Shown here: one piece after another, positions 1 through 64,000 of the stretch
How positions within the stretch are numbered: the stretch's first letter is position 1
Layout of the letters: every line of letters begins with the position of its first letter
Assembly (NCBI GenBank): GCA_050246315.1
Contig: JBFWWG010000004.1
Span: forward strand, 64,001-128,000
DNA length: 64,000 nucleotides
From: Nitrospiraceae bacterium
Lineage (GTDB): Bacteria > Nitrospirota > Nitrospiria > Nitrospirales > Nitrospiraceae
Direction: 5' to 3'
The notes under the pieces: generated by a model
Seen by the model: the letters and a program-made list of their open reading frames with translations, nothing else
The model's database searches: none
Told to the model about the DNA's origin: nothing
Program-made: the position numbers and the translations under genes

Positions 1-411
1 GAACAACGTCTCGTAAGGAGGACAATCCAGCGTGATCACATTACTAAAGACCCGGCGGTGCTCAGCTTGCAAATCCTCCAATTTCCAATTGGAACATTCT
101 GCTGCCACCCACCGTTCGACATCGTCGAGGAGTTGACTGATGGTCTGCAACCGTTGGGCGGCCCGCTCTCCACCCGCTCCGGCGAGAGCCTTATCAAGCC
201 CTTGGATCGCTGCACGCCCGTCCTCGACGAATTCCCCGGACTGGAGATAGTCAAGAAATTCATCATCCTCGGGGAACAACAGACCCCACGAGATCAACAA
301 ATAGATTTTGCTCCGATTGAGAGCTCGCTCGACTGCAGGAGAATCCTTCGCTGCTGCTGTGGCGGGAACGACCGCGGCGGAACCGCTGGTGGCACTCTGT
401 TTCCCAGTCAT
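1..411 (-). CDS. TorD/DmsD/NarJ-family molybdoenzyme maturation chaperone (3' end runs off window)
   Basis: Not in ORF track. Manual translation from ATG at 411 (GAGGGGG RBS upstream): MTGKQSATSG...RSKIYLLISWGLLFPEDDEFLDYL...LQAEHRRVFSNVITLDCPPYETLF. E-H/Y-xxxF and PPYE motifs are typical of TorD-like chaperones. Confidence 0.8.
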   Translation of the reverse strand, partial: MTGKQSATSGSAAVVPATAAAKDSPAVERALNRSKIYLLISWGLLFPEDDEFLDYLQSGEFVEDGRAAIQGLDKALAGAGGERAAQRLQTISQLLDDVERWVAAECSNWKLEDLQAEHRRVFSNVITLDCPPYETLF

Positions 412-506
412 TCTTTTTCACCCCCTCGGCTTCACACTCGATGGAAACGTGTTTGAGTCTGTCGATAATCTACATCGAGCGCACAAACCTGTGGCCAGGC
501 TGGCGT

Positions 507-535
507 ATCATAGGTAAAGGTTAAAACTGTGTCAA
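507..535 (-). promoter_or_regulatory. sigma70 promoter for the chaperone gene
   Basis: TTGACA (535-530), 17-nt spacer, TATGAT (512-507) on the minus strand, ~95 nt upstream of ATG 411. Confidence 0.7.
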
Positions 536-683
536 GCAAGAACCATAGGACGCCTCCTCCCTTTCAAAAATTCCTGGCGCCTCCCCGGCACCGTGAAATC
601 CAGCTTGACTTCTTCTGAGTTTTCCTTCTGGTCCATCCGGCCGCTCACGGAGGCCTTCAGGAGTGCCGCCCGGTCCGCCCGCA

Positions 684-1280
684 CTAGGCGGCAGAGACCC
701 GAGGCGGATAGACCTTGATGGCCAACGCATCATTGACAGATTTGCAAATATGCTCGCAGATTCCGCAGCCTACACACCGGTCATCAAGCACCTGCAGTCG
801 CATTGTTCCGAAGTTCATCTCCAATGCATGCATCGGGCATTGCGACACACAGGCATGACAGCCCTGACCGGCCGTACAGACTCGATGGGACACCGTAGCC
901 AGCCCCATCCGGACCTCCGCACGATCGACCACAGGGAGCAGGGCGTCGGTCGCGCAGGATTGGATGCAGGGGGTATCCTCGCAGAGATAGCACGGCACCT
1001 GATCGGGATAGACGACAGGAGTACCGTCTCCGGCATGGAAGCTGATACTGTCGTGGGGGCAGGCTTTGGCGCAATCCTGGCAGCGCGTGCATCGTTCCAC
1101 AAAGAGCGCGTCCTCTACGGCTCCGGGCGGGCGAAGAAAATCCGGCCGAGCCGGGGCGGGGGCCACTACAGGCTGCGGCTTAGCATCGCGCTGCTGCTGA
1201 AACTCGTACGCCGCCCGAGCAATCGAGACGACCGAGTCCTTGAAAAATTGTCGGCGTCCGTATTCGTCTTTGGTGGTCAT
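684..1280 (-). CDS. NapF/NapG/MauM-like 4Fe-4S ferredoxin-type protein
   Basis: LRPPGA motif; Cys clusters CTRCQDCAKACP, CYLCEDTPCIQSC, CHACVSQCP, CVGCGICEHIC; N-terminal GRRQFFK. Confidence 0.85.
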   Translation of the reverse strand: MTTKDEYGRRQFFKDSVVSIARAAYEFQQQRDAKPQPVVAPAPARPDFLRPPGAVEDALFVERCTRCQDCAKACPHDSISFHAGDGTPVVYPDQVPCYLCEDTPCIQSCATDALLPVVDRAEVRMGLATVSHRVCTAGQGCHACVSQCPMHALEMNFGTMRLQVLDDRCVGCGICEHICKSVNDALAIKVYPPRVSAA

Positions 1281-1302
1281 GACGCTTGCCGCGCCCCTTC
1301 GC

Positions 1303-2301
1303 CTACATCACGCCGTCGGCACGAAGCTTGTACACCTCGACGCACCGGTCACAGGCACCGTATTGCACATCCCAGCCGGGATGGTTCTCGCGAATGAAAT
1401 CCAGTACGTAGTTTTCGACTTTCGCATCGAGGTCCTCAACCCACGAATAGGTCGGAAACCGACAGAGCGGACAAGGGAACCCCGGCATGAGCATGACCTT
1501 GTTCTGGGTCTCCGGGACTTCCCCACCTTCCACATCGATCGCTCGATCCATCACCCGAAGCGTATCGGTGGCCATTTCCACGAGTTCGGAATGGTTAAAC
1601 GTATCGGTCTGCCAGAGCCCTTCAAACACCGACTTCAATTGGGGCGGGGGGATCTTTCGATACCAGGACCGGAATTCCTTGAACCGATCCTGCTTGGTCA
1701 GCATCATTTCCTTGCCGGCCCGATCGAGTCGGCTGTCCACATAGAGCGACCAGAGCACCCGGTAGCGCTGGAGGATCAAGGTTTCCTCTCCCGGATTCTG
1801 GCCGACTTTGGTGTCGGGATCGTAACCGAACTCCGGTTCCAGCATGTCCGCAATGTGCATCAGCTCATGACGGCAATACCGTGACAGCGCGGGATCGTAG
1901 AACCGTCTCGGAATCAGCTTGATGCCGACCCCCTTCAATCCCTTTTGCTCAAATTGCTTGGCCAGGTCCTGCTCGACCGCACCCCACTTGCGAAGAATAT
2001 CGACGCCCTCTTCCGCCTCCTTCAACACCCCCTTCACCAGCACGATGCCGACGCGCTCTTTCAGGATCGGGTACTCGTCGAACGCCGAGTTGATGATGTC
2101 GGAAAATCCCCAGGTGCCGAAGAGGTACTGGTAGAGCTTCTTGAATTCCGGTTCCCGGTCTTCCAGCGTGTACTTTTCATATATGGGGTCCGCCAACTCA
2201 TGGAACTCTTTATAATAGGTGGGGTCCCCCTCTCGTTCTGTTTTTTCGATGAAGGAGTCAATGACTTCTTGCAGCAACGCCGGTTGGAATCGGATATCCA
2301 T
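1303..2301 (-). CDS. Hypothetical protein with HExxH motif and C-terminal Cys4 zinc-ribbon-like motif
   Basis: 332-aa ORF with RBS (AGAGGGA); RHELMH, CPLC and CDRC motifs; 22 nt from the ferredoxin gene. Confidence 0.8.
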   Translation of the reverse strand: MDIRFQPALLQEVIDSFIEKTEREGDPTYYKEFHELADPIYEKYTLEDREPEFKKLYQYLFGTWGFSDIINSAFDEYPILKERVGIVLVKGVLKEAEEGVDILRKWGAVEQDLAKQFEQKGLKGVGIKLIPRRFYDPALSRYCRHELMHIADMLEPEFGYDPDTKVGQNPGEETLILQRYRVLWSLYVDSRLDRAGKEMMLTKQDRFKEFRSWYRKIPPPQLKSVFEGLWQTDTFNHSELVEMATDTLRVMDRAIDVEGGEVPETQNKVMLMPGFPCPLCRFPTYSWVEDLDAKVENYVLDFIRENHPGWDVQYGACDRCVEVYKLRADGVM

Positions 2302-2384
2302 TCGTCCCTCTTTCTAGTAGAGCCCACACGCGGCGGGAGAACGACTCATCGCGCGCTGGCTGCGCAGAACCGCTGCTCGCCGGC

Positions 2385-2457
2385 TTGACTTGGCTTTCAA
2401 CCATTCCCTATGATTTGAGCTTCTGCGATTATACCGATCGGTTTTCGTCCAATGCAA
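2385..2457. promoter_or_regulatory. Adjacent opposite-strand sigma70 promoters
   Basis: + strand TTGACT(2385)-18-TATGAT(2409) toward the WD40 gene; - strand TTGCAT(2457)-18-TATAAT(2433-2428) toward the 2301 gene. Confidence 0.5.
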
Positions 2458-2525
2458 ACCGGTCCGGGGTCTGGACGGGCTACCACGCATGTTCCAGACG
2501 ACCAACCGACAACAAGGATGACGGC

Positions 2526-3632
2526 ATGAGCGAGCACACGAGCCACACCCCGACCGTTCCTTCCCCGTCCATGACCACAACGGAGCCGCCGTCCCCGCCA
2601 AAGGAACCGATCAATCTATTGGACTATTGGAAGGCCGGATGCCGAGAAGTCCGCACCTTCCGCGGACATACCCATGGCATCTGGTCCGTCGCCTACTCGC
2701 CGGACGCGCAAACCCTGGCCAGCGGAGGCGTCGACCGCCTCGTCAGAATCTGGGATATCGAAACCGGGCGTCTTCTGCGCTCCCTGCGCGGGCACACACA
2801 GGATATCCGCGTAGCACTGTTCACGCCGGATGGCCAAGCGCTCGCAACCGGGAGCGACGACCGCACCATCCGCCTGTGGAATCCCCAGACCGGCGAACCC
2901 AGGAAGCTGCTTTTCACCCGCTACGATCACAATGTCGTCAGCCTCTCGATTTCTCCCGACGGCCTGATGATGGCTCGCGGCGCCTATAACAAGGACATCA
3001 AGATCTGGGAGGTCACTACGGGCACCGAGTTGATGACCCTCCTCGGGAAGGACCAGTACGACAACCACTGGTCGGTCTGCGTCGCCTTCTCCCCCGACGG
3101 CATCCACATGGCCAGCGGCAACGACATCGGCAAAATCAAATTGTGGGAGGTGTTGCCGAGCGGGGAAGAAAAACTCACGATCGCCGGCCATTGGAAAGAC
3201 GACGAAGAGGATACGACCGAGACTCGTGGGTACTTCGTGATCGACGAGGGGAGCTTCCAGAAGCCGATGGATTACTGGATCGGCGCGTTGATCTTCACGC
3301 CGGACGGAAAATACTTGATCTCCGGCAGCCGCGACACCACCATCAAATTCTTCGAGATGCCCACGCTCCAAGAAGTTCGCATGTTGAAGGGCCATGCGGC
3401 CTGGGTCCGCGCGTTGGCCATCTCGCCGGACGGCCGAATCTTGGTTAGCGCCAGCGACGATAACACGATCAAGATGTGGGATCTCGCCACTGGGCGTCCG
3501 GTACGGACCTTGACCGGTCACACCGGCCCCATCCGCAGTATCGCCTTCTCGCCGGACGGCCGCCGGCTGGCCAGCGGGTCCTGGGACCGTACCGTGAAGT
3601 TGTGGGAGGGTGGGACCGAGACCGAGAGCTGA
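2526..3632 (+). CDS. WD40-repeat beta-propeller protein
   Basis: About 7 GH...WD-type repeats (GHTHGIWSVAYSPD...IWD etc.). Start moved to ATG 2526 (AAGGA upstream); the ORF-track start 2385 overlaps the promoter. Confidence 0.9.
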   Translation: MSEHTSHTPTVPSPSMTTTEPPSPPKEPINLLDYWKAGCREVRTFRGHTHGIWSVAYSPDAQTLASGGVDRLVRIWDIETGRLLRSLRGHTQDIRVALFTPDGQALATGSDDRTIRLWNPQTGEPRKLLFTRYDHNVVSLSISPDGLMMARGAYNKDIKIWEVTTGTELMTLLGKDQYDNHWSVCVAFSPDGIHMASGNDIGKIKLWEVLPSGEEKLTIAGHWKDDEEDTTETRGYFVIDEGSFQKPMDYWIGALIFTPDGKYLISGSRDTTIKFFEMPTLQEVRMLKGHAAWVRALAISPDGRILVSASDDNTIKMWDLATGRPVRTLTGHTGPIRSIAFSPDGRRLASGSWDRTVKLWEGGTETES

Positions 3633-3635
3633 CGA

Positions 3636-5075
3636 TCAGTCTTCCTCCGGTTCCGTCGCACCGACCGCGATCCCATAGCGTTTGCACTTCTCCCAAAGCC
3701 CCTTTCGGGAGAGGCCCAGAATCTTCGCCGCCATCGTCTTGCTGCCTTCGGTCTGAGTCAGCACCGAGAGGATGTATTCGCGCTCGAACCGTTCTCGCGC
3801 CGTCGCTAACGATTCGTTCGCATCTTTCCGCTCGGTCCGCCCGACGAGCCCCTCGCTGCAGAATCCGCAGGTGTCCTGGGGAACCCCGCCAAGGAACGGA
3901 CACGTCGGATAGCCGCATAGGTCCCAGGGCTGAATCTCCTCGCGTTCCCGTCCGAGCGCGACGGCCCGCTCGATCATATTTTCCAACTCGCGCACATTGC
4001 CTGGGAAAGAATACCGCAACAGAAGTTCCTCCGCCGGGGACGACAGACCTTTGATCACCTTCTTGACGTGCTCCGAACGGTTGCTCAGGACATGTTCCGC
4101 CAGCATCAGCACATCTTCCCTCCGCTCTCGCAGCGGCGGCAACATGATCGGCACGACGTTCAGCCGATAATACAGGTCTTCTCGAAACCGTCCCTGCATC
4201 ACTTCCTTTTTCAAGTCCTTCTGGGTCGCACAAATCAACCGCACATCGACCTCGATGGTCTGATTGCCTCCGACCCGCTCAAACTGGCGTTCTTGCAACA
4301 CCCGCAGTAACTTGACCTGGACGACCAGGGAAATCTCTCCGATTTCATCCAGAAACAGCGTGCCCCGGTGGGCCAACTCGAATCGACCCTTCCGCTGGCG
4401 CAAGGCTCCCGTAAACGCACCCTTCTCGTGTCCGAACAACTCGGCTTCCAGCAGCGTTTCAGGAAGGGCCGCGCAACTCACCTTGATGAACGCCTGATCT
4501 TTACGAGGACTGTGATGGTGGATTGCATTGGCGACCAATTCCTTGCCGGTGCCACTCTCGCCGACCACGAGGACCGTGGAATCCGTCCCGGCCACGAGCT
4601 TGACCTTCTCCAACAACGCCCGCATCCGCTCGTTGCGTCCCAGAATGCCCTGAAAGTTGAACTTGCCTTCCAATTGCTGGCGCAACTGCTGATTCTCCCG
4701 TTTCAGGGCTTGGACCTTGGACAGACGTTCCACCACCAACAGCAGCTCGTCCATCTGAAACGGTTTGGTGATATAGTCGTAGGCCCCGGCCTTCATGGCG
4801 TTCACCGCTGTCTCGACCGATCCATGCGCCGTAATCATGATCGCTTCGGTCCGTCGGGTCGGTTCCTTGCAGAGCTGCATCAGGCCGAGACCGTCAATGC
4901 CCGGCAATTGGAGGTCCGTGATGAGGATGTCGAACTGGCCTGTGAGCAACAGGTCTTTGCCCTCATGTCCGGTCGCCGCAGCCTGGACGTCGTAACCGAC
5001 GGCCTTGAGAGCGTCGAGCATCGACAGCCTCATCAGGGGCTCATCGTCAACAAGGAGAATCGAGGTCGGACTCAT
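3636..5075 (-). CDS. sigma54-dependent response regulator (NtrC/AtoC family)
   Basis: REC domain, Walker A GESGTGKE, GAFTGA, FLDEIGE, Fis-type HTH; extra Cys4 linker. Confidence 0.95.
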   Translation of the reverse strand: MSPTSILLVDDEPLMRLSMLDALKAVGYDVQAAATGHEGKDLLLTGQFDILITDLQLPGIDGLGLMQLCKEPTRRTEAIMITAHGSVETAVNAMKAGAYDYITKPFQMDELLLVVERLSKVQALKRENQQLRQQLEGKFNFQGILGRNERMRALLEKVKLVAGTDSTVLVVGESGTGKELVANAIHHHSPRKDQAFIKVSCAALPETLLEAELFGHEKGAFTGALRQRKGRFELAHRGTLFLDEIGEISLVVQVKLLRVLQERQFERVGGNQTIEVDVRLICATQKDLKKEVMQGRFREDLYYRLNVVPIMLPPLRERREDVLMLAEHVLSNRSEHVKKVIKGLSSPAEELLLRYSFPGNVRELENMIERAVALGREREEIQPWDLCGYPTCPFLGGVPQDTCGFCSEGLVGRTERKDANESLATARERFEREYILSVLTQTEGSKTMAAKILGLSRKGLWEKCKRYGIAVGATEPEED

Positions 5076-8000
5076 CGCGCTTTCTCGATGGGATAGGCGT
5101 CACGCACGACAGGCAGACAGAGGGTAAACGTCGAGCCCCGACCAACCTCGCTGTCCACCAACAGCCGGCCGCCGTGGCGCTCGACAATCCCAAGGCTCAC
5201 GGACAATCCCAATCCGGTCCCCTCTCCGGTCGCCTTCGTCGTAAAGAATGGATCAAAAATGCGAGGGAGGATATGCGGTGGAATACCGCAACCCGAATCC
5301 TGGACTTGAACCTGGCAGACGCCTTCGATCACGCGTGTGCTGATCGAGACCTTGCCTCCACCCCGCAGTGCCTGTACGGCATTCAGCACCAGGTTCATGA
5401 GGACTTGTTCGATCATGTGACGATCGATCATTAAGGCCGGCAGGTCCCGACCGAACTGCGTATCGAGTGCAATCTGGTTGGCGACGAAAATATGATTCGT
5501 CAGCACCAGAACCCGATCGACCACGCTGTTGATGTCCGTCGGCGCCAACTCCGGTTCGTGTTGTTGTGAGAAGTCCAACAATTGCCGGACGATCTTCTGG
5601 ACTCGTCGCAGGCCGTCTTCGATCGCGGAAAGATACTCCTCTTGCCGAGCCGGGGGCAGCGTACCCTTGCGGAAGTTGTAGAGGCAATTGAGGATGCCGC
5701 CCAACGGGTTGTTGATCTCATGCGCCACACCCGCCGCCAGCTTGCCGACCGACGCCAGCTTTTCCGAGTTTCTCACGTATTGCTCGAACCGCTTCATATC
5801 CGTCATGTCGCGCGCGATGCCCAACACGCCGGTGACGCGGCCGTCGGAATCACAGAGCGGCGAGACACTGACCATGACCGAGCGCGGCTCCCCGGACTTG
5901 CTGACGACCTCGACCTCATACACTTGCTTCGCGCCGATATCCAAGGTGTTCTTGAGTCGCCGACCGCGGTGCCGCTTGGAGAGCAGCGAGAGATAGGGCC
6001 TCCCGATGAGGTCGCCCTTGCGGTATCCCCAGGACTCGACCTGTCCGTTTACGTAAGTGAAGCGCTGGTCCACGTCCAACGTGTAAATGACGTCGTTCGC
6101 ATTTTCGAGCAGGTTTTCGAGATAGTGTTTGGTCTCCTCGATCTCACGCGTCCGCTCCCCGACCTTCGCTTCCAGCTCATCGCGGTGGCTTTGCAACTCC
6201 TGCTCCAGGCGCTTCCGCTCCGTAATGTCCCGGACCTGAACCATCACGGTGGGGAGTTCTCCGGTTTCCACGCGAATGAGGTCGATTTCGGCGTGTCGCT
6301 CGTCTCCCTCGGAGGTGAGCACCACCATTTCTTGCGTCGGCACACGACGTTGCCCTTGCACCAGCGTCCCGATCATGCACACCAGATCCTCATGATACCG
6401 GACCGGGACAACGTCCAGGATCCGGCGTCCCACCATCTCCTGTTCGCGGTAGCCCAACGCTTGCTCCTCCCGCTTGTTGAGCGCCACCACGATGCCGTTG
6501 TGGTCTACCATGAAGACGGAATCCGCCACGAAATCGAACAGGGCCTTGTACCGCGCTTGCGACGATGACAATTCGTGGGTCCGCTCAGCCACGTCCTGCT
6601 CAAGCTGCAAGGTATAGCGTTGCAGCTTCTGCTCCAGGAGCTTGCGTTCGGACACATCGCGCACGAACGCCCGCGAATAGACGAGGCCGCGGCTTTCGGG
6701 GTCGAACAGCGCGGTCGTGTGAATCTCTACGTCGATGGGCTGCCCCGTCTTCGTGAGGAACACCGTTTCGATGCGACTGTGTCCCTTGGCGAGGAGCTGC
6801 TCCAGGTAGGCGAGAATTTCAGCCTCCCGGCCTTTGGGGACCACCTGCCATAACCGCATCGTCAGCATTTCGTCCAGGCTATAGCCCAGCTTTTCCAGCT
6901 CGGTCTTGTTGACGTGCACGAACTGGCCGGTGCGGTCGAGCTGGTGAATCATTTCCGGGGAGTTTTCGATCAGGTCGCGATAGCGTTCCTGCAGTCCGCG
7001 CATGTCGGACATGGTCTGTTGCAGGCGGCCGAACGAATCCTTCAGATTGGCAGCCATATGGTTGAACGCCAGTGCCAATTCTTCGATCTCATCCCCGGTC
7101 TTGAGCTCGAGGCGATGGTCGAGTTCCCCGCTACCGAGGCGCTGGGCTCCTTCCCTCAGGGTGCGAATCGGCTTCACGATGCGCCGCGCCACAGCGACTC
7201 CCGTCCCCCACAGCACGGCAAATACGACGAGTCCGTACACCGTCACCTTCAGCAGCAGGCGGCTCAACGAGGCATACGTTTCCTCCGGGCTCTGTCGAAC
7301 GAAGGTGATCCACCGCCGCCCACCGAGGCTACCGGGCATCAAGTCCTCACCCAGCCGAACCGGCGCAAACCCCACGATCCCTTGCCGTCCACCGTGCGTG
7401 TCGTTTTCAACTTCCGCCCACCCGCCATGGACCGTTGCCAGGGCAGCCACCACATCTGGCCCAACGCTATGTTCTTCCAATGCCAGCACCGGGCACATCA
7501 GCACGGCACCATCCGTGCCCAACAGCATGGCATGGCCGGTCTGCCCGACCACGACCTCGGAAATGGCATGGAACAGGGCATCGCGGCGCAATAGCACGGT
7601 CACGGCTCCAATCAGCGCCTTGCGCTGATCGTCGATGATCGGCACCGACACACTCAGCACGTGGGTGCCGTAGGAGGGGTCGAAATAGAGGTCGCTGACA
7701 TAGACGCGCCCGCCCTCGTCCTTTCTCAGACCTTGCCACCAGGGCGCTGTGCCATAATCATACTCGACCTGGGGAATGGAACTCACCACCAGCGCGCCGC
7801 GCTCATCCGTGACGAGGATGCCGACGTAATCCGACTTGCGGACGTCGTGCCACCGGATCAGATAGTTGGTCACGATCCGGTTGATGAAGAGCGGGAACTC
7901 GTTGCCTCTGGCCCGGTTCTTCCATCGCTGTTGCCAATCCTTGATGAAAGCGCGAATCTGCTCCTCGCTCTTGCCTTCATAACTGCGATTGGCTTCAGAG

Positions 8001-8251
8001 ACCGCCGTGCGCAGAAACGGCACCACCGCCAACTGCTGCGCCTCGTTGATGCCGCGGGTGACCTGCATTTCGACTCGTTGGGCCGCATCCAAGGCAATTT
8101 CCTTGAAGTTGACCCCGATCACCTCACGCAGGGCTCGGCGTTGTTCGAAATAGGTCAGGACCAGAGAAAGCGAGAGGGGCAACAGGCCGACCATCACAAT
8201 GGCCGTGATAATCCTGCGCTGCAAACTATGCGACCGGCTCCAGACTGCCAT
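5072..8251 (-). CDS. Membrane sensor histidine kinase (Cache-like, HAMP, 3 PAS, HisKA, HATPase)
   Basis: Two TM segments, HAMP (DEIEELALAFNHM), three PAS repeats, AHEINNPL H-box, GTGLGL G-box; 4-nt overlap with the regulator. Confidence 0.95.
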   Translation of the reverse strand: MAVWSRSHSLQRRIITAIVMVGLLPLSLSLVLTYFEQRRALREVIGVNFKEIALDAAQRVEMQVTRGINEAQQLAVVPFLRTAVSEANRSYEGKSEEQIRAFIKDWQQRWKNRARGNEFPLFINRIVTNYLIRWHDVRKSDYVGILVTDERGALVVSSIPQVEYDYGTAPWWQGLRKDEGGRVYVSDLYFDPSYGTHVLSVSVPIIDDQRKALIGAVTVLLRRDALFHAISEVVVGQTGHAMLLGTDGAVLMCPVLALEEHSVGPDVVAALATVHGGWAEVENDTHGGRQGIVGFAPVRLGEDLMPGSLGGRRWITFVRQSPEETYASLSRLLLKVTVYGLVVFAVLWGTGVAVARRIVKPIRTLREGAQRLGSGELDHRLELKTGDEIEELALAFNHMAANLKDSFGRLQQTMSDMRGLQERYRDLIENSPEMIHQLDRTGQFVHVNKTELEKLGYSLDEMLTMRLWQVVPKGREAEILAYLEQLLAKGHSRIETVFLTKTGQPIDVEIHTTALFDPESRGLVYSRAFVRDVSERKLLEQKLQRYTLQLEQDVAERTHELSSSQARYKALFDFVADSVFMVDHNGIVVALNKREEQALGYREQEMVGRRILDVVPVRYHEDLVCMIGTLVQGQRRVPTQEMVVLTSEGDERHAEIDLIRVETGELPTVMVQVRDITERKRLEQELQSHRDELEAKVGERTREIEETKHYLENLLENANDVIYTLDVDQRFTYVNGQVESWGYRKGDLIGRPYLSLLSKRHRGRRLKNTLDIGAKQVYEVEVVSKSGEPRSVMVSVSPLCDSDGRVTGVLGIARDMTDMKRFEQYVRNSEKLASVGKLAAGVAHEINNPLGGILNCLYNFRKGTLPPARQEEYLSAIEDGLRRVQKIVRQLLDFSQQHEPELAPTDINSVVDRVLVLTNHIFVANQIALDTQFGRDLPALMIDRHMIEQVLMNLVLNAVQALRGGGKVSISTRVIEGVCQVQVQDSGCGIPPHILPRIFDPFFTTKATGEGTGLGLSVSLGIVERHGGRLLVDSEVGRGSTFTLCLPVVRDAYPIEKAR

Positions 8252-8632
8252 GACGCGACCCCTTGCTGGACGACCGGCGACCCTCCGCGTATCGTCAGCC
8301 CGGCGCGACGTTAGAGCGTCTCTTTCATGCCGCCTCGTCGCGCTGCATCCGTTGCATGCCGAAGCGCAACGAATACCCGGAAGTCGCCGCGCGCTGGCTC
8401 CATGGCAGGTTCGCTCCGTTGCATGAAGCGACCTGCAACGGGTGTCCCGGTAATGAGTGCCCTCGCGGGGAGTCCCGAGGACAGACGCCCTTCACCAGGT
8501 CCGCGCATGGTGCCTGGGCTCGTTCGAACCGGGACAGGCAACGCCGTGGACGACGGGATCACTCCTCCGGCAGCACGTTGCGGCCGCAGGGGCAAGCCCA
8601 CCGGCCAGCCTACCGTTCAGCAACATTCCAGG

Positions 8633-8662
8633 TTGTCGCAGCAGCGAATCCACGATTGCAGC
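8633..8662 (-). repeat. 30-nt dispersed intergenic repeat, copy 1
   Basis: Minus strand GCTGCAATCGTGGATTCGCTGCTGCGACAA, 28/30 identical to 44684..44713 (+). Confidence 0.75.
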
Positions 8663-8686
8663 CGAAGCGCTCGTGAGTGATGCGCG

Positions 8687-9604
8687 TTAGGTCCGTCTGG
8701 CCAATTGAGTCTCGCCGCCCGGCCAGGCCAGCAACAACGAACTGGCCACAAACACCGATGAATAAGTGCCGATCACGACGCCTCCGAGGAGGGCCAACGA
8801 AAAATCATGGAGGACCTCCCCTCCGGCAAACGTCAGGGGAAGCAAAACCAGGATGACAGTCAGGCTGGTCACGATGGTTCGGCTGAGCACCTGATTCATC
8901 GCTCCGTTGATCACCTGCGGCATCGGTTCACGACGACGTTGACGGAGGTTCTCTCGAATGCGATCGAACACCACCACGGTATCGGTGAGCGAATACCCGG
9001 CCAAGGTCAGTAACGCCGTGATGACGAGTAACGTGATCTCCTTGTCGAGCAGGTAAAAAATTCCCAACACCGCCAAGACATCATGAAACGTGGCGAGAGC
9101 GGCAGCCACCCCGAAGACCCACTGAAATCGAGCGGCGATATACGCGACGATGCCCATAAAGGAGATCAACACGGCGATCATCGCATCCTGCTGCAATTTT
9201 TTCCCGATCGTCGGCCCGATCTCCGTGGTCGATTCCACGACAAACTTGTTATCGGGAAACTCCTTGCTGAACACGGCCATGATGCGCTCCGCGACCTTCT
9301 CTTCGATAGTCGTGGACGCCTTCACGCGGATCAGCAGCTTGTTCTCGGCGACAAACTCCTGCAACTCAGCCTCTCCGAGACCGTTGACCTCCAACGTGCG
9401 ACGCGCCGCCTCGATAGTCATCGCCTTTTCGAATTTTAGCTGCACGGCCGTCCCGCCCGCAAAGTCGATCCCCAGATTGGCCTGTCCCCGGGCGATTTGA
9501 ATCAACGCGATCAACCCAAGAAGCGCCAGGATGCCGGAACATGTAAAGGCGATGCGGCGCTTTCCCATGAAATCTACATTGGTTTTTCCCAGAATCTCAA
9601 ACAT
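8687..9604 (-). CDS. secF: Protein translocase subunit SecF
   Basis: GIDFAGG, FHDV, GYSLTDTVVVFDRIRE, LSRTIVTS; follows secD. Confidence 0.97.
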   Translation of the reverse strand: MFEILGKTNVDFMGKRRIAFTCSGILALLGLIALIQIARGQANLGIDFAGGTAVQLKFEKAMTIEAARRTLEVNGLGEAELQEFVAENKLLIRVKASTTIEEKVAERIMAVFSKEFPDNKFVVESTTEIGPTIGKKLQQDAMIAVLISFMGIVAYIAARFQWVFGVAAALATFHDVLAVLGIFYLLDKEITLLVITALLTLAGYSLTDTVVVFDRIRENLRQRRREPMPQVINGAMNQVLSRTIVTSLTVILVLLPLTFAGGEVLHDFSLALLGGVVIGTYSSVFVASSLLLAWPGGETQLARRT

Positions 9605-9639
9605 GCGACTCCTTTGTCCTTCTCTTGCTGACTCGACGC

Positions 9640-11283
9640 TTAGATGCTGAGGTGCTCGACTTTCGACCGGCGGTTCATCAAATCGAAGACGACTTTGGTA
9701 CCCACCAAGGCCGTGAACAAATTGATGATGATGCCGATGCAGAGGGTGACGGCAAATCCTTTGATGGGGCCGGTCCCGAACAGGAACAGGGCAAACCCCG
9801 TGATGAGGGTCGTGACGTGCGAATCGATGATCGTCAGCAATGCCTTGTCATAGCCTCCGTCCACCGCCAACCGAATGGGCTTGCCCAAGCGGAGTTCCTC
9901 TCTGATCCGCTCGAAAATCAGCACGTTCGAATCGACGCCCATGCCGATGGTCAGAATGATACCGGCAATGCCCGGGAGCGTCAGCGTCGCATTCAACGCC
10001 GCCAGCGCGCCGATGAGGCATATCAGGTTCAAGGCCAGAGCAAAATCCGCGATCACCCCGGAGAGACGATAGTACGTGGCCATGAAGACGATCACGAGAA
10101 TTCCGGCGAAAATCGTGGACTTGACCCCCTTCTCGATCGAGTCCTGTCCGAGCGACGGCCCCACCGTCAGATCTTGAATGATCTTCAGGGGAGCCGGCAG
10201 GGCGCCGGCCCGAAGCACGATCGCCAGATCGTTGGCCTCCTGGGTCGTGAAGGTCCCGCTGATCTGTGCGCGCCCGCCGCTGATCCTCTCCTGAATCACC
10301 GGCGCCGAATAAATGGTGTTGTCCAGGACGATGGCCATACGCTTTTTGACGTTTTCGGCGGTGATCCGTTCGAATTCTCGCGCCCCTTTGGTATCAAACG
10401 TGACGGATACGTAGGGATCGTTGAACTGGCCGATCGACACCCGCGCATCGCTCAACACGTCGCCCGTCAACATCACCCGCTTCCTGACCAGGTAGGGGAT
10501 GCGATATTCTCGGCCCTGGTCCTTGTCGATAACCCGTTCAAACAGCACTTCATCGCCATCCGGCAGCTTGTCCTTGATCTTGGCCAGCACCTCCTCCTCT
10601 TTGCCCTTATCCACGCGTGCCGGCAGATCGAGCGCCATCTTGCTGCCGTCATCCAGCATCTTGAACTCGAGGATGGCCGTCTCCTTAATCAGGTCCTTGG
10701 CCCGTTTGGGGTCTTCGATGCCGGGCAACTGCACGACCAACTGTTTGAGTCCTTGACGTTGAATCAAGGGCTCCGCCACTCCGAACTGATCCACCCGATT
10801 GCGGATCGTCTCCAGCGCCTGATTGACGGCTGTTTCCTTAATGCGTTTGATCTCCGCCTCGCGCAGCTCCCAGACCAGGCTGTTTCCGCCGCCTTTTCCT
10901 TCCACTTCAAAAAAGCTCGGAAACTCATCGATCACCTTTTGGATCTGACTCTTTCCCTCCGCGTTCTGCGCCGTGATCGCGATCTGCATAGGACCGGTCC
11001 GCGAGATCGAATCCGCCGCGAGCTTCTTGTCCGCCAACGCGTCTTGAAGCGAGGTCATGGCTCGATCAACGGCGATTTCAACCGCGCGATCTTCCTCGAC
11101 TTCCAAGACCAGGTGAATACCGCCTTGCAGATCCAACCCCAGTGAGATGCCTTTGCTGGGCAACACTTTCTTCAGCCAATCGGGCAATTCACGATAGACC
11201 GCCGGATAGGACGGCAGGAAACAGATGACCGACACGACCACCACGACCAACAACAACATCAACCGACCACCGACTTTTTTCAT
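9640..11283 (-). CDS. secD: Protein translocase subunit SecD
   Basis: LGLDLQGG, RVDQFGVAEP, LRAGALPAP, GMGVDSNVLIFERIREE. Confidence 0.97.
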   Translation of the reverse strand: MKKVGGRLMLLLVVVVVSVICFLPSYPAVYRELPDWLKKVLPSKGISLGLDLQGGIHLVLEVEEDRAVEIAVDRAMTSLQDALADKKLAADSISRTGPMQIAITAQNAEGKSQIQKVIDEFPSFFEVEGKGGGNSLVWELREAEIKRIKETAVNQALETIRNRVDQFGVAEPLIQRQGLKQLVVQLPGIEDPKRAKDLIKETAILEFKMLDDGSKMALDLPARVDKGKEEEVLAKIKDKLPDGDEVLFERVIDKDQGREYRIPYLVRKRVMLTGDVLSDARVSIGQFNDPYVSVTFDTKGAREFERITAENVKKRMAIVLDNTIYSAPVIQERISGGRAQISGTFTTQEANDLAIVLRAGALPAPLKIIQDLTVGPSLGQDSIEKGVKSTIFAGILVIVFMATYYRLSGVIADFALALNLICLIGALAALNATLTLPGIAGIILTIGMGVDSNVLIFERIREELRLGKPIRLAVDGGYDKALLTIIDSHVTTLITGFALFLFGTGPIKGFAVTLCIGIIINLFTALVGTKVVFDLMNRRSKVEHLSI

Positions 11284-11323
11284 GCTCGCTCCACAGGCTT
11301 CAGATCCATCAACGTCTCAGGAT

Positions 11324-12843
<1,520 letters not shown>

Positions 12844-14640
12844 TTACATTCGCTCCGGAGCGGACACGCCTAGGAGGCCCAACCCGTTGTGAATCACTTG
12901 GCGAATTTGCCGCATGAGGGCCAACCGCGCGCCCGTCAATTCAGGTGTGAGTGTCTCACGATGACAGGAGGAGAGGGCCGCGGCCTCCGTGCCTGTCGTG
13001 CCGGCTCTTGCGTCCAATGGACGGGGCATCGTCTCGGGTTCCGACTCGGCATCCGCCACTGGGGGGAGAATGCGGTGTCGAAAGTAAAACGCATGGAGCT
13101 GGCTCGCCAGCTCTTGCAGATAGACGGCGACCCGATGTGGCTCCATCGCGGTCACGGCACCTTCGACAATCGTCGGATAGATCGATAACTTCCGTATCAA
13201 GGCAAATTCATCCGAATTGGTGAGAGCGGACAGATCCGCCTGGCTAGGATTGGGGACCATGATGCCGCGCGATTCCGCGACCCGACAAAGACTCGCCACC
13301 CTCGCATGCGCATATTGCACGTAGTAGACGGGGTTGTCGGCAGACTGTTGTTTGACCAGCTCCAGATCGAAATCCAAATGCGTATCGGAACGCCGCATGA
13401 GAAAGGAAAATTTCGCCGCGTCCGCGCCCACTTCGTCGATCACCTCGCGGAGCGTGATGAATTCCCCTGCGCGCTTCGACATTTCCACCTTCTTCCCTCC
13501 GCGAAGAAGGCTGACCATCTGGACCAGGACGACTCCCAGGTGAGTCCGCGGATATCCGAAGGCTTCCACGACCGCTTGCATCCGCGGGATATAGCCGTGA
13601 TGGTCGGCGCCCCAGACATTGATGAGCCGGTCGTAGCCCCGGAGCAGTTTGTCTCGATGGTACGCAATGTCGGAGGCCAGATAGGTAAAATCGCCATCCT
13701 GCTTTTGCACCACCCGATCCTTTTCGTCGCCGTAGGCTGAAGAACGAAACCAGACGGCCCCATCCTGCTCTACAATCAGCCCGCGGCTCTTCAGTTCCTG
13801 GATGACACGGAGAACGGCACCCGACTGTTGCAACGACGCCTCGCTGAACCATGACTGAAACGTCACACCAAAACGAGCGAGATCGGCGCGGATCTCGTCC
13901 ACCAGGTGCTCATAGGCCAAGAGCAGGCAGCGTCGTTCCGCCTCCTCTCTCGGCAGTTGAAGCAACGTCGTGCCGGCCTGTGCGAGGACCAGCGCCGCAA
14001 CATCCTCGATATACTGTCCTTGATAGCCGTCTTCAGGCACAGGCGACTCACGGCCGTTGAGCTGCTCATAGCGCGCCAGAACCGACGCTCCGAGCAGCCT
14101 CATCTGCCGGCCGGCGTCGTTGATATAATATTCCCGCACTACCTCGGCGCCGGCCGCCTCAAACAAATTGCCCAGCACCTGACCGACCGCAGCTCCCCGC
14201 CCGTGCCCGACATGAAGGGGGCCGGTCGGATTGGCGCTCACAAACTCAATCAGCAGACGTTGCCCTTGCGCCAGTTTATTGGTCCCGTAACGAGCTCCCT
14301 GCCGTTCGATCTCGCGCAAGACCTCCAGCCACACCTCGCGTTTGACGGTCATATTGAGAAATCCAGGCTGCATAATCTCGACACGATCGAGCCATCGTTC
14401 ACGCTCGGCCATATTGCTGACGATGATGCGGGCGATCTCATGAGGAGCTCGCTGTTCACGGGCAGCCAACACCATCGCAACCGTCGAGGCAAGATCTCCC
14501 CATTCCGGCCGCTTGGGAGCGTCGAGTGTGATGGGAGGGAGGGGATCCACCTTGAGTTCCCCTCGTTTCCTGGCTTGAAGGAGTGCCTGGTGCAGCATCT
14601 GCTCGATTTTGTCCCGGACAATTCCGCGCGACATGACCAC
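12844..14640 (-). CDS. argS: Arginine--tRNA ligase
   Basis: EFVSANPTGPLHVGHGR, WGADHHGY, MSKRAG, NPVYYVQYAHAR. Confidence 0.97.
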   Translation of the reverse strand: MVMSRGIVRDKIEQMLHQALLQARKRGELKVDPLPPITLDAPKRPEWGDLASTVAMVLAAREQRAPHEIARIIVSNMAERERWLDRVEIMQPGFLNMTVKREVWLEVLREIERQGARYGTNKLAQGQRLLIEFVSANPTGPLHVGHGRGAAVGQVLGNLFEAAGAEVVREYYINDAGRQMRLLGASVLARYEQLNGRESPVPEDGYQGQYIEDVAALVLAQAGTTLLQLPREEAERRCLLLAYEHLVDEIRADLARFGVTFQSWFSEASLQQSGAVLRVIQELKSRGLIVEQDGAVWFRSSAYGDEKDRVVQKQDGDFTYLASDIAYHRDKLLRGYDRLINVWGADHHGYIPRMQAVVEAFGYPRTHLGVVLVQMVSLLRGGKKVEMSKRAGEFITLREVIDEVGADAAKFSFLMRRSDTHLDFDLELVKQQSADNPVYYVQYAHARVASLCRVAESRGIMVPNPSQADLSALTNSDEFALIRKLSIYPTIVEGAVTAMEPHRVAVYLQELASQLHAFYFRHRILPPVADAESEPETMPRPLDARAGTTGTEAAALSSCHRETLTPELTGARLALMRQIRQVIHNGLGLLGVSAPERM

Positions 14641-14745
14641 CCTAACCCGTCATTTTCAAAGGAGAAAATTAACTTGTTACTTTAGCATATCCGGAACATG
14701 AGGCACAAGGGCGGTTCATGTCATCTGTCGTTCAGACTGGTGAAT

Positions 14746-15750
14746 TTACGTGCTTGCGACACGGTGGCAGACAGAGAGGAGCGTCGGCAAATCGATGCGG
14801 AGACACGGTCGCATCCCGCAACCCCGTACACGCGACCAGTCCGAACGGCAGTCACAAGAGTCGCCCTGCAGGACTCGCACATGCGGACCGATCGGTCCCC
14901 AACGAGCGGGATCGGTTGGTCCGAACAGCGTCACGGTCGGGGCTCCAACCGAGGCGGCAAGATGCGTCACTCCAGAGTCATTGCCAACGAACAGAGAGGT
15001 CTGCGCCAGTACGGATGCCAGGGTGGTCAGATCGCAGGCCTTGAGGATTGGGACCTGATCTGGGGCAAGAAGCCCGGTGACCGCCGACACCGCCGCCCCA
15101 TCGGCCGGACCGGCAATCATGACAGCTTGGTCGCCTCTATCCCACGCCCAGTTGATCACTCCTGCGAAAAGTCGAGGGTCGGCGCATTTATACAGGCTCC
15201 CGCTCCCGGGGTGAACCGCCACAAGTCCCTCGACCGACACATTCACTCCCATTCGCTGCAAGGTTTCACGCGCCCTTGTCCGCCGACCAGGAGAAATCTG
15301 CAGCGGAGGATCGAGGCCCACTTGCCTCGGGGCCATCCCTTCAACAATTTCGACGAAACGAGCGGACTGGTGAATAGCCCGCAGCTCACGGTCGAAGGGA
15401 GACCTAAGTATGACGTCAGCGCTCAGGAAACGACCCAATGTGGCGCTGAGCGTTCCCTGAGGATCGGAGAAGAACCCGATCACCCGATCGCACCTTCCAA
15501 ACCAATCACACCGCTGGGAGGTCGGGGTTGGTTCACTACTGAACAACGTGCAGCCGAATGCTCTCTCCAGACTGAACGCCTCAGCCACTTCACCGGCCTC
15601 CTTGAGTAAGTCTCCCACTCCAGCGCTAGCCAGTAATGCAACCCGGTGACAGGGAAATCGTTCCCTCATCATCCGAAAGCACGGAAGCGCCAACAATACA
15701 TCTCCGAGTGCTCCGGGATGAATGACCATCACCATGTCGGACTTACCCAC
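14746..15750 (-). CDS. Glycosyltransferase family 9 (heptosyltransferase-like)
   Basis: GALGDVLL, HPGSGS, GNDSGVTHLAA, LFGPTDP-x-RWGP. Confidence 0.9.
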   Translation of the reverse strand: MGKSDMVMVIHPGALGDVLLALPCFRMMRERFPCHRVALLASAGVGDLLKEAGEVAEAFSLERAFGCTLFSSEPTPTSQRCDWFGRCDRVIGFFSDPQGTLSATLGRFLSADVILRSPFDRELRAIHQSARFVEIVEGMAPRQVGLDPPLQISPGRRTRARETLQRMGVNVSVEGLVAVHPGSGSLYKCADPRLFAGVINWAWDRGDQAVMIAGPADGAAVSAVTGLLAPDQVPILKACDLTTLASVLAQTSLFVGNDSGVTHLAASVGAPTVTLFGPTDPARWGPIGPHVRVLQGDSCDCRSDWSRVRGCGMRPCLRIDLPTLLSVCHRVAST

Positions 15751-15926
15751 CGGTTTGGCCTTTGCGCTCTAGGGAGAACTCACCGTGAGGATCGACCTCT
15801 CGTGAAAGCCGCCGGCTACTCCAAACTGGTGATATCGCGGTGCTGGCCAACCACGACCGGGCATGAGGACAGGTGTGTCATGGAAGGCTCTGGTTCGATT
15901 GAAGACTCGTACCGGAAAAAGAGTAT

Positions 15927-16535
15927 TTACTCACGTTCGAGCAACTCTCGGGCGAGAGCGAGATCCGTTGGCGTATTCACGTTTAAGAACGACAGGGCTT
16001 CCTCGGCACTTTGAATCACTTCCGAGTCCGTCAACACAAGGCCCTGTAGCATCTGATTGGAGACCAGCCCTTGCAATCGAAAATCTCCGCCCCGTGCCAT
16101 CTCGGCCAATACAGGCAGGCAGGTCTTCCGGTAAAAAGCATGCATGGGTTGGAGCCGTGATTTCACTCGGGCCATCACAAAATCGACATCATCTCGTGCA
16201 TCCGCCAGCCTGCGGATCACCGAGAGATTCACAAGTGGCATGTCACACGCAACGGCAAAGATCCAGTCCCGAATGGATGCCTCCAAACTGCTATACACAC
16301 CTCCCAACGTGGCGCAGTTTGGCATGGCATCAGCCACAACCCGGTGCCCTCTGGTCGGCAATCCATTGGGTTCCGAGGCGACCGAAATGATCACTTCTTC
16401 AAAGAGCGATTCCACGCAATCGACTACCCGATCAAAGAGCGTCTGTTCGCCTATCTTGATGAACCGCTTATCCTCCCCCATGCGAACGCTCCGTCCCCCC
16501 GCAAGGACCACGGCGGTCGCATTGCTGATCTTCAT
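15927..16535 (-). CDS. mobA: Molybdenum cofactor guanylyltransferase
   Basis: LAGGRSVRMGEDK, ACDMP, NVNTPTDL. Start likely 16535 or 16547; the track start 16595 abuts a terminator. Confidence 0.9.
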   Translation of the reverse strand: MKISNATAVVLAGGRSVRMGEDKRFIKIGEQTLFDRVVDCVESLFEEVIISVASEPNGLPTRGHRVVADAMPNCATLGGVYSSLEASIRDWIFAVACDMPLVNLSVIRRLADARDDVDFVMARVKSRLQPMHAFYRKTCLPVLAEMARGGDFRLQGLVSNQMLQGLVLTDSEVIQSAEEALSFLNVNTPTDLALARELLERE

Positions 16536-16595
16536 CAATTGGGTCATGTCGGTCACATTCTCGTACAATCCACAATCGAGCGCGCGATGAGTCAC

Positions 16596-16635
16596 AAAAA
16601 AAGAGAGGGGGTGAGGTTATCCCCCACCCCCTCTC
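16596..16635 (-). terminator. Rho-independent terminator of the bd-like/NxrC-like operon
   Basis: GAGAGGGGGTG...CACCCCCTCTC stem followed by a T7 tract on the minus strand, 22 nt after stop 16658. Confidence 0.9.
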
Positions 16636-16657
16636 CCCGCAAGACACGATCACGAAG

Positions 16658-18430
16658 CTAGAAGCTCTTGCCCTTCTTTCTATTCGCCCGCCGAGCCAGA
16701 ACCCACCCTTCCAGCACTACGACGCCGAGTCCGATCAACACCGGATAGATGTACGTTTCTTTCGGAATCGGCGGCTCGAGAATCGTATAATAGAAGGCCG
16801 ACACCGACATCTTCCTTCCGGCATCGCCGTTGTGCCCATCCCACGTGAAGAAGACAGTCGGAATATACTTACCAGCCTCAACATAGGCATATTCCTCGTA
16901 ATCATCCTTCCGCGGACGCTGCACCATCACTGTCCAGCGCCCATCCTTCCATTCCGACTTCAGAACCTTGAGCTTTTCCTCAAAATCATCCCGCTCTTCA
17001 AAATCCTGATCCCACCCGGTACCCTTGAAAGACCGGACAATGCCATCCGCTTCCCATTTCACGATATCCACCGGGTACTTGTTGTCACCCCAGAGATAGC
17101 GCGGCTTGGCGGGAGGCGGCAACTCTTGCCACTTGATGGGGAATTGGAAAGCAAACGCATCATTGAACGCCCGATAATTATTCTGGGCAGCGGCAATCGA
17201 ACCAGGCTCACCGGTCTTGGGAGCCTGCTCCTTCACCCCATAGGTATCGAGGTTCACCTCGGTCGGGTCCCACTCCGGTTTCTCCTGAGCCACGCTTTTC
17301 GTACGATCATCCCACTGGAACAAGAACACGATATTGTCGTTGTTGTACAGCGACTTGACCCAGACATCATCGATCCGGGTCACGAAATTCCGTGGCTTGT
17401 GAGTAATTTGACCACCAAGCGCCACAATCCGCCGCTCCCGGTTGGTCCACATTTCGCTTTCAGGATCATCCGAAATGTCTCCCTCCACCGGACCGGAGCG
17501 CACCACGAAATTGATCTTCGGCTTGTCCGTCAAGGGATCAATTTCAAGAGGATTGCCGTCCTTGTCTCGCTCACAGAGCGATTGGACAAAATTGGCGATA
17601 TCCCAGCGCTCCTCCAAGGTGGTGCTGTCTGCGAAGGAGGGCATTGGAGTCCCGTTGACCCCCGTCGAGAAGGTCCTAAAAATGTTCTTCACATTGTAAG
17701 GATCCTGGCGACTCCCGCGGAAATTCCAACACTTGTGCCAGTTGGCCGGTTGGATCGAAAATCCCCAGTCATCCTTCAGGTTGAAGGCGTTGCCATCGCC
17801 CCGACCGGTCACGCCATGGCACTCGATACACTTCTTATCGACCACCAACTGGGCGCCCTTCTCAATACTTTCCTTTGTTGAAGGGACCTGTTTGATCTCA
17901 CCCAATTGGAGAACGGTCTGCGTTTCAGTATCCTTATCCGTAAACTTCCGATCTTTGACCAATTGAGTCGTCACGAACGACAACACTTGCAGCCGTTGCT
18001 CCTCGGTCAAAATTCCTTCCCACGGAGGCATTGCGGATCCGGGCAATCCATGGGTCACAGTCTCGAACAGGTCGTTCTTGCCCGAGGCTTGCTCCTTGTA
18101 ATTGAACAGGGGTAACTCGCCGCTGGCCGTATGGCGAATCTTGAAGGTGCCCTGGTTGAAATTCCGCGGCCGAGGCCACAACCGATCCGCACCAGGGCCG
18201 TCCCCGGCACCGTCAACGCCATGGCACCAGACACATTTGGTAAAATAGACGCGCTTTCCAGCCTCAATCATCTCCGCTGGAGGCTCCGGAGCAAGCGCCT
18301 GGTTCTTGAACCCTTCAGGCGCAGCCTGCTCGGCATAGGCCGTTGTCACCGCGCTGCCGGAAAGCAGCACGAGTCCTGCCGTAGCGAGGCCGAGAAGGGC
18401 TTTGGAACGAGATCCATTCTGCATTGTCAT
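16658..18430 (-). CDS. Diheme cytochrome c fused to an ethylbenzene-dehydrogenase-gamma-like (EB_dh) domain; candidate NXR gamma-type subunit
   Basis: Signal peptide, CVWCH and CIECH, C-terminal EB_dh/DOMON-like region (FQWDDRT, NDAFAFQFP, WKDGRWTV, TWDGHNGD-x-GRKM), C-terminal TM anchor; start ATG 18430 with GAGGG RBS. Confidence 0.8.
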   Translation of the reverse strand: MTMQNGSRSKALLGLATAGLVLLSGSAVTTAYAEQAAPEGFKNQALAPEPPAEMIEAGKRVYFTKCVWCHGVDGAGDGPGADRLWPRPRNFNQGTFKIRHTASGELPLFNYKEQASGKNDLFETVTHGLPGSAMPPWEGILTEEQRLQVLSFVTTQLVKDRKFTDKDTETQTVLQLGEIKQVPSTKESIEKGAQLVVDKKCIECHGVTGRGDGNAFNLKDDWGFSIQPANWHKCWNFRGSRQDPYNVKNIFRTFSTGVNGTPMPSFADSTTLEERWDIANFVQSLCERDKDGNPLEIDPLTDKPKINFVVRSGPVEGDISDDPESEMWTNRERRIVALGGQITHKPRNFVTRIDDVWVKSLYNNDNIVFLFQWDDRTKSVAQEKPEWDPTEVNLDTYGVKEQAPKTGEPGSIAAAQNNYRAFNDAFAFQFPIKWQELPPPAKPRYLWGDNKYPVDIVKWEADGIVRSFKGTGWDQDFEERDDFEEKLKVLKSEWKDGRWTVMVQRPRKDDYEEYAYVEAGKYIPTVFFTWDGHNGDAGRKMSVSAFYYTILEPPIPKETYIYPVLIGLGVVVLEGWVLARRANRKKGKSF

Positions 18431-18462
18431 GGTTTGTCCCTCTTCGCCTTGCTCGTGAATAA

Positions 18463-19422
18463 TTAGTCCCACGTACGGGGGTAGTAACCCGTATGCCAGT
18501 ATTCAAACAGAATGACCTTCCAGATCTCATCCGTGGTCAAATGCTGCTCCCACGGCGGCATCACGGACGCCCACGGAAACCCCTCCGGTGGAAGACCAAT
18601 GCCACCCTTCGCCACGCGCCAGAATACGAAGGTTTCTTGAAGCTGTGCCAATGTCCCAGGATCGGTGAAATTGGCCGGAATGGGATTAAACGCGAAGGCA
18701 TGAAGGCCCCGCCCGTTCAAATTGTCACCGTGACAGAAATGACAATTCTGGAAGAAAATTTCACCGCCCTCGCGAACGTACTTGATGTAGCCTTGGGCAT
18801 TTGGATCCCACGGATTGGCCTCCGGCTTCTGCTGCATCAGCCGCCCCATGCTCTGCTCAGTGATGAGCTTTCTGGCAAACTCCTCATCAAACTTGCCATC
18901 GGTATTCACACGATACGGATTGTAGGCAGTTTGGAGTGTAAATGTCTTGCCATGAACCTTCGTATTCTGAGGCGGAGCCGGATGCACAGTCCGTAATTCA
19001 ATCGGCTCGTCCAGACTGGGGAGGAACGAATTATAGGCAAACCCACCGATAATAAGCGGCAAGGCCACCAGCCAGGCAGTGCGCAGAAGCTTGTGTAGAC
19101 CGGTGTTCGCATCCAACACGTTGAGAATCGGTTGCTTGAACTTTTTCCAATCCTCTTCGTTGCTGGACAGCCACATGAAAACCGCTACAAGTGCCGCGGT
19201 TCCATACATGGCCCTGACGCTGAACGGAATCGGCGGATAGATCCTGTACTTCAGGTACATCAGAAGGAAGACCCAAAACAGGATGCCCTGCCAAAACCGG
19301 GACATGGCGAGCCCGCTCTTGTTCAGCATGTAACTGAGAAGGGCAAACACGCCGACGCAGAAGGCGAGCTCAAAGATCATCTGCATCGGCATATACCCCT
19401 CGACCAACTTTAGCCAGGTCAT
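18463..19422 (-). CDS. Membrane-bound monoheme cytochrome c
   Basis: About 4 N-terminal TM helices, CHFCH, distal Met in SVMPPW. Confidence 0.9.
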   Translation of the reverse strand: MTWLKLVEGYMPMQMIFELAFCVGVFALLSYMLNKSGLAMSRFWQGILFWVFLLMYLKYRIYPPIPFSVRAMYGTAALVAVFMWLSSNEEDWKKFKQPILNVLDANTGLHKLLRTAWLVALPLIIGGFAYNSFLPSLDEPIELRTVHPAPPQNTKVHGKTFTLQTAYNPYRVNTDGKFDEEFARKLITEQSMGRLMQQKPEANPWDPNAQGYIKYVREGGEIFFQNCHFCHGDNLNGRGLHAFAFNPIPANFTDPGTLAQLQETFVFWRVAKGGIGLPPEGFPWASVMPPWEQHLTTDEIWKVILFEYWHTGYYPRTWD

Positions 19423-19455
19423 GATTCCACTCTCCTTCTTGGGCTCAAATGTTCC

Positions 19456-20766
19456 CTAGTTGATCTTCGGCGGCTCTTTTCCCGTCTGCACTTGCGAGAG
19501 GTAGTCGATGATCTTATTAATCGCTCCCGCGCTCAGCTTCTGGCCGAAAATCTTGGGCATCACGCCGTCTGCAAATGGCTTCACGACATAGGCGCTCGGG
19601 TTGATGACCGACTCCATGATGTATTCACGAGTCGTCTTTGCCCCTCCCTTGTAATCTGCGGACTTGATTCGAAGAGGAGCGTTGGTTCCCTCCTCAAGCT
19701 TCGGCCCTACGGCACCGGTCGCTCCTGGGATACCAGGAATTGTGTGGCACACGATGCACTGCCCCTTCGCAAAGATCTGGTCGACCGGCTCAGACCCATC
19801 GGCCAACAATCCACCCCCGCCCGCATCCTTCTTCTCTTCCTGCTGCGCGGGACGATCCGACTCCGGAATGAACTTTTCGTACGACTTCGCGATCTCATCG
19901 TACGAGGGTGCGTCCTTACCCTCCCGCACATACATCCAGGTATCGACGGCCGCCAACTCTCCGATCGAAAGTGAAATCGGCGGCTTATGAATCTTGGGCA
20001 TCGGGCTTTCCTTATCATTCGTACCCTTGACACCAAAGCCAGCCACTACAAAGCAGTTTGGACAAGCATGCGATTCAGCGATGTACTCTTGGCCTACTTC
20101 AGCAGTACCCGAGCCAGGGAAGGACTCCTTCTCGACCGTGTCTCTTTCAGCCGGCTTCCCCTTGTGATAACGCGGATCGTTCATGCGCTCGTCGAGCCGC
20201 CCCGGCAACCCCCACAAGTTCGGAGCACGCTCGCTGAGAAATCCTTGATTGAATCCATGACACAGAGGACACTGTCCTTTCCCGATCGCGCCTTGGACTT
20301 GGCTTTGTCCCACTCCGCCGAAAATGATCTTCTCTCCCTCATCTGCCAACTGCTGCGGACTCATCGAATTGAAATCCAACTTGACCTCGGGGGGAGGAAA
20401 CCCACCCTCGACTTGCGGGAGCCAATTGCCGTAGCCGGACAAGAACGCCGCCACAAAGAACATCATGCCGCCGATCTTGAACAACGCACTGAGATTGGCG
20501 AAATACAAACCCATCATCAGCGTCATGGCGGTAATCATCGCCAACGACACGGGGAGCAGTCGGCTTTCCGCGAAGAAATTGATCTTATAATTCGCGATTG
20601 CGAAAAAGAGCATCACGCTGGCAATCATGCCGATAAAGGTCTTAAACATTGCTCGCTTTTTCGCTTCAGGATCCGGGATAGCGACCTGGAAATACACCAG
20701 CAGGCCCACGAGCAATGCAAAGACTGGCCATCCCATGTCCAACGCAGCAGAAAATAAATTCCCCAC
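19456..20766 (-). CDS. Membrane-bound diheme cytochrome c
   Basis: About 4 N-terminal TM helices, CPLCH and CIVCH, SPMP and GVMP distal Met motifs, additional HACPNC; GTG start with AGGAGG RBS. Confidence 0.9.
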   Translation of the reverse strand: MGNLFSAALDMGWPVFALLVGLLVYFQVAIPDPEAKKRAMFKTFIGMIASVMLFFAIANYKINFFAESRLLPVSLAMITAMTLMMGLYFANLSALFKIGGMMFFVAAFLSGYGNWLPQVEGGFPPPEVKLDFNSMSPQQLADEGEKIIFGGVGQSQVQGAIGKGQCPLCHGFNQGFLSERAPNLWGLPGRLDERMNDPRYHKGKPAERDTVEKESFPGSGTAEVGQEYIAESHACPNCFVVAGFGVKGTNDKESPMPKIHKPPISLSIGELAAVDTWMYVREGKDAPSYDEIAKSYEKFIPESDRPAQQEEKKDAGGGGLLADGSEPVDQIFAKGQCIVCHTIPGIPGATGAVGPKLEEGTNAPLRIKSADYKGGAKTTREYIMESVINPSAYVVKPFADGVMPKIFGQKLSAGAINKIIDYLSQVQTGKEPPKIN

Positions 20767-20790
20767 AGCTCAATCCTCCTCAGGATAGCA

Positions 20791-20827
20791 TAGAGGGCCC
20801 CACTCCCTGATGGGTCGGGGCCCTCTA
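20791..20827. other. Intercistronic stem-loop
   Basis: Perfect 11-bp inverted repeat TAGAGGGCCCC/GGGGCCCTCTA, no U tract. Confidence 0.7.
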
Positions 20828-20844
20828 GAATGAGACAGCAAGTC

Positions 20845-22791
20845 TTAGTGGCCACCCACTGGCTGCGGGGCTCCTCCTGGAGCCGGGGCCTTTGCCTCAA
20901 CCGGCGCAGCCTTCTTTGTCAGTGACCCGACCCAAAAGACGAAAAGAATACTGATCCAGAAGAACAACACGTTGGCGGAGATCATGTTGGCACCAAACCC
21001 GACCGTATGCGTATAGGCCCACGGGGAGTTGTCACGCATGACCTCATTGACGTGCCAGAACAACCGGACGGACGAGCGGATATAACCCATCAGTCCCATC
21101 ATCCAGGTAAACGCTGTCGCCAACATGATCAGGGCATACTGAGAGCGCGCCGAGATCTTGCCCCACTCCACAGCCCCCATCTGCTTGGCCCCCTTAAGCA
21201 TGACGAGGTTGAGCGCCCCCATCATGAACAGACAGGACAGTGTCGTTGCGACCTGAGGAACTGATAGGCCGACTCGGACGTTGGCGGGAATGTAGTAACC
21301 GTACACGGCTAGCCAGACGATGTTGAAGTAGGCGAAGAAGAAAAACACCCCCATGAAGATGTTCCCGAACTTCGACCATGACACCGTGGAAACCTTGTTC
21401 CCCCGCTGGTACCAGATGAAACTCAGAACAGTAGTCGTAATAATGACGTTAATTCCCCCGTTCTTTGCGGACATGACCCCGTAGTTTCCCAATACGGGAT
21501 GCTGCTGACCGCCCATGGCCTTCAGCTCCGCGGGAGTCATCACCATGGTATGAGGGGTAATGAAAACGGTAAATCCCACGATCAGGAGAAACACCAAGTA
21601 TTTAATGTAGCGGAAGTACTTCTCGGCACCCCTCATCCGTCCCAGCGCCTGCCAGAGATAGTAATTGGTGCTCAAGAATAGGATCCCGATCATGGTTGCC
21701 TGGATGATGAACAACCAAGCCAGAAGACCTCCCATGAGTGTAATTCCCATCTGCTGCCGGTAGGCATACACTTCTCGCATCAGCCAATATCCAGCGAACG
21801 GCAACGGAATCAAGAACGCCACGCCGATCGCCATCGCGACATAGCCCATCCAGTCATAATGCGCACGGTCCTCGTCGGTCTTCGAAGAAAGGAATCGGTA
21901 AGCAGCATACGCCGCTACTACGCCTCCACCGAATGCCATATTGCCGAGGATACGGTGCAGATTGAGCGGGTTCCACAAAGCGGTGTGCAGGACGTGCCAG
22001 ATGTTCCCCAGGAACCGACCCTGCTCGTCAACTCCGGCCGGCGACATCATGAATCCGATCCACGAGTTGGCGAGGAACATAAGCACGGTCCCGATGACGT
22101 TCAAAATGACGGACATACTGAGGTGAATCCACTTGAGGAAACCCGTCTTCATCTTGTCCCAACCGTAGTAATAGATGTAGAGGGTTCCGCTCTCCGCCAC
22201 AAACATCAACGCATAGATATGCATGACGGGACGGAAAATGCTCGAAAGGTAACCAAAAAATGAAGGATAGAGTGTAAGAAATGTAAAGATCAGAATCCCA
22301 CCCAGGATGGCGGTCAGTGAGTAGGCGGTCAAACTGATCTTGATAAAGTCATAGGCCAATTGATCATACTTCTTGGCCATCGCCTTATCTTTCGATACCA
22401 CCCCCACGAACTCGATGATCATGCAGAAGATCGGCACCGCCAGCACGAAGCTGCCGTAGTAGAGATGTTGCTGATTCGCGAACCAGATCAACACCCGACT
22501 CTCAAAGTTGTACCGAGGGTAATCTTTCTCTCCATCAGTCGTCTTGGGCGCGGGAGGACCCGACACAATGCCCTCGACCTTGTAATAAACGTCACGACCC
22601 TTCTCAACCTTTGCCTCCTCCTTCTTATCGCCATCTTTCTTCGCCGCCACCTCGGGCGGAGGACCACCCGCCGCAGGTCCACCACCTCCGGCAAGAGCAG
22701 GAATCGAAGAGATGAGTGGCAGAAGAAGGAGGCCAACCATGGCGCCCAGCGCCATGATCGACAGAATTTTTTTTCGCACTACACTGCCCAT
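20845..22791 (-). CDS. Cytochrome bd subunit I-like (CydA-like, 'bd-like') oxidase subunit, paralog 1
   Basis: QQHLYYGSFVLAVP, ANSWIGFMMSPAG, NLHR, GYIRSSVRLFWHV; many TM helices; start ATG 22791 (AAGGAGG RBS). Confidence 0.85.
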   Translation of the reverse strand: MGSVVRKKILSIMALGAMVGLLLLPLISSIPALAGGGGPAAGGPPPEVAAKKDGDKKEEAKVEKGRDVYYKVEGIVSGPPAPKTTDGEKDYPRYNFESRVLIWFANQQHLYYGSFVLAVPIFCMIIEFVGVVSKDKAMAKKYDQLAYDFIKISLTAYSLTAILGGILIFTFLTLYPSFFGYLSSIFRPVMHIYALMFVAESGTLYIYYYGWDKMKTGFLKWIHLSMSVILNVIGTVLMFLANSWIGFMMSPAGVDEQGRFLGNIWHVLHTALWNPLNLHRILGNMAFGGGVVAAYAAYRFLSSKTDEDRAHYDWMGYVAMAIGVAFLIPLPFAGYWLMREVYAYRQQMGITLMGGLLAWLFIIQATMIGILFLSTNYYLWQALGRMRGAEKYFRYIKYLVFLLIVGFTVFITPHTMVMTPAELKAMGGQQHPVLGNYGVMSAKNGGINVIITTTVLSFIWYQRGNKVSTVSWSKFGNIFMGVFFFFAYFNIVWLAVYGYYIPANVRVGLSVPQVATTLSCLFMMGALNLVMLKGAKQMGAVEWGKISARSQYALIMLATAFTWMMGLMGYIRSSVRLFWHVNEVMRDNSPWAYTHTVGFGANMISANVLFFWISILFVFWVGSLTKKAAPVEAKAPAPGGAPQPVGGH

Positions 22792-22861
22792 GGCTAACCT
22801 CCTTGAAAAAAATCCAATGTGCACGAATCCCGGAGATCCTCTCATGACACTAATACTTAAT

Positions 22862-23065
22862 TTAGTTGCGGAAGAGGTACCAGTAATCCAACCCCTGCAT
22901 GTCCATGAGATAGTGATCCACCAATGTGAAATAGGAGAGCGCAATGAGCACGGACACCACAACGGCGAAGACCGTATTGTTCAACAGTGCTTTGGACTTG
23001 GCTCCTACGAACAGAAGCACAAACCCCGCGATCAACGTCGCAAGCCAAAAGTATGGACTTGTCAT
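22862..23065 (-). CDS. Small two-TM membrane protein (67 aa)
   Basis: AGGAGG RBS, two hydrophobic helices, directly upstream of the CydA-like gene. Confidence 0.8.
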   Translation of the reverse strand: MTSPYFWLATLIAGFVLLFVGAKSKALLNNTVFAVVVSVLIALSYFTLVDHYLMDMQGLDYWYLFRN

Positions 23066-23156
23066 CGCCCGATCCTCCTAAAATCTGGATAATAGAAACG
23101 TAAAATGGCCATGTCGCTCGTTCACTCATCCGCCATTCGAATCGGATCAACTGGAC

Positions 23157-23279
23157 CTAACAGGGACATTGAATTCCGGCGAACCAATAAAAGAACCACA
23201 GACCTACGGCCATCGTGACATAGAAAATCATCTTCCCAAGCTTTATTTTCCACTCTGGATCTTGAGCAACTTCGGCCAT
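23157..23279 (-). CDS. Small single-TM protein (40 aa) ending in CPC
   Basis: Not in ORF track: MAEVAQDPEWKIKLGKMIFYVTMAVGLWFFYWFAGIQCPC*; GAGGAG RBS upstream; first ORF after the 23429-23457 promoter. Confidence 0.75.
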   Translation of the reverse strand: MAEVAQDPEWKIKLGKMIFYVTMAVGLWFFYWFAGIQCPC

Positions 23280-23398
23280 GGTTCACATCTCCTCTTCAAG
23301 TGATGGCTAACAGCTTTTCATCCTAAGGTTTTGCCTTGACACACCACGAGGCAAGTGCTAAGGGAATCACGCGATATTCATTCGGTAAGGGGAAACAA

Positions 23399-23506
23399 AT
23401 GGGTGAAAAAAGTTCAAAATTGTTTGACATTATAGTTTTGGCCGGCATGGTTGTCAATATCATTTTGGCCGTGTTTCTCATCCTCTACTACTTTGATATT
23501 CTGTGA
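23399..23506 (+). CDS. Small single-TM protein (35 aa), antisense to the FGE gene tail
   Basis: Not in ORF track: MGEKSSKLFDIIVLAGMVVNIILAVFLILYYFDIL*; AAGGGG RBS; TTGACA near 23337 upstream. Confidence 0.6.
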   Translation: MGEKSSKLFDIIVLAGMVVNIILAVFLILYYFDIL

Positions 23507-24412
23507 TTTTTCTACGCCTTTCCTTTCTTGATCGCCACCCCATTTTCCGTTGACGGCGCACCGAAATCCGATGGTCTCGTCCCTAAAGTCAGGGACCATT
23601 TTGTTCCGGCTCGTCAGCCTCAAGTCTCCCCCTGTCGTCGTATAACTACCCCCTCTGAGAACGCGGAACATGCCATACTCCGGGCTGGGAGGATTCTTCT
23701 CCTGCGAATCCTTGTAGGCGGTTTCCAGATACCAATCCGACACCCATTCCATCACATTGCCGGCTCCATCCATCACCCCATAGGGGCTACGATCTTCCTG
23801 AAATGATCCTGCCGGAGCCGTTACTTCAGCCCCATCCTGTATCCGAGCCCAATTGGCGCTTCCAGGTCGTTCGTCGTCCCCCCAGGGCCACAGCCGCCCG
23901 TCAGATCCACGCATGGCCTTTTCCCATTCCGCTTCGCTTGGGAGACGCTGACCTTTCCAGGCGCAATAGGCTTGTGCGTCGTCATAGGATACATAGACCA
24001 CCGGTTGGTTCGCGGAACGCATCCGCCCCATATTCTTGGCATAGCGGGAAGGCGGCCCAGCTTTTCGATGTCCGGCGGCTGCGACGAAAGCCTCGTATTG
24101 ATGGTTGGTGACTTCATATCGATCGATCGAGAAACCGTCCAGGAAGATTTCTCGCTGCGGCGCCTCATCAAAACCACCGTGATCATATCCACGAATGAAC
24201 GGGCCGGGAGGAATGTAGACCATGTCTTCCTTGATAGGTATCTCTCCCTGTCCCATGTCCTGAGAGGACCGTACTGAGGAAGAATGATCCGAGGGGCCTT
24301 CGACAGTTTCAAAAGGGGTCAAGGAAGTGCCGCGGAGAATCCCCATGATCGGAAGCCCGGCAAATACGAGAACCGCGATGAGTATCGCGACCTTGAATCT
24401 CGTTTCGAGCAT
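23414..24412 (-). CDS. Membrane-anchored FGE-sulfatase (SUMF1)-fold protein
   Basis: N-terminal TM, EVTN, RLPSEAEWEKA, GNVMEW, RGGSY, IGFRCA. Confidence 0.9.
   Translation of the reverse strand: MLETRFKVAILIAVLVFAGLPIMGILRGTSLTPFETVEGPSDHSSSVRSSQDMGQGEIPIKEDMVYIPPGPFIRGYDHGGFDEAPQREIFLDGFSIDRYEVTNHQYEAFVAAAGHRKAGPPSRYAKNMGRMRSANQPVVYVSYDDAQAYCAWKGQRLPSEAEWEKAMRGSDGRLWPWGDDERPGSANWARIQDGAEVTAPAGSFQEDRSPYGVMDGAGNVMEWVSDWYLETAYKDSQEKNPPSPEYGMFRVLRGGSYTTTGGDLRLTSRNKMVPDFRDETIGFRCAVNGKWGGDQERKGVEKSQNIKVVEDEKHGQNDIDNHAGQNYNVKQF
23429..23457 (-). promoter_or_regulatory. Perfect-consensus sigma70 promoter for the small-protein/CydA-like/cytochrome c/NxrC-like operon
   Basis: TTGACA (23457-23452), 17-nt spacer, TATAAT (23434-23429). 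Confidence 0.8.
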
Positions 24413-24442
24413 GATTCCACCCGAAGCGAAGTCGCCTCGGCC

Positions 24443-25366
24443 TTACGACTTCTGAGAACCGGCCGCTGACTTTTCTCCATCCTGCGCGCAGCGGAATCCG
24501 ATTGAACTGTCCGTTCTCCACATTTTGGCCTGAAAGCGTTTCGCAATCCGCGCTCCATGTGCCGTCTCTCTCCAAGACCCGCCGCGAATCACCTTATGCT
24601 CCCCTTCAGCAGGTCCTTGAGGATCTCGAAAGGGAGATTTTCCGTAGTAGTGTTCGTCATAGGTATCGGCCACCCACTCGGCCACGTTGCCGGTCATGTC
24701 GTAAAGCCCGTATGGACTTCGGCCCGCCTCAAATGAACCAGGAGGCGCAAGATACTTGAAGCCATCTTCGACTCCATCCAGATTGGCGCGGTGAGACCCA
24801 AATTCATCTCCCCATGGGTACCGGCGACGCCCTTCACCGCGAGCAGCCTTCTCCCACTCCGCTTCTGTCGGGAGACGCTTCCCCGCCCATTTGCAATAGG
24901 CGGCCGCATCTGGCCAGGACATTCCGATGGCCGGCAATTCCGGCTTGGTGATCTTCGCAATATCGTCCTCAAACACCGGAATGAAAGGTTTCCCGCGTTT
25001 CGTCATCTTGACGTATTGCTCGTACTCCCTTTGGGTGATCTCTTTTTGGTCGATGTAATAGGTACTCAGGTAGATCTGATGCTCCGGCCCCTCGTCCGGG
25101 TCGCCATCCATACTACCCATTCGGAACGGGCCTTCGGGGATTTGCACCATCTCGCGCCCATCTTCGCCGACCATTGTCTTGTACATCGAATAGTCCTGCG
25201 TGGAGACGGTCGGTACGACTTGCGCCTCCTCCTTCTTGAGCTGAGCCAGCGCTTCCTCGCGCGCTTTCTTGTTGTCATACGATTGACTCATCAGACCGAT
25301 AATCATCAGAAAGAATGACCCGAAGACAAAGATAATCGATCCGATCAGGACCTTGTTATTATCCAT
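24443..25366 (-). CDS. Membrane-anchored FGE-sulfatase (SUMF1)-fold protein
   Basis: N-terminal TM, RLPTEAEWEKAARG, DMTGNVAEW, RGGSW, IGFRCA. Confidence 0.9.
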   Translation of the reverse strand: MDNNKVLIGSIIFVFGSFFLMIIGLMSQSYDNKKAREEALAQLKKEEAQVVPTVSTQDYSMYKTMVGEDGREMVQIPEGPFRMGSMDGDPDEGPEHQIYLSTYYIDQKEITQREYEQYVKMTKRGKPFIPVFEDDIAKITKPELPAIGMSWPDAAAYCKWAGKRLPTEAEWEKAARGEGRRRYPWGDEFGSHRANLDGVEDGFKYLAPPGSFEAGRSPYGLYDMTGNVAEWVADTYDEHYYGKSPFRDPQGPAEGEHKVIRGGSWRETAHGARIAKRFQAKMWRTDSSIGFRCAQDGEKSAAGSQKS

Positions 25367-25424
25367 CGCAATTGCCCTTCAACCGTCACGCCTTCGTACC
25401 TGGAGCAGCTCTCTCGGAAGGCAA

Positions 25425-25784
25425 TCATCCATTCGGCGCCGGCGGCTCTGTTGAGGCCGCCTCTCGCTTCCGTTCAGCCCAGGCATCCAACAACATGGAA
25501 ATCTGCACACCCAGGAAACCGCCCATCGCGGCTCCCGCACCGGCCCCGACAGACATGCGGTCCGCACCGGCAACCAGCCACGCGAGAAGCCCGCCCAGCA
25601 GGCTACCGATCAGAATGCTCACGAGAAACCGCCGCCCGCCAAGCAGCCCCACAACAGTGCCCAACGCTACGCCGAGGCCGGCAGCGACCGGGAGGGACAC
25701 GTCTCCCATGTTGAGCCCGATCAGCACCCCCACCGTTCCCATCACGGTGATGCCCAGAACCACATCGATGATCTTTCCGCTCAC
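25425..25784 (-). CDS. Glycine-rich (glycine-zipper) membrane protein
   Basis: 119 aa, about 4 hydrophobic GxxxG-rich helices; co-oriented in the cluster. Confidence 0.75.
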   Translation of the reverse strand: MSGKIIDVVLGITVMGTVGVLIGLNMGDVSLPVAAGLGVALGTVVGLLGGRRFLVSILIGSLLGGLLAWLVAGADRMSVGAGAGAAMGGFLGVQISMLLDAWAERKREAASTEPPAPNG

Positions 25785-25829
25785 CGGGGACTCGCTTATT
25801 CACATTCGGTCGGCCACAGCCGAAGCCCC

Positions 25830-26504
25830 CTATCGGGCCTTGGCCACAATCGAGCCAAAATCAATCTCCACACCAGGACCGCTCAAAATCGAAATGCCCC
25901 AGGCCTTCGAGGCGGGCTCGTGTTCGTGAATCCGCTTGAAATCCTCGTAAACATTTACGGTTTCCTCGACCCATTCGCCGATGGGCTTCATTCCCGATTG
26001 GACCACGATCTCCGCGCCGCTGAACATGCTCCCTTCGCTCAGCATACCCTCCGCCTTGGTGGCGCTCCAGATATACTTTGTGAAGACGGGGATGAAAAAG
26101 AAATCGGTATCCAAAGACACGTACAATGTGGCGATGGACTCGGCCGTCGCCGGTGCCTTAACCAACCGCCAGCGCCAGGTCAACAGGGGATAGGCCTTGG
26201 GATCCCAATCGATTTTCTTCTTCTTGATACGCTGATCGGCGTCACGGGCGGCGAGAAATCCGGCGCCCTGTTCATCGTAGACCTTATACGCGCTTCTCGC
26301 TCGCGATTCACTGCGCTGACTCTCGTTTTCCCATAAGCTGGGGAACCCGTCTGCCTCCTTGGCCTGAAACGCTTCCAGAACCAGTTGATCGGCCGCGCGA
26401 CTCTCTCCGCCGGACACCAACCAGCCGACCATCCCTCCCAACAGGACCGCACTGAACAAGAGCGCGGGCTGCGGCCAAGCACATTCTGGCTTCATGTGTA
26501 CCAT
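25830..26504 (-). CDS. Exported protein, DUF3047-like
   Basis: Signal peptide, YPLLTWRWR, KYIWS, GEWVEETVNVYEDF; start moved to 26504 (AGAGG RBS). Confidence 0.7.
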   Translation of the reverse strand: MVHMKPECAWPQPALLFSAVLLGGMVGWLVSGGESRAADQLVLEAFQAKEADGFPSLWENESQRSESRARSAYKVYDEQGAGFLAARDADQRIKKKKIDWDPKAYPLLTWRWRLVKAPATAESIATLYVSLDTDFFFIPVFTKYIWSATKAEGMLSEGSMFSGAEIVVQSGMKPIGEWVEETVNVYEDFKRIHEHEPASKAWGISILSGPGVEIDFGSIVAKAR

Positions 26505-26526
26505 GACACCTCTATTGTGAGACTCA

Positions 26527-28392
26527 CTATGTTTCCTGAGACGGAGTCGGGACCCAAGCGGGAGACTTTTCGGAGGCCGCTGTTCGGTCCACAACCGCAG
26601 CCCCCCCCTTCTCACTCAACCAAAATACGAACAGCACCGCGGCCCAGAACACGACCATGTTGAGCGTCACGAATTTTGCCGCAAACCCCAGCGAGGGCGT
26701 GAACGCCCATGGCGACACGTCCGGCATCAACTCGCTGACGTGCCAGGCCAGACGGCCTGACGAACGGATGTAGCCCATCAGACCCATAACCCACGTGAAG
26801 GCCGCGGCAATGGCAAATAGCCCGACCATACCGCGATCCGTCATGCGGCCCCATTGAACGGGTCCGTGTGTCACCGCCCCTCGCAACATCGCTCGATTGA
26901 TCAGGGCACCTCCCAGCACAACAGTCAACGTCGTCAACGCCTGTGGACCCGACAAGGCCACCCGGAGACTGGCCGGGAGATAAAATCCATAGATCGACAG
27001 CCAGGTAATGTGTCCCATTCCCAGCAGGTAGAGCACCCCGATCGCCAGATTGCCTTTTCGCACCCAAGACACGGTGATAGTCCGGTTTGCACGGCGATAG
27101 AAGATGTAGCTCAGCCCGGTCAGGCAGATCATCAGATTCACCGCGCCGTTCTTGGCCGACATGACCCCATAGTTGCCGATGACCGGATGCTGGGCCCCAC
27201 CCATCGCCTTCAGCTCACCCGGCGACATCACCACCGTATGCGGCGTCAACCACACCATCACAACGATCATCAAGCCCCACACGAGGAATTGCGTATACTG
27301 CTGATACCGCTCCCCGCCTTTCAATCGCGCAAGACTTTGCCACAGATAGTAGTTGATGCCGAGGAACAGGGCGCCGATCAAGAGCGCCTGCACAACGAAC
27401 AGCCAGGTCAGCAGTCCACCCATCATCGTGACACCCATGCTCTGACGCCAGGCATACACAGACCGCATCAGCCAATACCCGGCAAACGGCATCGGCAACA
27501 ACGCACAGACCGTCACAAACAGAAAGATATAGCCGACCCAATCGTAGTAGGCGCGCTCTTGTGGGTCTTTGGTCGTGAGGAAGCGGTACGACGCATAGGC
27601 CAAAATGACCGCCCCACCCGACATGATGTCGGCCAGGAAGCGGTGGACGTTCAGCGGATTCCACAAAGCGGAATGCAACAGATGCCAGGCATTCCCGAGA
27701 TAGCGACCCTGGGCATCCACACCAGCCGGCGACATCATGAACGCCGCCCAAGAGTTCGCCAGCAATAACAAGGCACCGCCGAACACGTTGGTGACGAGCC
27801 CGATGGTGGCATGGATCCACTTCAACCAGGCCCCGGCGAGATGTTCCCAACTGTAGTAATACACGATCAATAGCAGCGCTTCTCCGGGAAACACGATCGC
27901 GTAGGCCGGCATCAGGGATTTGAAGGTGCCGCCCATGTACTGCATGAAGTGCGGATACAACAGGATGAACAGGGCCAGCATGACGCTCCCGACCAGCGCC
28001 GTTATGGACATCGCCAGCAGCGCGACCCGCGCCAAATCTTTGGCGAGCCGATCATATCTGTCGGACAGTGCCGAATCCCTCACCATCAACCCTAAAAATT
28101 CGATCAACACGCAAAAAATCGGAAGGGCCAGGACGAAGCCGCCAAAGTAGGTGTGTTGTTGCGTGACGAACCAGACGAGTACGCGACTGTCGACCGACGC
28201 GATGGTCGGGTAGGCGATTTCTTCCGCGGCAGGCGCCGGTGGTCCACTGGGCACTCCGGGGGTCTTAAAGAACACGTCTGCGGATTCGGTCGCGGCCGCC
28301 GACGGTTGGAACTCCGCACCGGCGGATGCGACGCCAGCGGCAAGGACGCTCCACAATACGAGTGCGCAGCGGATGAGCCTCGTGCCGTTCAT
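26527..28392 (-). CDS. CydA-like ('bd-like') oxidase subunit, paralog 2
   Basis: QQHTYFGGFVLALP, ANSWAAFMMSPAG, NVHR, GYIRSSGRLAWHV; colinear with paralog 1; ATG 28392 overlaps the upstream TGA. Confidence 0.85.
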   Translation of the reverse strand: MNGTRLIRCALVLWSVLAAGVASAGAEFQPSAAATESADVFFKTPGVPSGPPAPAAEEIAYPTIASVDSRVLVWFVTQQHTYFGGFVLALPIFCVLIEFLGLMVRDSALSDRYDRLAKDLARVALLAMSITALVGSVMLALFILLYPHFMQYMGGTFKSLMPAYAIVFPGEALLLIVYYYSWEHLAGAWLKWIHATIGLVTNVFGGALLLLANSWAAFMMSPAGVDAQGRYLGNAWHLLHSALWNPLNVHRFLADIMSGGAVILAYASYRFLTTKDPQERAYYDWVGYIFLFVTVCALLPMPFAGYWLMRSVYAWRQSMGVTMMGGLLTWLFVVQALLIGALFLGINYYLWQSLARLKGGERYQQYTQFLVWGLMIVVMVWLTPHTVVMSPGELKAMGGAQHPVIGNYGVMSAKNGAVNLMICLTGLSYIFYRRANRTITVSWVRKGNLAIGVLYLLGMGHITWLSIYGFYLPASLRVALSGPQALTTLTVVLGGALINRAMLRGAVTHGPVQWGRMTDRGMVGLFAIAAAFTWVMGLMGYIRSSGRLAWHVSELMPDVSPWAFTPSLGFAAKFVTLNMVVFWAAVLFVFWLSEKGGAAVVDRTAASEKSPAWVPTPSQET

Positions 28393-29498
28393 CGGACCTG
28401 CTCCATGGTCACGCCATGCACGGCCTGATGATCCTCCGGAACCTCCAAAGTCTGAGGCGGCAAGACGGCGCCTCCACCCGCGCCCATCTGTTTCGACAGC
28501 AATCCCGTGACAAAGGGGCAACGCAGTACGGCGGCTGGGACCATGCCCTGCACCCTTGTCTCGAATGACCGGCGCGCGCCCAAGAAATAGGAGTACAGCC
28601 CCATGAGGCCACCGACAGACCCAGCGACCATTGCGAACTGCCAGCCGGCATGAATGGGCCATCCCAAGGCGAAGACCGACAGGCCGTAGACCGCCAGAAA
28701 GTAGGTGGCCGCAAAAGCCAACCCCGGCCACCACCAGAATCTGGCCAGTTCCAGCCAGCCAGTGCGCCGCCACTGCGCCATCCAGTCGGATGATTCGTTC
28801 AATCCGGCGAGAAAGGCGGCGAGCGAGATCGAGCCGGCTGCAAGGGTCGCGACGAGCAGATGGACGAGCGCCGCCGAGTCCTCCGAACCTGTCGAGGCCA
28901 CGGCCAGCGCCAGCAGTCCCGTCGCGGCGGCACCGACAGCCGTCCACCCCATGAGCACGGCCGGCCGCTGCCACAACATTCCTCGCAGACTCGCCCCATT
29001 GGGAAACGTGAGAAACGAACGTCCCTGCGATTCCATCCGTCGAAGGTGGCCGATCTCAAACGCGTCACGGGCGACGGCCGTATTGGGGATGATGATCGCC
29101 ATCATAGCCGGCCCCTCCGGGTGAGTCAGGAAATCATAGTGCACCGCCACCTGCAAGAGAGCCAGCACCAGCAATGACAGTTGAACCGCGTACACAAATC
29201 CGATCCATCCAAGCAGCCAGATCCAGCGGCCTGGACGTTCGGCACGGGACAAGTCGGACCAGGCCACCCGCCGCCCGGCGGCATAACAGACTCCGGCGGT
29301 CACGATCCCCAGGCTCCCGCTCGTGGCCAGCAAGGGCACCGCCTCGGATAAGGGAACAACATGCGACAAGGCTCGATAGGCCGCAAAGATGACGAGCCCT
29401 GCCACGAACATCACGATCCGCTTCCTGGAGCGGACGGCCGGTTCCGTCACAGTCAGACTGAGTTGGGGCAGAACACGAAGCGCAAGGCGATGCAACAT
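28389..29498 (-). CDS. Polytopic membrane protein of unknown function
   Basis: 369 aa, about 8 hydrophobic segments; translationally coupled to CydA-like paralog 2. Confidence 0.8.
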   Translation of the reverse strand: MLHRLALRVLPQLSLTVTEPAVRSRKRIVMFVAGLVIFAAYRALSHVVPLSEAVPLLATSGSLGIVTAGVCYAAGRRVAWSDLSRAERPGRWIWLLGWIGFVYAVQLSLLVLALLQVAVHYDFLTHPEGPAMMAIIIPNTAVARDAFEIGHLRRMESQGRSFLTFPNGASLRGMLWQRPAVLMGWTAVGAAATGLLALAVASTGSEDSAALVHLLVATLAAGSISLAAFLAGLNESSDWMAQWRRTGWLELARFWWWPGLAFAATYFLAVYGLSVFALGWPIHAGWQFAMVAGSVGGLMGLYSYFLGARRSFETRVQGMVPAAVLRCPFVTGLLSKQMGAGGGAVLPPQTLEVPEDHQAVHGVTMEQVR

Positions 29499-29510
29499 AA
29501 GGAACCCCGC

Positions 29511-30026
29511 TCAGGCTTTCTGCGCCATTCCGAAATACTTGGCCTTCACTTCTTCCATCAAGGCCACCGACACACTGGAAAGACCGCGATCGGCGGCCGT
29601 CCGCTCCAACTCAAGCCGGGCCATGGCGCGTATCGGAGCCGGCACGCGCTCGAGCCGTTGACGGGCCTCCGGATCCCAGGTCACGGCCATTCCCTGTCCG
29701 GCCTCGACGAACACATCATAGGTGACGACACGGTGCTGTGCCGCGCGCGCGTAACGCTCCACCTCCGGCTTCAACAAATCCTGTACGTAAGGTGGGCATC
29801 GATCCAGACGATGTTTCGCATCATCGCTCCAGACCAGCCGATCGATCCATCCGGACAGGTTGCCAGATGTCGGATCGGCTGGAATATCGACCCCGACCCG
29901 CAACCCGCAGCCTACGCATTCGGACCGGACGAACCAAGTCGGTTCGCTTGCCTCGCCGAGCCGCTCCTCGACTCCCTGCGTATGCATCCACCGTCCGCAT
30001 CCGCAGATCAACATGACGTCCTCCAA
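29511..30026 (-). CDS. PCP_red (BchB C-terminal-like) tandem-domain protein with N-terminal Cys4
   Basis: CGCG...CVGC, then two W-x3-A-x2-RL-x2-P repeats (WSDDAKHRLDRCPPYV, WDPEARQRLERVPAPIR). Confidence 0.75.
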   Translation of the reverse strand: MEDVMLICGCGRWMHTQGVEERLGEASEPTWFVRSECVGCGLRVGVDIPADPTSGNLSGWIDRLVWSDDAKHRLDRCPPYVQDLLKPEVERYARAAQHRVVTYDVFVEAGQGMAVTWDPEARQRLERVPAPIRAMARLELERTAADRGLSSVSVALMEEVKAKYFGMAQKA

Positions 30027-30078
30027 CCAACCCCTTTAATCGGCAATCGGCGTCCTCTAGCCGGTCATGCACCGGGCA

Positions 30079-30795
30079 TTACCCGATCTTCCCGGGATAG
30101 AGAATATAGAGCATGGTGTACGTCACGCTTCCCGTGATGAACAGGAGACAATAGATCACCATCGTGAAGGTGCCGAGTGCCCGATGACGGCGCTCGCCAT
30201 TGGGCCACATCCGCTGGATCAGGATCTCAAGACTGAACACGATCGCGAGTACCACGAGGAATCCAAGATACACTTCCAGCTTGCGAAAGGAAAAGCCCGC
30301 GGTCACAACTCGAGAAAGAAACAAACCAACCACAATGCCCGTGATCGATCCGAAGATCAGCCCGATCTTTTTCCAGGACGTCTGAAGAACCGCATCCTTC
30401 AGGACGCGCCGCTCGCTCACGATCGCCTGTGAACGGAACCCCAGGACGATCATATAGATCGCCATCACAATCCCGATGATCACGAGGATGATGTGGAAGG
30501 TCAACAATGGAATGAACACCCCATGATAGAGTGCCTCGGGCCCGCCAAATCCTTCTTTCCCCTCGAATGCCAACACCCCGAGAGAGCGAAACAGATAGTA
30601 GTTCACAAAGAACACCAGCATCGCGATCATGCCGCCGAGCATGAGCCAATGATGAGCATGGCCTTGTTTCCGCTTGGCTTGCACCCACCCCACGATGAAC
30701 AGCGCCGTGAACAGCGTCGCCATCAATTGGCTCAGGTCCGCACCGACCGTCGCGTGCGTGGCAAAAAACCCCGGTTGTCGAAGCCATTCGGTCAT
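30079..30795 (-). CDS. DUF420 (CtaM-like) membrane protein
   Basis: GWVQAKRKQGHAHHWLM, FHIIL, RRHRALG, TGSVTYTMLY; ATG 30795 overlaps the methyltransferase stop. Confidence 0.75.
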   Translation of the reverse strand: MTEWLRQPGFFATHATVGADLSQLMATLFTALFIVGWVQAKRKQGHAHHWLMLGGMIAMLVFFVNYYLFRSLGVLAFEGKEGFGGPEALYHGVFIPLLTFHIILVIIGIVMAIYMIVLGFRSQAIVSERRVLKDAVLQTSWKKIGLIFGSITGIVVGLFLSRVVTAGFSFRKLEVYLGFLVVLAIVFSLEILIQRMWPNGERRHRALGTFTMVIYCLLFITGSVTYTMLYILYPGKIG

Positions 30796-31787
30796 GGAGT
30801 GTCTGAGGCCGGACGGCGCCCTTGAACCACGGCGGTGGGTTCGAGTTCCTCGGCCGATTCGAATCCGGCTTGGGCCATCCATCCCAAGGCTTCGCTCGTC
30901 TTGTAGCAACGGCCTTGTGCGGTATTGACCAGGATGTGGACCGCGAACGCGGTCGTCCAGGCAGGGGCGGTCCCGCTCTCGGCCAAAAAGCGGTCTTTGA
31001 TGACCAGCCTGCCGCCTGGCAACAGGTGGTGGAAGCATTTCGCGACCAAGGCGGCATTCATCTCAAAGTCCTGATAGTGGAGAATATCGGACATCAGAAT
31101 AAGATCATACGGACCACCCAGCGAGTCGCGGTTGAAATTTCCTCGCCGCAAACGGATGCGGGATTCCATTCCGGCATCTTTCACGATCCGCTCGGTCAGG
31201 CGCAGAGTTTCGGGCAAGTCGAACACGGTGGCCGCCAGGTCGGGATAGGTCTGACAGAACGCCAGCGCATTCGTCCCAGCCCCACCGCCCAAATCCAGCA
31301 TCGTGCGGGCACGTCCCAAATCAAGACGCTTCGCAAATCCGGGGCCGGACTGTTGACCAATGCGATGGAGCACCGACAGCACGTTCGCGCCGAGCTCCGG
31401 ATCCGTTTCGAACACATGCCGATCGACCGACGATCGTCCGGTTCGAATCGCCGTCTCAAGTCGCCCCCAATTCTCCCATTCGGCGTCATGCAGCACCAGG
31501 AGGTGACCGACGTACTGCGGAGATCGTTTTACCAAATGCTGTTGGGCTGCGGAAGAATTGGCATAGCACTCATCCGGCTGAGCCAGCACTCGCATCGCAA
31601 CCAACGCGTTGAGCAGCAGTGCCAAGGTCCCCTCATGCACCTCCAGCTTGGCGGCCACCTCGCCCGCCGTCCGCGCCTTCCCGTCCAAACAGGAAAACAC
31701 GTCCAGCTTCACGGCGGTCAACAAGATTTTCGTTTCCCAATAATACCCAAGCTGGAAAATTTCAGCCAAAGTCAGGTCGCGAGCCAC
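30792..31787 (-). CDS. Class I SAM-dependent methyltransferase (Methyltransf_2 with dimerisation domain)
   Basis: LDLGGGAG, FDLP, GNFN, DILH, PGGRLVIKD; GTG start 31787 with GGAG RBS. Confidence 0.9.
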   Translation of the reverse strand: MARDLTLAEIFQLGYYWETKILLTAVKLDVFSCLDGKARTAGEVAAKLEVHEGTLALLLNALVAMRVLAQPDECYANSSAAQQHLVKRSPQYVGHLLVLHDAEWENWGRLETAIRTGRSSVDRHVFETDPELGANVLSVLHRIGQQSGPGFAKRLDLGRARTMLDLGGGAGTNALAFCQTYPDLAATVFDLPETLRLTERIVKDAGMESRIRLRRGNFNRDSLGGPYDLILMSDILHYQDFEMNAALVAKCFHHLLPGGRLVIKDRFLAESGTAPAWTTAFAVHILVNTAQGRCYKTSEALGWMAQAGFESAEELEPTAVVQGRRPASDTP

Positions 31788-31969
31788 GTGTACTCCATCA
31801 GGACGAATTCGGGCATAATACCGAGTCCGTTTGAGCAAAGGCAAGGTCACCACGAGAGAACGGGCTTGAGTGCCCTCCTGTGAAAAGCAAGAGGGCAGCA
31901 ACTCATCCGAGCTGCTGCCCTCCGTCTGTTTCGCCCCTGTCGCGTACGCGGATCAGCGCACGCGCACGA

Positions 31970-32758
31970 TTACTTCTTCACTTGAAAATCAGCCTTCACG
32001 GAACCGCCCTCAGGCACATCCACGTCCGCTTCCATCTTGCCGGCGAACGGATGCCAGGCCATGATCTTGTGCTTGCCGGCCGGCACATCCTTGAGCTCGA
32101 ACGTCCCGTCCGCATTCACCACGACATAATTCTTGTTCTGGACCGGGAGGAAGAAGCCCTGCATGAACTCATGCTGATCGCACTGGAGACGGAAGAAGGA
32201 CCCGGCCTTCTCCTGCCGGAGCGTGATCGGCTTTTCGAGCTTGGATCCCTTCTCAGCCAGACCGATATTAAAAATGGTGGCGGAGCTGGGGCCCTTGACC
32301 TCGAAGGAATGCGGGTTGTGGAGCACGCCCTTCACCGACTTCGGATCGTCGGGGTCCGCATCGTGGTTCTCGACACGGAAATTCTTCTTGTTCACGACGA
32401 TGCCGCTGAACGGCTGAAAATCACAAAATTCGGCGACCACATCCGTGCCCCCGTAACCGTCCATGAACGCCTTATCCTCGATGTCCCGAACCGACACCAC
32501 CGCGTTCTTCAAGCCCCCATCCTTGCCGACTTCAATCGTCTTGAGGAAACGCTTATCCCCATCCATAACATCCTTGTTCGGAATCTTGGGGCAGAACTTC
32601 GGATTCGGGAACTTGGAAAACATGAATTCCTTCTGCTCGGCCTTGCCGGCATAGGTCACCTTCCCGGTCACGGTGCCGCCGGCAAAGGACGCCAGCGGAG
32701 CCGCCAGGAAGGAGGCCGCAATCAGACCCGACATAGCTAGTAACGAACCTGTCCTCAT
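31970..32758 (-). CDS. Exported protein with cupredoxin-like and carboxypeptidase-regulatory-like domains
   Basis: Signal peptide, GTVTGKV, HNPH, CDQHEFM, DVPAGKHKIMAWHP; start 32758 (AAGGAGG). Confidence 0.8.
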   Translation of the reverse strand: MRTGSLLAMSGLIAASFLAAPLASFAGGTVTGKVTYAGKAEQKEFMFSKFPNPKFCPKIPNKDVMDGDKRFLKTIEVGKDGGLKNAVVSVRDIEDKAFMDGYGGTDVVAEFCDFQPFSGIVVNKKNFRVENHDADPDDPKSVKGVLHNPHSFEVKGPSSATIFNIGLAEKGSKLEKPITLRQEKAGSFFRLQCDQHEFMQGFFLPVQNKNYVVVNADGTFELKDVPAGKHKIMAWHPFAGKMEADVDVPEGGSVKADFQVKK

Positions 32759-32944
32759 GATGACTGCCTCCTTGATGGTTGAACAAAATCTTTCGGTATG
32801 CATGCCGACCAGCCCCAGGAAAATTCTACTCTGTGCCTCAAGGCTCCACAAGGCAGGGGTCGTGAAGCTGGTTGGCCGCACCCATTCCCCTATTTAGGCG
32901 CACGAGTGATCGGAGGGACTGTACCGACTCCCAAAAGAGTCACT

Positions 32945-32973
32945 TTTATACAGAATCCTCCATCGCGAGTCAA
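32945..32973 (-). promoter_or_regulatory. sigma70 promoter for the 32758 gene
   Basis: TTGACT, 17-nt spacer, TATAAA on the minus strand. Confidence 0.6.
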
Positions 32974-33032
32974 CCGTGCCCCAAGCGGCTCCATGCGCCG
33001 TTTGCACGGTCTTGCCCCTTGGAGGAAAAGAC

Positions 33033-34406
33033 TCAGAAGCGTGCGTGGACCGCCTGTTGATCCTGGCGCAGTAGGCGAATCAACGATGCGGCTGCCGTCG
33101 CCTGTACGGCCGCATCCTGGTCACGCAAGGCTTCCTTAAGGTCCGGAATGTGCTCTCGGCTCCCGATGCGCCCCAGGGACCGGGCCGCAGCAATCCTTGG
33201 GCGGGGCAAGGGATCGTGCAGGATCTGATCCAGATAGGCCAGCGCGGCCTGTCGATTCAGCCCCGCACCGCGCCCCAGCGCCTTGGCAACCGCCGAGCGA
33301 GGGCCGGGGTCTTGGGCTCGCATCAAACTACGTACGGCTTCCTCGATCTCAGGGAAAGGCTCGCCCAATCTAAGCATGGAGTCCACGGCCGCACCTTTCA
33401 CTCCGGGATCGGGGTCGTGAAACGCTTTTCGAAGAACGGGGACGGCCTCTTTCCTGCTCAATTCCCCCAGCGCGACCGCCGCGCTGGATCGCACGGCGGG
33501 AATCTTGTCGTTCATCAGCGTAACGAGCGGCTCCAATCCTTCCGCCTTGCCGAACAAACCCAATGCCGCAGCCGCCCCTCCTCGCACAGACGGTTGTGGA
33601 TCACGGCTTCCCGCAATCGCGAACTCCAGGCCGCGTGGGTCCTTGAGTTCTCCCATCACACGCAAGGCGGTGCTCCTGGCCTCGGGGTTTGCCGCCTTGG
33701 CGGCCTGAGTCAGTCCGGTCCAGGATTCTTTGCGGCCGAAACGCAGCAAGGCTCCGATGGCCTGCACCCGTACCATCGGTTGCTCGTCGTTCAGCGCCTG
33801 CTCAAGGAGCGGTCGCTCGCGCTTGTCGCCGTTGAGCCCGACCGCTCGTACGACATTGGCCCGAACCATCGAGGCCTGATCCTCCATCGCCTTGCGCAAC
33901 CTCGGCGACTTCCGGCCGTTCTGCAATTGGCTCAAGGCCTCGGCCGCCAGCGCCCGGACAAGCCCCGACCCGTCGCTCAGACCATCTTCGAGATCTGGCA
34001 CGACGTCCTCGGACTCCAGCTCCTTCAACGCTGTATATGCGGCACCTCGCATCTGTTCGCGCATATCTTTGAACAACACCCGAATGAATCCCATCGCGAC
34101 GGTCTCCAGCAGCGCCTCCTCGTCGCGGCCTTGGTCCTTCGCCACTTGGTCGTAGACGTCCAACGCATCCTTGGGACGCCCGAGTTCGATGAGCGTTTTG
34201 GTCTTGAGCGTGCGGGCGTGGGTGGACAGCGAACGGTTGTCGCCCAGACGATCCAACAACTCCAGGGTCTGAGGATAACGCCGTTCCGAAAATGCGCCCT
34301 CCGCCTCCCGTTCGAGGGCACCGGCTGAAGGAGCCTCAGCACCCTCGACGTCCGGGCCGAAGAACAGCAGGCCCAGACACAGCAGCGCTCCCGTTCTCAT
34401 CATCAT
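33033..34406 (-). CDS. Exported HEAT-repeat protein
   Basis: Signal peptide, TPR-like N-terminus, about 10 LxD...VRxxAAxALG repeats. Confidence 0.9.
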   Translation of the reverse strand: MMMRTGALLCLGLLFFGPDVEGAEAPSAGALEREAEGAFSERRYPQTLELLDRLGDNRSLSTHARTLKTKTLIELGRPKDALDVYDQVAKDQGRDEEALLETVAMGFIRVLFKDMREQMRGAAYTALKELESEDVVPDLEDGLSDGSGLVRALAAEALSQLQNGRKSPRLRKAMEDQASMVRANVVRAVGLNGDKRERPLLEQALNDEQPMVRVQAIGALLRFGRKESWTGLTQAAKAANPEARSTALRVMGELKDPRGLEFAIAGSRDPQPSVRGGAAAALGLFGKAEGLEPLVTLMNDKIPAVRSSAAVALGELSRKEAVPVLRKAFHDPDPGVKGAAVDSMLRLGEPFPEIEEAVRSLMRAQDPGPRSAVAKALGRGAGLNRQAALAYLDQILHDPLPRPRIAAARSLGRIGSREHIPDLKEALRDQDAAVQATAAASLIRLLRQDQQAVHARF

Positions 34407-34434
34407 CGACGGAATGGAACGCGACACGACGAGT

Positions 34435-35376
34435 CTACTGTTGGTATTCAACAAGGGGTTCGATCGCGACAGGATGTCCGAGAGACTCCGGCCCAAATCG
34501 AGGGTTTTCCATCACCTTGAAAGCCGACCGATTTCCCCTCGGCGCTTCAAGGACAACGTCCTCGGTAACACGCCCGTTGGGAGCCACCGTCACCGTTTTG
34601 GAGATGCTGGGACCGGATTGAGGGTGCCAGATGACAAGTTGATAGGTTCCGGGCGGAATATGATCAAGACGATAGGTACCGTCGGCCGCGGTCACGGCGT
34701 AATAGGGGTTGGTCACCGCCACAGCCCAGCTCTCCATAAATGCATGGAAGCCGCACTGCATGTAAAAGGTGCGCCGGCCGTGGTTGAGATAGATCGGTCC
34801 GACCAACGATCTTCCTGGCTCATGATCGTGGGTCGCGTGCAGGTCACCCCGGTGATGGCGGACGTTCATGCGCAGGGGCGAATTGAACAGGACTCGCGTC
34901 CCGGCCTGCAAGGAGGTCTCATAGCCTTGGATATCGTGCATGACCGGGTCCATGTTCACGACTTCCACGGCGTGGCCGTTCCGCACGATCGTGACAAAGG
35001 GTGTGAATTTGCAATCGCGCGCTTCAACGAGCGGAACCGACAACTCGAACGGTTTGCCGCTTTCGATCCCTTCAAGAAACACGACGGTGTCCTTGAGACC
35101 CCCTCCCTGATCGACGACAAAATCGTAATGCAACCGCCAGCCCTTCCCGTTGGAAATGCGTCCGCAGTATTGAGGATCGGGAAACGTGATCAGGTTAAAC
35201 CCCTTCGGCTCCGGCACCGCGCCTTGCAAGGTTACACGCCCCTCAATCGTGCCACCGTCCTTCACCTCGATCACCTCATACGCCGACGCCTGCGCCGGAA
35301 GTCCCAGGGCCAGGACGATCGCGCAGCAGACGAGCCTGCCTACCAAGAACCTGGTACCGACCATACGACCGCTCAT
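34435..35376 (-). CDS. Exported cupredoxin-like/carboxypeptidase-regulatory-like protein
   Basis: Signal peptide, NMDPVMHDIQ, QCGFHAFME, IPPGTYQLVIWHP. Confidence 0.8.
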   Translation of the reverse strand: MSGRMVGTRFLVGRLVCCAIVLALGLPAQASAYEVIEVKDGGTIEGRVTLQGAVPEPKGFNLITFPDPQYCGRISNGKGWRLHYDFVVDQGGGLKDTVVFLEGIESGKPFELSVPLVEARDCKFTPFVTIVRNGHAVEVVNMDPVMHDIQGYETSLQAGTRVLFNSPLRMNVRHHRGDLHATHDHEPGRSLVGPIYLNHGRRTFYMQCGFHAFMESWAVAVTNPYYAVTAADGTYRLDHIPPGTYQLVIWHPQSGPSISKTVTVAPNGRVTEDVVLEAPRGNRSAFKVMENPRFGPESLGHPVAIEPLVEYQQ

Positions 35377-35397
35377 GCCATAACCTCCGAAGAATGT

Positions 35398-36315
35398 TTA
35401 GGGTCTCTGTAATTCCAAGGTCGGGCGGATGTCGATCGAGCGTCCGAGGGCCTCCAGCCCGAAGTGAGGATTCTCGACGATTTCATGCGCGCTCCGACGT
35501 CCCGTCGGCGCCTTAAACTCAAAGGAAGCCGTCGCGGTTTCTCCGGCTTTCACCGTGATGTTCTGCTGCAACATCGGCCCGGTCTGAGGATGCCAGGCGG
35601 CCACTGCATAGTCGCCGGGCGGTACCTCTGCCAGAGAAAAACTCCCGTCCGGCCCCGTGATCGCATAATACGGATGCTCGATCGCCAGCCCCCAACTCTC
35701 CATGTAGGCATGGAACCCGCACTGCATGACGAAGATGCGGCGCTCCTTGGTCATGCGGACCTTCTGGACCACCGGTTCGCCGGCGATATGCTTATGGTAT
35801 TCGGCCCCGACTCCGGATCTTGGATGGTGCGGATTCATCGGCAGGGGTACATTGAACAGCACACGCGGTCCCAGATTGGAGGTTTCATAAGCCTGAATGT
35901 CATGCATCACCGGGTCCATATTCACGACCTTCACGTCATGATCGTCACGCACCACAGTGACGAAGGGGAGAAACCGACAATCGCGCGCCTCGATCGTCGG
36001 CGGGGTAAAGGCGAACGGCTTGCCTTGTTTCACCTCGGTCAACATCACCACGACATCCTTCAGCCCGCCGCCCTGAGACACCGTAAACTCTTCGAGGATG
36101 CGCCATCCGGTGCCCGTTGAGATGCGTCCGCAATAGACGGGATCCGGAAACGTAATGAGGTTGAACCCTTTGGGAATCGGCTTCCCACCGGTGATAGTCA
36201 CCTTCCCAGCAATCGTCCCTCCATCCACGACCGCCATCTCATCGTAGGCACCCGCCTGGGGCGCAAACCACACAACCCACAGCGCCATCACTGCGAATCG
36301 AATCAATCGAACCAT
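35398..36315 (-). CDS. Exported cupredoxin-like/carboxypeptidase-regulatory-like protein (tandem paralog)
   Basis: Start 36315 (GGAGG); NMDPVMHDIQ, QCGFHAYME; highly similar to the 34435..35376 product. Confidence 0.8.
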   Translation of the reverse strand: MVRLIRFAVMALWVVWFAPQAGAYDEMAVVDGGTIAGKVTITGGKPIPKGFNLITFPDPVYCGRISTGTGWRILEEFTVSQGGGLKDVVVMLTEVKQGKPFAFTPPTIEARDCRFLPFVTVVRDDHDVKVVNMDPVMHDIQAYETSNLGPRVLFNVPLPMNPHHPRSGVGAEYHKHIAGEPVVQKVRMTKERRIFVMQCGFHAYMESWGLAIEHPYYAITGPDGSFSLAEVPPGDYAVAAWHPQTGPMLQQNITVKAGETATASFEFKAPTGRRSAHEIVENPHFGLEALGRSIDIRPTLELQRP

Positions 36316-36379
36316 GACCGGCCTCCGCTCGACGGTTCGTCCACAAGTATGTGTGTTCAGTCTACAAGACCCTGTCACC

Positions 36380-36413
36380 AAAAAGAAGGGGGAGCCAGAC
36401 TCTGGCTCCCCCT
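36380..36413 (-). terminator. Rho-independent terminator after the multicopper oxidase
   Basis: GGGGGAGCCAGA/TCTGGCTCCCCC stem followed by TTCTTTTT. Confidence 0.85.
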
Positions 36414-36442
36414 CCCACACGTTCCTCTCGGTCGATGAAACG

Positions 36443-39400
36443 TTACCGGGAGGCCACCGGACTCACCTGAGCCTCAGCCGGTGAATCGGCCTGCGCCTTC
36501 TTCACTCCGACCGCAGCCCCGGACAACGGTAGCAACCGTTGATCGCCGGACGGTAGGACGCGCACATAGCCCCACTGACCGGACTGCGAATACGGCAGCC
36601 GCTGGTTGCTGTAGGTAAAGTCGCCCACCAACCGATAGGGACCGCCTGCCGACGGGATGAACGCATCGATGACCTCGGAACCGGAATACTCGACGACGCT
36701 GATCATGTCGGCGCCGCGCATGTACGGTTCGATCGGCCACTCGTGCTTCTCTATGCTGAACATCCCGTTCTGCTCGTTGGTCGCACCCAGAATGTGAAGC
36801 CGAACCGGATCTCCCGCATGCGCCTCGATAATAGGCGTCACGGGATCTTCCGGCTTATCGGCCACGCAGGGCTGGAATACGCGGCCCAGCGTGCACCCCA
36901 GCTCTTCCCGGAACTTGTACGGCTCGGACCGGTAGTTCACCCCGGTCAGACCCGCCACGTTCTGGACGTAGGGCATGAAGCTCGTCCCGATGATGTTGTC
37001 TTCGTCCTGGAAGAACAACGAGGCATCCCGGTAGTTCGTCCGGAACTCGTTGCCGGATATCGTCCGGTCTACGATGACATCCACCATCCAGGCATTCTTG
37101 TTGGACACATCGGCTCCGGTCTTCGGATCGCGGTACTTGGAGCCCTTCGGGCCGACCACGACCGCGCCGAAGAGACCATTCCGAGGATTGAGCATCGGAT
37201 TGCCGCCATCCCACACCAGCGACGTGATCTCGCCGTTCGCAGGATCCGCATAGTAGGTGTACGTGCGGCTTTCGCCCGGGGCGACCGTCTGGTCGTTCGG
37301 GTTGTTACCGACGTTCCAGCCAAGCGAGTCCTTCGGATCGAAGGCCAGCGACATGGCCGAGAAGGAAGCACGGCTGCTCTTCATCTTGTTTTTCAAGTTG
37401 ACCTTAATACAATCCCCCACGTTCACGTGCAACGTCAGCGGCATCGGCTGCGCATTCGCCACCGTGGCGATCTCGTCCTCCAGGACATAGATCTTCGCGT
37501 CGGGGTTGGTGATCTGGATCTTCCGCTCGAAGTCCACCTCGATGGCCTCGGGCGCCTTTGCGTTGAACTTCATGTTCGGATAGTCGATCGCCACGACATT
37601 GAACGACTTCACCGGAGCATCGGCCGGACAGACCGGTATTGGTGCCGGAATTTCGTTCCGTCCCGAATAACCGGCAGGGAGCCTCTGCAAATCCGGCTGT
37701 TCCTTGTCGTACACGCGGAGAATCCCCCACCCACCCTCGGACAGCTTGGAAGCCCGTCCGTTGAAGTGGATAAAGTCGCCGGCTTGCAGCCGAGGCCCGC
37801 CGGCTTTCGGCACTACCAGGTCATACCGTTCGGCAATCCCGATATGAATGGAGTTCTTCCGGTTCGCGTCGCCGGCATACCGTTCGGTCAAGAACGTATG
37901 GCCGGACAACGTCCACACCATCGACTCGTTCATCAGCGTATGCAACAGACGAAATACCATCGTATCGCCCACATACGCGCGCAGCAGCGGCGTGTAGGGA
38001 TCACCATGGATCGCGCTGTTGAACACCTGGTGGACATCCGGATTAGAAGCCAATCGCTGGGCGATAGGTCCTGCCCGGAAGTTCAAACCGCTCCCTGTAG
38101 TATGGGTCCCACCGTTAAGGAACGGCATCGGCGTCATGTAGATTTTTTCCGGCATCTGGAACGAGACTGTTTTCCCTGCTTCCAGCGCCACCTCGACCGG
38201 CTGGCCGGGCGGGTTACCGGCGGTCACAATATTCACCGTGTGGGGCACGGTGTCATGAACCTGCACCATCAATTCACGGAAACTGCCGTTTACGTTATGT
38301 CCGACCGGCTCAATCGTCCGAATGTCGGCGATCGGTCCGCTCCGGACCTGCTTCCCGGTCTTGGGATCGTGGTACGTAGACCCGACCGGCTCGGCAATGA
38401 AGGTTCCGAATCCGCCGTGCGGCCAAGTGGTCGCGCCGAAGGCATGGTCGTGCCAGAACACGGTACCCACGTCCGCATCGACCCAGAACCGCTGCCGCAC
38501 GAACTCAACCGTCACGATGTCCTTGGCCGGGTGATCGTGCTTCAGACCCTTGGTCAAGGTAATCGTGTTGCCCTTGATCTCCTTGATGCGGGCGATTTCG
38601 TTGCCCTTGACGTTGTCCGCCCCGACGAGGATCAGGATCTTCGGATGGTATTGGGCCGCGTTCTTCACGGTAATGGTGGTGGCCCCCTTCTTCACAGGCG
38701 CCGTCAACACCGTGTTCATCGGGACAGGCAGTCCCTTCTTGTCCTTCTTCTCCAGCATCGTGAACGGACGCACCGATTGTTCATAGGAGAACCCAGTGAT
38801 CACCCCGTCCGACGCCTGGTTGTCGAACTGGAGGAAGTGCCAGTGCGTATTGATTTTGGATGCCTGGAAGTTCGTGTAGTCGTCGTCCTCCCATTCACTG
38901 GTCAACGTCCAATCCAGGCAGTCGTAGATGTTGCCGCGGACGACCAACGGATACTTGAGGTCATCGTTGGCGCGAATCGCTGCTTCTTCTTCATGCAACA
39001 CATAGATCAAGCCCGTCTGGTCTACGACGGCCGGCTCTTTGCCCTGCGCCTTCGCCAACTTGATCGGGAGCTTGATGAAGTGCACATTGTAATCTTTGCG
39101 TCCGGCGTTTTCGGGACACAAACTCCACACGCCGTTTTCACCGGGCTTGGCTTGATCCAGGCTCTCCTCACCGTTGTCGTCCCGGCGAATCGGCTCAAGC
39201 CACGGGGCACCGACGTGATTCGGGGAGAACATCACACGCTTCCCGAAATGCGGCGTCAGGTGCGGCCAAGCCACACGCCCGGTCGTCGGCTCGAACGTGA
39301 TCGGATGACGCTTGCCCGGATGTGTCGACTTGTACTTGGGACTGTCAAACGTGCTTTCCTTCTCTGACATCGCCTTGTTGCCGTCCCAGATCCAATCCAA

Positions 39401-41314
39401 CACCGTGGCATCGTAGGACACAATCTGGCCCTTTTCATCGTCCTTGTGACCGGGCTTTCCTTGTGTCGGCAACTGCATTTCCACCCAGTCTTTGATCGTG
39501 ATCACGGCCGGACTGCCCTTCCAATTGCTCTTACCCTTATCCACAATCTGGAAAGTCTTTCCGAACCAGTCCACCGTCGTCCCGACCAATTTGTCGGAGG
39601 TCACGGGGTGCTTGATGCGTCCCTTGCGATCAGGCAATTCGCGCAGGTCCGGCATCGTGTCATTGCGATGGTCTCCATGCTGCAGCGTGTTGTACACCCG
39701 CCAGTATCCCCACATGCCCGCCACATAGTGGTGCGCGACGTGGCAGTGGAAGAGGAAGTCGCCGGCAAGTTGCTGGCACAGACCCGACCCGCACTCCGTT
39801 TCGAGGTCCAGCGCTTCCGACGGTCCGATGACTTCAACGTCTACGCGATCGGTCTTATGACGAATGACCGGATATTTCACAGGACCGTTTACGGAGACCG
39901 CCCAGAGGTTCATATCGTCGATGGCCCGCGGGCTGCGCGGCCAACGAATCGTCCCGCCGTGCGGATGGTGGGAGTGGAACACCTCCGACCCACCGTGCAC
40001 CAGCCGGAACTTCGCCGGATCGCCCAAATAGGACCGCGGAATGGTCGGGGACGGATCGCCGAACGTATAGGAGCTATAGCCCATCGACTCGTCTTCAAAC
40101 CCGAAGTATTCGTGCTGCACATGCATGTTGTTGATGCCGAAGGGCTCGCTGCGATAGTTGATCGCACGGGCGCCTGGCCGATACACGTCCGTCAACGGAT
40201 CGCGTTGCGGCAGGAAGTCGCCCTTCTTGTTGACCGGGCGGAACGCCTCGTCGCCCACTTCGTGATAAATCAACACGTATTCCCGGAAGTCCGGACCCGA
40301 GCCGTTGTCGATCATCACCTGCCAACCGCTACTGGCCGCCTCGTCCTTGGAGGTCGGATCTCCGAGCGCCTGCAGATAGGACGAGCCGCGCGGCTCGACG
40401 ACGAAGGCCCCAAAGAGCCCGAGCACCGTCAGCTCGCGATCATTGCTGAAGCTGTGGAATTGTTTCACACCCTCCTGGGCGGCCGGATGGATATACCATT
40501 CCATCTCCACCGCCTTGTCCGGCTTGGCAACCGAGTCCGGGTTGGTCGTGGTCGCCGCCTGTCCCGTGGCGCTGATGACTGGATAGGAGCCGTGGATGTG
40601 CAGGCTGACCTCGTCCACACCCTCCAGCTTGTTCTCCAGCTTGACCTTGACACAGTCGCCTTGGTTGGCGCGGAGCACGAGCGGCTCGATCCACTGAGCC
40701 TGCACACCGGGGAGCACCGCTCCCGGATCATAGCCTTCCTTCTCGCGCGCCTCCTTGTTCTTCGTCTCCTCGGCCCGCACCTTGTCGAGATTCTCCGTCA
40801 AGACGTACATGTAGCCGGGATAGTAATCGAGCCATTGATTGAGGGTGATCTCGATGTTGATCGCCTGCACGTTGAACTGCTTGACGGGCGCATACGCTGG
40901 ACACTTGCCCCCGCCCTCCATGACCGGCTCACGGCGCGGATCCGACATCAACAGGAGATCCTGCCCGCCGGCACCATACTGGTGCATCATGGACATCGTA
41001 TTGAAATTCCCCGTGCTGACCTGCTGCACCTGCGGATCCTTGGCCATCTGCTCCATGATCCGTTGATGTTGCTGCTCAACCTTCGCCGAACGATCCGGAC
41101 GACCCGACATCGCGTCTTCCACGACGGTCTGGCCTTTGAGCTGCTCCGCCCACTCCGGCGTGGCATGCCCCATGGAGGTCATATGGACCGAAGCATGGCC
41201 CTCATGGGACGTGTCTTCAGCCGCGCCGACCAGCGGGAGCGCCAGAAAGGCGCCTGCCGCCAGCAGGCTGACCCAACCACGAAGCGGTTGAATCTGATGG
41301 TGATGATTAAGCAT
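36443..41314 (-). CDS. Large multi-domain multicopper oxidase (MnxG-like)
   Basis: Signal peptide; copper motifs LHIHG, FHSHHPHG, HCHVAHHYVAGM, THWH, WHDH; repeated NYRSEP modules; 1623 aa. Confidence 0.9.
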   Translation of the reverse strand: MLNHHHQIQPLRGWVSLLAAGAFLALPLVGAAEDTSHEGHASVHMTSMGHATPEWAEQLKGQTVVEDAMSGRPDRSAKVEQQHQRIMEQMAKDPQVQQVSTGNFNTMSMMHQYGAGGQDLLLMSDPRREPVMEGGGKCPAYAPVKQFNVQAINIEITLNQWLDYYPGYMYVLTENLDKVRAEETKNKEAREKEGYDPGAVLPGVQAQWIEPLVLRANQGDCVKVKLENKLEGVDEVSLHIHGSYPVISATGQAATTTNPDSVAKPDKAVEMEWYIHPAAQEGVKQFHSFSNDRELTVLGLFGAFVVEPRGSSYLQALGDPTSKDEAASSGWQVMIDNGSGPDFREYVLIYHEVGDEAFRPVNKKGDFLPQRDPLTDVYRPGARAINYRSEPFGINNMHVQHEYFGFEDESMGYSSYTFGDPSPTIPRSYLGDPAKFRLVHGGSEVFHSHHPHGGTIRWPRSPRAIDDMNLWAVSVNGPVKYPVIRHKTDRVDVEVIGPSEALDLETECGSGLCQQLAGDFLFHCHVAHHYVAGMWGYWRVYNTLQHGDHRNDTMPDLRELPDRKGRIKHPVTSDKLVGTTVDWFGKTFQIVDKGKSNWKGSPAVITIKDWVEMQLPTQGKPGHKDDEKGQIVSYDATVLDWIWDGNKAMSEKESTFDSPKYKSTHPGKRHPITFEPTTGRVAWPHLTPHFGKRVMFSPNHVGAPWLEPIRRDDNGEESLDQAKPGENGVWSLCPENAGRKDYNVHFIKLPIKLAKAQGKEPAVVDQTGLIYVLHEEEAAIRANDDLKYPLVVRGNIYDCLDWTLTSEWEDDDYTNFQASKINTHWHFLQFDNQASDGVITGFSYEQSVRPFTMLEKKDKKGLPVPMNTVLTAPVKKGATTITVKNAAQYHPKILILVGADNVKGNEIARIKEIKGNTITLTKGLKHDHPAKDIVTVEFVRQRFWVDADVGTVFWHDHAFGATTWPHGGFGTFIAEPVGSTYHDPKTGKQVRSGPIADIRTIEPVGHNVNGSFRELMVQVHDTVPHTVNIVTAGNPPGQPVEVALEAGKTVSFQMPEKIYMTPMPFLNGGTHTTGSGLNFRAGPIAQRLASNPDVHQVFNSAIHGDPYTPLLRAYVGDTMVFRLLHTLMNESMVWTLSGHTFLTERYAGDANRKNSIHIGIAERYDLVVPKAGGPRLQAGDFIHFNGRASKLSEGGWGILRVYDKEQPDLQRLPAGYSGRNEIPAPIPVCPADAPVKSFNVVAIDYPNMKFNAKAPEAIEVDFERKIQITNPDAKIYVLEDEIATVANAQPMPLTLHVNVGDCIKVNLKNKMKSSRASFSAMSLAFDPKDSLGWNVGNNPNDQTVAPGESRTYTYYADPANGEITSLVWDGGNPMLNPRNGLFGAVVVGPKGSKYRDPKTGADVSNKNAWMVDVIVDRTISGNEFRTNYRDASLFFQDEDNIIGTSFMPYVQNVAGLTGVNYRSEPYKFREELGCTLGRVFQPCVADKPEDPVTPIIEAHAGDPVRLHILGATNEQNGMFSIEKHEWPIEPYMRGADMISVVEYSGSEVIDAFIPSAGGPYRLVGDFTYSNQRLPYSQSGQWGYVRVLPSGDQRLLPLSGAAVGVKKAQADSPAEAQVSPVASR

Positions 41315-41500
41315 GGACCGGCCTCCTTGCTGTGTTAATGAACTTGCTGATCAATCAGGACTGAAAAACCCGGGCGAGACATGTATCGAAGCGTCCACAC
41401 GAGCGATTCCGGCAGTGACGACAGACGTTTGTTGAAGGAGGGTTTTCACCGAAGGGAACTCTATGGTCACTGCAGGCATGCGGACTAGGTTGTGACTAAA

Positions 41501-41555
41501 TTACGATGTCGTAAAAGACCGAGCCCAAGATACTCAAGTTGAAGAAACGTGTCAA
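41501..41555 (-). promoter_or_regulatory. sigma70 promoter plus downstream palindrome for the oxidase gene
   Basis: TTGACA(41555-41550)-17-TATCTT(41532-41527); palindrome TTACGA-TG-TCGTAA at 41501-41514. Confidence 0.6.
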
Positions 41556-41708
41556 CCCTCAAACTCGCCCTCCAGCCCGATGTGCCGTCGATCCGAATCT
41601 GACTTTGCCATGACCGGTTTGACGCGTTCGGCTCGACCCTAATTCGGCGACGCACGGCACGAGCCCGTGTTTTCTTCATGTACTCCAGTTGTGAGATAAT
41701 GTTCCGAT

Positions 41709-43532
41709 ATGCTTGTTAAGAAATGGCTCGTCGGGCTTCCGCTCAAGACGGCGCAAGCGGCGCATGAACGCCTTTCCAAACGCTTGGCTCTGGCGATCTT
41801 TTGCCCTAATCCGCTTTCTTCGGTCGCGTACGCGACCGAAGAGATCCTCCTCGTTCTCATCCTTGCCGGGACGATGGCCTTGTGGTGGTCGATTCCCTTG
41901 AGTCTCGGAATCGTCGGGCTCATCCTCATCCTCAATGTCTCATACCGCCAGATTATTTATGAGTACCCCGAGGGCGGCGGCGCCTATGTGGTCGCCAAGA
42001 ATAATATCGGTGAACTGCCAGGTCTGACCGCGGCCGCGGCGCTCATGATCGACTATACGCTGACCGTCGCGGTCAGTACGGCCGCGGGCATCGCGGCAAT
42101 TACCTCCGCTTGGCCCACACTGTTCCCGTATCGTGTCGGGTTGGGGCTGGGAGCTATCATCCTCGTTGTCGTCATCAACCTTCGCGGTGTGCGGGAAACC
42201 GGACAAATCTTTGCCGTCCCCACTTACTTCGCACTCGTTGCACTGTCGGGCATGATCCTCGTCGGGTATACGCGGATCCTCTTCGACCACTCGGTGGCAC
42301 CCCTCTCGCCCCCGCCGGCCGCGGACCCGGTCCTATTCGAAGGTGTGATGTTCTTCCTGATCTGCCGGGCGTTTTCCGCCGGCTGCACGGCGGTCACGGG
42401 CATGGAGGTGATCTCCAACGGCGTTAAAGCCTTTCGTCCCCCCGAGCCCCTGAATGCCTCGATCACCATGACGGCGATGTCAATCATCCTGGCCGGTCTG
42501 TTCTTGGGAATCAGCGGATTGACCTACTATCACGGCATCGTTCCCAAGCCAGATGAAACCGTGGTATCTCAGTTGGCCCGGGCGGTCTTCGGCGAGGGGA
42601 CGCTCTACTACATTGTGCAAGCCTCTACGATGATGCTCTTGATTCTCGCCGCCAATAGCAGCTTTAGCGGATTCCCCCCACTGGCGAGCACCTTGGCGCG
42701 AGACGGCTTCATGCCACGCCAGATGTCAGGCATCGGAGATCGCCTGGTCTTTTCCAACGGCGTCATCATATTGGGCGTGCTTGCAGGGCTCCTGTTGCTC
42801 ATCTTTCAGGGCGATACCCACGCGTTGATCCCGCTCTACGCCATTGGTGTCTTCATTTCGTTCACCCTCTCTCAAACCGGGATGGTCCTGCGATGGCAGG
42901 CAAAGAGAGGGCCGCACTGGCGGAAGAAATTGTTCGTCAACGGTTTGGGGGCTGTCACAACCGGCATCTCCACCCTAATCATCACGATCACCAAGTTCGT
43001 GCAGGGAGCCTGGATCGTCATTCTGCTAATCCCGATTCTCATCATGTGGTTTCGGTCCATTCGCGCCCATTACAAGGCTGCGGCCGAACAGGTGGCGCTG
43101 GCCAGGGATCATCGTCCACCCGTACCCAGGTTGAATACCGTGATCATTCCGATCAGCGGCGTCAACCGCGCCGTCGTGCGGGCCGTGGACTATGCGCGCC
43201 ATCGCTCCACTGACGTGCGGGCCGTGCTGGTGGACATCGATCCGCAGGAAACCGCGCGGACGGAGATCCAGTGGGCGCAATGGGGATGTGGTGTCCCGCT
43301 CATCGTGTTGCCCTCTCCCTATCGGTCCATCCTGGAAACCCTGCTCGACTATATCGAACAGCTCCTGCAAAAGGATCAGGATGGATGGGTCACCGTGGTG
43401 TTGCCGGAAATATTGCCAGCGCGGTGGTGGCAGAACATCCTGCACAATCAGCGGGCCTTGATGTTGAAAGCGGCGCTTTTGTTCAAAGAGCGCGTGATCC
43501 TCACCGACGTCCCCTATCATCTCCAACGATAG
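41709..43532 (+). CDS. APC-superfamily permease, KimA/YdaO-like
   Basis: LSSVAYATEEI, YPEGGGAY, DYTLTVAVS, TGMEVISNG, LIPLYAIGVF, SPYRS, LHNQRA. Confidence 0.9.
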   Translation: MLVKKWLVGLPLKTAQAAHERLSKRLALAIFCPNPLSSVAYATEEILLVLILAGTMALWWSIPLSLGIVGLILILNVSYRQIIYEYPEGGGAYVVAKNNIGELPGLTAAAALMIDYTLTVAVSTAAGIAAITSAWPTLFPYRVGLGLGAIILVVVINLRGVRETGQIFAVPTYFALVALSGMILVGYTRILFDHSVAPLSPPPAADPVLFEGVMFFLICRAFSAGCTAVTGMEVISNGVKAFRPPEPLNASITMTAMSIILAGLFLGISGLTYYHGIVPKPDETVVSQLARAVFGEGTLYYIVQASTMMLLILAANSSFSGFPPLASTLARDGFMPRQMSGIGDRLVFSNGVIILGVLAGLLLLIFQGDTHALIPLYAIGVFISFTLSQTGMVLRWQAKRGPHWRKKLFVNGLGAVTTGISTLIITITKFVQGAWIVILLIPILIMWFRSIRAHYKAAAEQVALARDHRPPVPRLNTVIIPISGVNRAVVRAVDYARHRSTDVRAVLVDIDPQETARTEIQWAQWGCGVPLIVLPSPYRSILETLLDYIEQLLQKDQDGWVTVVLPEILPARWWQNILHNQRALMLKAALLFKERVILTDVPYHLQR

Positions 43533-43548
43533 CCGTCAGGAGTTCGCC

Positions 43549-44658
43549 ATGCCGATAACACGCCCCAGCTATCGAGGACTGATCCTGTTCCTGGCCGTAG
43601 GCGGGCTGAGCGTGCTCCTTGCTGGATCGGCCTGGTCGTTCGAGATCCTGGAACCAGACGAACAGGGGCAATTCAAGTCCGGCCAAACAGTCACCGCCAA
43701 GGTTGATCTCGGCAAGGATACCGGCGTCGTCAAGGTGCGCTACTATTGGTATTCGGAGCACGCCGAGGCGCTGGTCCAGGCCGATGAGCCTGCGCCCCAG
43801 TCATCGGACCAGTCATCACTCTCGACAAGCCAACGGGCTCTGGAGGAGGAACGCGCGACTGGGCAACAGATCGTCGCTCGGCCGGCGCTCGTGTCGACCG
43901 CCGAGAACGATCCACCCTTCGGAGGAAAGTTGACCATCCCGCACGAGGCGGTGGGCACCATCCGGCTCTTGGCCGTCGCGGAAATCTCGCGTGGCCGGCT
44001 CGGGATCCAGACGTCCTTCGACGAAATTCTTGTGAAGGCCGAGCCCCCGAGCGAACTCGCATCGATCGACTTCGAGACCGAAAAACCCCTCAAACTCGGC
44101 AGGATCGGACAGGCCGCCAGCTATGAGCAGGTGGACTTTCGCGGAAAGACCATCGAATTGCCGATCGTCGGCCTCTTCGCCGATGGGATCACTCGGAGCC
44201 TCTCTTCCCCCTCGACCGGCACCACGATCACCTCATCCAACCCAGCCGTCATCAAAGTGGAATCGTACGGCTTGCTCCGGCTCACCGGCAGCGGCCGCAC
44301 AACGTTGACGGTGAAGAATCGCGGCAAGGAAGCCTTGCTGGAGGTCATTTCGGCCCTGTCCGATGAGCCAAACGAGCCCCCGATCGCCGAAGCCGGAGAG
44401 AATCGGACCGTGAAGGCGGGACGAAAGGTCGAATTGAACGGGCTCAAGAGCCGAGACCCGGAGGGCGAAGCGCTGTTCTATTATTGGAGCCAGGTCCGCG
44501 GCAGCAAGGTGCCGCTGCTCGATCTGAACATGCCCCGGGCCTCCTTCGTCGCCCCGACCGTGTCCGAACCGCGACTGTTCCGCTTCAAGCTGCGGGTTTA
44601 CGATAAGCTGGGGGCGGATAGTTTGCCGGCATTTGTGGACGTCACGGTGGAACCTTGA
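43549..44658 (+). CDS. Exported Ig-like (BIG2) plus PKD/REJ-domain protein
   Basis: Signal peptide; TSSNPAVIKV; NEPPIAEAG...SRDPEG...YYWSQVRG. Confidence 0.8.
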   Translation: MPITRPSYRGLILFLAVGGLSVLLAGSAWSFEILEPDEQGQFKSGQTVTAKVDLGKDTGVVKVRYYWYSEHAEALVQADEPAPQSSDQSSLSTSQRALEEERATGQQIVARPALVSTAENDPPFGGKLTIPHEAVGTIRLLAVAEISRGRLGIQTSFDEILVKAEPPSELASIDFETEKPLKLGRIGQAASYEQVDFRGKTIELPIVGLFADGITRSLSSPSTGTTITSSNPAVIKVESYGLLRLTGSGRTTLTVKNRGKEALLEVISALSDEPNEPPIAEAGENRTVKAGRKVELNGLKSRDPEGEALFYYWSQVRGSKVPLLDLNMPRASFVAPTVSEPRLFRFKLRVYDKLGADSLPAFVDVTVEP

Positions 44659-44683
44659 GCCCGCGTCGCCCATGGACGCTCCT

Positions 44684-44713
44684 GCTGCAATCGCGCATTC
44701 GCTGCTGCGACAA
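44684..44713 (+). repeat. 30-nt dispersed intergenic repeat, copy 2
   Basis: GCTGCAATCGCGCATTCGCTGCTGCGACAA, 28/30 identical to the reverse complement of 8633..8662. Confidence 0.75.
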
Positions 44714-44946
44714 GCCTAGGCCACTCGACGGGATTTCTCCGGCGGCGACAATGAAGAGGGGCTCTGCCCGATGAGCCGCCGGCTCACACGAAGTGCGGTA
44801 TGGCGGGCGGGCTCGCCGCTCAGTCGGTCAACGTACCCGGCGGGTACGCCTTCCTTCCTCCCGGCTCCGGGCGCCCGTCTCGCCACGGGCAGCACGATCG
44901 GGGTCAGGTCTTGCAATCACACACAATGCTTCATGGGCAGGATTCC

Positions 44947-45362
44947 TTAGGACAGGATGGTTTTCACGAACCCGGCTCCTGAGATCACCGGTACATCCGC
45001 ATACTGCGTCCGCTCAGAGTCGTGATCGCCAGTGATCAGAAACTCCACCAGAGGGCGTGTCGCGGCGAGGTCCAGAAAGATCCGGTCTGTTTCATCACGA
45101 AGAGGAGTGTTGGTAGGATTTGGTTCGATGATTTCGGCGAGTTCAGGAAAGTCAGCCAGGAATTCCGCTATGTCAACTCCAGCTCTCTGAAACAGTCTAC
45201 GCAGACGCGGTCGAAACAACACAGCGCTCAGCTCAGCCAACGTGGGAGGACTCACAACGGGGACGGGAATGCCCGCAGCACCGCGTCTAAAATTTTCCCG
45301 GGTGGGCCTGCAGGAGGGATGAGGCCGGAGACGATGATGTTGGCGTCAACGATGACCCGCAC
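44947..45362 (-). pseudogene. PIN-domain (VapC-like) toxin, frameshifted
   Basis: GTG 45362 gives MRVIVDANIIVSGLI...; frame shifts near 45272-45274; downstream frame has LAEL, RDETDRIFL, ITGDHD. One extra G restores a single frame. Confidence 0.75.
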
Positions 45363-45603
45363 GCTTCCGTCGCACAGCCATTACTTCATGGGAGCTGGGT
45401 AGCGGAGTGAGGGTTCCTGATTCTTTCGCAGCACCTCTCAGCCGTTGTCCCATGCGAGCTATACGCCGCCGAGCGGTCCGCCGCCGTTCGGGCTCGATCA
45501 GCAGCACATTACCCTCCCGCTTAACCATCACAGGTCCCGCCTAGCCCTTCAACAGCGAAGAAGGGATCAACAAGCCATCTTTGGTCTGCCGCAGCTTACT
45601 CAT
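45346..45603 (-). pseudogene. Antitoxin-like gene with in-frame TAG
   Basis: ATG 45603: MSKLRQTKDGLLIPSSLLKG*AGPVMVKREGNVLLIEPE...; TAG at 45543-45541; AbrB/MazE-like pattern; overlaps the toxin start. Confidence 0.65.
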
Positions 45604-45671
45604 ACCCCCTATCGCCAACAGGGTGCCAAGAATAGCCGAGTCCCGCATCGAACATAACTTGACTGGCGTTT

Positions 45672-47285
45672 CTAGGCCCTACTCACCCGCATCGGTCCGT
45701 AGGTTTGACGGGCCTTCCGCAATTCCTCCACATGCCGTCGTAAGGCGGGGCTAAATCGTGAACGGAGGACCGTCATGCGCATCGGCGCGATGGTCCTCTC
45801 AACCTTGGCAATCCGGTTTTTGAGCTGCTCGACCAATTCCTTCCCTGAGCGGGTCAGCCAGCCAAGTGAGCGATTCGCATACTCCAAGTCTTGAATGGAA
45901 TATCGCACCGATTCGACTTCTTCCAGGCAGCGGAACTGCGCACGGAGGAGGTCACGTCTGGTGAGGCCGGCTGTACGCCAGCGGTCCGGGCGTTTCTGTC
46001 CCCAGGTTGACAGCCGCTCGAACAACAGCGCTCCCATCGTAAACGTGAACGTGGCATGGAGAATGCCGCGGATCGGGCGAAGGCTGCGCCGCCAGGGAGA
46101 GTAGAACCGTTCTTGATTGTGATCTCCTTTATAGAAGACATACTTCCTGAGTAACAGGTTCAGATGGTGATGGCTGTTCTCATGGATCAGGTCGTCGATC
46201 AGATCCAGTTGGTCCCGCTCGAACATATTGATGAAGGACAAGCCCGGCCTGTGACGATAGCTGAAGCTGACGACGCCGCTTGCTCGCAGCGGGACCACTC
46301 TCGTCGTAAACAGCGACAGCAGATTGAGCCCCTCCGGCCAAGCTTCTTCGATCACGTCGATAGCCCGCCTGAGGCGAGGGAGCAAGGTCGGCGAGGAGGA
46401 TCGCGCATCGCGAGGGATACGCTGCCGGTCATACACCAACGTCGGTCCCAGCGTGAGCCCGTGCCGCCAACGGACATCGGCTTCCTGCACGTAGCAGGGC
46501 GGATGGTATGTCCAAAACCATCTGGGGACATCCTCGCAGACGAGGATCACGGATCGCTTCCGGCCGATCTTGAGGGTCATCTCGCCCGAAAAGATTTCGA
46601 ATTGCGCGGAGGAGCGCTTGCCACCCGGCCGCATCGTTGTCGTGGAGGGCATTGCGACAACGGTGCCGTCGATTCCAACCGGAAGCGTCTTCGCCGGTTC
46701 GGCGCGTTCGAGGTCAACATCGAGATCGCCCAGAACGATCCACCGTTTCCGCTGTTCTTGCCTCACCCATCGACAGGGCAAGCCCGGCACCAGAAAGAGC
46801 GATTCCTGCACCAACTCTCGGCTCAACCGTTCGCACAGTCTGGTCAAGCGCGGAACGAGGCGCGAGGGTTCAGGACGACGATTCGGGAAGAGCTCGTCTA
46901 GATAGGTATGTTCGTAGAATCGTTCTTGGCACTCGGCGAGAAACTGTTCGGCGAATTCCGATCGATCGGGCTCGCGTCCGAGTTGCGAGAGGACGTCGAT
47001 GAAGTACAGCAGGTCGTTGAGGCCTTCGACCCACCCGACAACTTTCCAGGAATCCCACGCGTCCGGGCTCAGCGAGTCATGAAGTAGCCGAAAGTAGGCA
47101 AGCGGCAGATCGAACCGAGCGACAGCCCCGGGGTACTGTCGCTCTAAATCGTCACAGAGCCCTCGAAGGAGCGACTTGATCGACCGGCGAAACGAGTGGT
47201 TCAATCGAACGAGATGGGCTATGCGGAAGGGATCAAGGGACACAAGGGTCCAAATCGAGCGATCGTCAACCGATTCTCGGCGCAC
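45672..47285 (-). CDS. HExxH-domain putative peptide-modification (aKG-HExxH-type) protein
   Basis: LIHENSHHHL followed by YSPWRRSLRPIRGILHA; start uncertain. Confidence 0.75.
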   Translation of the reverse strand: MRRESVDDRSIWTLVSLDPFRIAHLVRLNHSFRRSIKSLLRGLCDDLERQYPGAVARFDLPLAYFRLLHDSLSPDAWDSWKVVGWVEGLNDLLYFIDVLSQLGREPDRSEFAEQFLAECQERFYEHTYLDELFPNRRPEPSRLVPRLTRLCERLSRELVQESLFLVPGLPCRWVRQEQRKRWIVLGDLDVDLERAEPAKTLPVGIDGTVVAMPSTTTMRPGGKRSSAQFEIFSGEMTLKIGRKRSVILVCEDVPRWFWTYHPPCYVQEADVRWRHGLTLGPTLVYDRQRIPRDARSSSPTLLPRLRRAIDVIEEAWPEGLNLLSLFTTRVVPLRASGVVSFSYRHRPGLSFINMFERDQLDLIDDLIHENSHHHLNLLLRKYVFYKGDHNQERFYSPWRRSLRPIRGILHATFTFTMGALLFERLSTWGQKRPDRWRTAGLTRRDLLRAQFRCLEEVESVRYSIQDLEYANRSLGWLTRSGKELVEQLKNRIAKVERTIAPMRMTVLRSRFSPALRRHVEELRKARQTYGPMRVSRA

Positions 47286-47455
47286 ACTCTAGCGCAGGAA
47301 CCTTCAGAGGAGCAACTTTGTGAAACTGGTAAGGGAGGAACTCGCAAATGGAAGGGTTGAAGAACCTGTTCGAATCGCCCGCCATCCCCCGCCGTCCTCC
47401 GGATGCCAGCCCCTTTGTTGAGCCACCACCAGAACGGCAGGATCTCGCACCGGCT

Positions 47456-47698
47456 TCAGGCGGGCATCCCGACAGCAGGCGGCGCCACCTCAACTTCCGG
47501 CTGCTGCTCGGGAACATCCACGATCACGAGCCTCGATACCTGTGAAGCCTGAGCCGTCCGATGCTTCAGTATCAACGGGTCTACAATGTTGCCGCAGGCC
47601 ACACAACGCCAACTCTTGATCCACAGAGGCCCCAGGCTTTCTCGAATATCGAGAAGATGATCCTCGATCATCAGCCCATGACAACGTGCGCACTTCAT
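47456..47698 (-). CDS. Small CxxC...CxxC zinc-finger-like protein (80 aa)
   Basis: MKCARCHGLM...WRCVACGNIVDP; AAGGAGG RBS before ATG 47698. Confidence 0.8.
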   Translation of the reverse strand: MKCARCHGLMIEDHLLDIRESLGPLWIKSWRCVACGNIVDPLILKHRTAQASQVSRLVIVDVPEQQPEVEVAPPAVGMPA

Positions 47699-47766
47699 GT
47701 TCGCCTCCTTTGTTCTCGTCTCATCCGCAGTTCCGGTTCTCCTGTGGGCATGCGTCTCGGTTAATC

Positions 47767-47781
47767 GCAACGCTGATGCCA
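47767..47781 (-). promoter_or_regulatory. sigma54 -24/-12 promoter
   Basis: TGGCATCAGCGTTGC (GG-N10-GC), about 70 nt upstream of ATG 47698. Confidence 0.7.
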
Positions 47782-47960
47782 TATCGGTGGTCACTATCAG
47801 GTCAAAATTCGGCTATTTCCTCGGCAATGCAACAACGTTAAAATTAGAGGGTTTACAGCCTGGATCCGCAGCACCCGGATCAAGCACCTCGCGATCTTCC
47901 CATCAATCGGGGAATCTGTACCGAAGCGATCCCTTGGAAGGCAGGTGAGAAGGAGACAGA

Positions 47961-49421
47961 ATGTCGCTGTCTGCGGCGGAAATTGACGCTGTCGTGTCGG
48001 AAATTCGCCCGGCTCTTCTGGGTGGCTGGATTCAGAAAATCTATCAACCTACAGATACCGCCGTGACCCTGGACATTCGTGTGCCGGGTCAGACTTTAGC
48101 CCTGCACCTCTCTGTCCTCCCCAGCGCAGCAAGACTCCACCTACTCTCGACGCACCTGCCGAATCCCGAGCGACCTCCTTCGTTTTGTCAGCTCTTGCGG
48201 GCTCATCTGCTCGGAGCGAGGGTCGAAGCGATCCAGCAATGGGACACAGACAGGATCGTCGAGATCAGGCTGCAAACCAAGGCTGGGATCCGGACACTGG
48301 CGGCGGAGCTTACAGGACGGAGCGCGAACCTCTACTATGTCGATGCAACAGGCTGCGCGCTCGCCGCCCTCCGGCCGGCGCCGGAACGGATCGGCAAACC
48401 GTGGTTCGATGGAATCGGTCAACCCAGAACGGATCAGCCGCGGGCCATGCAACAGCGGTTCGCGGTGTCATCCTCGTCAGCGGACGTTCCGGACTATCCG
48501 CTCTCACGAGCGATCGAGCAGCATTATTCAAAGACGGAGCTAGAGTCGCAAATTCGGCGTCTCGAACAAGATCGCTTGCAGGGGTTGACCCGCCAGTTGA
48601 AACGTCTCACCCGGCGTATTCTCGGCATGGAGGAGGACCTTGATAAGGCTCGGCGCTATGAATCCTACGGACGTTACGGCGAGTTGCTGAAAGCCCATCT
48701 CGCCCAGATACAGAAAGGACAGGACAGTGTGACCGTGGAGGACTACTTCGATCCTGACCTTGCTGCGATCACCATTCCATTAGACCCGGCCAAGAATCCC
48801 ATCGCCAATATGCACGAATACTTTCAGAAGCATCAGAAGTTTCTCACGGCCGAGACCGAGATCCGTCCGAGGATGGAGGCGGCGGAACGGGAGCGGGCTG
48901 AACTCCGGGAAGAAATGGACCGCATTCGACGCGGCGAGTGGCCCCCGCCCCTTCCCACGGAAAGACCCGGCGACCAACGTCATGACAAGCCGACCGGTCG
49001 TCAGAACCGACAGGACTCAGCGCCCCGACGCCGCGGTCCCTTTCGCCGGTTTACCTCTCTGGACGGACATCCGATCTACGTGGGACGGAACGCCCAGGAA
49101 AACGAAGAACTCACCCATCGGTTCGCACGGGGCGACGACTTGTGGCTTCATGCCCGCGGCGTGCCGGGCTCCCATGTGGTCGTACGCCTCCCGAAAGGCA
49201 GTGAGCCTCCGGTCGAAACAATCCGCGACGCCGCCACGCTCGCAGTCCTTTACAGCGATTTCAAGAAGAGCGGTAAGGGCGACGTCGTCTATACCAGGAG
49301 AAAATGGGTAAAGAAGGCGAAAGGACGAGCCCCCGGCACGGTGACGGTCACCCAGGAACGAACGATTTTCCTTCAACTGGAAAAGACGAGATCGGATCGT
49401 TTGAAAAGTACGGCCGAATAG
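47961..49421 (+). CDS. rqcH: RqcH/Rqc2 (NFACT, FbpA) ribosome quality-control protein
   Basis: IQKIYQP, FCQLLRAHL, DRIVEI, ELTGRSANL, VGRNAQENEEL, WLHARGVPGSHV. Confidence 0.85.
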   Translation: MSLSAAEIDAVVSEIRPALLGGWIQKIYQPTDTAVTLDIRVPGQTLALHLSVLPSAARLHLLSTHLPNPERPPSFCQLLRAHLLGARVEAIQQWDTDRIVEIRLQTKAGIRTLAAELTGRSANLYYVDATGCALAALRPAPERIGKPWFDGIGQPRTDQPRAMQQRFAVSSSSADVPDYPLSRAIEQHYSKTELESQIRRLEQDRLQGLTRQLKRLTRRILGMEEDLDKARRYESYGRYGELLKAHLAQIQKGQDSVTVEDYFDPDLAAITIPLDPAKNPIANMHEYFQKHQKFLTAETEIRPRMEAAERERAELREEMDRIRRGEWPPPLPTERPGDQRHDKPTGRQNRQDSAPRRRGPFRRFTSLDGHPIYVGRNAQENEELTHRFARGDDLWLHARGVPGSHVVVRLPKGSEPPVETIRDAATLAVLYSDFKKSGKGDVVYTRRKWVKKAKGRAPGTVTVTQERTIFLQLEKTRSDRLKSTAE

Positions 49422-49482
49422 GAGCCAGAGAGTCTCTTCCCAGGGACAGACTCCCGGTGGATGATGCCTCGCCAATCAGTTT

Positions 49483-50757
49483 CTATAGCCGGCAGACTGC
49501 GCTGGTATTCCCTCCCGCAAGCGTGTCTCCTGCGGCGGTGCCGAGCAGTTGGTAATGGCCGAGCCCCAATTCCTTCCCATAGGCCTTGCCCACCAGAACG
49601 TCCTGCACATGTTGATGGTCCTGAGCGCGGAAGTATGAGCGCCCCTCCTTGAGCCCGTCGAATTCATGCCCTTCCAATGCTTGGACGACCGCTGAGGTCT
49701 CGGTGGAACCGGCCCGGCGTACAGCCTCCAGGATTTGCGTGGCCGCCGCATACCCGAGGTAGCAGCGCGAGGTAGGAGTGTGGTTGTACTTGTCGACCAC
49801 CGCTTGGATGAAGCGTCTCGACCCTTCGGTCTTGATCTTCGGATCCCAGACCAGGCCCCAGATGCCGGCATTGTCGGCATAACCCAGCGGCCGCCCGATC
49901 TGTTCGCCTCCGATCATGCCGGCGATGCCGATCTTGTCCTTCACGAAATCCAGTTTGGCGCAGGTCTTGAGCGCGTGCACCAGATCCCACCCATAGAGAT
50001 TGAGGATCACCGTCTGGGGATTGGCGGCCTTGGCTTTGGTCAGGGCCTCGGTGAAGTCGGTGGCGCCGAACGATGTCATAACAGAGCCCAGCACCTCACC
50101 CTTCTGCGCCCGACAGGCCTCGGCCAAGGCCTGCTCGGCGGACCTGCCGTCCACCGTGTCCGCCGTGACCATGAACCAGCGCGGACCGTACTCCTTCACG
50201 ATGTAGGGCGCCACCGCATTGGACAGCATGGTGGCGTTGGGCATAAAGACAAACATGTGCGCGTCGCATCGTTCCCCGGTGAGGGCCGGAAGGTGCGCGC
50301 CCGTGACCATGAACAGTTTATGCTCCCGCTTGGCGACGTCACTGACTGCGAGCGCGCAGTCCCCGTTGAAGGTTCCCATGAGGAAATCGACACGGTCCTC
50401 CTTGATGAGTTTCAGGGCGGCCTTCTTGGCCATCTCCGGATTGGACGCGTCATCGGCCTCCACGATCGCCACGGGACGTCCTAGGACGCCAGCCTGCTTG
50501 TTATAGAGATCCACGGCCACGGTCGCCCCATGCACATCATGAATGGAGGAGGTCTTGTAGGGACTCGTAAGTGGATCGATGATCCCGATCGTGATGGGCT
50601 CGTCGGACACCTGCTCCACCATCCTCGCACGGGTTGGAGCTGACCCCGCGGTTCCGTCATCGGCGCCTCCCGCCCAACGGGGGATGCCTCCAAGCAACGC
50701 CGTCCCGCTTGCGACCGCCGACCATTGCAAGAACCGCCGTCTGGATATCCGACTCAT
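49483..50757 (-). CDS. Tat-exported ABC substrate-binding protein (LivJ/PBP1-like)
   Basis: SRRRFLQ twin-arginine signal; GVLGRPV, FGATDF, YFRAQDHQ; start 50757. Confidence 0.85.
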   Translation of the reverse strand: MSRISRRRFLQWSAVASGTALLGGIPRWAGGADDGTAGSAPTRARMVEQVSDEPITIGIIDPLTSPYKTSSIHDVHGATVAVDLYNKQAGVLGRPVAIVEADDASNPEMAKKAALKLIKEDRVDFLMGTFNGDCALAVSDVAKREHKLFMVTGAHLPALTGERCDAHMFVFMPNATMLSNAVAPYIVKEYGPRWFMVTADTVDGRSAEQALAEACRAQKGEVLGSVMTSFGATDFTEALTKAKAANPQTVILNLYGWDLVHALKTCAKLDFVKDKIGIAGMIGGEQIGRPLGYADNAGIWGLVWDPKIKTEGSRRFIQAVVDKYNHTPTSRCYLGYAAATQILEAVRRAGSTETSAVVQALEGHEFDGLKEGRSYFRAQDHQHVQDVLVGKAYGKELGLGHYQLLGTAAGDTLAGGNTSAVCRL

Positions 50758-50802
50758 GTCCGTGTCTCCTTCTGTAGGACCTGGGGAATGCACGGATGGG
50801 AT

Positions 50803-50817
50803 GCAAGAGTGCGGCCA
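50803..50817 (-). promoter_or_regulatory. Putative sigma54 promoter
   Basis: TGGCCGCACTCTTGC (GG-N10-GC), about 45 nt upstream of ATG 50757. Confidence 0.55.
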
Positions 50818-51290
50818 ACGCTCAACCCCGCCTCGCCATTGAAATGAGAGCGAATAGAGCGGAGACGAGGTGTATCCTTTATCCTACTACGTGGCTCGTC
50901 GTAGTTCATGTCGCCCGGAGAATGGGATTTCTCAGCCGGATGAACGCGGGCTACGCGAAGTGGGGATGACGCTTCGACGAACTCGGCCAGACGCAGGTCT
51001 CGATTACCATTCCGTGTGAGGAAGACCGGAGGTCGTTGAACTCTCGGGGGTACGGTGGAAGCAATCCGATCGGTTGGGACGGGAACACATCCGACATAGG
51101 CCGGCTGAGCGACACCGGCTGACAGAACGGATCAACCCGATCAGACACATCAGGGACAAGTAGGCGGGTGAACGGGCGGTGTCCCGTTGTCCATCGCGCT
51201 CCAGCGTGACTCGCTGCGGGACAGTTCGGCTTGCCCGATCCAGATATCCGAGATCATGGTGCTGTGGGCCTTCCGCCCGCCATGCTCCCG

Positions 51291-52082
51291 CTACTCCCCC
51301 ACCCGCACCAATAGGCCCTTCTCCTTGCAGACTTCAAACGTCCAATGAAACACCGCAATGACCACAGCCAAGTACAAGAGGTTGAGCCCGATGGCCCAGG
51401 TCAGGTGGGAGGCGGAGAGGATGCCGTCCCTCAAGACTCCCCGCATGCCCTCAAAAATATGAGCTGCAGGATTCATCCACGCGATGCCCTGTAACCAGGC
51501 GGGCAGCACGTCGAGCGGATAGAACACGCAGGAAATCGGCTGAAACAGGAACACCATGCTCCACGCCAGCACTTCCGCTTCGTGGCCGAATCGCAAGATC
51601 AACGAGGTCGTGAAGACGCCGATCGTCCAGCCGGTGACCACGAGGTTGAGGACGAAGGGAATGAGCGCCAGACCGATGACAAACACGTTATACGAATAAA
51701 ACGCGTAGGCGCAGAGCGTCATCACGCAGGCGACGGCCGCCACTTTGAAGATGCTCATCGCCATGGTCGAGGCGAGAAACTCGCTGGGCTTCAAGGGACT
51801 GGCGAACAGGTTCAAGAGATTGCGGGCCCAGATCTCTTCGAGAAAGGTGATCGTGATCCCTTGCTGCGCTCGAAACAACACATCCCACAGAATGAGGGCG
51901 CCCAGGAAGAACGTTACCAGCCCCGGCACCTGTCCTTCATGCCTCATGAGGTAGACAGTGATGAATCCCCAGATGACCAGGTCCAGCAGCGGCCAGTAGA
52001 AAATCTCCATGATCCGAGGCAGACTGCGCTTGTAGAGATACAAATGCCGGCTCAGAAGCGCGATGACCCGATGCCACTTCAT
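51291..52082 (-). CDS. ABC-2 type exporter permease
   Basis: About 6 TM helices, NLFASPL, FYPLDVLPAWLQ, FEGMR. Confidence 0.9.
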   Translation of the reverse strand: MKWHRVIALLSRHLYLYKRSLPRIMEIFYWPLLDLVIWGFITVYLMRHEGQVPGLVTFFLGALILWDVLFRAQQGITITFLEEIWARNLLNLFASPLKPSEFLASTMAMSIFKVAAVACVMTLCAYAFYSYNVFVIGLALIPFVLNLVVTGWTIGVFTTSLILRFGHEAEVLAWSMVFLFQPISCVFYPLDVLPAWLQGIAWMNPAAHIFEGMRGVLRDGILSASHLTWAIGLNLLYLAVVIAVFHWTFEVCKEKGLLVRVGE

Positions 52083-52813
52083 CAGGGTTGCTCCCTCGCC
52101 AAACGGAGAAAGACCTCTTCGAGATCCCGGTCCCCGAACCGTGCGGTAATTTCGCCCGCGGTGCCTTCCGCGACGATCTTGCCGCGCTGCAGAAAGATGA
52201 TGCGGTCGGACATCTCTTCCATCTCGCGCATGTTGTGAGAGGTGTACAACATGCTCAACCCCGTCGACCGGCGGACATCCTGAAGCAACGCGCGGATCTT
52301 GTGGGCAATGTCGGGATCGAGGCTGGCCGTCGGCTCGTCCAGAAACAGGACTTTGGGTTCGGTCAAGATGGCCTTGGCGAGGGTCAAGCGGGTCATCTGT
52401 CCGGACGAGAGTTTGCGGGTCAGCTTATGACGCATCTCTTCCATCTCCAACTGCTTCGTCACCTCATCGAGACGTTGTTCCACATGTGCGAGGCCGTACA
52501 ATCGGGCGACCACGCGCAGATTCTCTTCCACGGTCAGGGAATAGGGCATCGAAATGTAGGTGGAGGAAAAATTGACCTGCTGCATGATCGCCTCGCGATG
52601 TGACGCGAGGTCGAGCCCGAACATGCGGATCGTGCCGCTCGTCGGGGTGATCAAACCCAACAACATCTGGATGGTCGTCGTCTTGCCGGCTCCATTCGGC
52701 CCCAGCAAACCCAGAATCTCGCCGGGTTGAATATCGAACGAGATATCGTTCACGGCGACGAAGTCGCCGAACCGCTTCGTGAGACGGCACACCTGGACGA
52801 TCGGCGTCATCAT
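52082..52813 (-). CDS. ABC transporter ATP-binding protein
   Basis: GPNGAGKTT, LSSGQ, LDEPT, SHNM. Confidence 0.95.
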   Translation of the reverse strand: MMTPIVQVCRLTKRFGDFVAVNDISFDIQPGEILGLLGPNGAGKTTTIQMLLGLITPTSGTIRMFGLDLASHREAIMQQVNFSSTYISMPYSLTVEENLRVVARLYGLAHVEQRLDEVTKQLEMEEMRHKLTRKLSSGQMTRLTLAKAILTEPKVLFLDEPTASLDPDIAHKIRALLQDVRRSTGLSMLYTSHNMREMEEMSDRIIFLQRGKIVAEGTAGEITARFGDRDLEEVFLRLAREQP

Positions 52814-52839
52814 AATAAGGCATCGCGGGATCGGCCCGC

Positions 52840-53544
52840 CTAGAACAACAGATCTTGGACTTTTTCAGGCAGGTGGCAGGTCTCGCACTTCCGGCTCAGC
52901 ACCGCGCCGTCGTGCTCGGCCTTCCCATCGTGACAACGGAAGCAGTCCGCCATCGCCTTCCTATAGAGGACACTACCTCGGGGATGCCGTGGCTCGTTCA
53001 GTTTGCCGTCGGCCTCCACATGTCCGCGGGGAACGATAATCGGGTACCCCTTGATGGGCTCTCCATGCACCACCCGCGAATGGCAGGTGACACAGCCCTC
53101 CCCTTTCTCGCGCTTGTCGAACGCCTTCATGTGTTTCCGATGGCTCATCACCAATCCCACTTCCTTGACCGGAGAAGGCAGATCGCGCGGCGCAACTTCC
53201 GAGACTCGCAAAATCTCGCGATGGCACCCCAAGCACAGTTCGGAATGCACAGTCGCGTCCAGCTCATGCGGCGCGGTGGGCCTGCCGAACCAGGTAATCA
53301 GCACATCCTTCGTCCCGGCATAGGCCTTGTCACGCAACCATCCTATCGGCGTGCTCCGCACATGGCAGTCCACGCACGACACCTCCTTGTGCGAGGATCT
53401 GGCCCAGCTCTCGTAGGAGGGCGCGATGGTATGACAGGACGCGCAGAATTCCGGCTGGTTCGTAAGGTGTAGCCCGCCGCCGCCGAGGGCCCCGGCCCCG
53501 GCCACGATGGCCAGGACGACCCAGGGAGAGTATTTATGTCTCAT
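52840..53544 (-). CDS. NapC/NirT/NrfH-like membrane-anchored multiheme cytochrome c (6 CxxCH)
   Basis: N-terminal TM, TNQPEFCASCH, CVDCH, CLGCH, CVTCH, CFRCH, CETCH. Confidence 0.9.
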   Translation of the reverse strand: MRHKYSPWVVLAIVAGAGALGGGGLHLTNQPEFCASCHTIAPSYESWARSSHKEVSCVDCHVRSTPIGWLRDKAYAGTKDVLITWFGRPTAPHELDATVHSELCLGCHREILRVSEVAPRDLPSPVKEVGLVMSHRKHMKAFDKREKGEGCVTCHSRVVHGEPIKGYPIIVPRGHVEADGKLNEPRHPRGSVLYRKAMADCFRCHDGKAEHDGAVLSRKCETCHLPEKVQDLLF

Positions 53545-54043
53545 TCCGCGGACGTCGAGGAAAATGGGAGATGATCAGTCGGGCCACCGCGGGGATATCG
53601 TCCGCATCGAGCACGGGGACGGAGACCGTGACCGGCTTATTCGAGACAACCGCCAGCAGCCCTTCCGGAGAGACCGATACTTCCCCCGGCTGATCCCTGA
53701 CCACTAGAATCTTGGGATACCCGTCGCTCTTCCACCCTTCGGCGATGATCAGGTCCGTATCCTCGTCCAGAAACCGATCCCGCACGTCTTCCGGTTTGAC
53801 TTCATCGGACACGTCGGCAAACATGGCTAGACTTCCCTTGGAGAGCACCACCACCGCGCTGGCCCCCGCGCGTTTGTGACGCCAACTGTCCTTGCCTTCC
53901 GTATCGAGGTCGAACCCGTGGCCGGCATGCTTCACCGTCGCCACCTTGTAGCCGGCACGGACCAGTTCAGGAATGATCCGTTCGATGACGGTCGTCTTCC
54001 CGCTATTCGAGCGTCCGACGAAGCAGACCACCGGGATTGCCAT
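53534..54043 (-). CDS. mobB: Molybdopterin-guanine dinucleotide biosynthesis protein B
   Basis: GRSNSGKTT, VKHAGH, GKDSWRH, EGWK. Confidence 0.92.
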   Translation of the reverse strand: MAIPVVCFVGRSNSGKTTVIERIIPELVRAGYKVATVKHAGHGFDLDTEGKDSWRHKRAGASAVVVLSKGSLAMFADVSDEVKPEDVRDRFLDEDTDLIIAEGWKSDGYPKILVVRDQPGEVSVSPEGLLAVVSNKPVTVSVPVLDADDIPAVARLIISHFPRRPRNET

Positions 54044-54064
54044 GGCGCGCGCTCCTTTACCCTA

Positions 54065-55345
54065 TCAGCAACAGGACTGCCGGTGGCCTGTCGACGGCTG
54101 GCACCCAACTTCATGCGTCCAGAGGGGCCCGCTAAGGACCTGGACGCTTACCCAATCGCCGGGGTTCACCCGCTCCACTTCGGCAGGCACATCGATCAGG
54201 CAATTGGCCCTCACCATCGACGTCAAGATCCCGGAGCCTTGGTCGCCCGTCGTCCTGACGTGAAACACATCTTGCTCTCTGGTGAGAATCCCTCGTAAGA
54301 AATGCCGGCGATCGCTTCGCTTGGAAAATTGTTCCTGAAACTGCGCCCGGATGACCGGACGTCCGTAGCTGCGATGGCCGCCCATCCTCAGCATGGCCGG
54401 GCGCACCAATTGCTCGAACGTCACCATGGAGGACACAGGATTGCCGGGAAGCCCGAAGGCCAATTTTCCCTGAATCTTCCCGAAGGCCAACGGCTGGCCC
54501 GGTCTGATGGCCAGCTTCCAGAAATGCATCTCGGCCCCGAGGTCCCGGAACACCGCCTTCGTAAAATCATAGTCGCCCATCGATACTCCGCCCGAGAGTA
54601 CGAGAATGTCGGCGTTGATCCCATGGGAAATCTTCTCGGTCAGCGCCGCCGGATTGTCCCTGGCGATACCCAACAGGATCGGCACGCCTCCGGCTTCCTG
54701 CACCGCCGCGGCGATCCCGTAGCTGTTGGAATTGATGATCTTGTCCTCGCTGAACCGTTCGTCAAGGTCCGCCAGCTCGTCTCCGGTTGAGAGAATCGCA
54801 ACCCGCGGCCGTTGATAGACCAGCACGAGGGACCGCGCCAGGATGGCCAGCATGCCGGCCTCACCCGGTCGGATCGCCATGCCTTGGGAGATGATGCACT
54901 CCCCTTTCTTCACATCCTCGCCCTGAGGTCGGATATTCGCGCCTCGCGGCTCCACCTTGAACACACGCACCGAGTCGGGCGTGTGTTCGGTGTCTTCCAC
55001 CTTGATGACGGTATCGGCTCCGCTCGGGACCGGTGCCCCGGTCATGATTCGGATGGCCTGTCGAGGCCCAACGCACTTGGACGGCATCTTGCCGGCCGGC
55101 ACGTCCTCAACAATCGTCAATTCCACCGGTTTGGTGATCGCATGATCCTGCTTGATGTCGTCCCATCGAACCGCAAATCCATCCATCGCAGAATTGTCCC
55201 ACGGCGGGTTGTCCCGCTGCGCGACGATGTCCTCACCGAGCACACGCCCCAACGTATCCAAGATCGGAATCTTCTCCAATCCAAGCGGGCGGGCCGCCTC
55301 AAGTACGATCCGTTGGGCTTCCTCTAAGGGCGTCAGACCTTGCAT
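54065..55345 (-). CDS. moeA: Molybdopterin molybdotransferase
   Basis: SAMDGFAV, IMTGAP, STGDEL, SGGVSMGDYD, GLPGNPVS. Confidence 0.96.
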   Translation of the reverse strand: MQGLTPLEEAQRIVLEAARPLGLEKIPILDTLGRVLGEDIVAQRDNPPWDNSAMDGFAVRWDDIKQDHAITKPVELTIVEDVPAGKMPSKCVGPRQAIRIMTGAPVPSGADTVIKVEDTEHTPDSVRVFKVEPRGANIRPQGEDVKKGECIISQGMAIRPGEAGMLAILARSLVLVYQRPRVAILSTGDELADLDERFSEDKIINSNSYGIAAAVQEAGGVPILLGIARDNPAALTEKISHGINADILVLSGGVSMGDYDFTKAVFRDLGAEMHFWKLAIRPGQPLAFGKIQGKLAFGLPGNPVSSMVTFEQLVRPAMLRMGGHRSYGRPVIRAQFQEQFSKRSDRRHFLRGILTREQDVFHVRTTGDQGSGILTSMVRANCLIDVPAEVERVNPGDWVSVQVLSGPLWTHEVGCQPSTGHRQSCC

Positions 55346-55369
55346 AGGGCCGTTTTCTCCGTCTTCACG

Positions 55370-56323
55370 TCAGTGCTGGTGCCGCGGCGCGATATTGACC
55401 AGCGACCCGGCCTTCTTGCAAAACGCCTCCACCTTGTTCGCAATGCCGTGGAACGCGTCGGCGGTGGCGGTGTCGGAATAGAACATGGCGAAAGGTTCCC
55501 CTGCATCCGATTGCGTAACGACATCAGGGTCCAGGGGAATGCGCCCGAGGAAGGGCACGCCCATGTCGAGGGCGGAAGCTTCTCCTCCTCCTTTACGAAA
55601 GACCTCGATGTGGTGATGGCAATGCGGGCATTCGAGCCCGCTCATGTTTTCAACGATGCCGATGATCGGCACCTCACTGTCACGGCAGAACGTGACGGAT
55701 TTGCGGGAATCCAAGAGCGCCACTTCCTGCGGCGTGGTCACGATCACGGCTCCACTCACGCCGCCGAGCAGATCAATCGTCGTCACCGACTCGTTCCCCG
55801 TCCCAGGCGGCAGATCAATCAACAGAAAGTTGAGGTCCTGCCATTCAACGCCTCCGAGCAACTGATTGATAAACTCATACTTGTACGCGTCGCGCCAAAT
55901 GATGGGATCGTCGGAATTCTGGAGGAGGAACGACATCGACGCGATCTTCAGGTTGTAGGCCTGAAAGGGAATGATCCCGCCGGATGTGCTGATTTTAAGC
56001 TTCTGCCCTTCCGCGCCCACCATCTTGGGAATGTTCGGCCCGTGAATGTCCAAATCGCAGACCCCGACGTGCCACCCCTTCAAAGCCAGGCTGACGGCCA
56101 GATTGGTCGTGACGGTACTCTTCCCGACCCCGCCCTTATTGCTCATGACGAGAACTTTGTATTCGATGCGTTCCATCCGCTTGGAGACAAGCCAGCGACT
56201 GTGGCCTTCCTTGTCCTTTTGACACCGTTCGGTTTCGTCGCAGATGGCACAGGCCCAGAGATAGGTGCACACGTCGCCGCTGCCCGACCCCGGCGTGTTG
56301 ATGATATTCAATTCCTTCGGCAT
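55370..56323 (-). CDS. Mrp/ApbC/NBP35 Fe-S cluster carrier ATPase
   Basis: KGGVGKST, DLPPGTG, VTTPQ, ENMSGLECPHC. Confidence 0.93.
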   Translation of the reverse strand: MPKELNIINTPGSGSGDVCTYLWACAICDETERCQKDKEGHSRWLVSKRMERIEYKVLVMSNKGGVGKSTVTTNLAVSLALKGWHVGVCDLDIHGPNIPKMVGAEGQKLKISTSGGIIPFQAYNLKIASMSFLLQNSDDPIIWRDAYKYEFINQLLGGVEWQDLNFLLIDLPPGTGNESVTTIDLLGGVSGAVIVTTPQEVALLDSRKSVTFCRDSEVPIIGIVENMSGLECPHCHHHIEVFRKGGGEASALDMGVPFLGRIPLDPDVVTQSDAGEPFAMFYSDTATADAFHGIANKVEAFCKKAGSLVNIAPRHQH

Positions 56324-56381
56324 GATGCGTCCTCTATAGATGACTGCGATGCATGACTGCCCTCATCGAGCGCGGACCGGC

Positions 56382-56870
56382 TCAGCGTCGGTGGCTCGCT
56401 GCCTGCTTGTGGATTTTCCCTACCGTATGTTCGAGAATCGGCAAGATCACGCCCAGGTTGTCTTTCGCTCCCCGTGAGCTGCCGGGCAGGTTGACGATCA
56501 AGGTACCGCCTCGGATTCCTGCGGTTCCCCGGGATAGCATCGCGGTTTTGACTTTTTTGACGCTCTCTTGTCGCATCGCCTCGCCGATCCCAGGAACCTC
56601 CTTTTCGACGACGTCCCTGGTGGCTTCCGGCGCCCAGTCCGTAGGGCGCACTCCGGTTCCTCCGATTGTCAGGATCAGGTCGGTCCGCCCTGCATCCGCC
56701 ACCGCAGCGAGTCGCTCGGCAACCGCTCGTCGGTCGTCCGCCACGATGTCATAGGAATTCACCCTCCCCGGAATCTCCGCTACCATCTGCTCCAACGCAA
56801 CGCGGCCCGTGTCCTCTTCGGTCCCGGAGACGATCTTGCTGCTGATCACGATCACGGCCACCTGAAGCAT
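56382..56870 (-). CDS. MogA/MoaB molybdopterin adenylyltransferase
   Basis: TIGGTG, PEAT, PGIGEAMR, AMLSRG, NLPGS. Confidence 0.92.
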   Translation of the reverse strand: MLQVAVIVISSKIVSGTEEDTGRVALEQMVAEIPGRVNSYDIVADDRRAVAERLAAVADAGRTDLILTIGGTGVRPTDWAPEATRDVVEKEVPGIGEAMRQESVKKVKTAMLSRGTAGIRGGTLIVNLPGSSRGAKDNLGVILPILEHTVGKIHKQAASHRR

Positions 56871-56876
56871 GGGGGG

Positions 56877-57851
56877 TCATGAGCGTCCGATGCCGCTGGG
56901 AACGGCCACATACTCGTCTTCCGACTTTCCGCCTGGTCTGGCCATCTTGGGTCCGCCTTGCCCATGGGCCGCCGCCGGCACGCCTCCGGACGGCTCTGCG
57001 TCCTGGGCCGCTTCCATCCGTTTCTTTTTATTGAAGAACCCGGCGCTGACAATCCCGACCTCATAAAAGACGTACATCGGGACCGCCATCAGACATTGAT
57101 TGAAGGGGTCCGGAGTGGGAGTGAGGATCGCCGCGAAGATGAATGCGGCCAGAAATGCCCACTTGCGGTAGCGCTTCAAGAAGGGCGCATCGACCCACCC
57201 CAGCTTTGCCATCAACGTGATGGCAAGCGGTACCTCGAAGATCATGCCGAACACCAGCAGGAACCAGAGGGCAAACCCTACGTATTGGGCAATCGAGAGC
57301 TGAGGGATGAATCCGGCGTTCACGCCATAGGAAATCAGGAAGTTCAACGCAAACGGCAGCACGAAGAAGAACGAAAACAGGACTCCCGCATAGAACGCCA
57401 GCGAGCTCAGCAGCACGAAGGGCCCCACAAACCGCCGTTCCTGCGCATGCAGGCCCGGGACCGTGAACTGCCAGAGCTCGAAGAGGATGTAGGGCGCCGC
57501 CAGGACGACCGCGAAAAGTCCGGCCACCTTGACGTTCTGCCACAGCGCCTCCGCCGGGGCGAGAAAGACGAAAGGGACAGCCGGCAGATCAGTGGGTACC
57601 CACTCCAGCGTCCGAGGCACAAACATGTTCTGGAGCGGCACCCTGATCCATTTCACGAGCGTGTCCGCATAGAAGAAGGTGACGACGAACACCACCCCGG
57701 TCACCAATACGGCCCGGGTCAGCCGCGCCTGGAGCTCCACCAGGTGCTCCATGACCGGCATTTTCTTGTCTTCCAGAGGACGGAAGACCGAATCCTGAAG
57801 CCATTCCCACACCTTGGAGGGCTTCTTGTCTTGTGCCTTGTCTTGCGCCAT
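56877..57851 (-). CDS. tatC: Twin-arginine translocase subunit TatC
   Basis: MPVMEHLVELQARL, PGLHAQE, FEVP, AAILTPTPD, FYEVG. Confidence 0.95.
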   Translation of the reverse strand: MAQDKAQDKKPSKVWEWLQDSVFRPLEDKKMPVMEHLVELQARLTRAVLVTGVVFVVTFFYADTLVKWIRVPLQNMFVPRTLEWVPTDLPAVPFVFLAPAEALWQNVKVAGLFAVVLAAPYILFELWQFTVPGLHAQERRFVGPFVLLSSLAFYAGVLFSFFFVLPFALNFLISYGVNAGFIPQLSIAQYVGFALWFLLVFGMIFEVPLAITLMAKLGWVDAPFLKRYRKWAFLAAFIFAAILTPTPDPFNQCLMAVPMYVFYEVGIVSAGFFNKKKRMEAAQDAEPSGGVPAAAHGQGGPKMARPGGKSEDEYVAVPSGIGRS

Positions 57852-57892
57852 AACAGCTACATGCGACGGCCTCGATCAGGAAAATGACGCGC

Positions 57893-59413
57893 TTACTTCG
57901 GGTTTACGGCGACGAACAGTGTGTTTCCCTGCCGGCTCAACAACAGGACAACCGGCTCATCCTTCTTGACCTTGGCCGACGCCTTACCATAGTCCTCGAC
58001 GGTTTTTATCGGCTCCCGATTCACTTCCTGGATCACATCGCCCCGTTGCAAACCCGCCGCTTCCGCCGCCGTCCCTGATTCGACCGAGCTGATCAAGACG
58101 CCGGCGGTCTTCGCAGAAAGGTTAAACTGATTGAGCATCGCGGCATCCAGCGGCTGCACGCGCAGCGCCGCCAGCACGTTGTCGGGCAGCTTCGCCGGTT
58201 CCGGGGCTGCCGGAGGGGCCGGCTCTCTCCGCGCCAGCATTTCATCCGAGGGCCGCTCGGCGACCTTGACGTTGAGCACCTGCTCCTTTCCGTCCCTCAA
58301 AATCTTGATCTCGGCATCCCGCCCCACGATCGTTCGGGCGACCAGGTTTCGAAGCTGACTCACACTCTGCACCTCTTTTCCATTGAATGCCACGACGACA
58401 TCGCCGCGCTTGATGCCGGCCGCGAAAGACGGCCCATTCTCGTTCACGTCGCTGATCAGCACTCCTTTGCGATTCTCCGGAATCTTGAACGACTTGGCCA
58501 ATGCCGGCGTGATTTCTTGGATGGCGACTCCCATCCAACCTCGCACCACCTTGCCGGAACGCGCCAAACTGTCCACGATATCAACCGCGATCGTGCTCGG
58601 AATGGCAAACCCGATTCCCTCGGAACCGCCGGTGCGTGAGAAGATCGCGGTGTTGATGCCGATCAACTCCCCCTCCATATTCACCAGGGCGCCCCCGGAG
58701 TTGCCGGGATTGATCGCGGCATCGGTCTGGATAAAATCCTCGTAATCCGCGATACCGACGTTGCCGCGACCCAACGCACTGATGATGCCCAGCGTGACGG
58801 TGCTGCTCAATCCGAAGGGGCTCCCGACAGCCAGCACGACGTCTCCGACCTGCAACTTGTCATAATCCGCCCATTTCAAAGGCATCGGCAAATTGGTCGC
58901 CTCGATCTTGATGACGGCCAGATCGGACTTTGGATCGGTCCCGATCACCTTCCCCGGAAACTCACGCTTGTCGCTCAACGTGACCGTAATTTGCGAGGCG
59001 TTTTCCACCACATGGTTGTTGGTGACAATATGCCCGGCCGCATCAATGATGACGCCGGACCCTGCGCTCTGCTCCGGCCGGCCGTGGGGACCTGGAGTGG
59101 GCGGACCGGGCGGTTCCATTCCTGGCGGCTCTTCTCCGGGCGGTCCCCCCGGAGGTCCGCCGAATGGGCCAGGCGGAATCTGCCGGCGCCCTTCTCGCCG
59201 CCCTTCTCCCCCAGTCACCGCAATGTTGACGACCGCCGGGGTCACCTTTCTGACGATTTCGGAAAACCCTTGGGAGAACGCGGCGGGCACGGCGGCCTGT
59301 CCGGTCGGAACCCCAATGGTTCCGAATCCCGTTATGAGCACTAGCCCCGCCAGAGCCACCCCGCCAACCCACCATCCGATCATTCCCCTCGTTGCCGTCC
59401 GTCCAATCTTCAT
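57893..59413 (-). CDS. HtrA/DegP-DegQ serine protease with 2 PDZ domains
   Basis: [26 protein letters not shown], two PDZ domains; start 59413 (GGAGG). Confidence 0.95.
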
Positions 59414-59871
59414 TGGTCCTCCCATAACGTGTGAACCATTCGCCCCAGAGACAACCCTTCGACTCGACGCCGAGCCCGCGCAACCGCGGACGAGCATACC
59501 CCTTCAAGGGTGGTATGAGGTCAACGCATTCTACAACAAGAGAAAAGTCCTCTTCAAAGAGGAAAAGTCCGTACGTTGACGGTGGTCGCTGCCAAGACAG
59601 GACGATGCTGAGCGAAACCGTCGTCGGTCGTCGTCAGACCCCGCTAGCGCAAGGCTACGGCTGCTTCGGGACGGTGTGAGGGAGGAGGCGAAAATCGCGG
59701 AGGGGAGTGCAGCATGGGAGCGGCGCGTTCCAAGTGCCGCGATTTCTGGGTCTGACCGAGGTCCTCTCTGGACTTTGCGCAACGGACTGCCCGTAAGGCC
59801 GTACCCCTCGTCCGCACCGCTAAAGCCGGCGGAAGGATTAAGATGGGAGGGTTTTTGATCACCTAACCGGA

Positions 59872-60669
59872 TCAGACCTTGACCAGGATGCCGTGGTGCC
59901 CCATAGGAACTCTGGAAAAACGATCGGGAGGCAGCACCGCCGAAGCCGACAATGTCTGCGAACCTGATAGGTGCGAAGGTGGCGCCATCAAGGTGCGGGA
60001 GTAGAGCGCCGCCGCCTGGCTGCGGCGGGAAATATTCAGCTTCTTATACATGCTCACCAGGTAGTTTTTGACCGTCTTGTCGCTGAGCTTCATCTCCCGC
60101 GCAATTTCTTTGTTGGTGAGCCCCTGGGCAACCAGCGGGAGCAACCGCCTCTCCTGAGCCGATAACGGGGTACGTCGCCTTCCTGATTCTCTGGTTTCAC
60201 GGATCATGCCGAACAATGTGCCGGTCAACCGAGGATCGATGATACTGTCGCCTGAAGCAACGATTCGAACTGCGCGGACCAATTCTTCGGATGAGATATT
60301 CTTCAGCAGGCAGCCGTGTATACCGGCCCGCACGATCGCCGCCAAGGTCGCTTCCTCAAACGTAAGGGCAAAAAATAAGATCCTCGTCCCGGGATGGCGG
60401 GTGAGCGTGTCATTGACCTCGTCGAGCAATCCCGGGTGGGACACCGAAATGTCCATAATGACAACATCGGGATGGAGACGAGCGAGTTTGGGGACAGCCT
60501 CCTCCCAAGTAACCGCCTCATCCGACACGACAATGTCCTGATATCGGTCGAACACGCTGCGCATGCCGATCCGTTCAAGTTCCAACGGATCGACGATGAG
60601 GATTTTGACCCGTTTCAGGCCGTCGACATCCCTGTCATCTGCCGGGGCATGGTGAAGACGTGTGCGCAT
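59872..60669 (-). CDS. NarL/LuxR-family response regulator
   Basis: REC-like domain plus LSAQE...GLTNKEIA...TVKNY HTH; start moved to 60669 (AAGGAG). Confidence 0.9.
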   Translation of the reverse strand: MRTRLHHAPADDRDVDGLKRVKILIVDPLELERIGMRSVFDRYQDIVVSDEAVTWEEAVPKLARLHPDVVIMDISVSHPGLLDEVNDTLTRHPGTRILFFALTFEEATLAAIVRAGIHGCLLKNISSEELVRAVRIVASGDSIIDPRLTGTLFGMIRETRESGRRRTPLSAQERRLLPLVAQGLTNKEIAREMKLSDKTVKNYLVSMYKKLNISRRSQAAALYSRTLMAPPSHLSGSQTLSASAVLPPDRFSRVPMGHHGILVKV

Positions 60670-60707
60670 AGGACTCCTTCCTGGTTCCTCAAACTGAGTC
60701 TGCTTAA

Positions 60708-60722
60708 GCATATGTCATGCCA
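60708..60722 (-). promoter_or_regulatory. Putative sigma54 promoter of the LuxR regulator
   Basis: TGGCATGACATATGC (GG-N10-GC), about 40 nt upstream of ATG 60669; AT-rich tract upstream. Confidence 0.55.
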
Positions 60723-60950
60723 CAACCTCAATCGATTTCGCGAGATTTTTCATCAAATGAGACATCGGAAGAATTTGATATTTCACGCTTTCTGTATGCG
60801 TCGCGACAGCCCAAACTCTTGGGTTGGGCGAATAGCTTGGTGAACCTGGGGCAAAAACCCTTATGCTATGGTGCGGCCACCATGGTGGCCGCACCCTCAC
60901 TTGTCACATTCATATCCACTCCCCAGCCACGACTGAAGATGAGAACCTCG

Positions 60951-62384
60951 TCACAGCTTGGGTGCCCGCAGTCCCCAACGCTGAAGTTTCATATGGAGCG
61001 CCTTATAATCGATTCTCAGACGACGGGCGGCTTCAGCCTTATTCCACCCGGTCTCTTCCAAGACTTGCATCACCGCGGCGCGCTGCGCCTCCTCCGCCGC
61101 GCAGCGCCCGATTTCAGCGAGCGTGCGATCGCCGATCGGCCGATGATACCCTCGTCCCGTCAGTCGTGCCTCTGATTCGCCCGACGATTCGCCGACCTTG
61201 GCCAGTCCACGGACCGCCGCGGGCAGATGCGGCGGGCGAATGATCCGGTCGGCCAGAATCACTGCGGCCCGGATCGAGTTTTCCAATTCACGGACATTCC
61301 CGGGCCACTGATGGTTTTCCAGCAGTCGTAAGGCATCCGTCGAAATGCCCTGCACTCTCGTCTTGTATGTCCGGTTCGCTTCCATCAGGATCACATGGGC
61401 CAGCAACGGAATGTCCTCTCTCCGCTCACGGAGGGGAGGCACCCGGATCGTCACGGTGTTGAGGCGAAAGTACAGATCTCGCCGGAATGTCCCGTGCTCC
61501 ACCATCTCGTCGAGATTGGCGTTGGTCGCCGCCAGAATCCGGACATCGGCCTGGATGGTGTGCCGTCCGCCAAGACGGTCGAATTCCTTGAATTGCAGCA
61601 CGCGCAGGAACTTGGCTTGAACGGCCAGCGGCAGATTGCCCACTTCGTCAAGCAGCAACGTCCCGCTTTCGGCACGCTCGATCCGCCCGGGCCGCGTCTG
61701 TGTGGCGCCGGTGAAGGCACCGGCTTCATGGCCGAACAACTCCGACTCGACCAGATCCTGCGGAATGGCCCCGCAGTCCAGCGGTAGAAATGGTGCCTGA
61801 CGCCGGGTGCTTAATCCGTGCAGGACCTGCGCAACCAATTCCTTTCCGGTCCCGCTCTCTCCGAGAATCAGTACAGGCACGTCGTATGATGAAACCCGCT
61901 TAACGTGCTCGATCATGTCGAGTATGGCCGGACTCATCCCCACGATGGCGCTCAACGCAGACGGCTTCACCCCGTCGCCCGATAAGGTCGCCACCTCGTG
62001 CGTCAGTTCCTGGAGTCGGAGACAATTCCTGATCGTGATCCCTAGTTTGGGAAGGGTCACCGGTTTGGTGACATAGTCGAATGCGCCAGCCTGCACCGCT
62101 TCTTCGGCGTCCTTTTGACTCACAAATCCGGACAACATGATGACTCGGTAGGGACCCAATTCTGGAAGCAGTTGCGACTTGAGCAAATCAAGGCCCGTCC
62201 CATCGGACAGGCGCATGTCGAGGAGCACCAAGTCCGGATGATCACGGCGGACGATCGCCGCCGCCGCCTGCGCGCTGTTGGCAGTCGCGGGTTCATACCC
62301 TTCTTCCTTGAGATAGCCTTCCAGCATCCCCAGAATAAGAGGATCGTCATCGACAACGAGGACGCGGGCGCCGCTGGTCGGCAT
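60951..62384 (-). CDS. sigma54-dependent response regulator
   Basis: REC, GESGTGKE, GAFTGA, WPGNVRELEN, HTH. Confidence 0.95.
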   Translation of the reverse strand: MPTSGARVLVVDDDPLILGMLEGYLKEEGYEPATANSAQAAAAIVRRDHPDLVLLDMRLSDGTGLDLLKSQLLPELGPYRVIMLSGFVSQKDAEEAVQAGAFDYVTKPVTLPKLGITIRNCLRLQELTHEVATLSGDGVKPSALSAIVGMSPAILDMIEHVKRVSSYDVPVLILGESGTGKELVAQVLHGLSTRRQAPFLPLDCGAIPQDLVESELFGHEAGAFTGATQTRPGRIERAESGTLLLDEVGNLPLAVQAKFLRVLQFKEFDRLGGRHTIQADVRILAATNANLDEMVEHGTFRRDLYFRLNTVTIRVPPLRERREDIPLLAHVILMEANRTYKTRVQGISTDALRLLENHQWPGNVRELENSIRAAVILADRIIRPPHLPAAVRGLAKVGESSGESEARLTGRGYHRPIGDRTLAEIGRCAAEEAQRAAVMQVLEETGWNKAEAARRLRIDYKALHMKLQRWGLRAPKL

Positions 62385-62387
62385 GAG

Positions 62388-64000
62388 TTACGGCTCCTGC
62401 GGATGCGGGCGCCCACGTTTCCGAACCCGGTCGGTCGTGGACGGATCGGAACAAGACGGACTCGAGTCGGGCATTGCAACCGCGGGCAGCCGGACGGTGA
62501 AGCTGGCACCCTCTCCTGGACGGCTTTCGCAGCCGATCGTGCCGCACAGTTCGGACACGATCCGATAACAAATGGCCAAGCCAAGGCCCGTGCCTTCTCC
62601 GACCGGTTTAGTCGTATAGAACGGATCGAAAATATGCGGGAGATGCTCGGCTGGGATGCCGGTGCCGTTGTCCTGAATACGACAGACCACGACACGGACA
62701 CCCTGGTGCTCTTCTTTCGACAAGCCCACGCGGATCACACCCCTGCAGCCGACCAGATCGATAGCCTGCCGCGCGTTGGTAAGCAGATTAAGCAGGACCT
62801 GCAACATGGATTGGGGATCCGCAGACACCACCGGAAGCTCGGGCTCGAACTCCATCTCTACACGGATCTGACGCGACCGCAGGTCCGTCCGGACCAGGAA
62901 AAGCGCCTGCCGCACGATGCTTTCCAGATTACAAAGCTCCCGGCGCCCGGTTGATGAATGCGCACCGCTCAAGAAATGGTTGACGATGGTCGTCGCGCGC
63001 GCGGCGGCCTCCTGCGCAGCGCCTAATTCCTGGCGCACGGCCTTCACTTGGTTTTTCTCCAGCTTGCGCTCGATCAGATGCAAATGCCCCGTAATCACAA
63101 ACAGCGGGTTATTCAATTCGTGCGCCACACCCGCGACAATGGTTCCCAGTGTGGCCAGGCGATCGGCATGGCGGAGACGTCGCTCCAGCAGCCTCCGTTC
63201 GGTCACATCCGTCAGCAAGCCCAAATACCCGATCGGCTTCCCCTCACTGTCCGTCAGCGCCCGCACCCAACAGGCCAGCTCCAGCACCTTCCCGTCTCGG
63301 CGTTTGCCGACCACATGAATGTCCCTGACCGCCTCCTCCCGTGCCGCCTCCTCCCAGATCGCCCGCGACTCGTTTTCCAAATTGGCAGGCACATAGGGAA
63401 GCGGACGACCGATGACCTCGTGCGCACTCCACCCGAACATCGCTTCCGCCGCCATATTCCAGGATGCCACCTTGCCATCATTGTCCCGCATGATGATCGC
63501 GAGCGGCGAGGCATCCACCAACGTCTGGAGCAACTGGGTCGTCGCCTTGAGCGCCTGCTCCGCCCGCTTCTGCTCGGTGATGTCTCTCGCAATGCCGACC
63601 AGCAACGTCACCGCTCCACGATCGTCCGTGGCTCGCTGTCTGCGATCGTGAATCCAGCGTTCCGTTCCGTCCGGGTTGACGATGCGATATTCCACATCGT
63701 AGGACGGCGATCCCGCCATCCACCGCTCGAAGGCCTGCTGCGCTCGATCCCGATCGACCGGATGGACGGCCGAGAGCCACTGGCGTGGGTCGCGATAATG
63801 TTCCGCCGCGGGACGGCCCCACAGCCGTTCGAACGCATCATTGATATAGACGAGCCGAAGCGGGTTCGGGCTCATGATCCAAAACACATCGTTGACCGTG
63901 TCCGCAAACGTCCGAAACCGCGATTCACTCGCCCGCAGCGCCTGTTCCGCCCGTTGGCGCTCCAGCTCGGCCGCGGCGCGACTGGCAAAAATCGCTAACA
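62388..64000 (-). CDS. PAS-domain sensor histidine kinase (5' end outside window)
   Basis: Two PAS/PAC domains, AHELNNPL, GTGLGL; frame stays open to the window edge. Confidence 0.92.
   Translation of the reverse strand, partial: LAIFASRAAAELERQRAEQALRASESRFRTFADTVNDVFWIMSPNPLRLVYINDAFERLWGRPAAEHYRDPRQWLSAVHPVDRDRAQQAFERWMAGSPSYDVEYRIVNPDGTERWIHDRRQRATDDRGAVTLLVGIARDITEQKRAEQALKATTQLLQTLVDASPLAIIMRDNDGKVASWNMAAEAMFGWSAHEVIGRPLPYVPANLENESRAIWEEAAREEAVRDIHVVGKRRDGKVLELACWVRALTDSEGKPIGYLGLLTDVTERRLLERRLRHADRLATLGTIVAGVAHELNNPLFVITGHLHLIERKLEKNQVKAVRQELGAAQEAAARATTIVNHFLSGAHSSTGRRELCNLESIVRQALFLVRTDLRSRQIRVEMEFEPELPVVSADPQSMLQVLLNLLTNARQAIDLVGCRGVIRVGLSKEEHQGVRVVVCRIQDNGTGIPAEHLPHIFDPFYTTKPVGEGTGLGLAICYRIVSELCGTIGCESRPGEGASFTVRLPAVAMPDSSPSCSDPSTTDRVRKRGRPHPQEP

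Follow-up and report, generated by a model that had tools for sequence, protein, structure and literature searches.

A bd-like respiratory gene cluster in a Nitrospiraceae bacterium: a predicted cytochrome c-fed core without CydB, next to separately transcribed copper protein genes

The block studied (16658-41314) is part of a window of 64,000 nt from a Nitrospiraceae bacterium (GCA_050246315.1, contig JBFWWG010000004.1, positions 64,001-128,000) and is the Nitrospira bd-like_3/bd-like_4 plus alt_NxrC_2 cluster (TO_1, OR-N family), previously described as "bd-like" respiratory genes. Its core, six genes spanning 23279 to 16658, is preceded by one conserved promoter and likely encodes one membrane complex. 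We see about even chances that this core is a cytochrome c-fed, haem-only O2 reductase with bd-like_3 as the O2-reducing subunit. The copper proteins encoded near the core are separately transcribed and are not predicted parts of it. The cluster and both main hypotheses for it (O2 reductase; quinone/cytochrome c hub) are already in print, and its cupredoxins and multicopper oxidase (MCO) were listed by Lücker 2013 (PMC3578206). No biochemistry of O2 reduction by OR-N proteins or of a purified bd-like complex was found in the literature searched.

Transcription units and the genes of the core

Every gene element listed for the block lies on the minus strand (Pfam search and ORF reading), as do the signals described here. 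Co-orientation does not make the roughly 25 kb one operon, because the MCO, Cu3 and alt_NxrC_2 genes each have a strong terminator behind them and a perfect promoter is found inside the block, which consists of several transcription units. This promoter, a sigma-70 TTGACA-17-TATAAT at 23429..23457 within the 3' end of the upstream FGE gene, has 12/12 consensus matches and is identical in 14/14 genomes. The core operon is closed by an intrinsic terminator-like hairpin with a U run (16602..16636, -31.8 kcal/mol), and comparable hairpins lie 3' of Cu3 (31890..31923, -29.3 kcal/mol) and of the MCO gene (36384..36416, -29.7 kcal/mol); hairpins of -29 kcal/mol or below occur at only 3 of the 20 gene ends in the block. 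A hairpin resembling that of Cu3 is present in 12/12 orthologous loci, and Cu3, with a promoter-like TTGACT-17-TATAAA upstream (32945-32973), is likely monocistronic. The MCO gene has its own promoter-like site at 41527-41555.

The operon begins with pepA (23157..23279), a 40-aa peptide with one TM helix, and pepB (22862..23065), a 67-aa peptide with two, each found in 13/13 Nitrospirales. Downstream of bd-like_3 come three membrane cytochromes with five CxxCH sites, the number given in the earlier note: two in 19456-20766, one in 18463-19422 and two in 16658-18472. The first, cytc2 (19456..20766), is a dihaem cytochrome c with four TM helices, and cytc1 (18463..19422) is a membrane-anchored monohaem cytochrome c. 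The third, alt_NxrC_2 (16658..18430; the ORF is open from 18472, and the ATG at 18430 has an RBS), combines a dihaem cytochrome c, an EB_dh/DOMON-like domain and a C-terminal TM helix (PF00034, PF09459). Its EB_dh domain reaches 45 bits (cut-off 33.3), and its dihaem part matches PDB 6h5l_B (E 3e-40). The soluble NxrC proteins of the same genome (nxrC1 and nxrC2) have a Met and a Lys, which we take to be the axial haem b ligand pair of NxrC/EbdC, where the alignment places Trp and Met in alt_NxrC_2; this argues against NXR-specificity. The first Met of the pair is kept in 33/45 distant alt_NxrC homologues. The C subunit found in purified anammox NXR is a soluble one, kustd1704.

Fold and residues of the OR-N subunit

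Both CydA-like paralogues match PF01654, namely bd-like_3 (20845..22791, 648 aa) and bd-like_4 (26527..28392, 621 aa); their starts were revised relative to the longest ORFs. The two share 50% identity and form sister clades in the tree. Identity to bd-like_2 is 41% and 39%, and to bd-like_1 33% and 29%, and the closeness to bd-like_2 suggests membership of the OR-N2 subfamily. In N. moscoviensis the transcription of bd-like_4 is tenfold below that of bd-like_3, and 79/80 distant OR-N loci have a single OR-N per operon; bd-like_4 is probably a weakly expressed, lineage-specific duplicate.

The bd-like_3 protein has an N-terminal signal/anchor helix and 13 TM helices, in line with the AF2 model (pLDDT 85; N-terminal helix plus 13 long helices), and contains no CxxCH. 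As modelled, bd-like_3 folds as a whole CydA, with Z 31-35 across residues 92-629. For canonical CydA we use E. coli residue numbers (Glu99, Glu445, Lys252/Glu257) as placed by alignment. Aligned in this way, OR-N keeps equivalents of His19, His186, Met393, Glu107, His126 and Arg448, and the His19 haem-ligand position, His109, is present in 119/121 OR-N sequences. The Glu99 position is Tyr in 121/121 (Tyr193 in bd-like_3), and the Glu445 position carries no acid in 121/121, with Ser, Gly or Ala instead. The quinol motif Lys252/Glu257 is absent from bd-like_3 in the alignment to canonical CydA, where the QPVKGAAMEG stretch aligns with QQMGITLMGG, and alignment and model both indicate that TM helices replace the Q-loop.

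There is no cydB in the cluster, as noted earlier, or anywhere in the 64-kb window; the single PF02322 match of the genome adjoins a canonical cydA on contig C5. That the CydA-like proteins pair with this CydB and oxidise quinol as an ordinary bd enzyme is very improbable indeed: the genome does have a cydB, but this gene follows cydA in a canonical cydAB pair, the quinol motif is missing, and CydB occurs in 0/80 distant OR-N loci.

Copper proteins and other neighbours of the core

Cu3 (31970..32758) is an exported protein in which a transthyretin-like beta-sandwich carries an inserted type-1 cupredoxin domain (motif and model). In the model, residues 143-247 match 4hcf with Z 10.7 and rmsd 1.8 over 84 aligned residues, and plastocyanin with Z 10.0. 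Two paralogous cupredoxin-domain proteins, Cu2 (34435-35376) and Cu1 (35398-36315), are encoded at 34435..36315. The four residues of the H...CxxHxxM ligand set of Cu1-Cu3 are invariant in 23/23 aligned homologues, which bears out the three type-1-Cu-like proteins first read from the sequence, and CxxHxxM is found in 47/47 distant cupredoxin matches. The giant MCO (36443..41314, 1623 aa) is of MnxG type (MnxG 9bxa, E 3e-78) and has all four copper motifs (HSHHPH 447, HCHVAHHYVAGM 523, HWH 824 and HDH 955), while missing the cut-off of the MnxG equivalog NF041487 (136 bits vs 3100).

The remaining genes between the core and the copper proteins include the DUF420 membrane protein already noted (30079-30795) and an O-methyltransferase from 30792 (together 30079..31787, collinear in 13/13 Nitrospirales), and a 369-aa polytopic membrane protein with no family match (28389..29498). 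Two membrane-anchored FGE-sulfatase-like proteins (PF03781, 23414..25366; about 19 paralogues in the genome), a DUF3047 protein encoded with a 119-aa membrane protein (25425..26504; Pfam, collinearity), a zinc-finger/PCP_red protein (PF08369, 29511..30014), the O-methyltransferase and a HEAT-repeat protein (33033..34496, Pfam search) did not figure in the earlier note. The PCP_red HMM matches 56/80 distant OR-N loci, USP and radical SAM fusions included. MCO, HEAT, FGE, DUF420, methyltransferase and small-peptide homologues occur in 0/80 distant loci.

The earlier note proposed that the whole 25 kb is one NXR-dedicated, copper-dependent O2 reductase, in which the CydA-like subunit would bind Cu and the MCO and cupredoxins would act as partners or assembly factors. 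This is in our view improbable. In its favour, His414, His431 and His580 are all kept in the 28/28 Nitrospirales bd-like_3/4 sequences examined, the block is collinear as far as the methyltransferase in 13/13 Nitrospirales, nxrC and torD are encoded some 16 kb downstream (nxrAB is unassembled in this genome), and the Nitrospina cluster also includes an MCO (Lücker 2013, PMC3578206). However, order inside Nitrospirales says little, because housekeeping genes nearby (secD, tgt, argS and mobA) keep their order just as well (13/13), and the internal promoter and terminators divide the block. The 121 aligned sequences do not support a family-wide three-His copper site in OR-N: His431 is present in 120/121 and His580 in 121/121, but His414 in only 40/81 distant sequences, with Arg or Asn in 41/81. 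The copper site proposed in print is that of bd-like_2, at another locus (Mundinger 2019, PMC6606698). The MCO is on other contigs than the core in five comammox genomes and has a free-standing paralogue (68%) on contig C1, so that the MCO block appears to be a separable neighbour, not a subunit. Of the proposed association of copper proteins with the oxidase, the part that stands is the cupredoxin family, which travels with the OR-N module in 45 of the 59 distant loci reaching far enough for such counts; the MCO does not.

Function of the core and relation to known systems

The four-gene core of OR-N and three cytochromes is also found in Gemmatimonadota, Rokubacteria and Acidobacteriota, where cupredoxin and aa3 oxidase genes usually follow it, and for this reason is not NXR-specific; no NarG/NxrA-like gene lies near the module in lineages not known as nitrite oxidisers. 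Homologues of cytc1, cytc2 and alt_NxrC are found in 70/80, 62/80 and 67/80 distant OR-N loci, cytc1 is fused to the alt_NxrC homologue in 8/80, and natural OR-N/cytc2 fusions exist (P0001 and P0024). These fixed partners in several phyla, the fusions and the lost quinol loop agree with the earlier suggestion of a cytochrome c-fed bd-like enzyme without CydB, which remains a prediction.

In such an O2 reductase the three membrane-anchored cytochromes would feed bd-like_3 in place of quinol and CydB. Electrons would enter the dihaem/EB_dh subunit from a periplasmic donor (here soluble NXR via NxrC or cytochrome c) and pass through cytc1 and cytc2 to a His/Met haem (His279/Met440) and on to the His109 haem, where O2 would bind. 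Protons may come from the cytoplasm through Glu200/His223, and the invariant Tyr193, replacing Glu99, may supply an electron or proton. The invariant His431, His580 and Met353 could bind a further haem replacing the Glu445 haem, and Cu3, transcribed separately, could be a soluble carrier belonging to the same high-potential pool.

O2 reduction is supported by the CydA fold, the conserved haem ligands and the absence of COX1 from the genome (100% complete). Three cultured Nitrospirales are without any other oxygen reductase (Kop 2025), and therefore some OR-N must reduce O2 there. In N. moscoviensis bd-like_3 is the most transcribed OR-N (2645 RPKM vs 1167, 816 and 262), and TO_1 ranks at the 98th percentile in Manganitrophus, a member of a family without nitrification genes (Yu 2021, 10.1101/2021.11.15.468770). 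Against it, both Glu445 and Glu99, used in canonical bd O2 chemistry, are lost, and strictly anaerobic anammox bacteria conserve the same cluster (Mundinger 2019, PMC6606698; Lücker 2013, PMC3578206). An aa3 gene in the same locus in 42/59 distant loci would make a second O2 reductase redundant there, and other OR-N copies lie beside nosZ (one follows a complete nos cluster, in G065) or beside an arsenite-oxidase-like molybdoenzyme. The contig C15 paralogue bd-like_2, which has the same residue set and was proposed in print as terminal oxidase (Mundinger 2019, PMC6606698), could do the O2 job alone.

The same observations on anammox bacteria and on the two glutamates favour a reading put forward by Lücker 2013 (PMC3578206) and Mundinger 2019 (PMC6606698), which we regard as a less probable but serious possibility. 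On this view the core would not reduce O2 but, much like alternative complex III, would serve as an electron hub in the membrane, linking the quinone pool with the cytochrome c and cupredoxin pool of the periplasm. In Nitrospira the flow would be reversed, starting from nitrite; elsewhere it would go forward to aa3, NosZ or further periplasmic enzymes. The core precedes cupredoxin-coxBAC in 39/59 distant loci, follows actA-actB(-actE) in 13/80 and the nos cluster in G065, and the bd-like_3 model also matches ActF/ActC (Z 20-22) and PsrC (Z 14.7). However, the ActC match is weaker than that to CydA, and ActC likeness is generally shared by CydA proteins. Recognisable quinol residues are absent, and the module is not needed as the hosts' complex III, because NrfD/ActC genes (17/18 host genomes), cytochrome b (12/18) and, in 4/4 Acidobacteriota, a complementary actC-actF cluster on the same contig as actABE-OR-N are already there. 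The very high expression of bd-like_3 also suits main flux better than reverse flow.

Reduction of NO or another N-oxide seems quite improbable. The copy behind the nos cluster, the occurrence in anammox bacteria and the altered active-site residues would fit, as would Nitrospina having nirK but no reported known NO reductase (Lücker 2013, PMC3578206); but no three-His plus Glu site for a non-haem metal is conserved in the alignment, and most distant copies adjoin an aa3 oxidase, not denitrification genes.

More speculatively, and somewhat doubtfully, OR-N2 modules may be a widespread respiratory machine of their own, with a single, self-sufficient CydA-fold subunit (four extra helices) that has Tyr for Glu99. 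Its third haem would be tailored or ligated by His/Met and come from a co-inherited AhbD-like radical SAM/USP/PCP_red/Mrp cassette, and rather than reducing O2 the modules may link the quinone pool with aa3 fed by cupredoxin, with NosZ, with enzymes of the arsenite oxidase type and with NXR. If true, OR-N2 would be a complex III built on the bd fold and would supply nitrite oxidisers and anammox bacteria with their missing step of reverse electron transport.

Compared by order and size, not by sequence, N. moscoviensis NITMOv2_3640-3660 (Mundinger 2019, PMC6606698) has the same genes, order, strand, sizes and spacing, with no substantial difference; the 798-nt exported protein corresponds to NITMOv2_3655 and the MCO to NITMOv2_3660. 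The Nitrospina/Kuenenia/Nitrospira set of Lücker 2013 (PMC3578206, Fig. 6) shares the alternative NxrC, mono- and dihaem cytochromes c, zinc-finger protein, cupredoxins, 14-TM bd-like oxidase and MCO, but was linked to nitrite oxidation, whereas the core also occurs in numerous lineages that are not known to oxidise nitrite. TO_1 of Ca. Manganitrophus (Yu 2021, 10.1101/2021.11.15.468770) likewise combines a single clade I bd-like protein with two cytochromes c and a cytochrome b-type subunit in the periplasm; the layout here corresponds, with two membrane cytochrome c genes and then the gene of the EB_dh-domain subunit coming after the bd-like gene. The Nitrospirales add bd-like_4 and the pair of small TM peptides, and their cytc2 has extra TM helices. 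With the OR-N (N1/N2) family (Murali 2021, 10.1101/2021.01.16.426971) bd-like_3 shares the CydA core with His19, the lack of a quinol site, 14 helices and no CxxCH. With canonical CydAB (E. coli bd-I/II, Geobacillus bd) the modelled bd-like_3 shares the fold of the whole subunit, but differs in lacking CydB and the Q-loop and in having four additional TM helices, Tyr for Glu99 and Ser, Gly or Ala for Glu445.

Gene content and predicted transcription units

The genes that the earlier note listed were all found within 16658-41314 on the minus strand of the window (G000:C4:64001-128000), with five CxxCH sites (2+1+2) and with corrected starts for bd-like_3 (22791), bd-like_4 (28392), DUF420 (30795), Cu3 (32758) and Cu1 (36315). 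A six-gene core (23279 down to 16658) consists of two small TM peptides (pepA and pepB), the OR-N-family CydA-like protein bd-like_3, cytc2, cytc1 and alt_NxrC2; the rest of the block includes a second OR-N paralogue (bd-like_4), the cupredoxin-domain proteins Cu1 to Cu3 and an MnxG-type multicopper oxidase (MCO). The genome carries four CydA-like genes, two in the window and two on contig C15, all of which match PF01654 over its N-terminal 240 positions only; canonical cydAB is present in one copy on contig C5, and no COX1 was found in the genome. The second OR-N cluster (G000:C15:39114-49995, L001) encodes bd-like_1, a Rieske protein, cytochrome b, a 334-aa protein, bd-like_2, a cytc1 paralogue, alt_NxrC_1 and a dihaem cytochrome, and its module composition is the same as that of the core in the window.

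The genome has the gene set of a canonical nitrite-oxidising Nitrospira. amoA gave no match in this genome in a search that was identical to the one finding it in 5 of 13 relatives, and soluble nxrC and torD lie just outside the left edge of the window, ~16 kb downstream of alt_NxrC2. Nitrospira-type nxrA starts in the last ~140 bases of contig C28 and in the first ~140 bases of C24 and runs off both ends, so that nxrAB is unassembled here; the missing nxrA genes are probably two near-identical collapsed copies. This nitrite oxidiser also encodes a NarG-type cytoplasmic nitrate reductase, with partner genes downstream (G000:C2:177401-183314). At 52840-53544 (minus strand) the window encodes a 234-aa protein that contains six CxxCH motifs, with neighbours resembling molybdenum-cofactor and Tat genes.

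A sigma-70 promoter that matches the consensus perfectly (TTGACA-17-TATAAT, 12/12) lies at 23457-23429 on the minus strand, within the 3'-terminal part of an FGE-like ORF and 156-190 bases ahead of pepA, and is identical in 14/14 genomes. Hairpins with U-rich tails (-29 to -32 kcal/mol) follow alt_NxrC2, Cu3 and MCO, the one after Cu3 being present in 12/12 orthologous loci, and the remaining 17 of 20 gene ends in the block reach -12.6 kcal/mol or weaker. Cu3 and MCO have promoter-like sites of their own; all these promoters and terminators are consensus matches, not mapped transcript ends. The units so predicted agree with the N. moscoviensis transcript levels in the available part of Mundinger 2019 (PMC6606698), where, with genes paired to those of the window by order and size, alt_NxrC_2 has 4743 RPKM, bd-like_3 2645, MCO 1922, bd-like_4 262 and the Cu3-sized NITMOv2_3655 4348. 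RNA contigs over the upstream block (four runs from four studies) gave Cu3 and MCO higher cover than their neighbours in three runs and flat cover in one, and this comparison was set aside as evidence, contig depth being unfit to rank genes.

All four OR-N paralogues were found in the 13/13 Nitrospirales of a 70-genome Nitrospirota sample, where gene order from alt_NxrC2 to the methyltransferase is kept in all 13, and Cu3 is in place in the 12 of 12 with a contig long enough. A HEAT-repeat protein and Cu2 come next in seven genomes, with MCO seen in five of these and the other two stretches ending early. The HEAT-Cu2-MCO block is absent beside the core in five genomes, which are amoA-positive, belong to a single genus and have MCOs on other contigs; this separation was probably one event. 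Gene order inside Nitrospirales is weak evidence, because the order of secD, tgt, argS and mobA is conserved just as well as that of the core. A second MCO (68%) lies on contig C1 of the window's genome with its own cupredoxin and FGE gene. FGE-sulfatase-like paralogues (PF03781) number about 19 genome-wide, two of them in the cluster and one behind the second MCO. In the comammox genome G046 there is an additional bd-like_3 copy (83%), and one more OR-N copy is broken into two pieces (extra OR-N coordinates G046:C29:27045-28802 and G046:C5:52480-54176).

The OR-N subunit and its partners

The AF2 model of bd-like_3 (pLDDT 85, pTM 0.85) shows 13 long helices in addition to one at the N terminus, and its residues 92-629 match whole CydA (7ose_A, Z 35.4, rmsd 3.6 over 351 residues), with weaker matches to ActF/ActC (Z 20-22). 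Neither a sequence search nor the top 1000 Foldseek chains yielded a solved OR-N structure, and NCBIfam gave no match for bd-like_3 or bd-like_4. With the canonical CydA of this genome and the E. coli chain guiding the mapping, His109, Glu200, His223, His279, Met440 and Arg576 of bd-like_3 correspond to what we take to be His19, Glu107, His126, His186, Met393 and Arg448 of E. coli CydA.

The residue survey covered 121 sequences with at least 430 aligned residues (81 distant, 10 from other Nitrospirota, 26 Nitrospirales orthologues and the four of this genome), among which bd-like_3 and bd-like_4 form sister clades confined to Nitrospirales. The position that we take to be Glu99 in E. coli is Tyr in 121/121, and that of Glu445 is acidic in none. 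Met353, Arg572 and His580 are invariant and His431 is present in 120 of 121; His414 is kept in only 40 of the 81 distant sequences, which makes a three-His copper site across the family unlikely. A re-ligated third haem in the OR-N subunit is plausible from the same residues.

OR-N genes fused to a cytc2 homologue (P0001, E 6e-14; P0024 from Nitrospinae, E 5e-8) and cytc1 fused to alt_NxrC in 8 of the best 80 of 615 distant loci support the view that the OR-N subunit and the cytochromes may form one complex. P0001 and P0024 are the only fusions of the first kind: none of 81 distant OR-N ORFs was fused to cytc2, and the extra domain of P0002 did not match cytc2 (E 0.08). A CydAA' heterodimer of bd-like_3 and bd-like_4 is disfavoured by the tenfold transcription gap in N. 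moscoviensis, the separate units and the single-copy operons elsewhere, and a single OR-N subunit is expected. In alt_NxrC2 the dihaem region has a match in 6h5l_B, a dihaem cytochrome of anammox bacteria, and the EB_dh domain is without the Met/Lys pair that the soluble NxrC proteins carry. In the predicted model of Cu3 a cupredoxin domain (residues 143-247) is inserted into a transthyretin-like sandwich, with His188, Cys234, His237 and Met240 invariant in 23/23, and the MnxG-like MCO has all four copper motifs.

Companions of the core in distant genomes

Distant loci, mostly from Gemmatimonadota, Rokubacteria/Methylomirabilota and Acidobacteriota, were retrieved by alignment of distant homologues, and the best 80 of 615 confirmed loci form a sample that leans to the present arrangement, because the ranking reference protein carries a cytc2-like domain. 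Among these 80, cytc1 was found in 70, alt_NxrC in 67, cytc2 in 62, PCP_red domains in 56, a USP protein in 51, an AhbD/NirJ2-like radical SAM protein in 49, a cupredoxin in 46, Mrp in 39 and actA with actB in 13, and 79 have a single OR-N gene. CydB, MCO, HEAT, FGE, DUF3047, TorD, NarG, pepA, pepB, the methyltransferase and DUF420 of the Nitrospira type were found in none of the same 80, six of which have a DUF420 of different type in a cox cluster. The 59 loci of this set with at least 8.5 kb downstream contain a cupredoxin in 45 cases, coxA in 42 and both in 39. The cupredoxin family is thus a real companion of the core, tracking the aa3 oxidase where that is present, and MCO is a Nitrospira/Nitrospina neighbour. 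A single copper-dependent, NXR-dedicated 25-kb system is unlikely.

Orthologues of the USP and radical SAM proteins are kept in the window's genome on contig C27 (E 1e-207 and 1e-124), below the AhbD and NirJ2 cut-offs. They lie in one run (G000:C27:4456-10927, L139) of mpqE methyl-plastoquinone methyltransferase, B12 radical SAM, USP/PCP_red and AhbD/NirJ2-like radical SAM genes, the last two being orthologous to the OR-N-side cassette of about 50 of the best 80 of 615 distant loci.

Other Nitrospirota place the core in further contexts. It follows a complete nosZ-nosR-nosD-ABC cluster and two cupredoxin genes in G065 (L143:5499-18769), and cox genes in G006; it occurs with cupredoxins and no cox gene within the stretch read in G031 and G063. 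In G037 (L145:12830 to L146:3982) it precedes a MauG-like dihaem protein and arsenite-oxidase-like small and large subunits, which score over their cut-offs and could be an Aio or iodate-reductase-type enzyme. Four Acidobacteriota genomes (G071, G072, G074 and G075; L124-L138) have canonical alternative complex III (ACIII)-caa3 and a second, split ACIII, with actABE placed next to OR-N and actC-actF next to a cupredoxin and an aa3-type oxidase. A substitution of ActC/D/F by OR-N in the actA-actB-actE-OR-N operons was rejected, since in 4/4 of these regions the contig also carries actC-actF-(cupredoxin)-cox and canonical ACIII. Haem-synthesis-like genes occur near the respiratory islands in two of the four genomes. 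The idea that the module replaces an absent complex III is not supported: of 18 host genomes, 17 have NrfD and 12 have cytochrome b.

The gene contexts across phyla show the core to be a general high-potential respiratory module. Its most likely function is cytochrome-c-fed O2 reduction with haem only, for which we see about an even chance. The copies in anammox bacteria, the lost Glu99 and Glu445 and the neighbouring aa3 oxidases make a quinone/cytochrome-c hub a serious rival, possible rather than probable.

Comparison with published clusters

The cluster is one of the two main candidates for the route by which Nitrospira, the dominant nitrite oxidisers, pass electrons from nitrite to O2 and return them to the quinone pool. 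The biochemistry of the core is important, and the target narrows from 25 kb to six genes, with Tyr193, His431, His580 and Met353 as the residues that deserve attention. Simpler four-gene versions in other phyla may be more tractable material. Our literature search found no purification of a bd-like/OR-N complex and no account of OR-N operon contexts outside nitrifiers, which the supplements of Murali 2021 may hold together with a residue table.

The available parts of Lücker 2013 (PMC3578206) describe a set of alternative NxrC, mono- and dihaem cytochromes, a zinc-finger protein, two cupredoxins, MCO and a 14-TM bd-like oxidase that lacks quinol residues, and raise an alternative-complex-III role. 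Mundinger 2019 (PMC6606698), in the part available, reports bd-like_3 together with alt_NxrC_2 and two cytochromes c, states that every Nitrospira has a nearby duplicate of the bd-like gene (bd-like_4), and puts forward a role as NXR anchor or in reverse electron flow. Its proposal of a copper site and a terminal oxidase concerns bd-like_2, which is at the C15 locus here and not in the window cluster. The sections available of Yu 2021 name the module TO_1, those of the Murali 2021 preprint define the OR-N family, and those of Kop 2024 and Kop 2025 propose an OR-N1/N2 CydAA' as a hypothesis; a search of the Kop 2025 text supplements for the terms OR-N1 and OR-N2 gave no match. The window copy takes the question no further than the published genomes: the cluster is real and already known, and is no new system.

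Follow-up and report, generated by a model that had tools for sequence, protein, structure and literature searches.

The locus

The DNA analysed here comprises 64,000 nt of a contig from a Nitrospiraceae bacterium; this whole stretch is called the window in the following. Close to position 23,400, a short hydrophobic reading frame on the + strand shares its DNA with a promoter sequence of the minus strand and with the 3' end of a minus-strand gene. These elements are:

23399-23506, + strand: small gene encoding a single-pass hydrophobic protein of 35 aa, plus stop codon (MGEKSSKLFDIIVLAGMVVNIILAVFLILYYFDIL)
23387-23392, + strand: SD-like sequence AAGGGG, 6 nt 5' of the ATG of the small gene
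23457-23429, - strand: σ70-type promoter TTGACA-17-TATAAT, 12/12 consensus, within codons 11-20 of the small gene
23414-24412, - strand: FGE-like gene with a Pfam FGE-sulfatase domain (PF03781) at residues 62-286 of 332
23414-23506, - strand: 3' extension of the FGE-like gene, 93 nt, antisense to the small gene

A first-pass annotation based on the letters of the window had reported the + strand ORF with its ribosome-binding site, its overlap with the last 93 nt of the FGE gene and the promoter on the minus strand. All three are present exactly where they had been placed, the promoter with a perfect match to the consensus.

Coding evidence for the small gene

All 116 loci compared, from the three Nitrospirales families f1, f2 and f3, carry the small ORF in intact form. 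One hundred of these loci originate from a DNA search of related genomes combined with a scan of one genome per species, with L001-L020 picked by DNA similarity and L021-L100 by protein similarity. The other 16, from f2 and f3, were obtained by a six-frame profile search. The DNA search matched 34 of 41 related genomes, and the best-conserved piece was the small ORF, with 84-91 % identity across genera and families, and not the FGE or oxidase genes. The scan confirmed 372 relatives out of 601 candidate stretches. Among the best 80 of these 372, the records are titled Nitrospira, Nitrospiraceae, Nitrospirales or Nitrospirota or are bins of nitrite oxidisers; N. moscoviensis NSP M-1 is included, with its orthologue of the micro-gene at NZ_CP011801 3444367-3444471. 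When 20 loci are aligned, conservation sets in just inside the start of the small ORF and ends at its stop, and the flanks cannot be aligned. In most relatives the micro-protein has 34 aa (35 aa in the window), and an SD-like tetramer is found at -4 to -16 in 71 of 91 unique upstream regions.

The stop codon always occupies the same column; in the first 100 loci, it is TAG in 44, TAA in 35 and TGA in 21 cases. On a 60-tip tree derived from the neighbouring bd-like gene, these switches require 19 parsimony steps, and a sense codon never appears. Codon differences from the consensus among 99 unique cores are synonymous in 598 and non-synonymous in 36 cases, and all six leucine codons are in use at Leu27 and likewise at Leu35. 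Fitch parsimony on the same tree yields 29, 3 and 182 steps for codon positions 1, 2 and 3, respectively, and 24 of the 35 micro-protein columns are invariant. The + strand ORF displays the properties of a protein-coding sequence: a conserved start and stop, a third-position bias and a large excess of synonymous over non-synonymous differences. Because the stop stays in place although its codon switches, the leucine codons are used in all six forms and synonymous differences prevail by 598 to 36, the small ORF is, judged by comparative sequence analysis, a real gene under strong purifying selection at the protein level. Coding on the minus strand of the conserved block can be ruled out: its three frames are closed by stops in 91, 101 and 101 of 101 unique sequences.

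A scenario that the first-pass annotation had raised against its own reading is that AT-rich promoter DNA merely yields such an ORF as a by-product. The GC content of 0.36 at 23400-23499 in a genome with 0.597 would fit this, as would the absence of the micro-gene from the RefSeq table of N. moscoviensis. The comparative data rule it out: neither the fixed stop column nor the six-fold leucine codon usage and the synonymous excess is compatible with it, and the protein is also conserved in lineages that lack the promoter. The comparison proposed at the time, conservation of the 35-aa frame versus that of the FGE tail, clearly supports the earlier reading, since the frame is kept in 116 of 116 loci and the 93-nt tail in one of 115.

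The tail of the FGE gene

As the Pfam domain covers residues 62-286 of 332, the last 46 residues of the FGE-like protein form a tail. The domain ends at GFRCA, and the C-terminal tail lies outside the family. Across 115 loci, the overlap between the FGE gene and the small gene ranges from -65 to +93 nt, with 93 nt in the window only. It amounts to at least 4 nt in 71 loci and is missing in 44, and frame and sequence of the tail differ between loci. In the three closest genomes, the last leucine codon of the micro-gene is CTA, which provides the antisense FGE stop codon TAG. The window has the synonymous CTG, read as CAG on the opposite strand. This silent change from CTA to CTG has extended the FGE gene by 29 codons, to a TGA opposite codon S6 (TCA). 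This means, a silent change in one gene can lengthen a gene on the opposite strand by 29 codons. Sequence comparison thus marks the overlapping tail as an accident of one lineage, as the first-pass annotation had suspected. Its phrase 'triple use' of the DNA was overstated: the small gene and the promoter hold up, whereas the FGE tail is not a third function.

The FGE-like gene is one of two tandem genes with FGE-sulfatase domains (23414-25366, - strand), each with an N-terminal hydrophobic anchor. Their NCBIfam matches (EgtB, SenA, GldK, PvdO) are all far under the cut-offs.

A perfect promoter embedded in the small gene

The -35 box TTGACA (23457-23452, - strand) and the -10 box TATAAT (23434-23429) are separated by a 17-nt spacer, i.e. 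within 17 ± 1 bp, and predict a transcription start site near 23422. Between 22000 and 26000 this is the sole 12/12 site, among 5 promoter-like sites compared to a shuffle mean of 2.5. On the + strand, the -10 box corresponds to codons I11-I12 (ATT ATA) of the small gene, and the -35 box comprises the third base of V18, all of V19 and the first two bases of N20.

The promoter is perfect in 116 of 116 loci of f1, f2 and f3, including 16 of 16 from f2 and f3, and the constraint on it goes beyond what coding requires. In 99 unique sequences, the silent third bases that lie in the hexamers are invariant (I11 ATT, I12 ATA, V18 GTT, V19 GTC); among the other degenerate codons, only 2 of 25 are (Fisher p 6e-4). 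On the 60-tip tree, the 12 hexamer columns show 0 parsimony steps, and nearby silent sites change often: A15 with 11 and G16 with 17 steps, both in the middle of the spacer, and N20 with 15 steps just outside the -35 box. Judged by these patterns, selection keeps both hexamers unchanged in three Nitrospirales families, silent codon positions included. A natural control is provided by f4, a family of the same order. Here, the protein reads ..FDTVVLAGLVVN.., no -10 box is left, promoter matches do not exceed 8/12, and the third bases of V18 and V19 differ among only four genomes of one genus. Likewise, f5, f7, f8 and f9 (7 loci) are devoid of the embedded promoter.

Perfect TTGACA-17-TATAAT sites are found four times in the whole genome, compared to 0.086 expected from base composition. 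Apart from the embedded site, they are located 23-29 nt upstream of the ORFs for lepA (EF4), rpsL (S12) and rpmH (L34):

C3:361018 (- strand), C5:234987 (+ strand) and C23:25332 (- strand), genome G000: the other perfect promoter sites, outside the window

Since these sites precede lepA, rpsL and rpmH, the perfect consensus marks strong housekeeping promoters in this organism.

The hexamers might instead be frozen by needs of the + strand, such as codon choice, mRNA structure or translation, or serve as a regulator site and not as a promoter. This is improbable. It draws on the constraint that exists outside the hexamers: codons V13, L14 and I22 are also nearly invariant in f1. In f2, however, the spacer codons V13 (GTG) and L14 (CTG, CTA, TTA) vary, and the hexamers do not. 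The + strand mRNA shows no excess folding over shuffles (z +0.52), only 0.086 perfect matches with a 17-bp spacer would be expected in the genome by chance, and the three other perfect sites precede genes for the translation factor or ribosomal proteins named above. The near-frozen silent sites themselves, V13 and L14 (23435-23440) and I22 (23462-23464) with 0-1 parsimony steps in f1, may be due to a preferred spacer or UP-element sequence or to a site for protein binding.

The respiratory operon downstream

Transcription from the embedded promoter would enter the following region:

23280-23422, - strand: predicted 5' leader of the operon mRNA, 143 nt
23157-23279, - strand: 40-aa micro-ORF, first gene past the minus promoter and second conserved DNA block; ends ..WFAGIQCPC
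22862-23065, - strand: 67-aa micro-ORF with conserved C-terminal motif ..DMQGLDYWYLFR; ends ..DMQGLDYWYLFRN
20845-22791, - strand: cytochrome bd-like oxidase (Pfam Cyt_bd_oxida_I); start set by homology
19456-20766, - strand: cytochrome c
18463-19422, - strand: cytochrome c
16658-18472, - strand: dihaem cytochrome c with EB_dh domain, resembling an alternative NxrC
16658-20766, - strand: rest of the operon 3' of the bd-like oxidase, matching the cluster described in PMC6606698

The predicted leader cannot be aligned between genera, with the exception of the + strand promoter motif discussed below. It does not fold better than shuffled sequences (z +0.45), and an Rfam search of the leaders returned 0 matches at E <= 1. 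The motif of the 40-aa micro-ORF type is present in 87 of 107 loci and that of the 67-aa micro-ORF in 63 of 107; neither of the two has a Pfam or NCBIfam family.

The bd-like oxidase is the orthologue of bd-like_3 (NITMOv2_3643) of N. moscoviensis. According to the published study, the cluster, bd-like_3 with alt_NxrC_2, is within the 40 most transcribed genes of this species (Mundinger et al., 2019; PMC6606698). In the supplementary tables, bd-like_3 has an RPKM of 2645 (rank 37; supplementary Table 1) and the FGE gene just upstream (NITMOv2_3646) one of 217 (PMC6606698). There is no annotated gene between the two, as their RefSeq tags RS16745 and RS16750 are consecutive. This 12-fold rise across the orthologous site fits a strong promoter there; it also counts against hexamers that are frozen for other reasons than promoter function. 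The embedded promoter likely drives the bd-like_3/cytochrome c/NxrC-like respiratory operon.

Further upstream on the same strand (25425-28974, - strand), the window contains a second bd-like oxidase gene, which probably corresponds to N. moscoviensis bd-like_4. The listed ORF has 815 aa, and its 5' end is probably over-extended. It is followed by genes for a DUF3047 protein and a 119-aa Gly/Ala-rich membrane ORF.

Distribution and possible role of the micro-protein

A profile search of 301 genomes of the phylum yielded a single match each in 83, of which 80 belong to the class of the window; the three matches outside this class are marginal (E 2e-4 to 4e-4). The micro-gene is present in 47 of 50 f1 genomes and in 24 of 24 f2 genomes. 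Diverged homologues exist in f4, f5, f7, f8 and f9, all of the same class, with F9, D10, G16, V18, N20, F26, L29 and Y30 invariant. In public databases, the micro-protein is named only 'hypothetical protein', with a 117-member cluster at 90 % identity. It has no Pfam or NCBIfam match at E <= 0.01, and in a search of the ESM Atlas all look-alikes score < 0.9.

Two FGE genes enclose the micro-gene in f5 and f7, where it is again encoded on the other strand and upstream of the genes for the bd-like oxidase and cytochrome c. A position upstream of the bd-like gene is also found in f8, and in f9 the context is different. Because this context is found in f5, f7 and f8, which have no embedded promoter, the link between micro-gene and cluster and the opposite orientation predate the promoter. 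The latter arises together with residues I11-I12, in f1-f3. The class-wide position in the cluster suggests that the micro-protein is a part or a helper of the FGE/bd-like/cytochrome c membrane complex.

In this respect, the micro-protein resembles CydX/AppX, CydS and CydH, the single-helix accessory subunits of cytochrome bd oxidases: it has about 35 aa and one hydrophobic helix, and its gene adjoins a bd-family oxidase gene in a conserved neighbourhood. In contrast to these, the micro-gene is encoded on the strand opposite to the oxidase, outside the oxidase operon and with its own promoter motif, so that it does not share their co-transcription. The missing Pfam/NCBIfam match also separates it from the CydX/YbgT-type families, and the bd-like_3 operon already begins with two other micro-ORFs.

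A facing promoter motif

Upstream of the small gene, a second promoter-like motif is directed towards the embedded promoter:

23336-23364, + strand: predicted small-gene promoter, TTGACA 23336-41, TGc 23356-58, TAAGGG 23359-64
23371-23422, both strands: predicted zone of complementary 5' transcript ends, deduced from the two promoter positions

The motif predicts a + strand start site near 23371; the first-pass annotation had placed it near 23370. Of 75 unique regions upstream of the small gene, 73 contain TTGACA-N14/15-TGnTA, as do 15 of 16 f2/f3 loci. The distance from its 5' end to the ATG is 63 nt in the window and 59-76 nt in all but two unique regions. Throughout the genome, the motif occurs 15 times compared to 3.1 expected, mostly shortly upstream of ORFs. 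The -10 part reads TAAGGG in the window and mostly TATTCA or TAATGA (TAWWSA) in relatives. As the usual final T is missing, the motif can only provisionally be regarded as an extended -10 promoter; it could instead be a protein-binding site. The first-pass annotation had also described a + strand TTGACA that forms an inverted pair with the -35 box. It is indeed present at 23424-23429; it is not conserved, because it needs TTT at F9, for which 64 of 85 unique relatives use TTC.

With start sites set 7 nt past each -10 box, the predicted overlap of the 5' ends is 44-62 nt in 88 unique loci, most commonly 51-54 nt and about 52 nt in the window. The sequence between the elements of the two promoters varies while this face-to-face spacing is kept. 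In the window, the zone covers the 5'UTR, the SD sequence, the start codon and the first eight codons of the small gene.

For the + strand transcript, no terminator was found; the only hairpin, at 23579-23596, is not conserved. It is terminator-like, with a T-rich run behind it, is part of the FGE coding sequence and is specific to the genome of the window. As a conserved terminator it was rejected: the FGE motif VPDFRD supplies both arms with its V-P and R-D codons, including the rare Arg codon AGG, and in 76 unique loci these codons vary freely without covariation.

Predicted interference between the two promoters

With a probability of about 60 %, the locus comprises a real micro-gene, an embedded promoter that likely drives the respiratory operon and a predicted interference of the two facing promoters. 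Transcriptional interference between them is plausible. Their predicted start sites are about 50 nt apart and oriented head-on. Polymerases from the stronger operon promoter would therefore be expected to pass over or hit those at the micro-gene promoter, and vice versa. The consensus operon promoter would dominate, and the micro-gene would be damped by polymerase traffic. In addition, the first ~50 nt of the operon mRNA could pair with the 5'UTR, the SD sequence and the start codon of the micro-gene. Transcription from the + strand promoter would in turn cross the operon promoter. As a result, expression of the micro-protein would be anti-correlated with, or damped relative to, that of the operon.

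Promoters facing each other over a short distance are known from scbA/scbR of Streptomyces coelicolor, the Ecl18kI restriction-modification genes and pR/pL of coliphage 186. For scbA and scbR, an overlap of 53 bp between the start sites was reported, and sitting-duck collisions, occlusion and 5' antisense pairing were proposed (PMC3134472). The predicted overlap here is about 52 nt, and the minus-strand start lies within the first codons of the micro-gene. However, the three known systems are switches under a known DNA-binding regulator, whereas none is known at the locus in the window. In contrast to scbA/scbR-type pairs, a gene of only 35 codons is paired here with a large respiratory operon, the operon promoter is written into the coding sequence of the small gene, and both promoters are predicted. 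Like other internal or antisense promoters in coding sequences, the hexamers constrain synonymous sites of the codons they cover. What sets the embedded promoter apart is that the constraint is perfect across three families (116 of 116 loci) and that the promoter, together with its upstream contact region, takes up almost the full length of the host gene.

It is possible, though not probable, that micro-gene and promoter are both real and their overlap is nothing but compact packing. Interference would then be negligible or of no regulatory use, and the micro-gene would simply be low-expressed beside a strong operon promoter. In f4, f5, f7 and f8, the micro-gene resides in the same cluster without the embedded promoter, and therefore the micro-protein can do without the overlap; moreover, no regulator or operator site was identified at the locus. 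Packing, however, does not explain why the face-to-face geometry is kept at 44-62 nt in 88 unique loci although the intervening sequence is free to vary. Furthermore, facing promoters at such a distance do interfere in studied cases (PMC3134472; PMC2760811).

Beyond the interference favoured here, a more far-reaching proposal, unlikely in its complete form, is that micro-gene and operon promoter constitute a hard-wired reciprocal switch. Firing of the operon would shut off the micro-protein by collisions and 5' antisense pairing. When the operon is idle, the micro-protein would be made and act on the membrane complex of the operon, be it as an alternative subunit, as a gate for assembly or as an inhibitor. 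If so, the main nitrite oxidisers would possess a built-in feedback on their electron transport chain in about 200 bp.

The arrangement is also reminiscent of type I toxin-antitoxin systems such as Hok/Sok and SymE/SymR: in these, too, a gene encodes a small hydrophobic peptide, and an antisense RNA started at a strong promoter in or beside the gene spans its ribosome-binding region. The micro-protein might accordingly be a toxin-like membrane peptide, and the operon transcript might silence its mRNA through the antisense 5' end. The single hydrophobic helix and the strong antisense promoter in the coding region, which would yield RNA complementary to SD sequence and start codon, agree with this very improbable reading. 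Yet, type I toxins are patchy, often multi-copy and fast-evolving, whereas the micro-gene occurs once per genome, keeps its syntenic place and hardly varies throughout the class. Moreover, the antisense partner is the leader of an operon mRNA and not a small RNA, and, as mentioned above, no Pfam or NCBIfam family is matched.

Novelty and significance

Nitrospira carries out most of the nitrite oxidation in soils, waters and treatment plants. To our knowledge, nothing is known about the control of its unusual bd-like respiratory complexes. The locus provides a predicted strong promoter for one of the most highly transcribed operons of Nitrospira and a previously uncharacterised, near-invariant micro-protein tied to the bd-like cluster. 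It is also a compact case of coding on one strand and a promoter on the other, in which the double constraint can be followed at single-base resolution over 116 loci.

A literature search on Nitrospira transcription start sites retrieved no study of such sites in Nitrospira, and no description of the micro-gene or of the embedded promoter was found among the papers retrieved on Nitrospira, bd-like or terminal oxidases and transcription. In two relevant papers, the words 'promoter', 'antisense' and 'hypothetical' (PMC6606698) and 'promoter', 'small protein', 'formylglycine' and 'sulfatase' (PMC12342949) have 0 occurrences each. The kind of system is known; the sources searched describe neither this form of it nor the micro-protein family.

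The micro-gene region in f4

In f4 (loci L128-L131), the region from about -85 to -30 relative to the ATG of the micro-gene contains TTGACT-N14-TGATA on the + strand in three of the four loci. On the minus strand, TTGAAT-17-TATCAT (9/12) is conserved in all four and has its ATGATA in common with the + strand motif. In these four genomes of one genus, this would suggest overlapping divergent promoters and not a face-to-face pair. In one of them, L130, the ~90 nt up to and including the start of the micro-gene consist of a ~29-nt unit with ATGGACAAAGGA, present three times in tandem; the ATGGACAAAGGA of the repeat unit corresponds to the first codons of the micro-gene.
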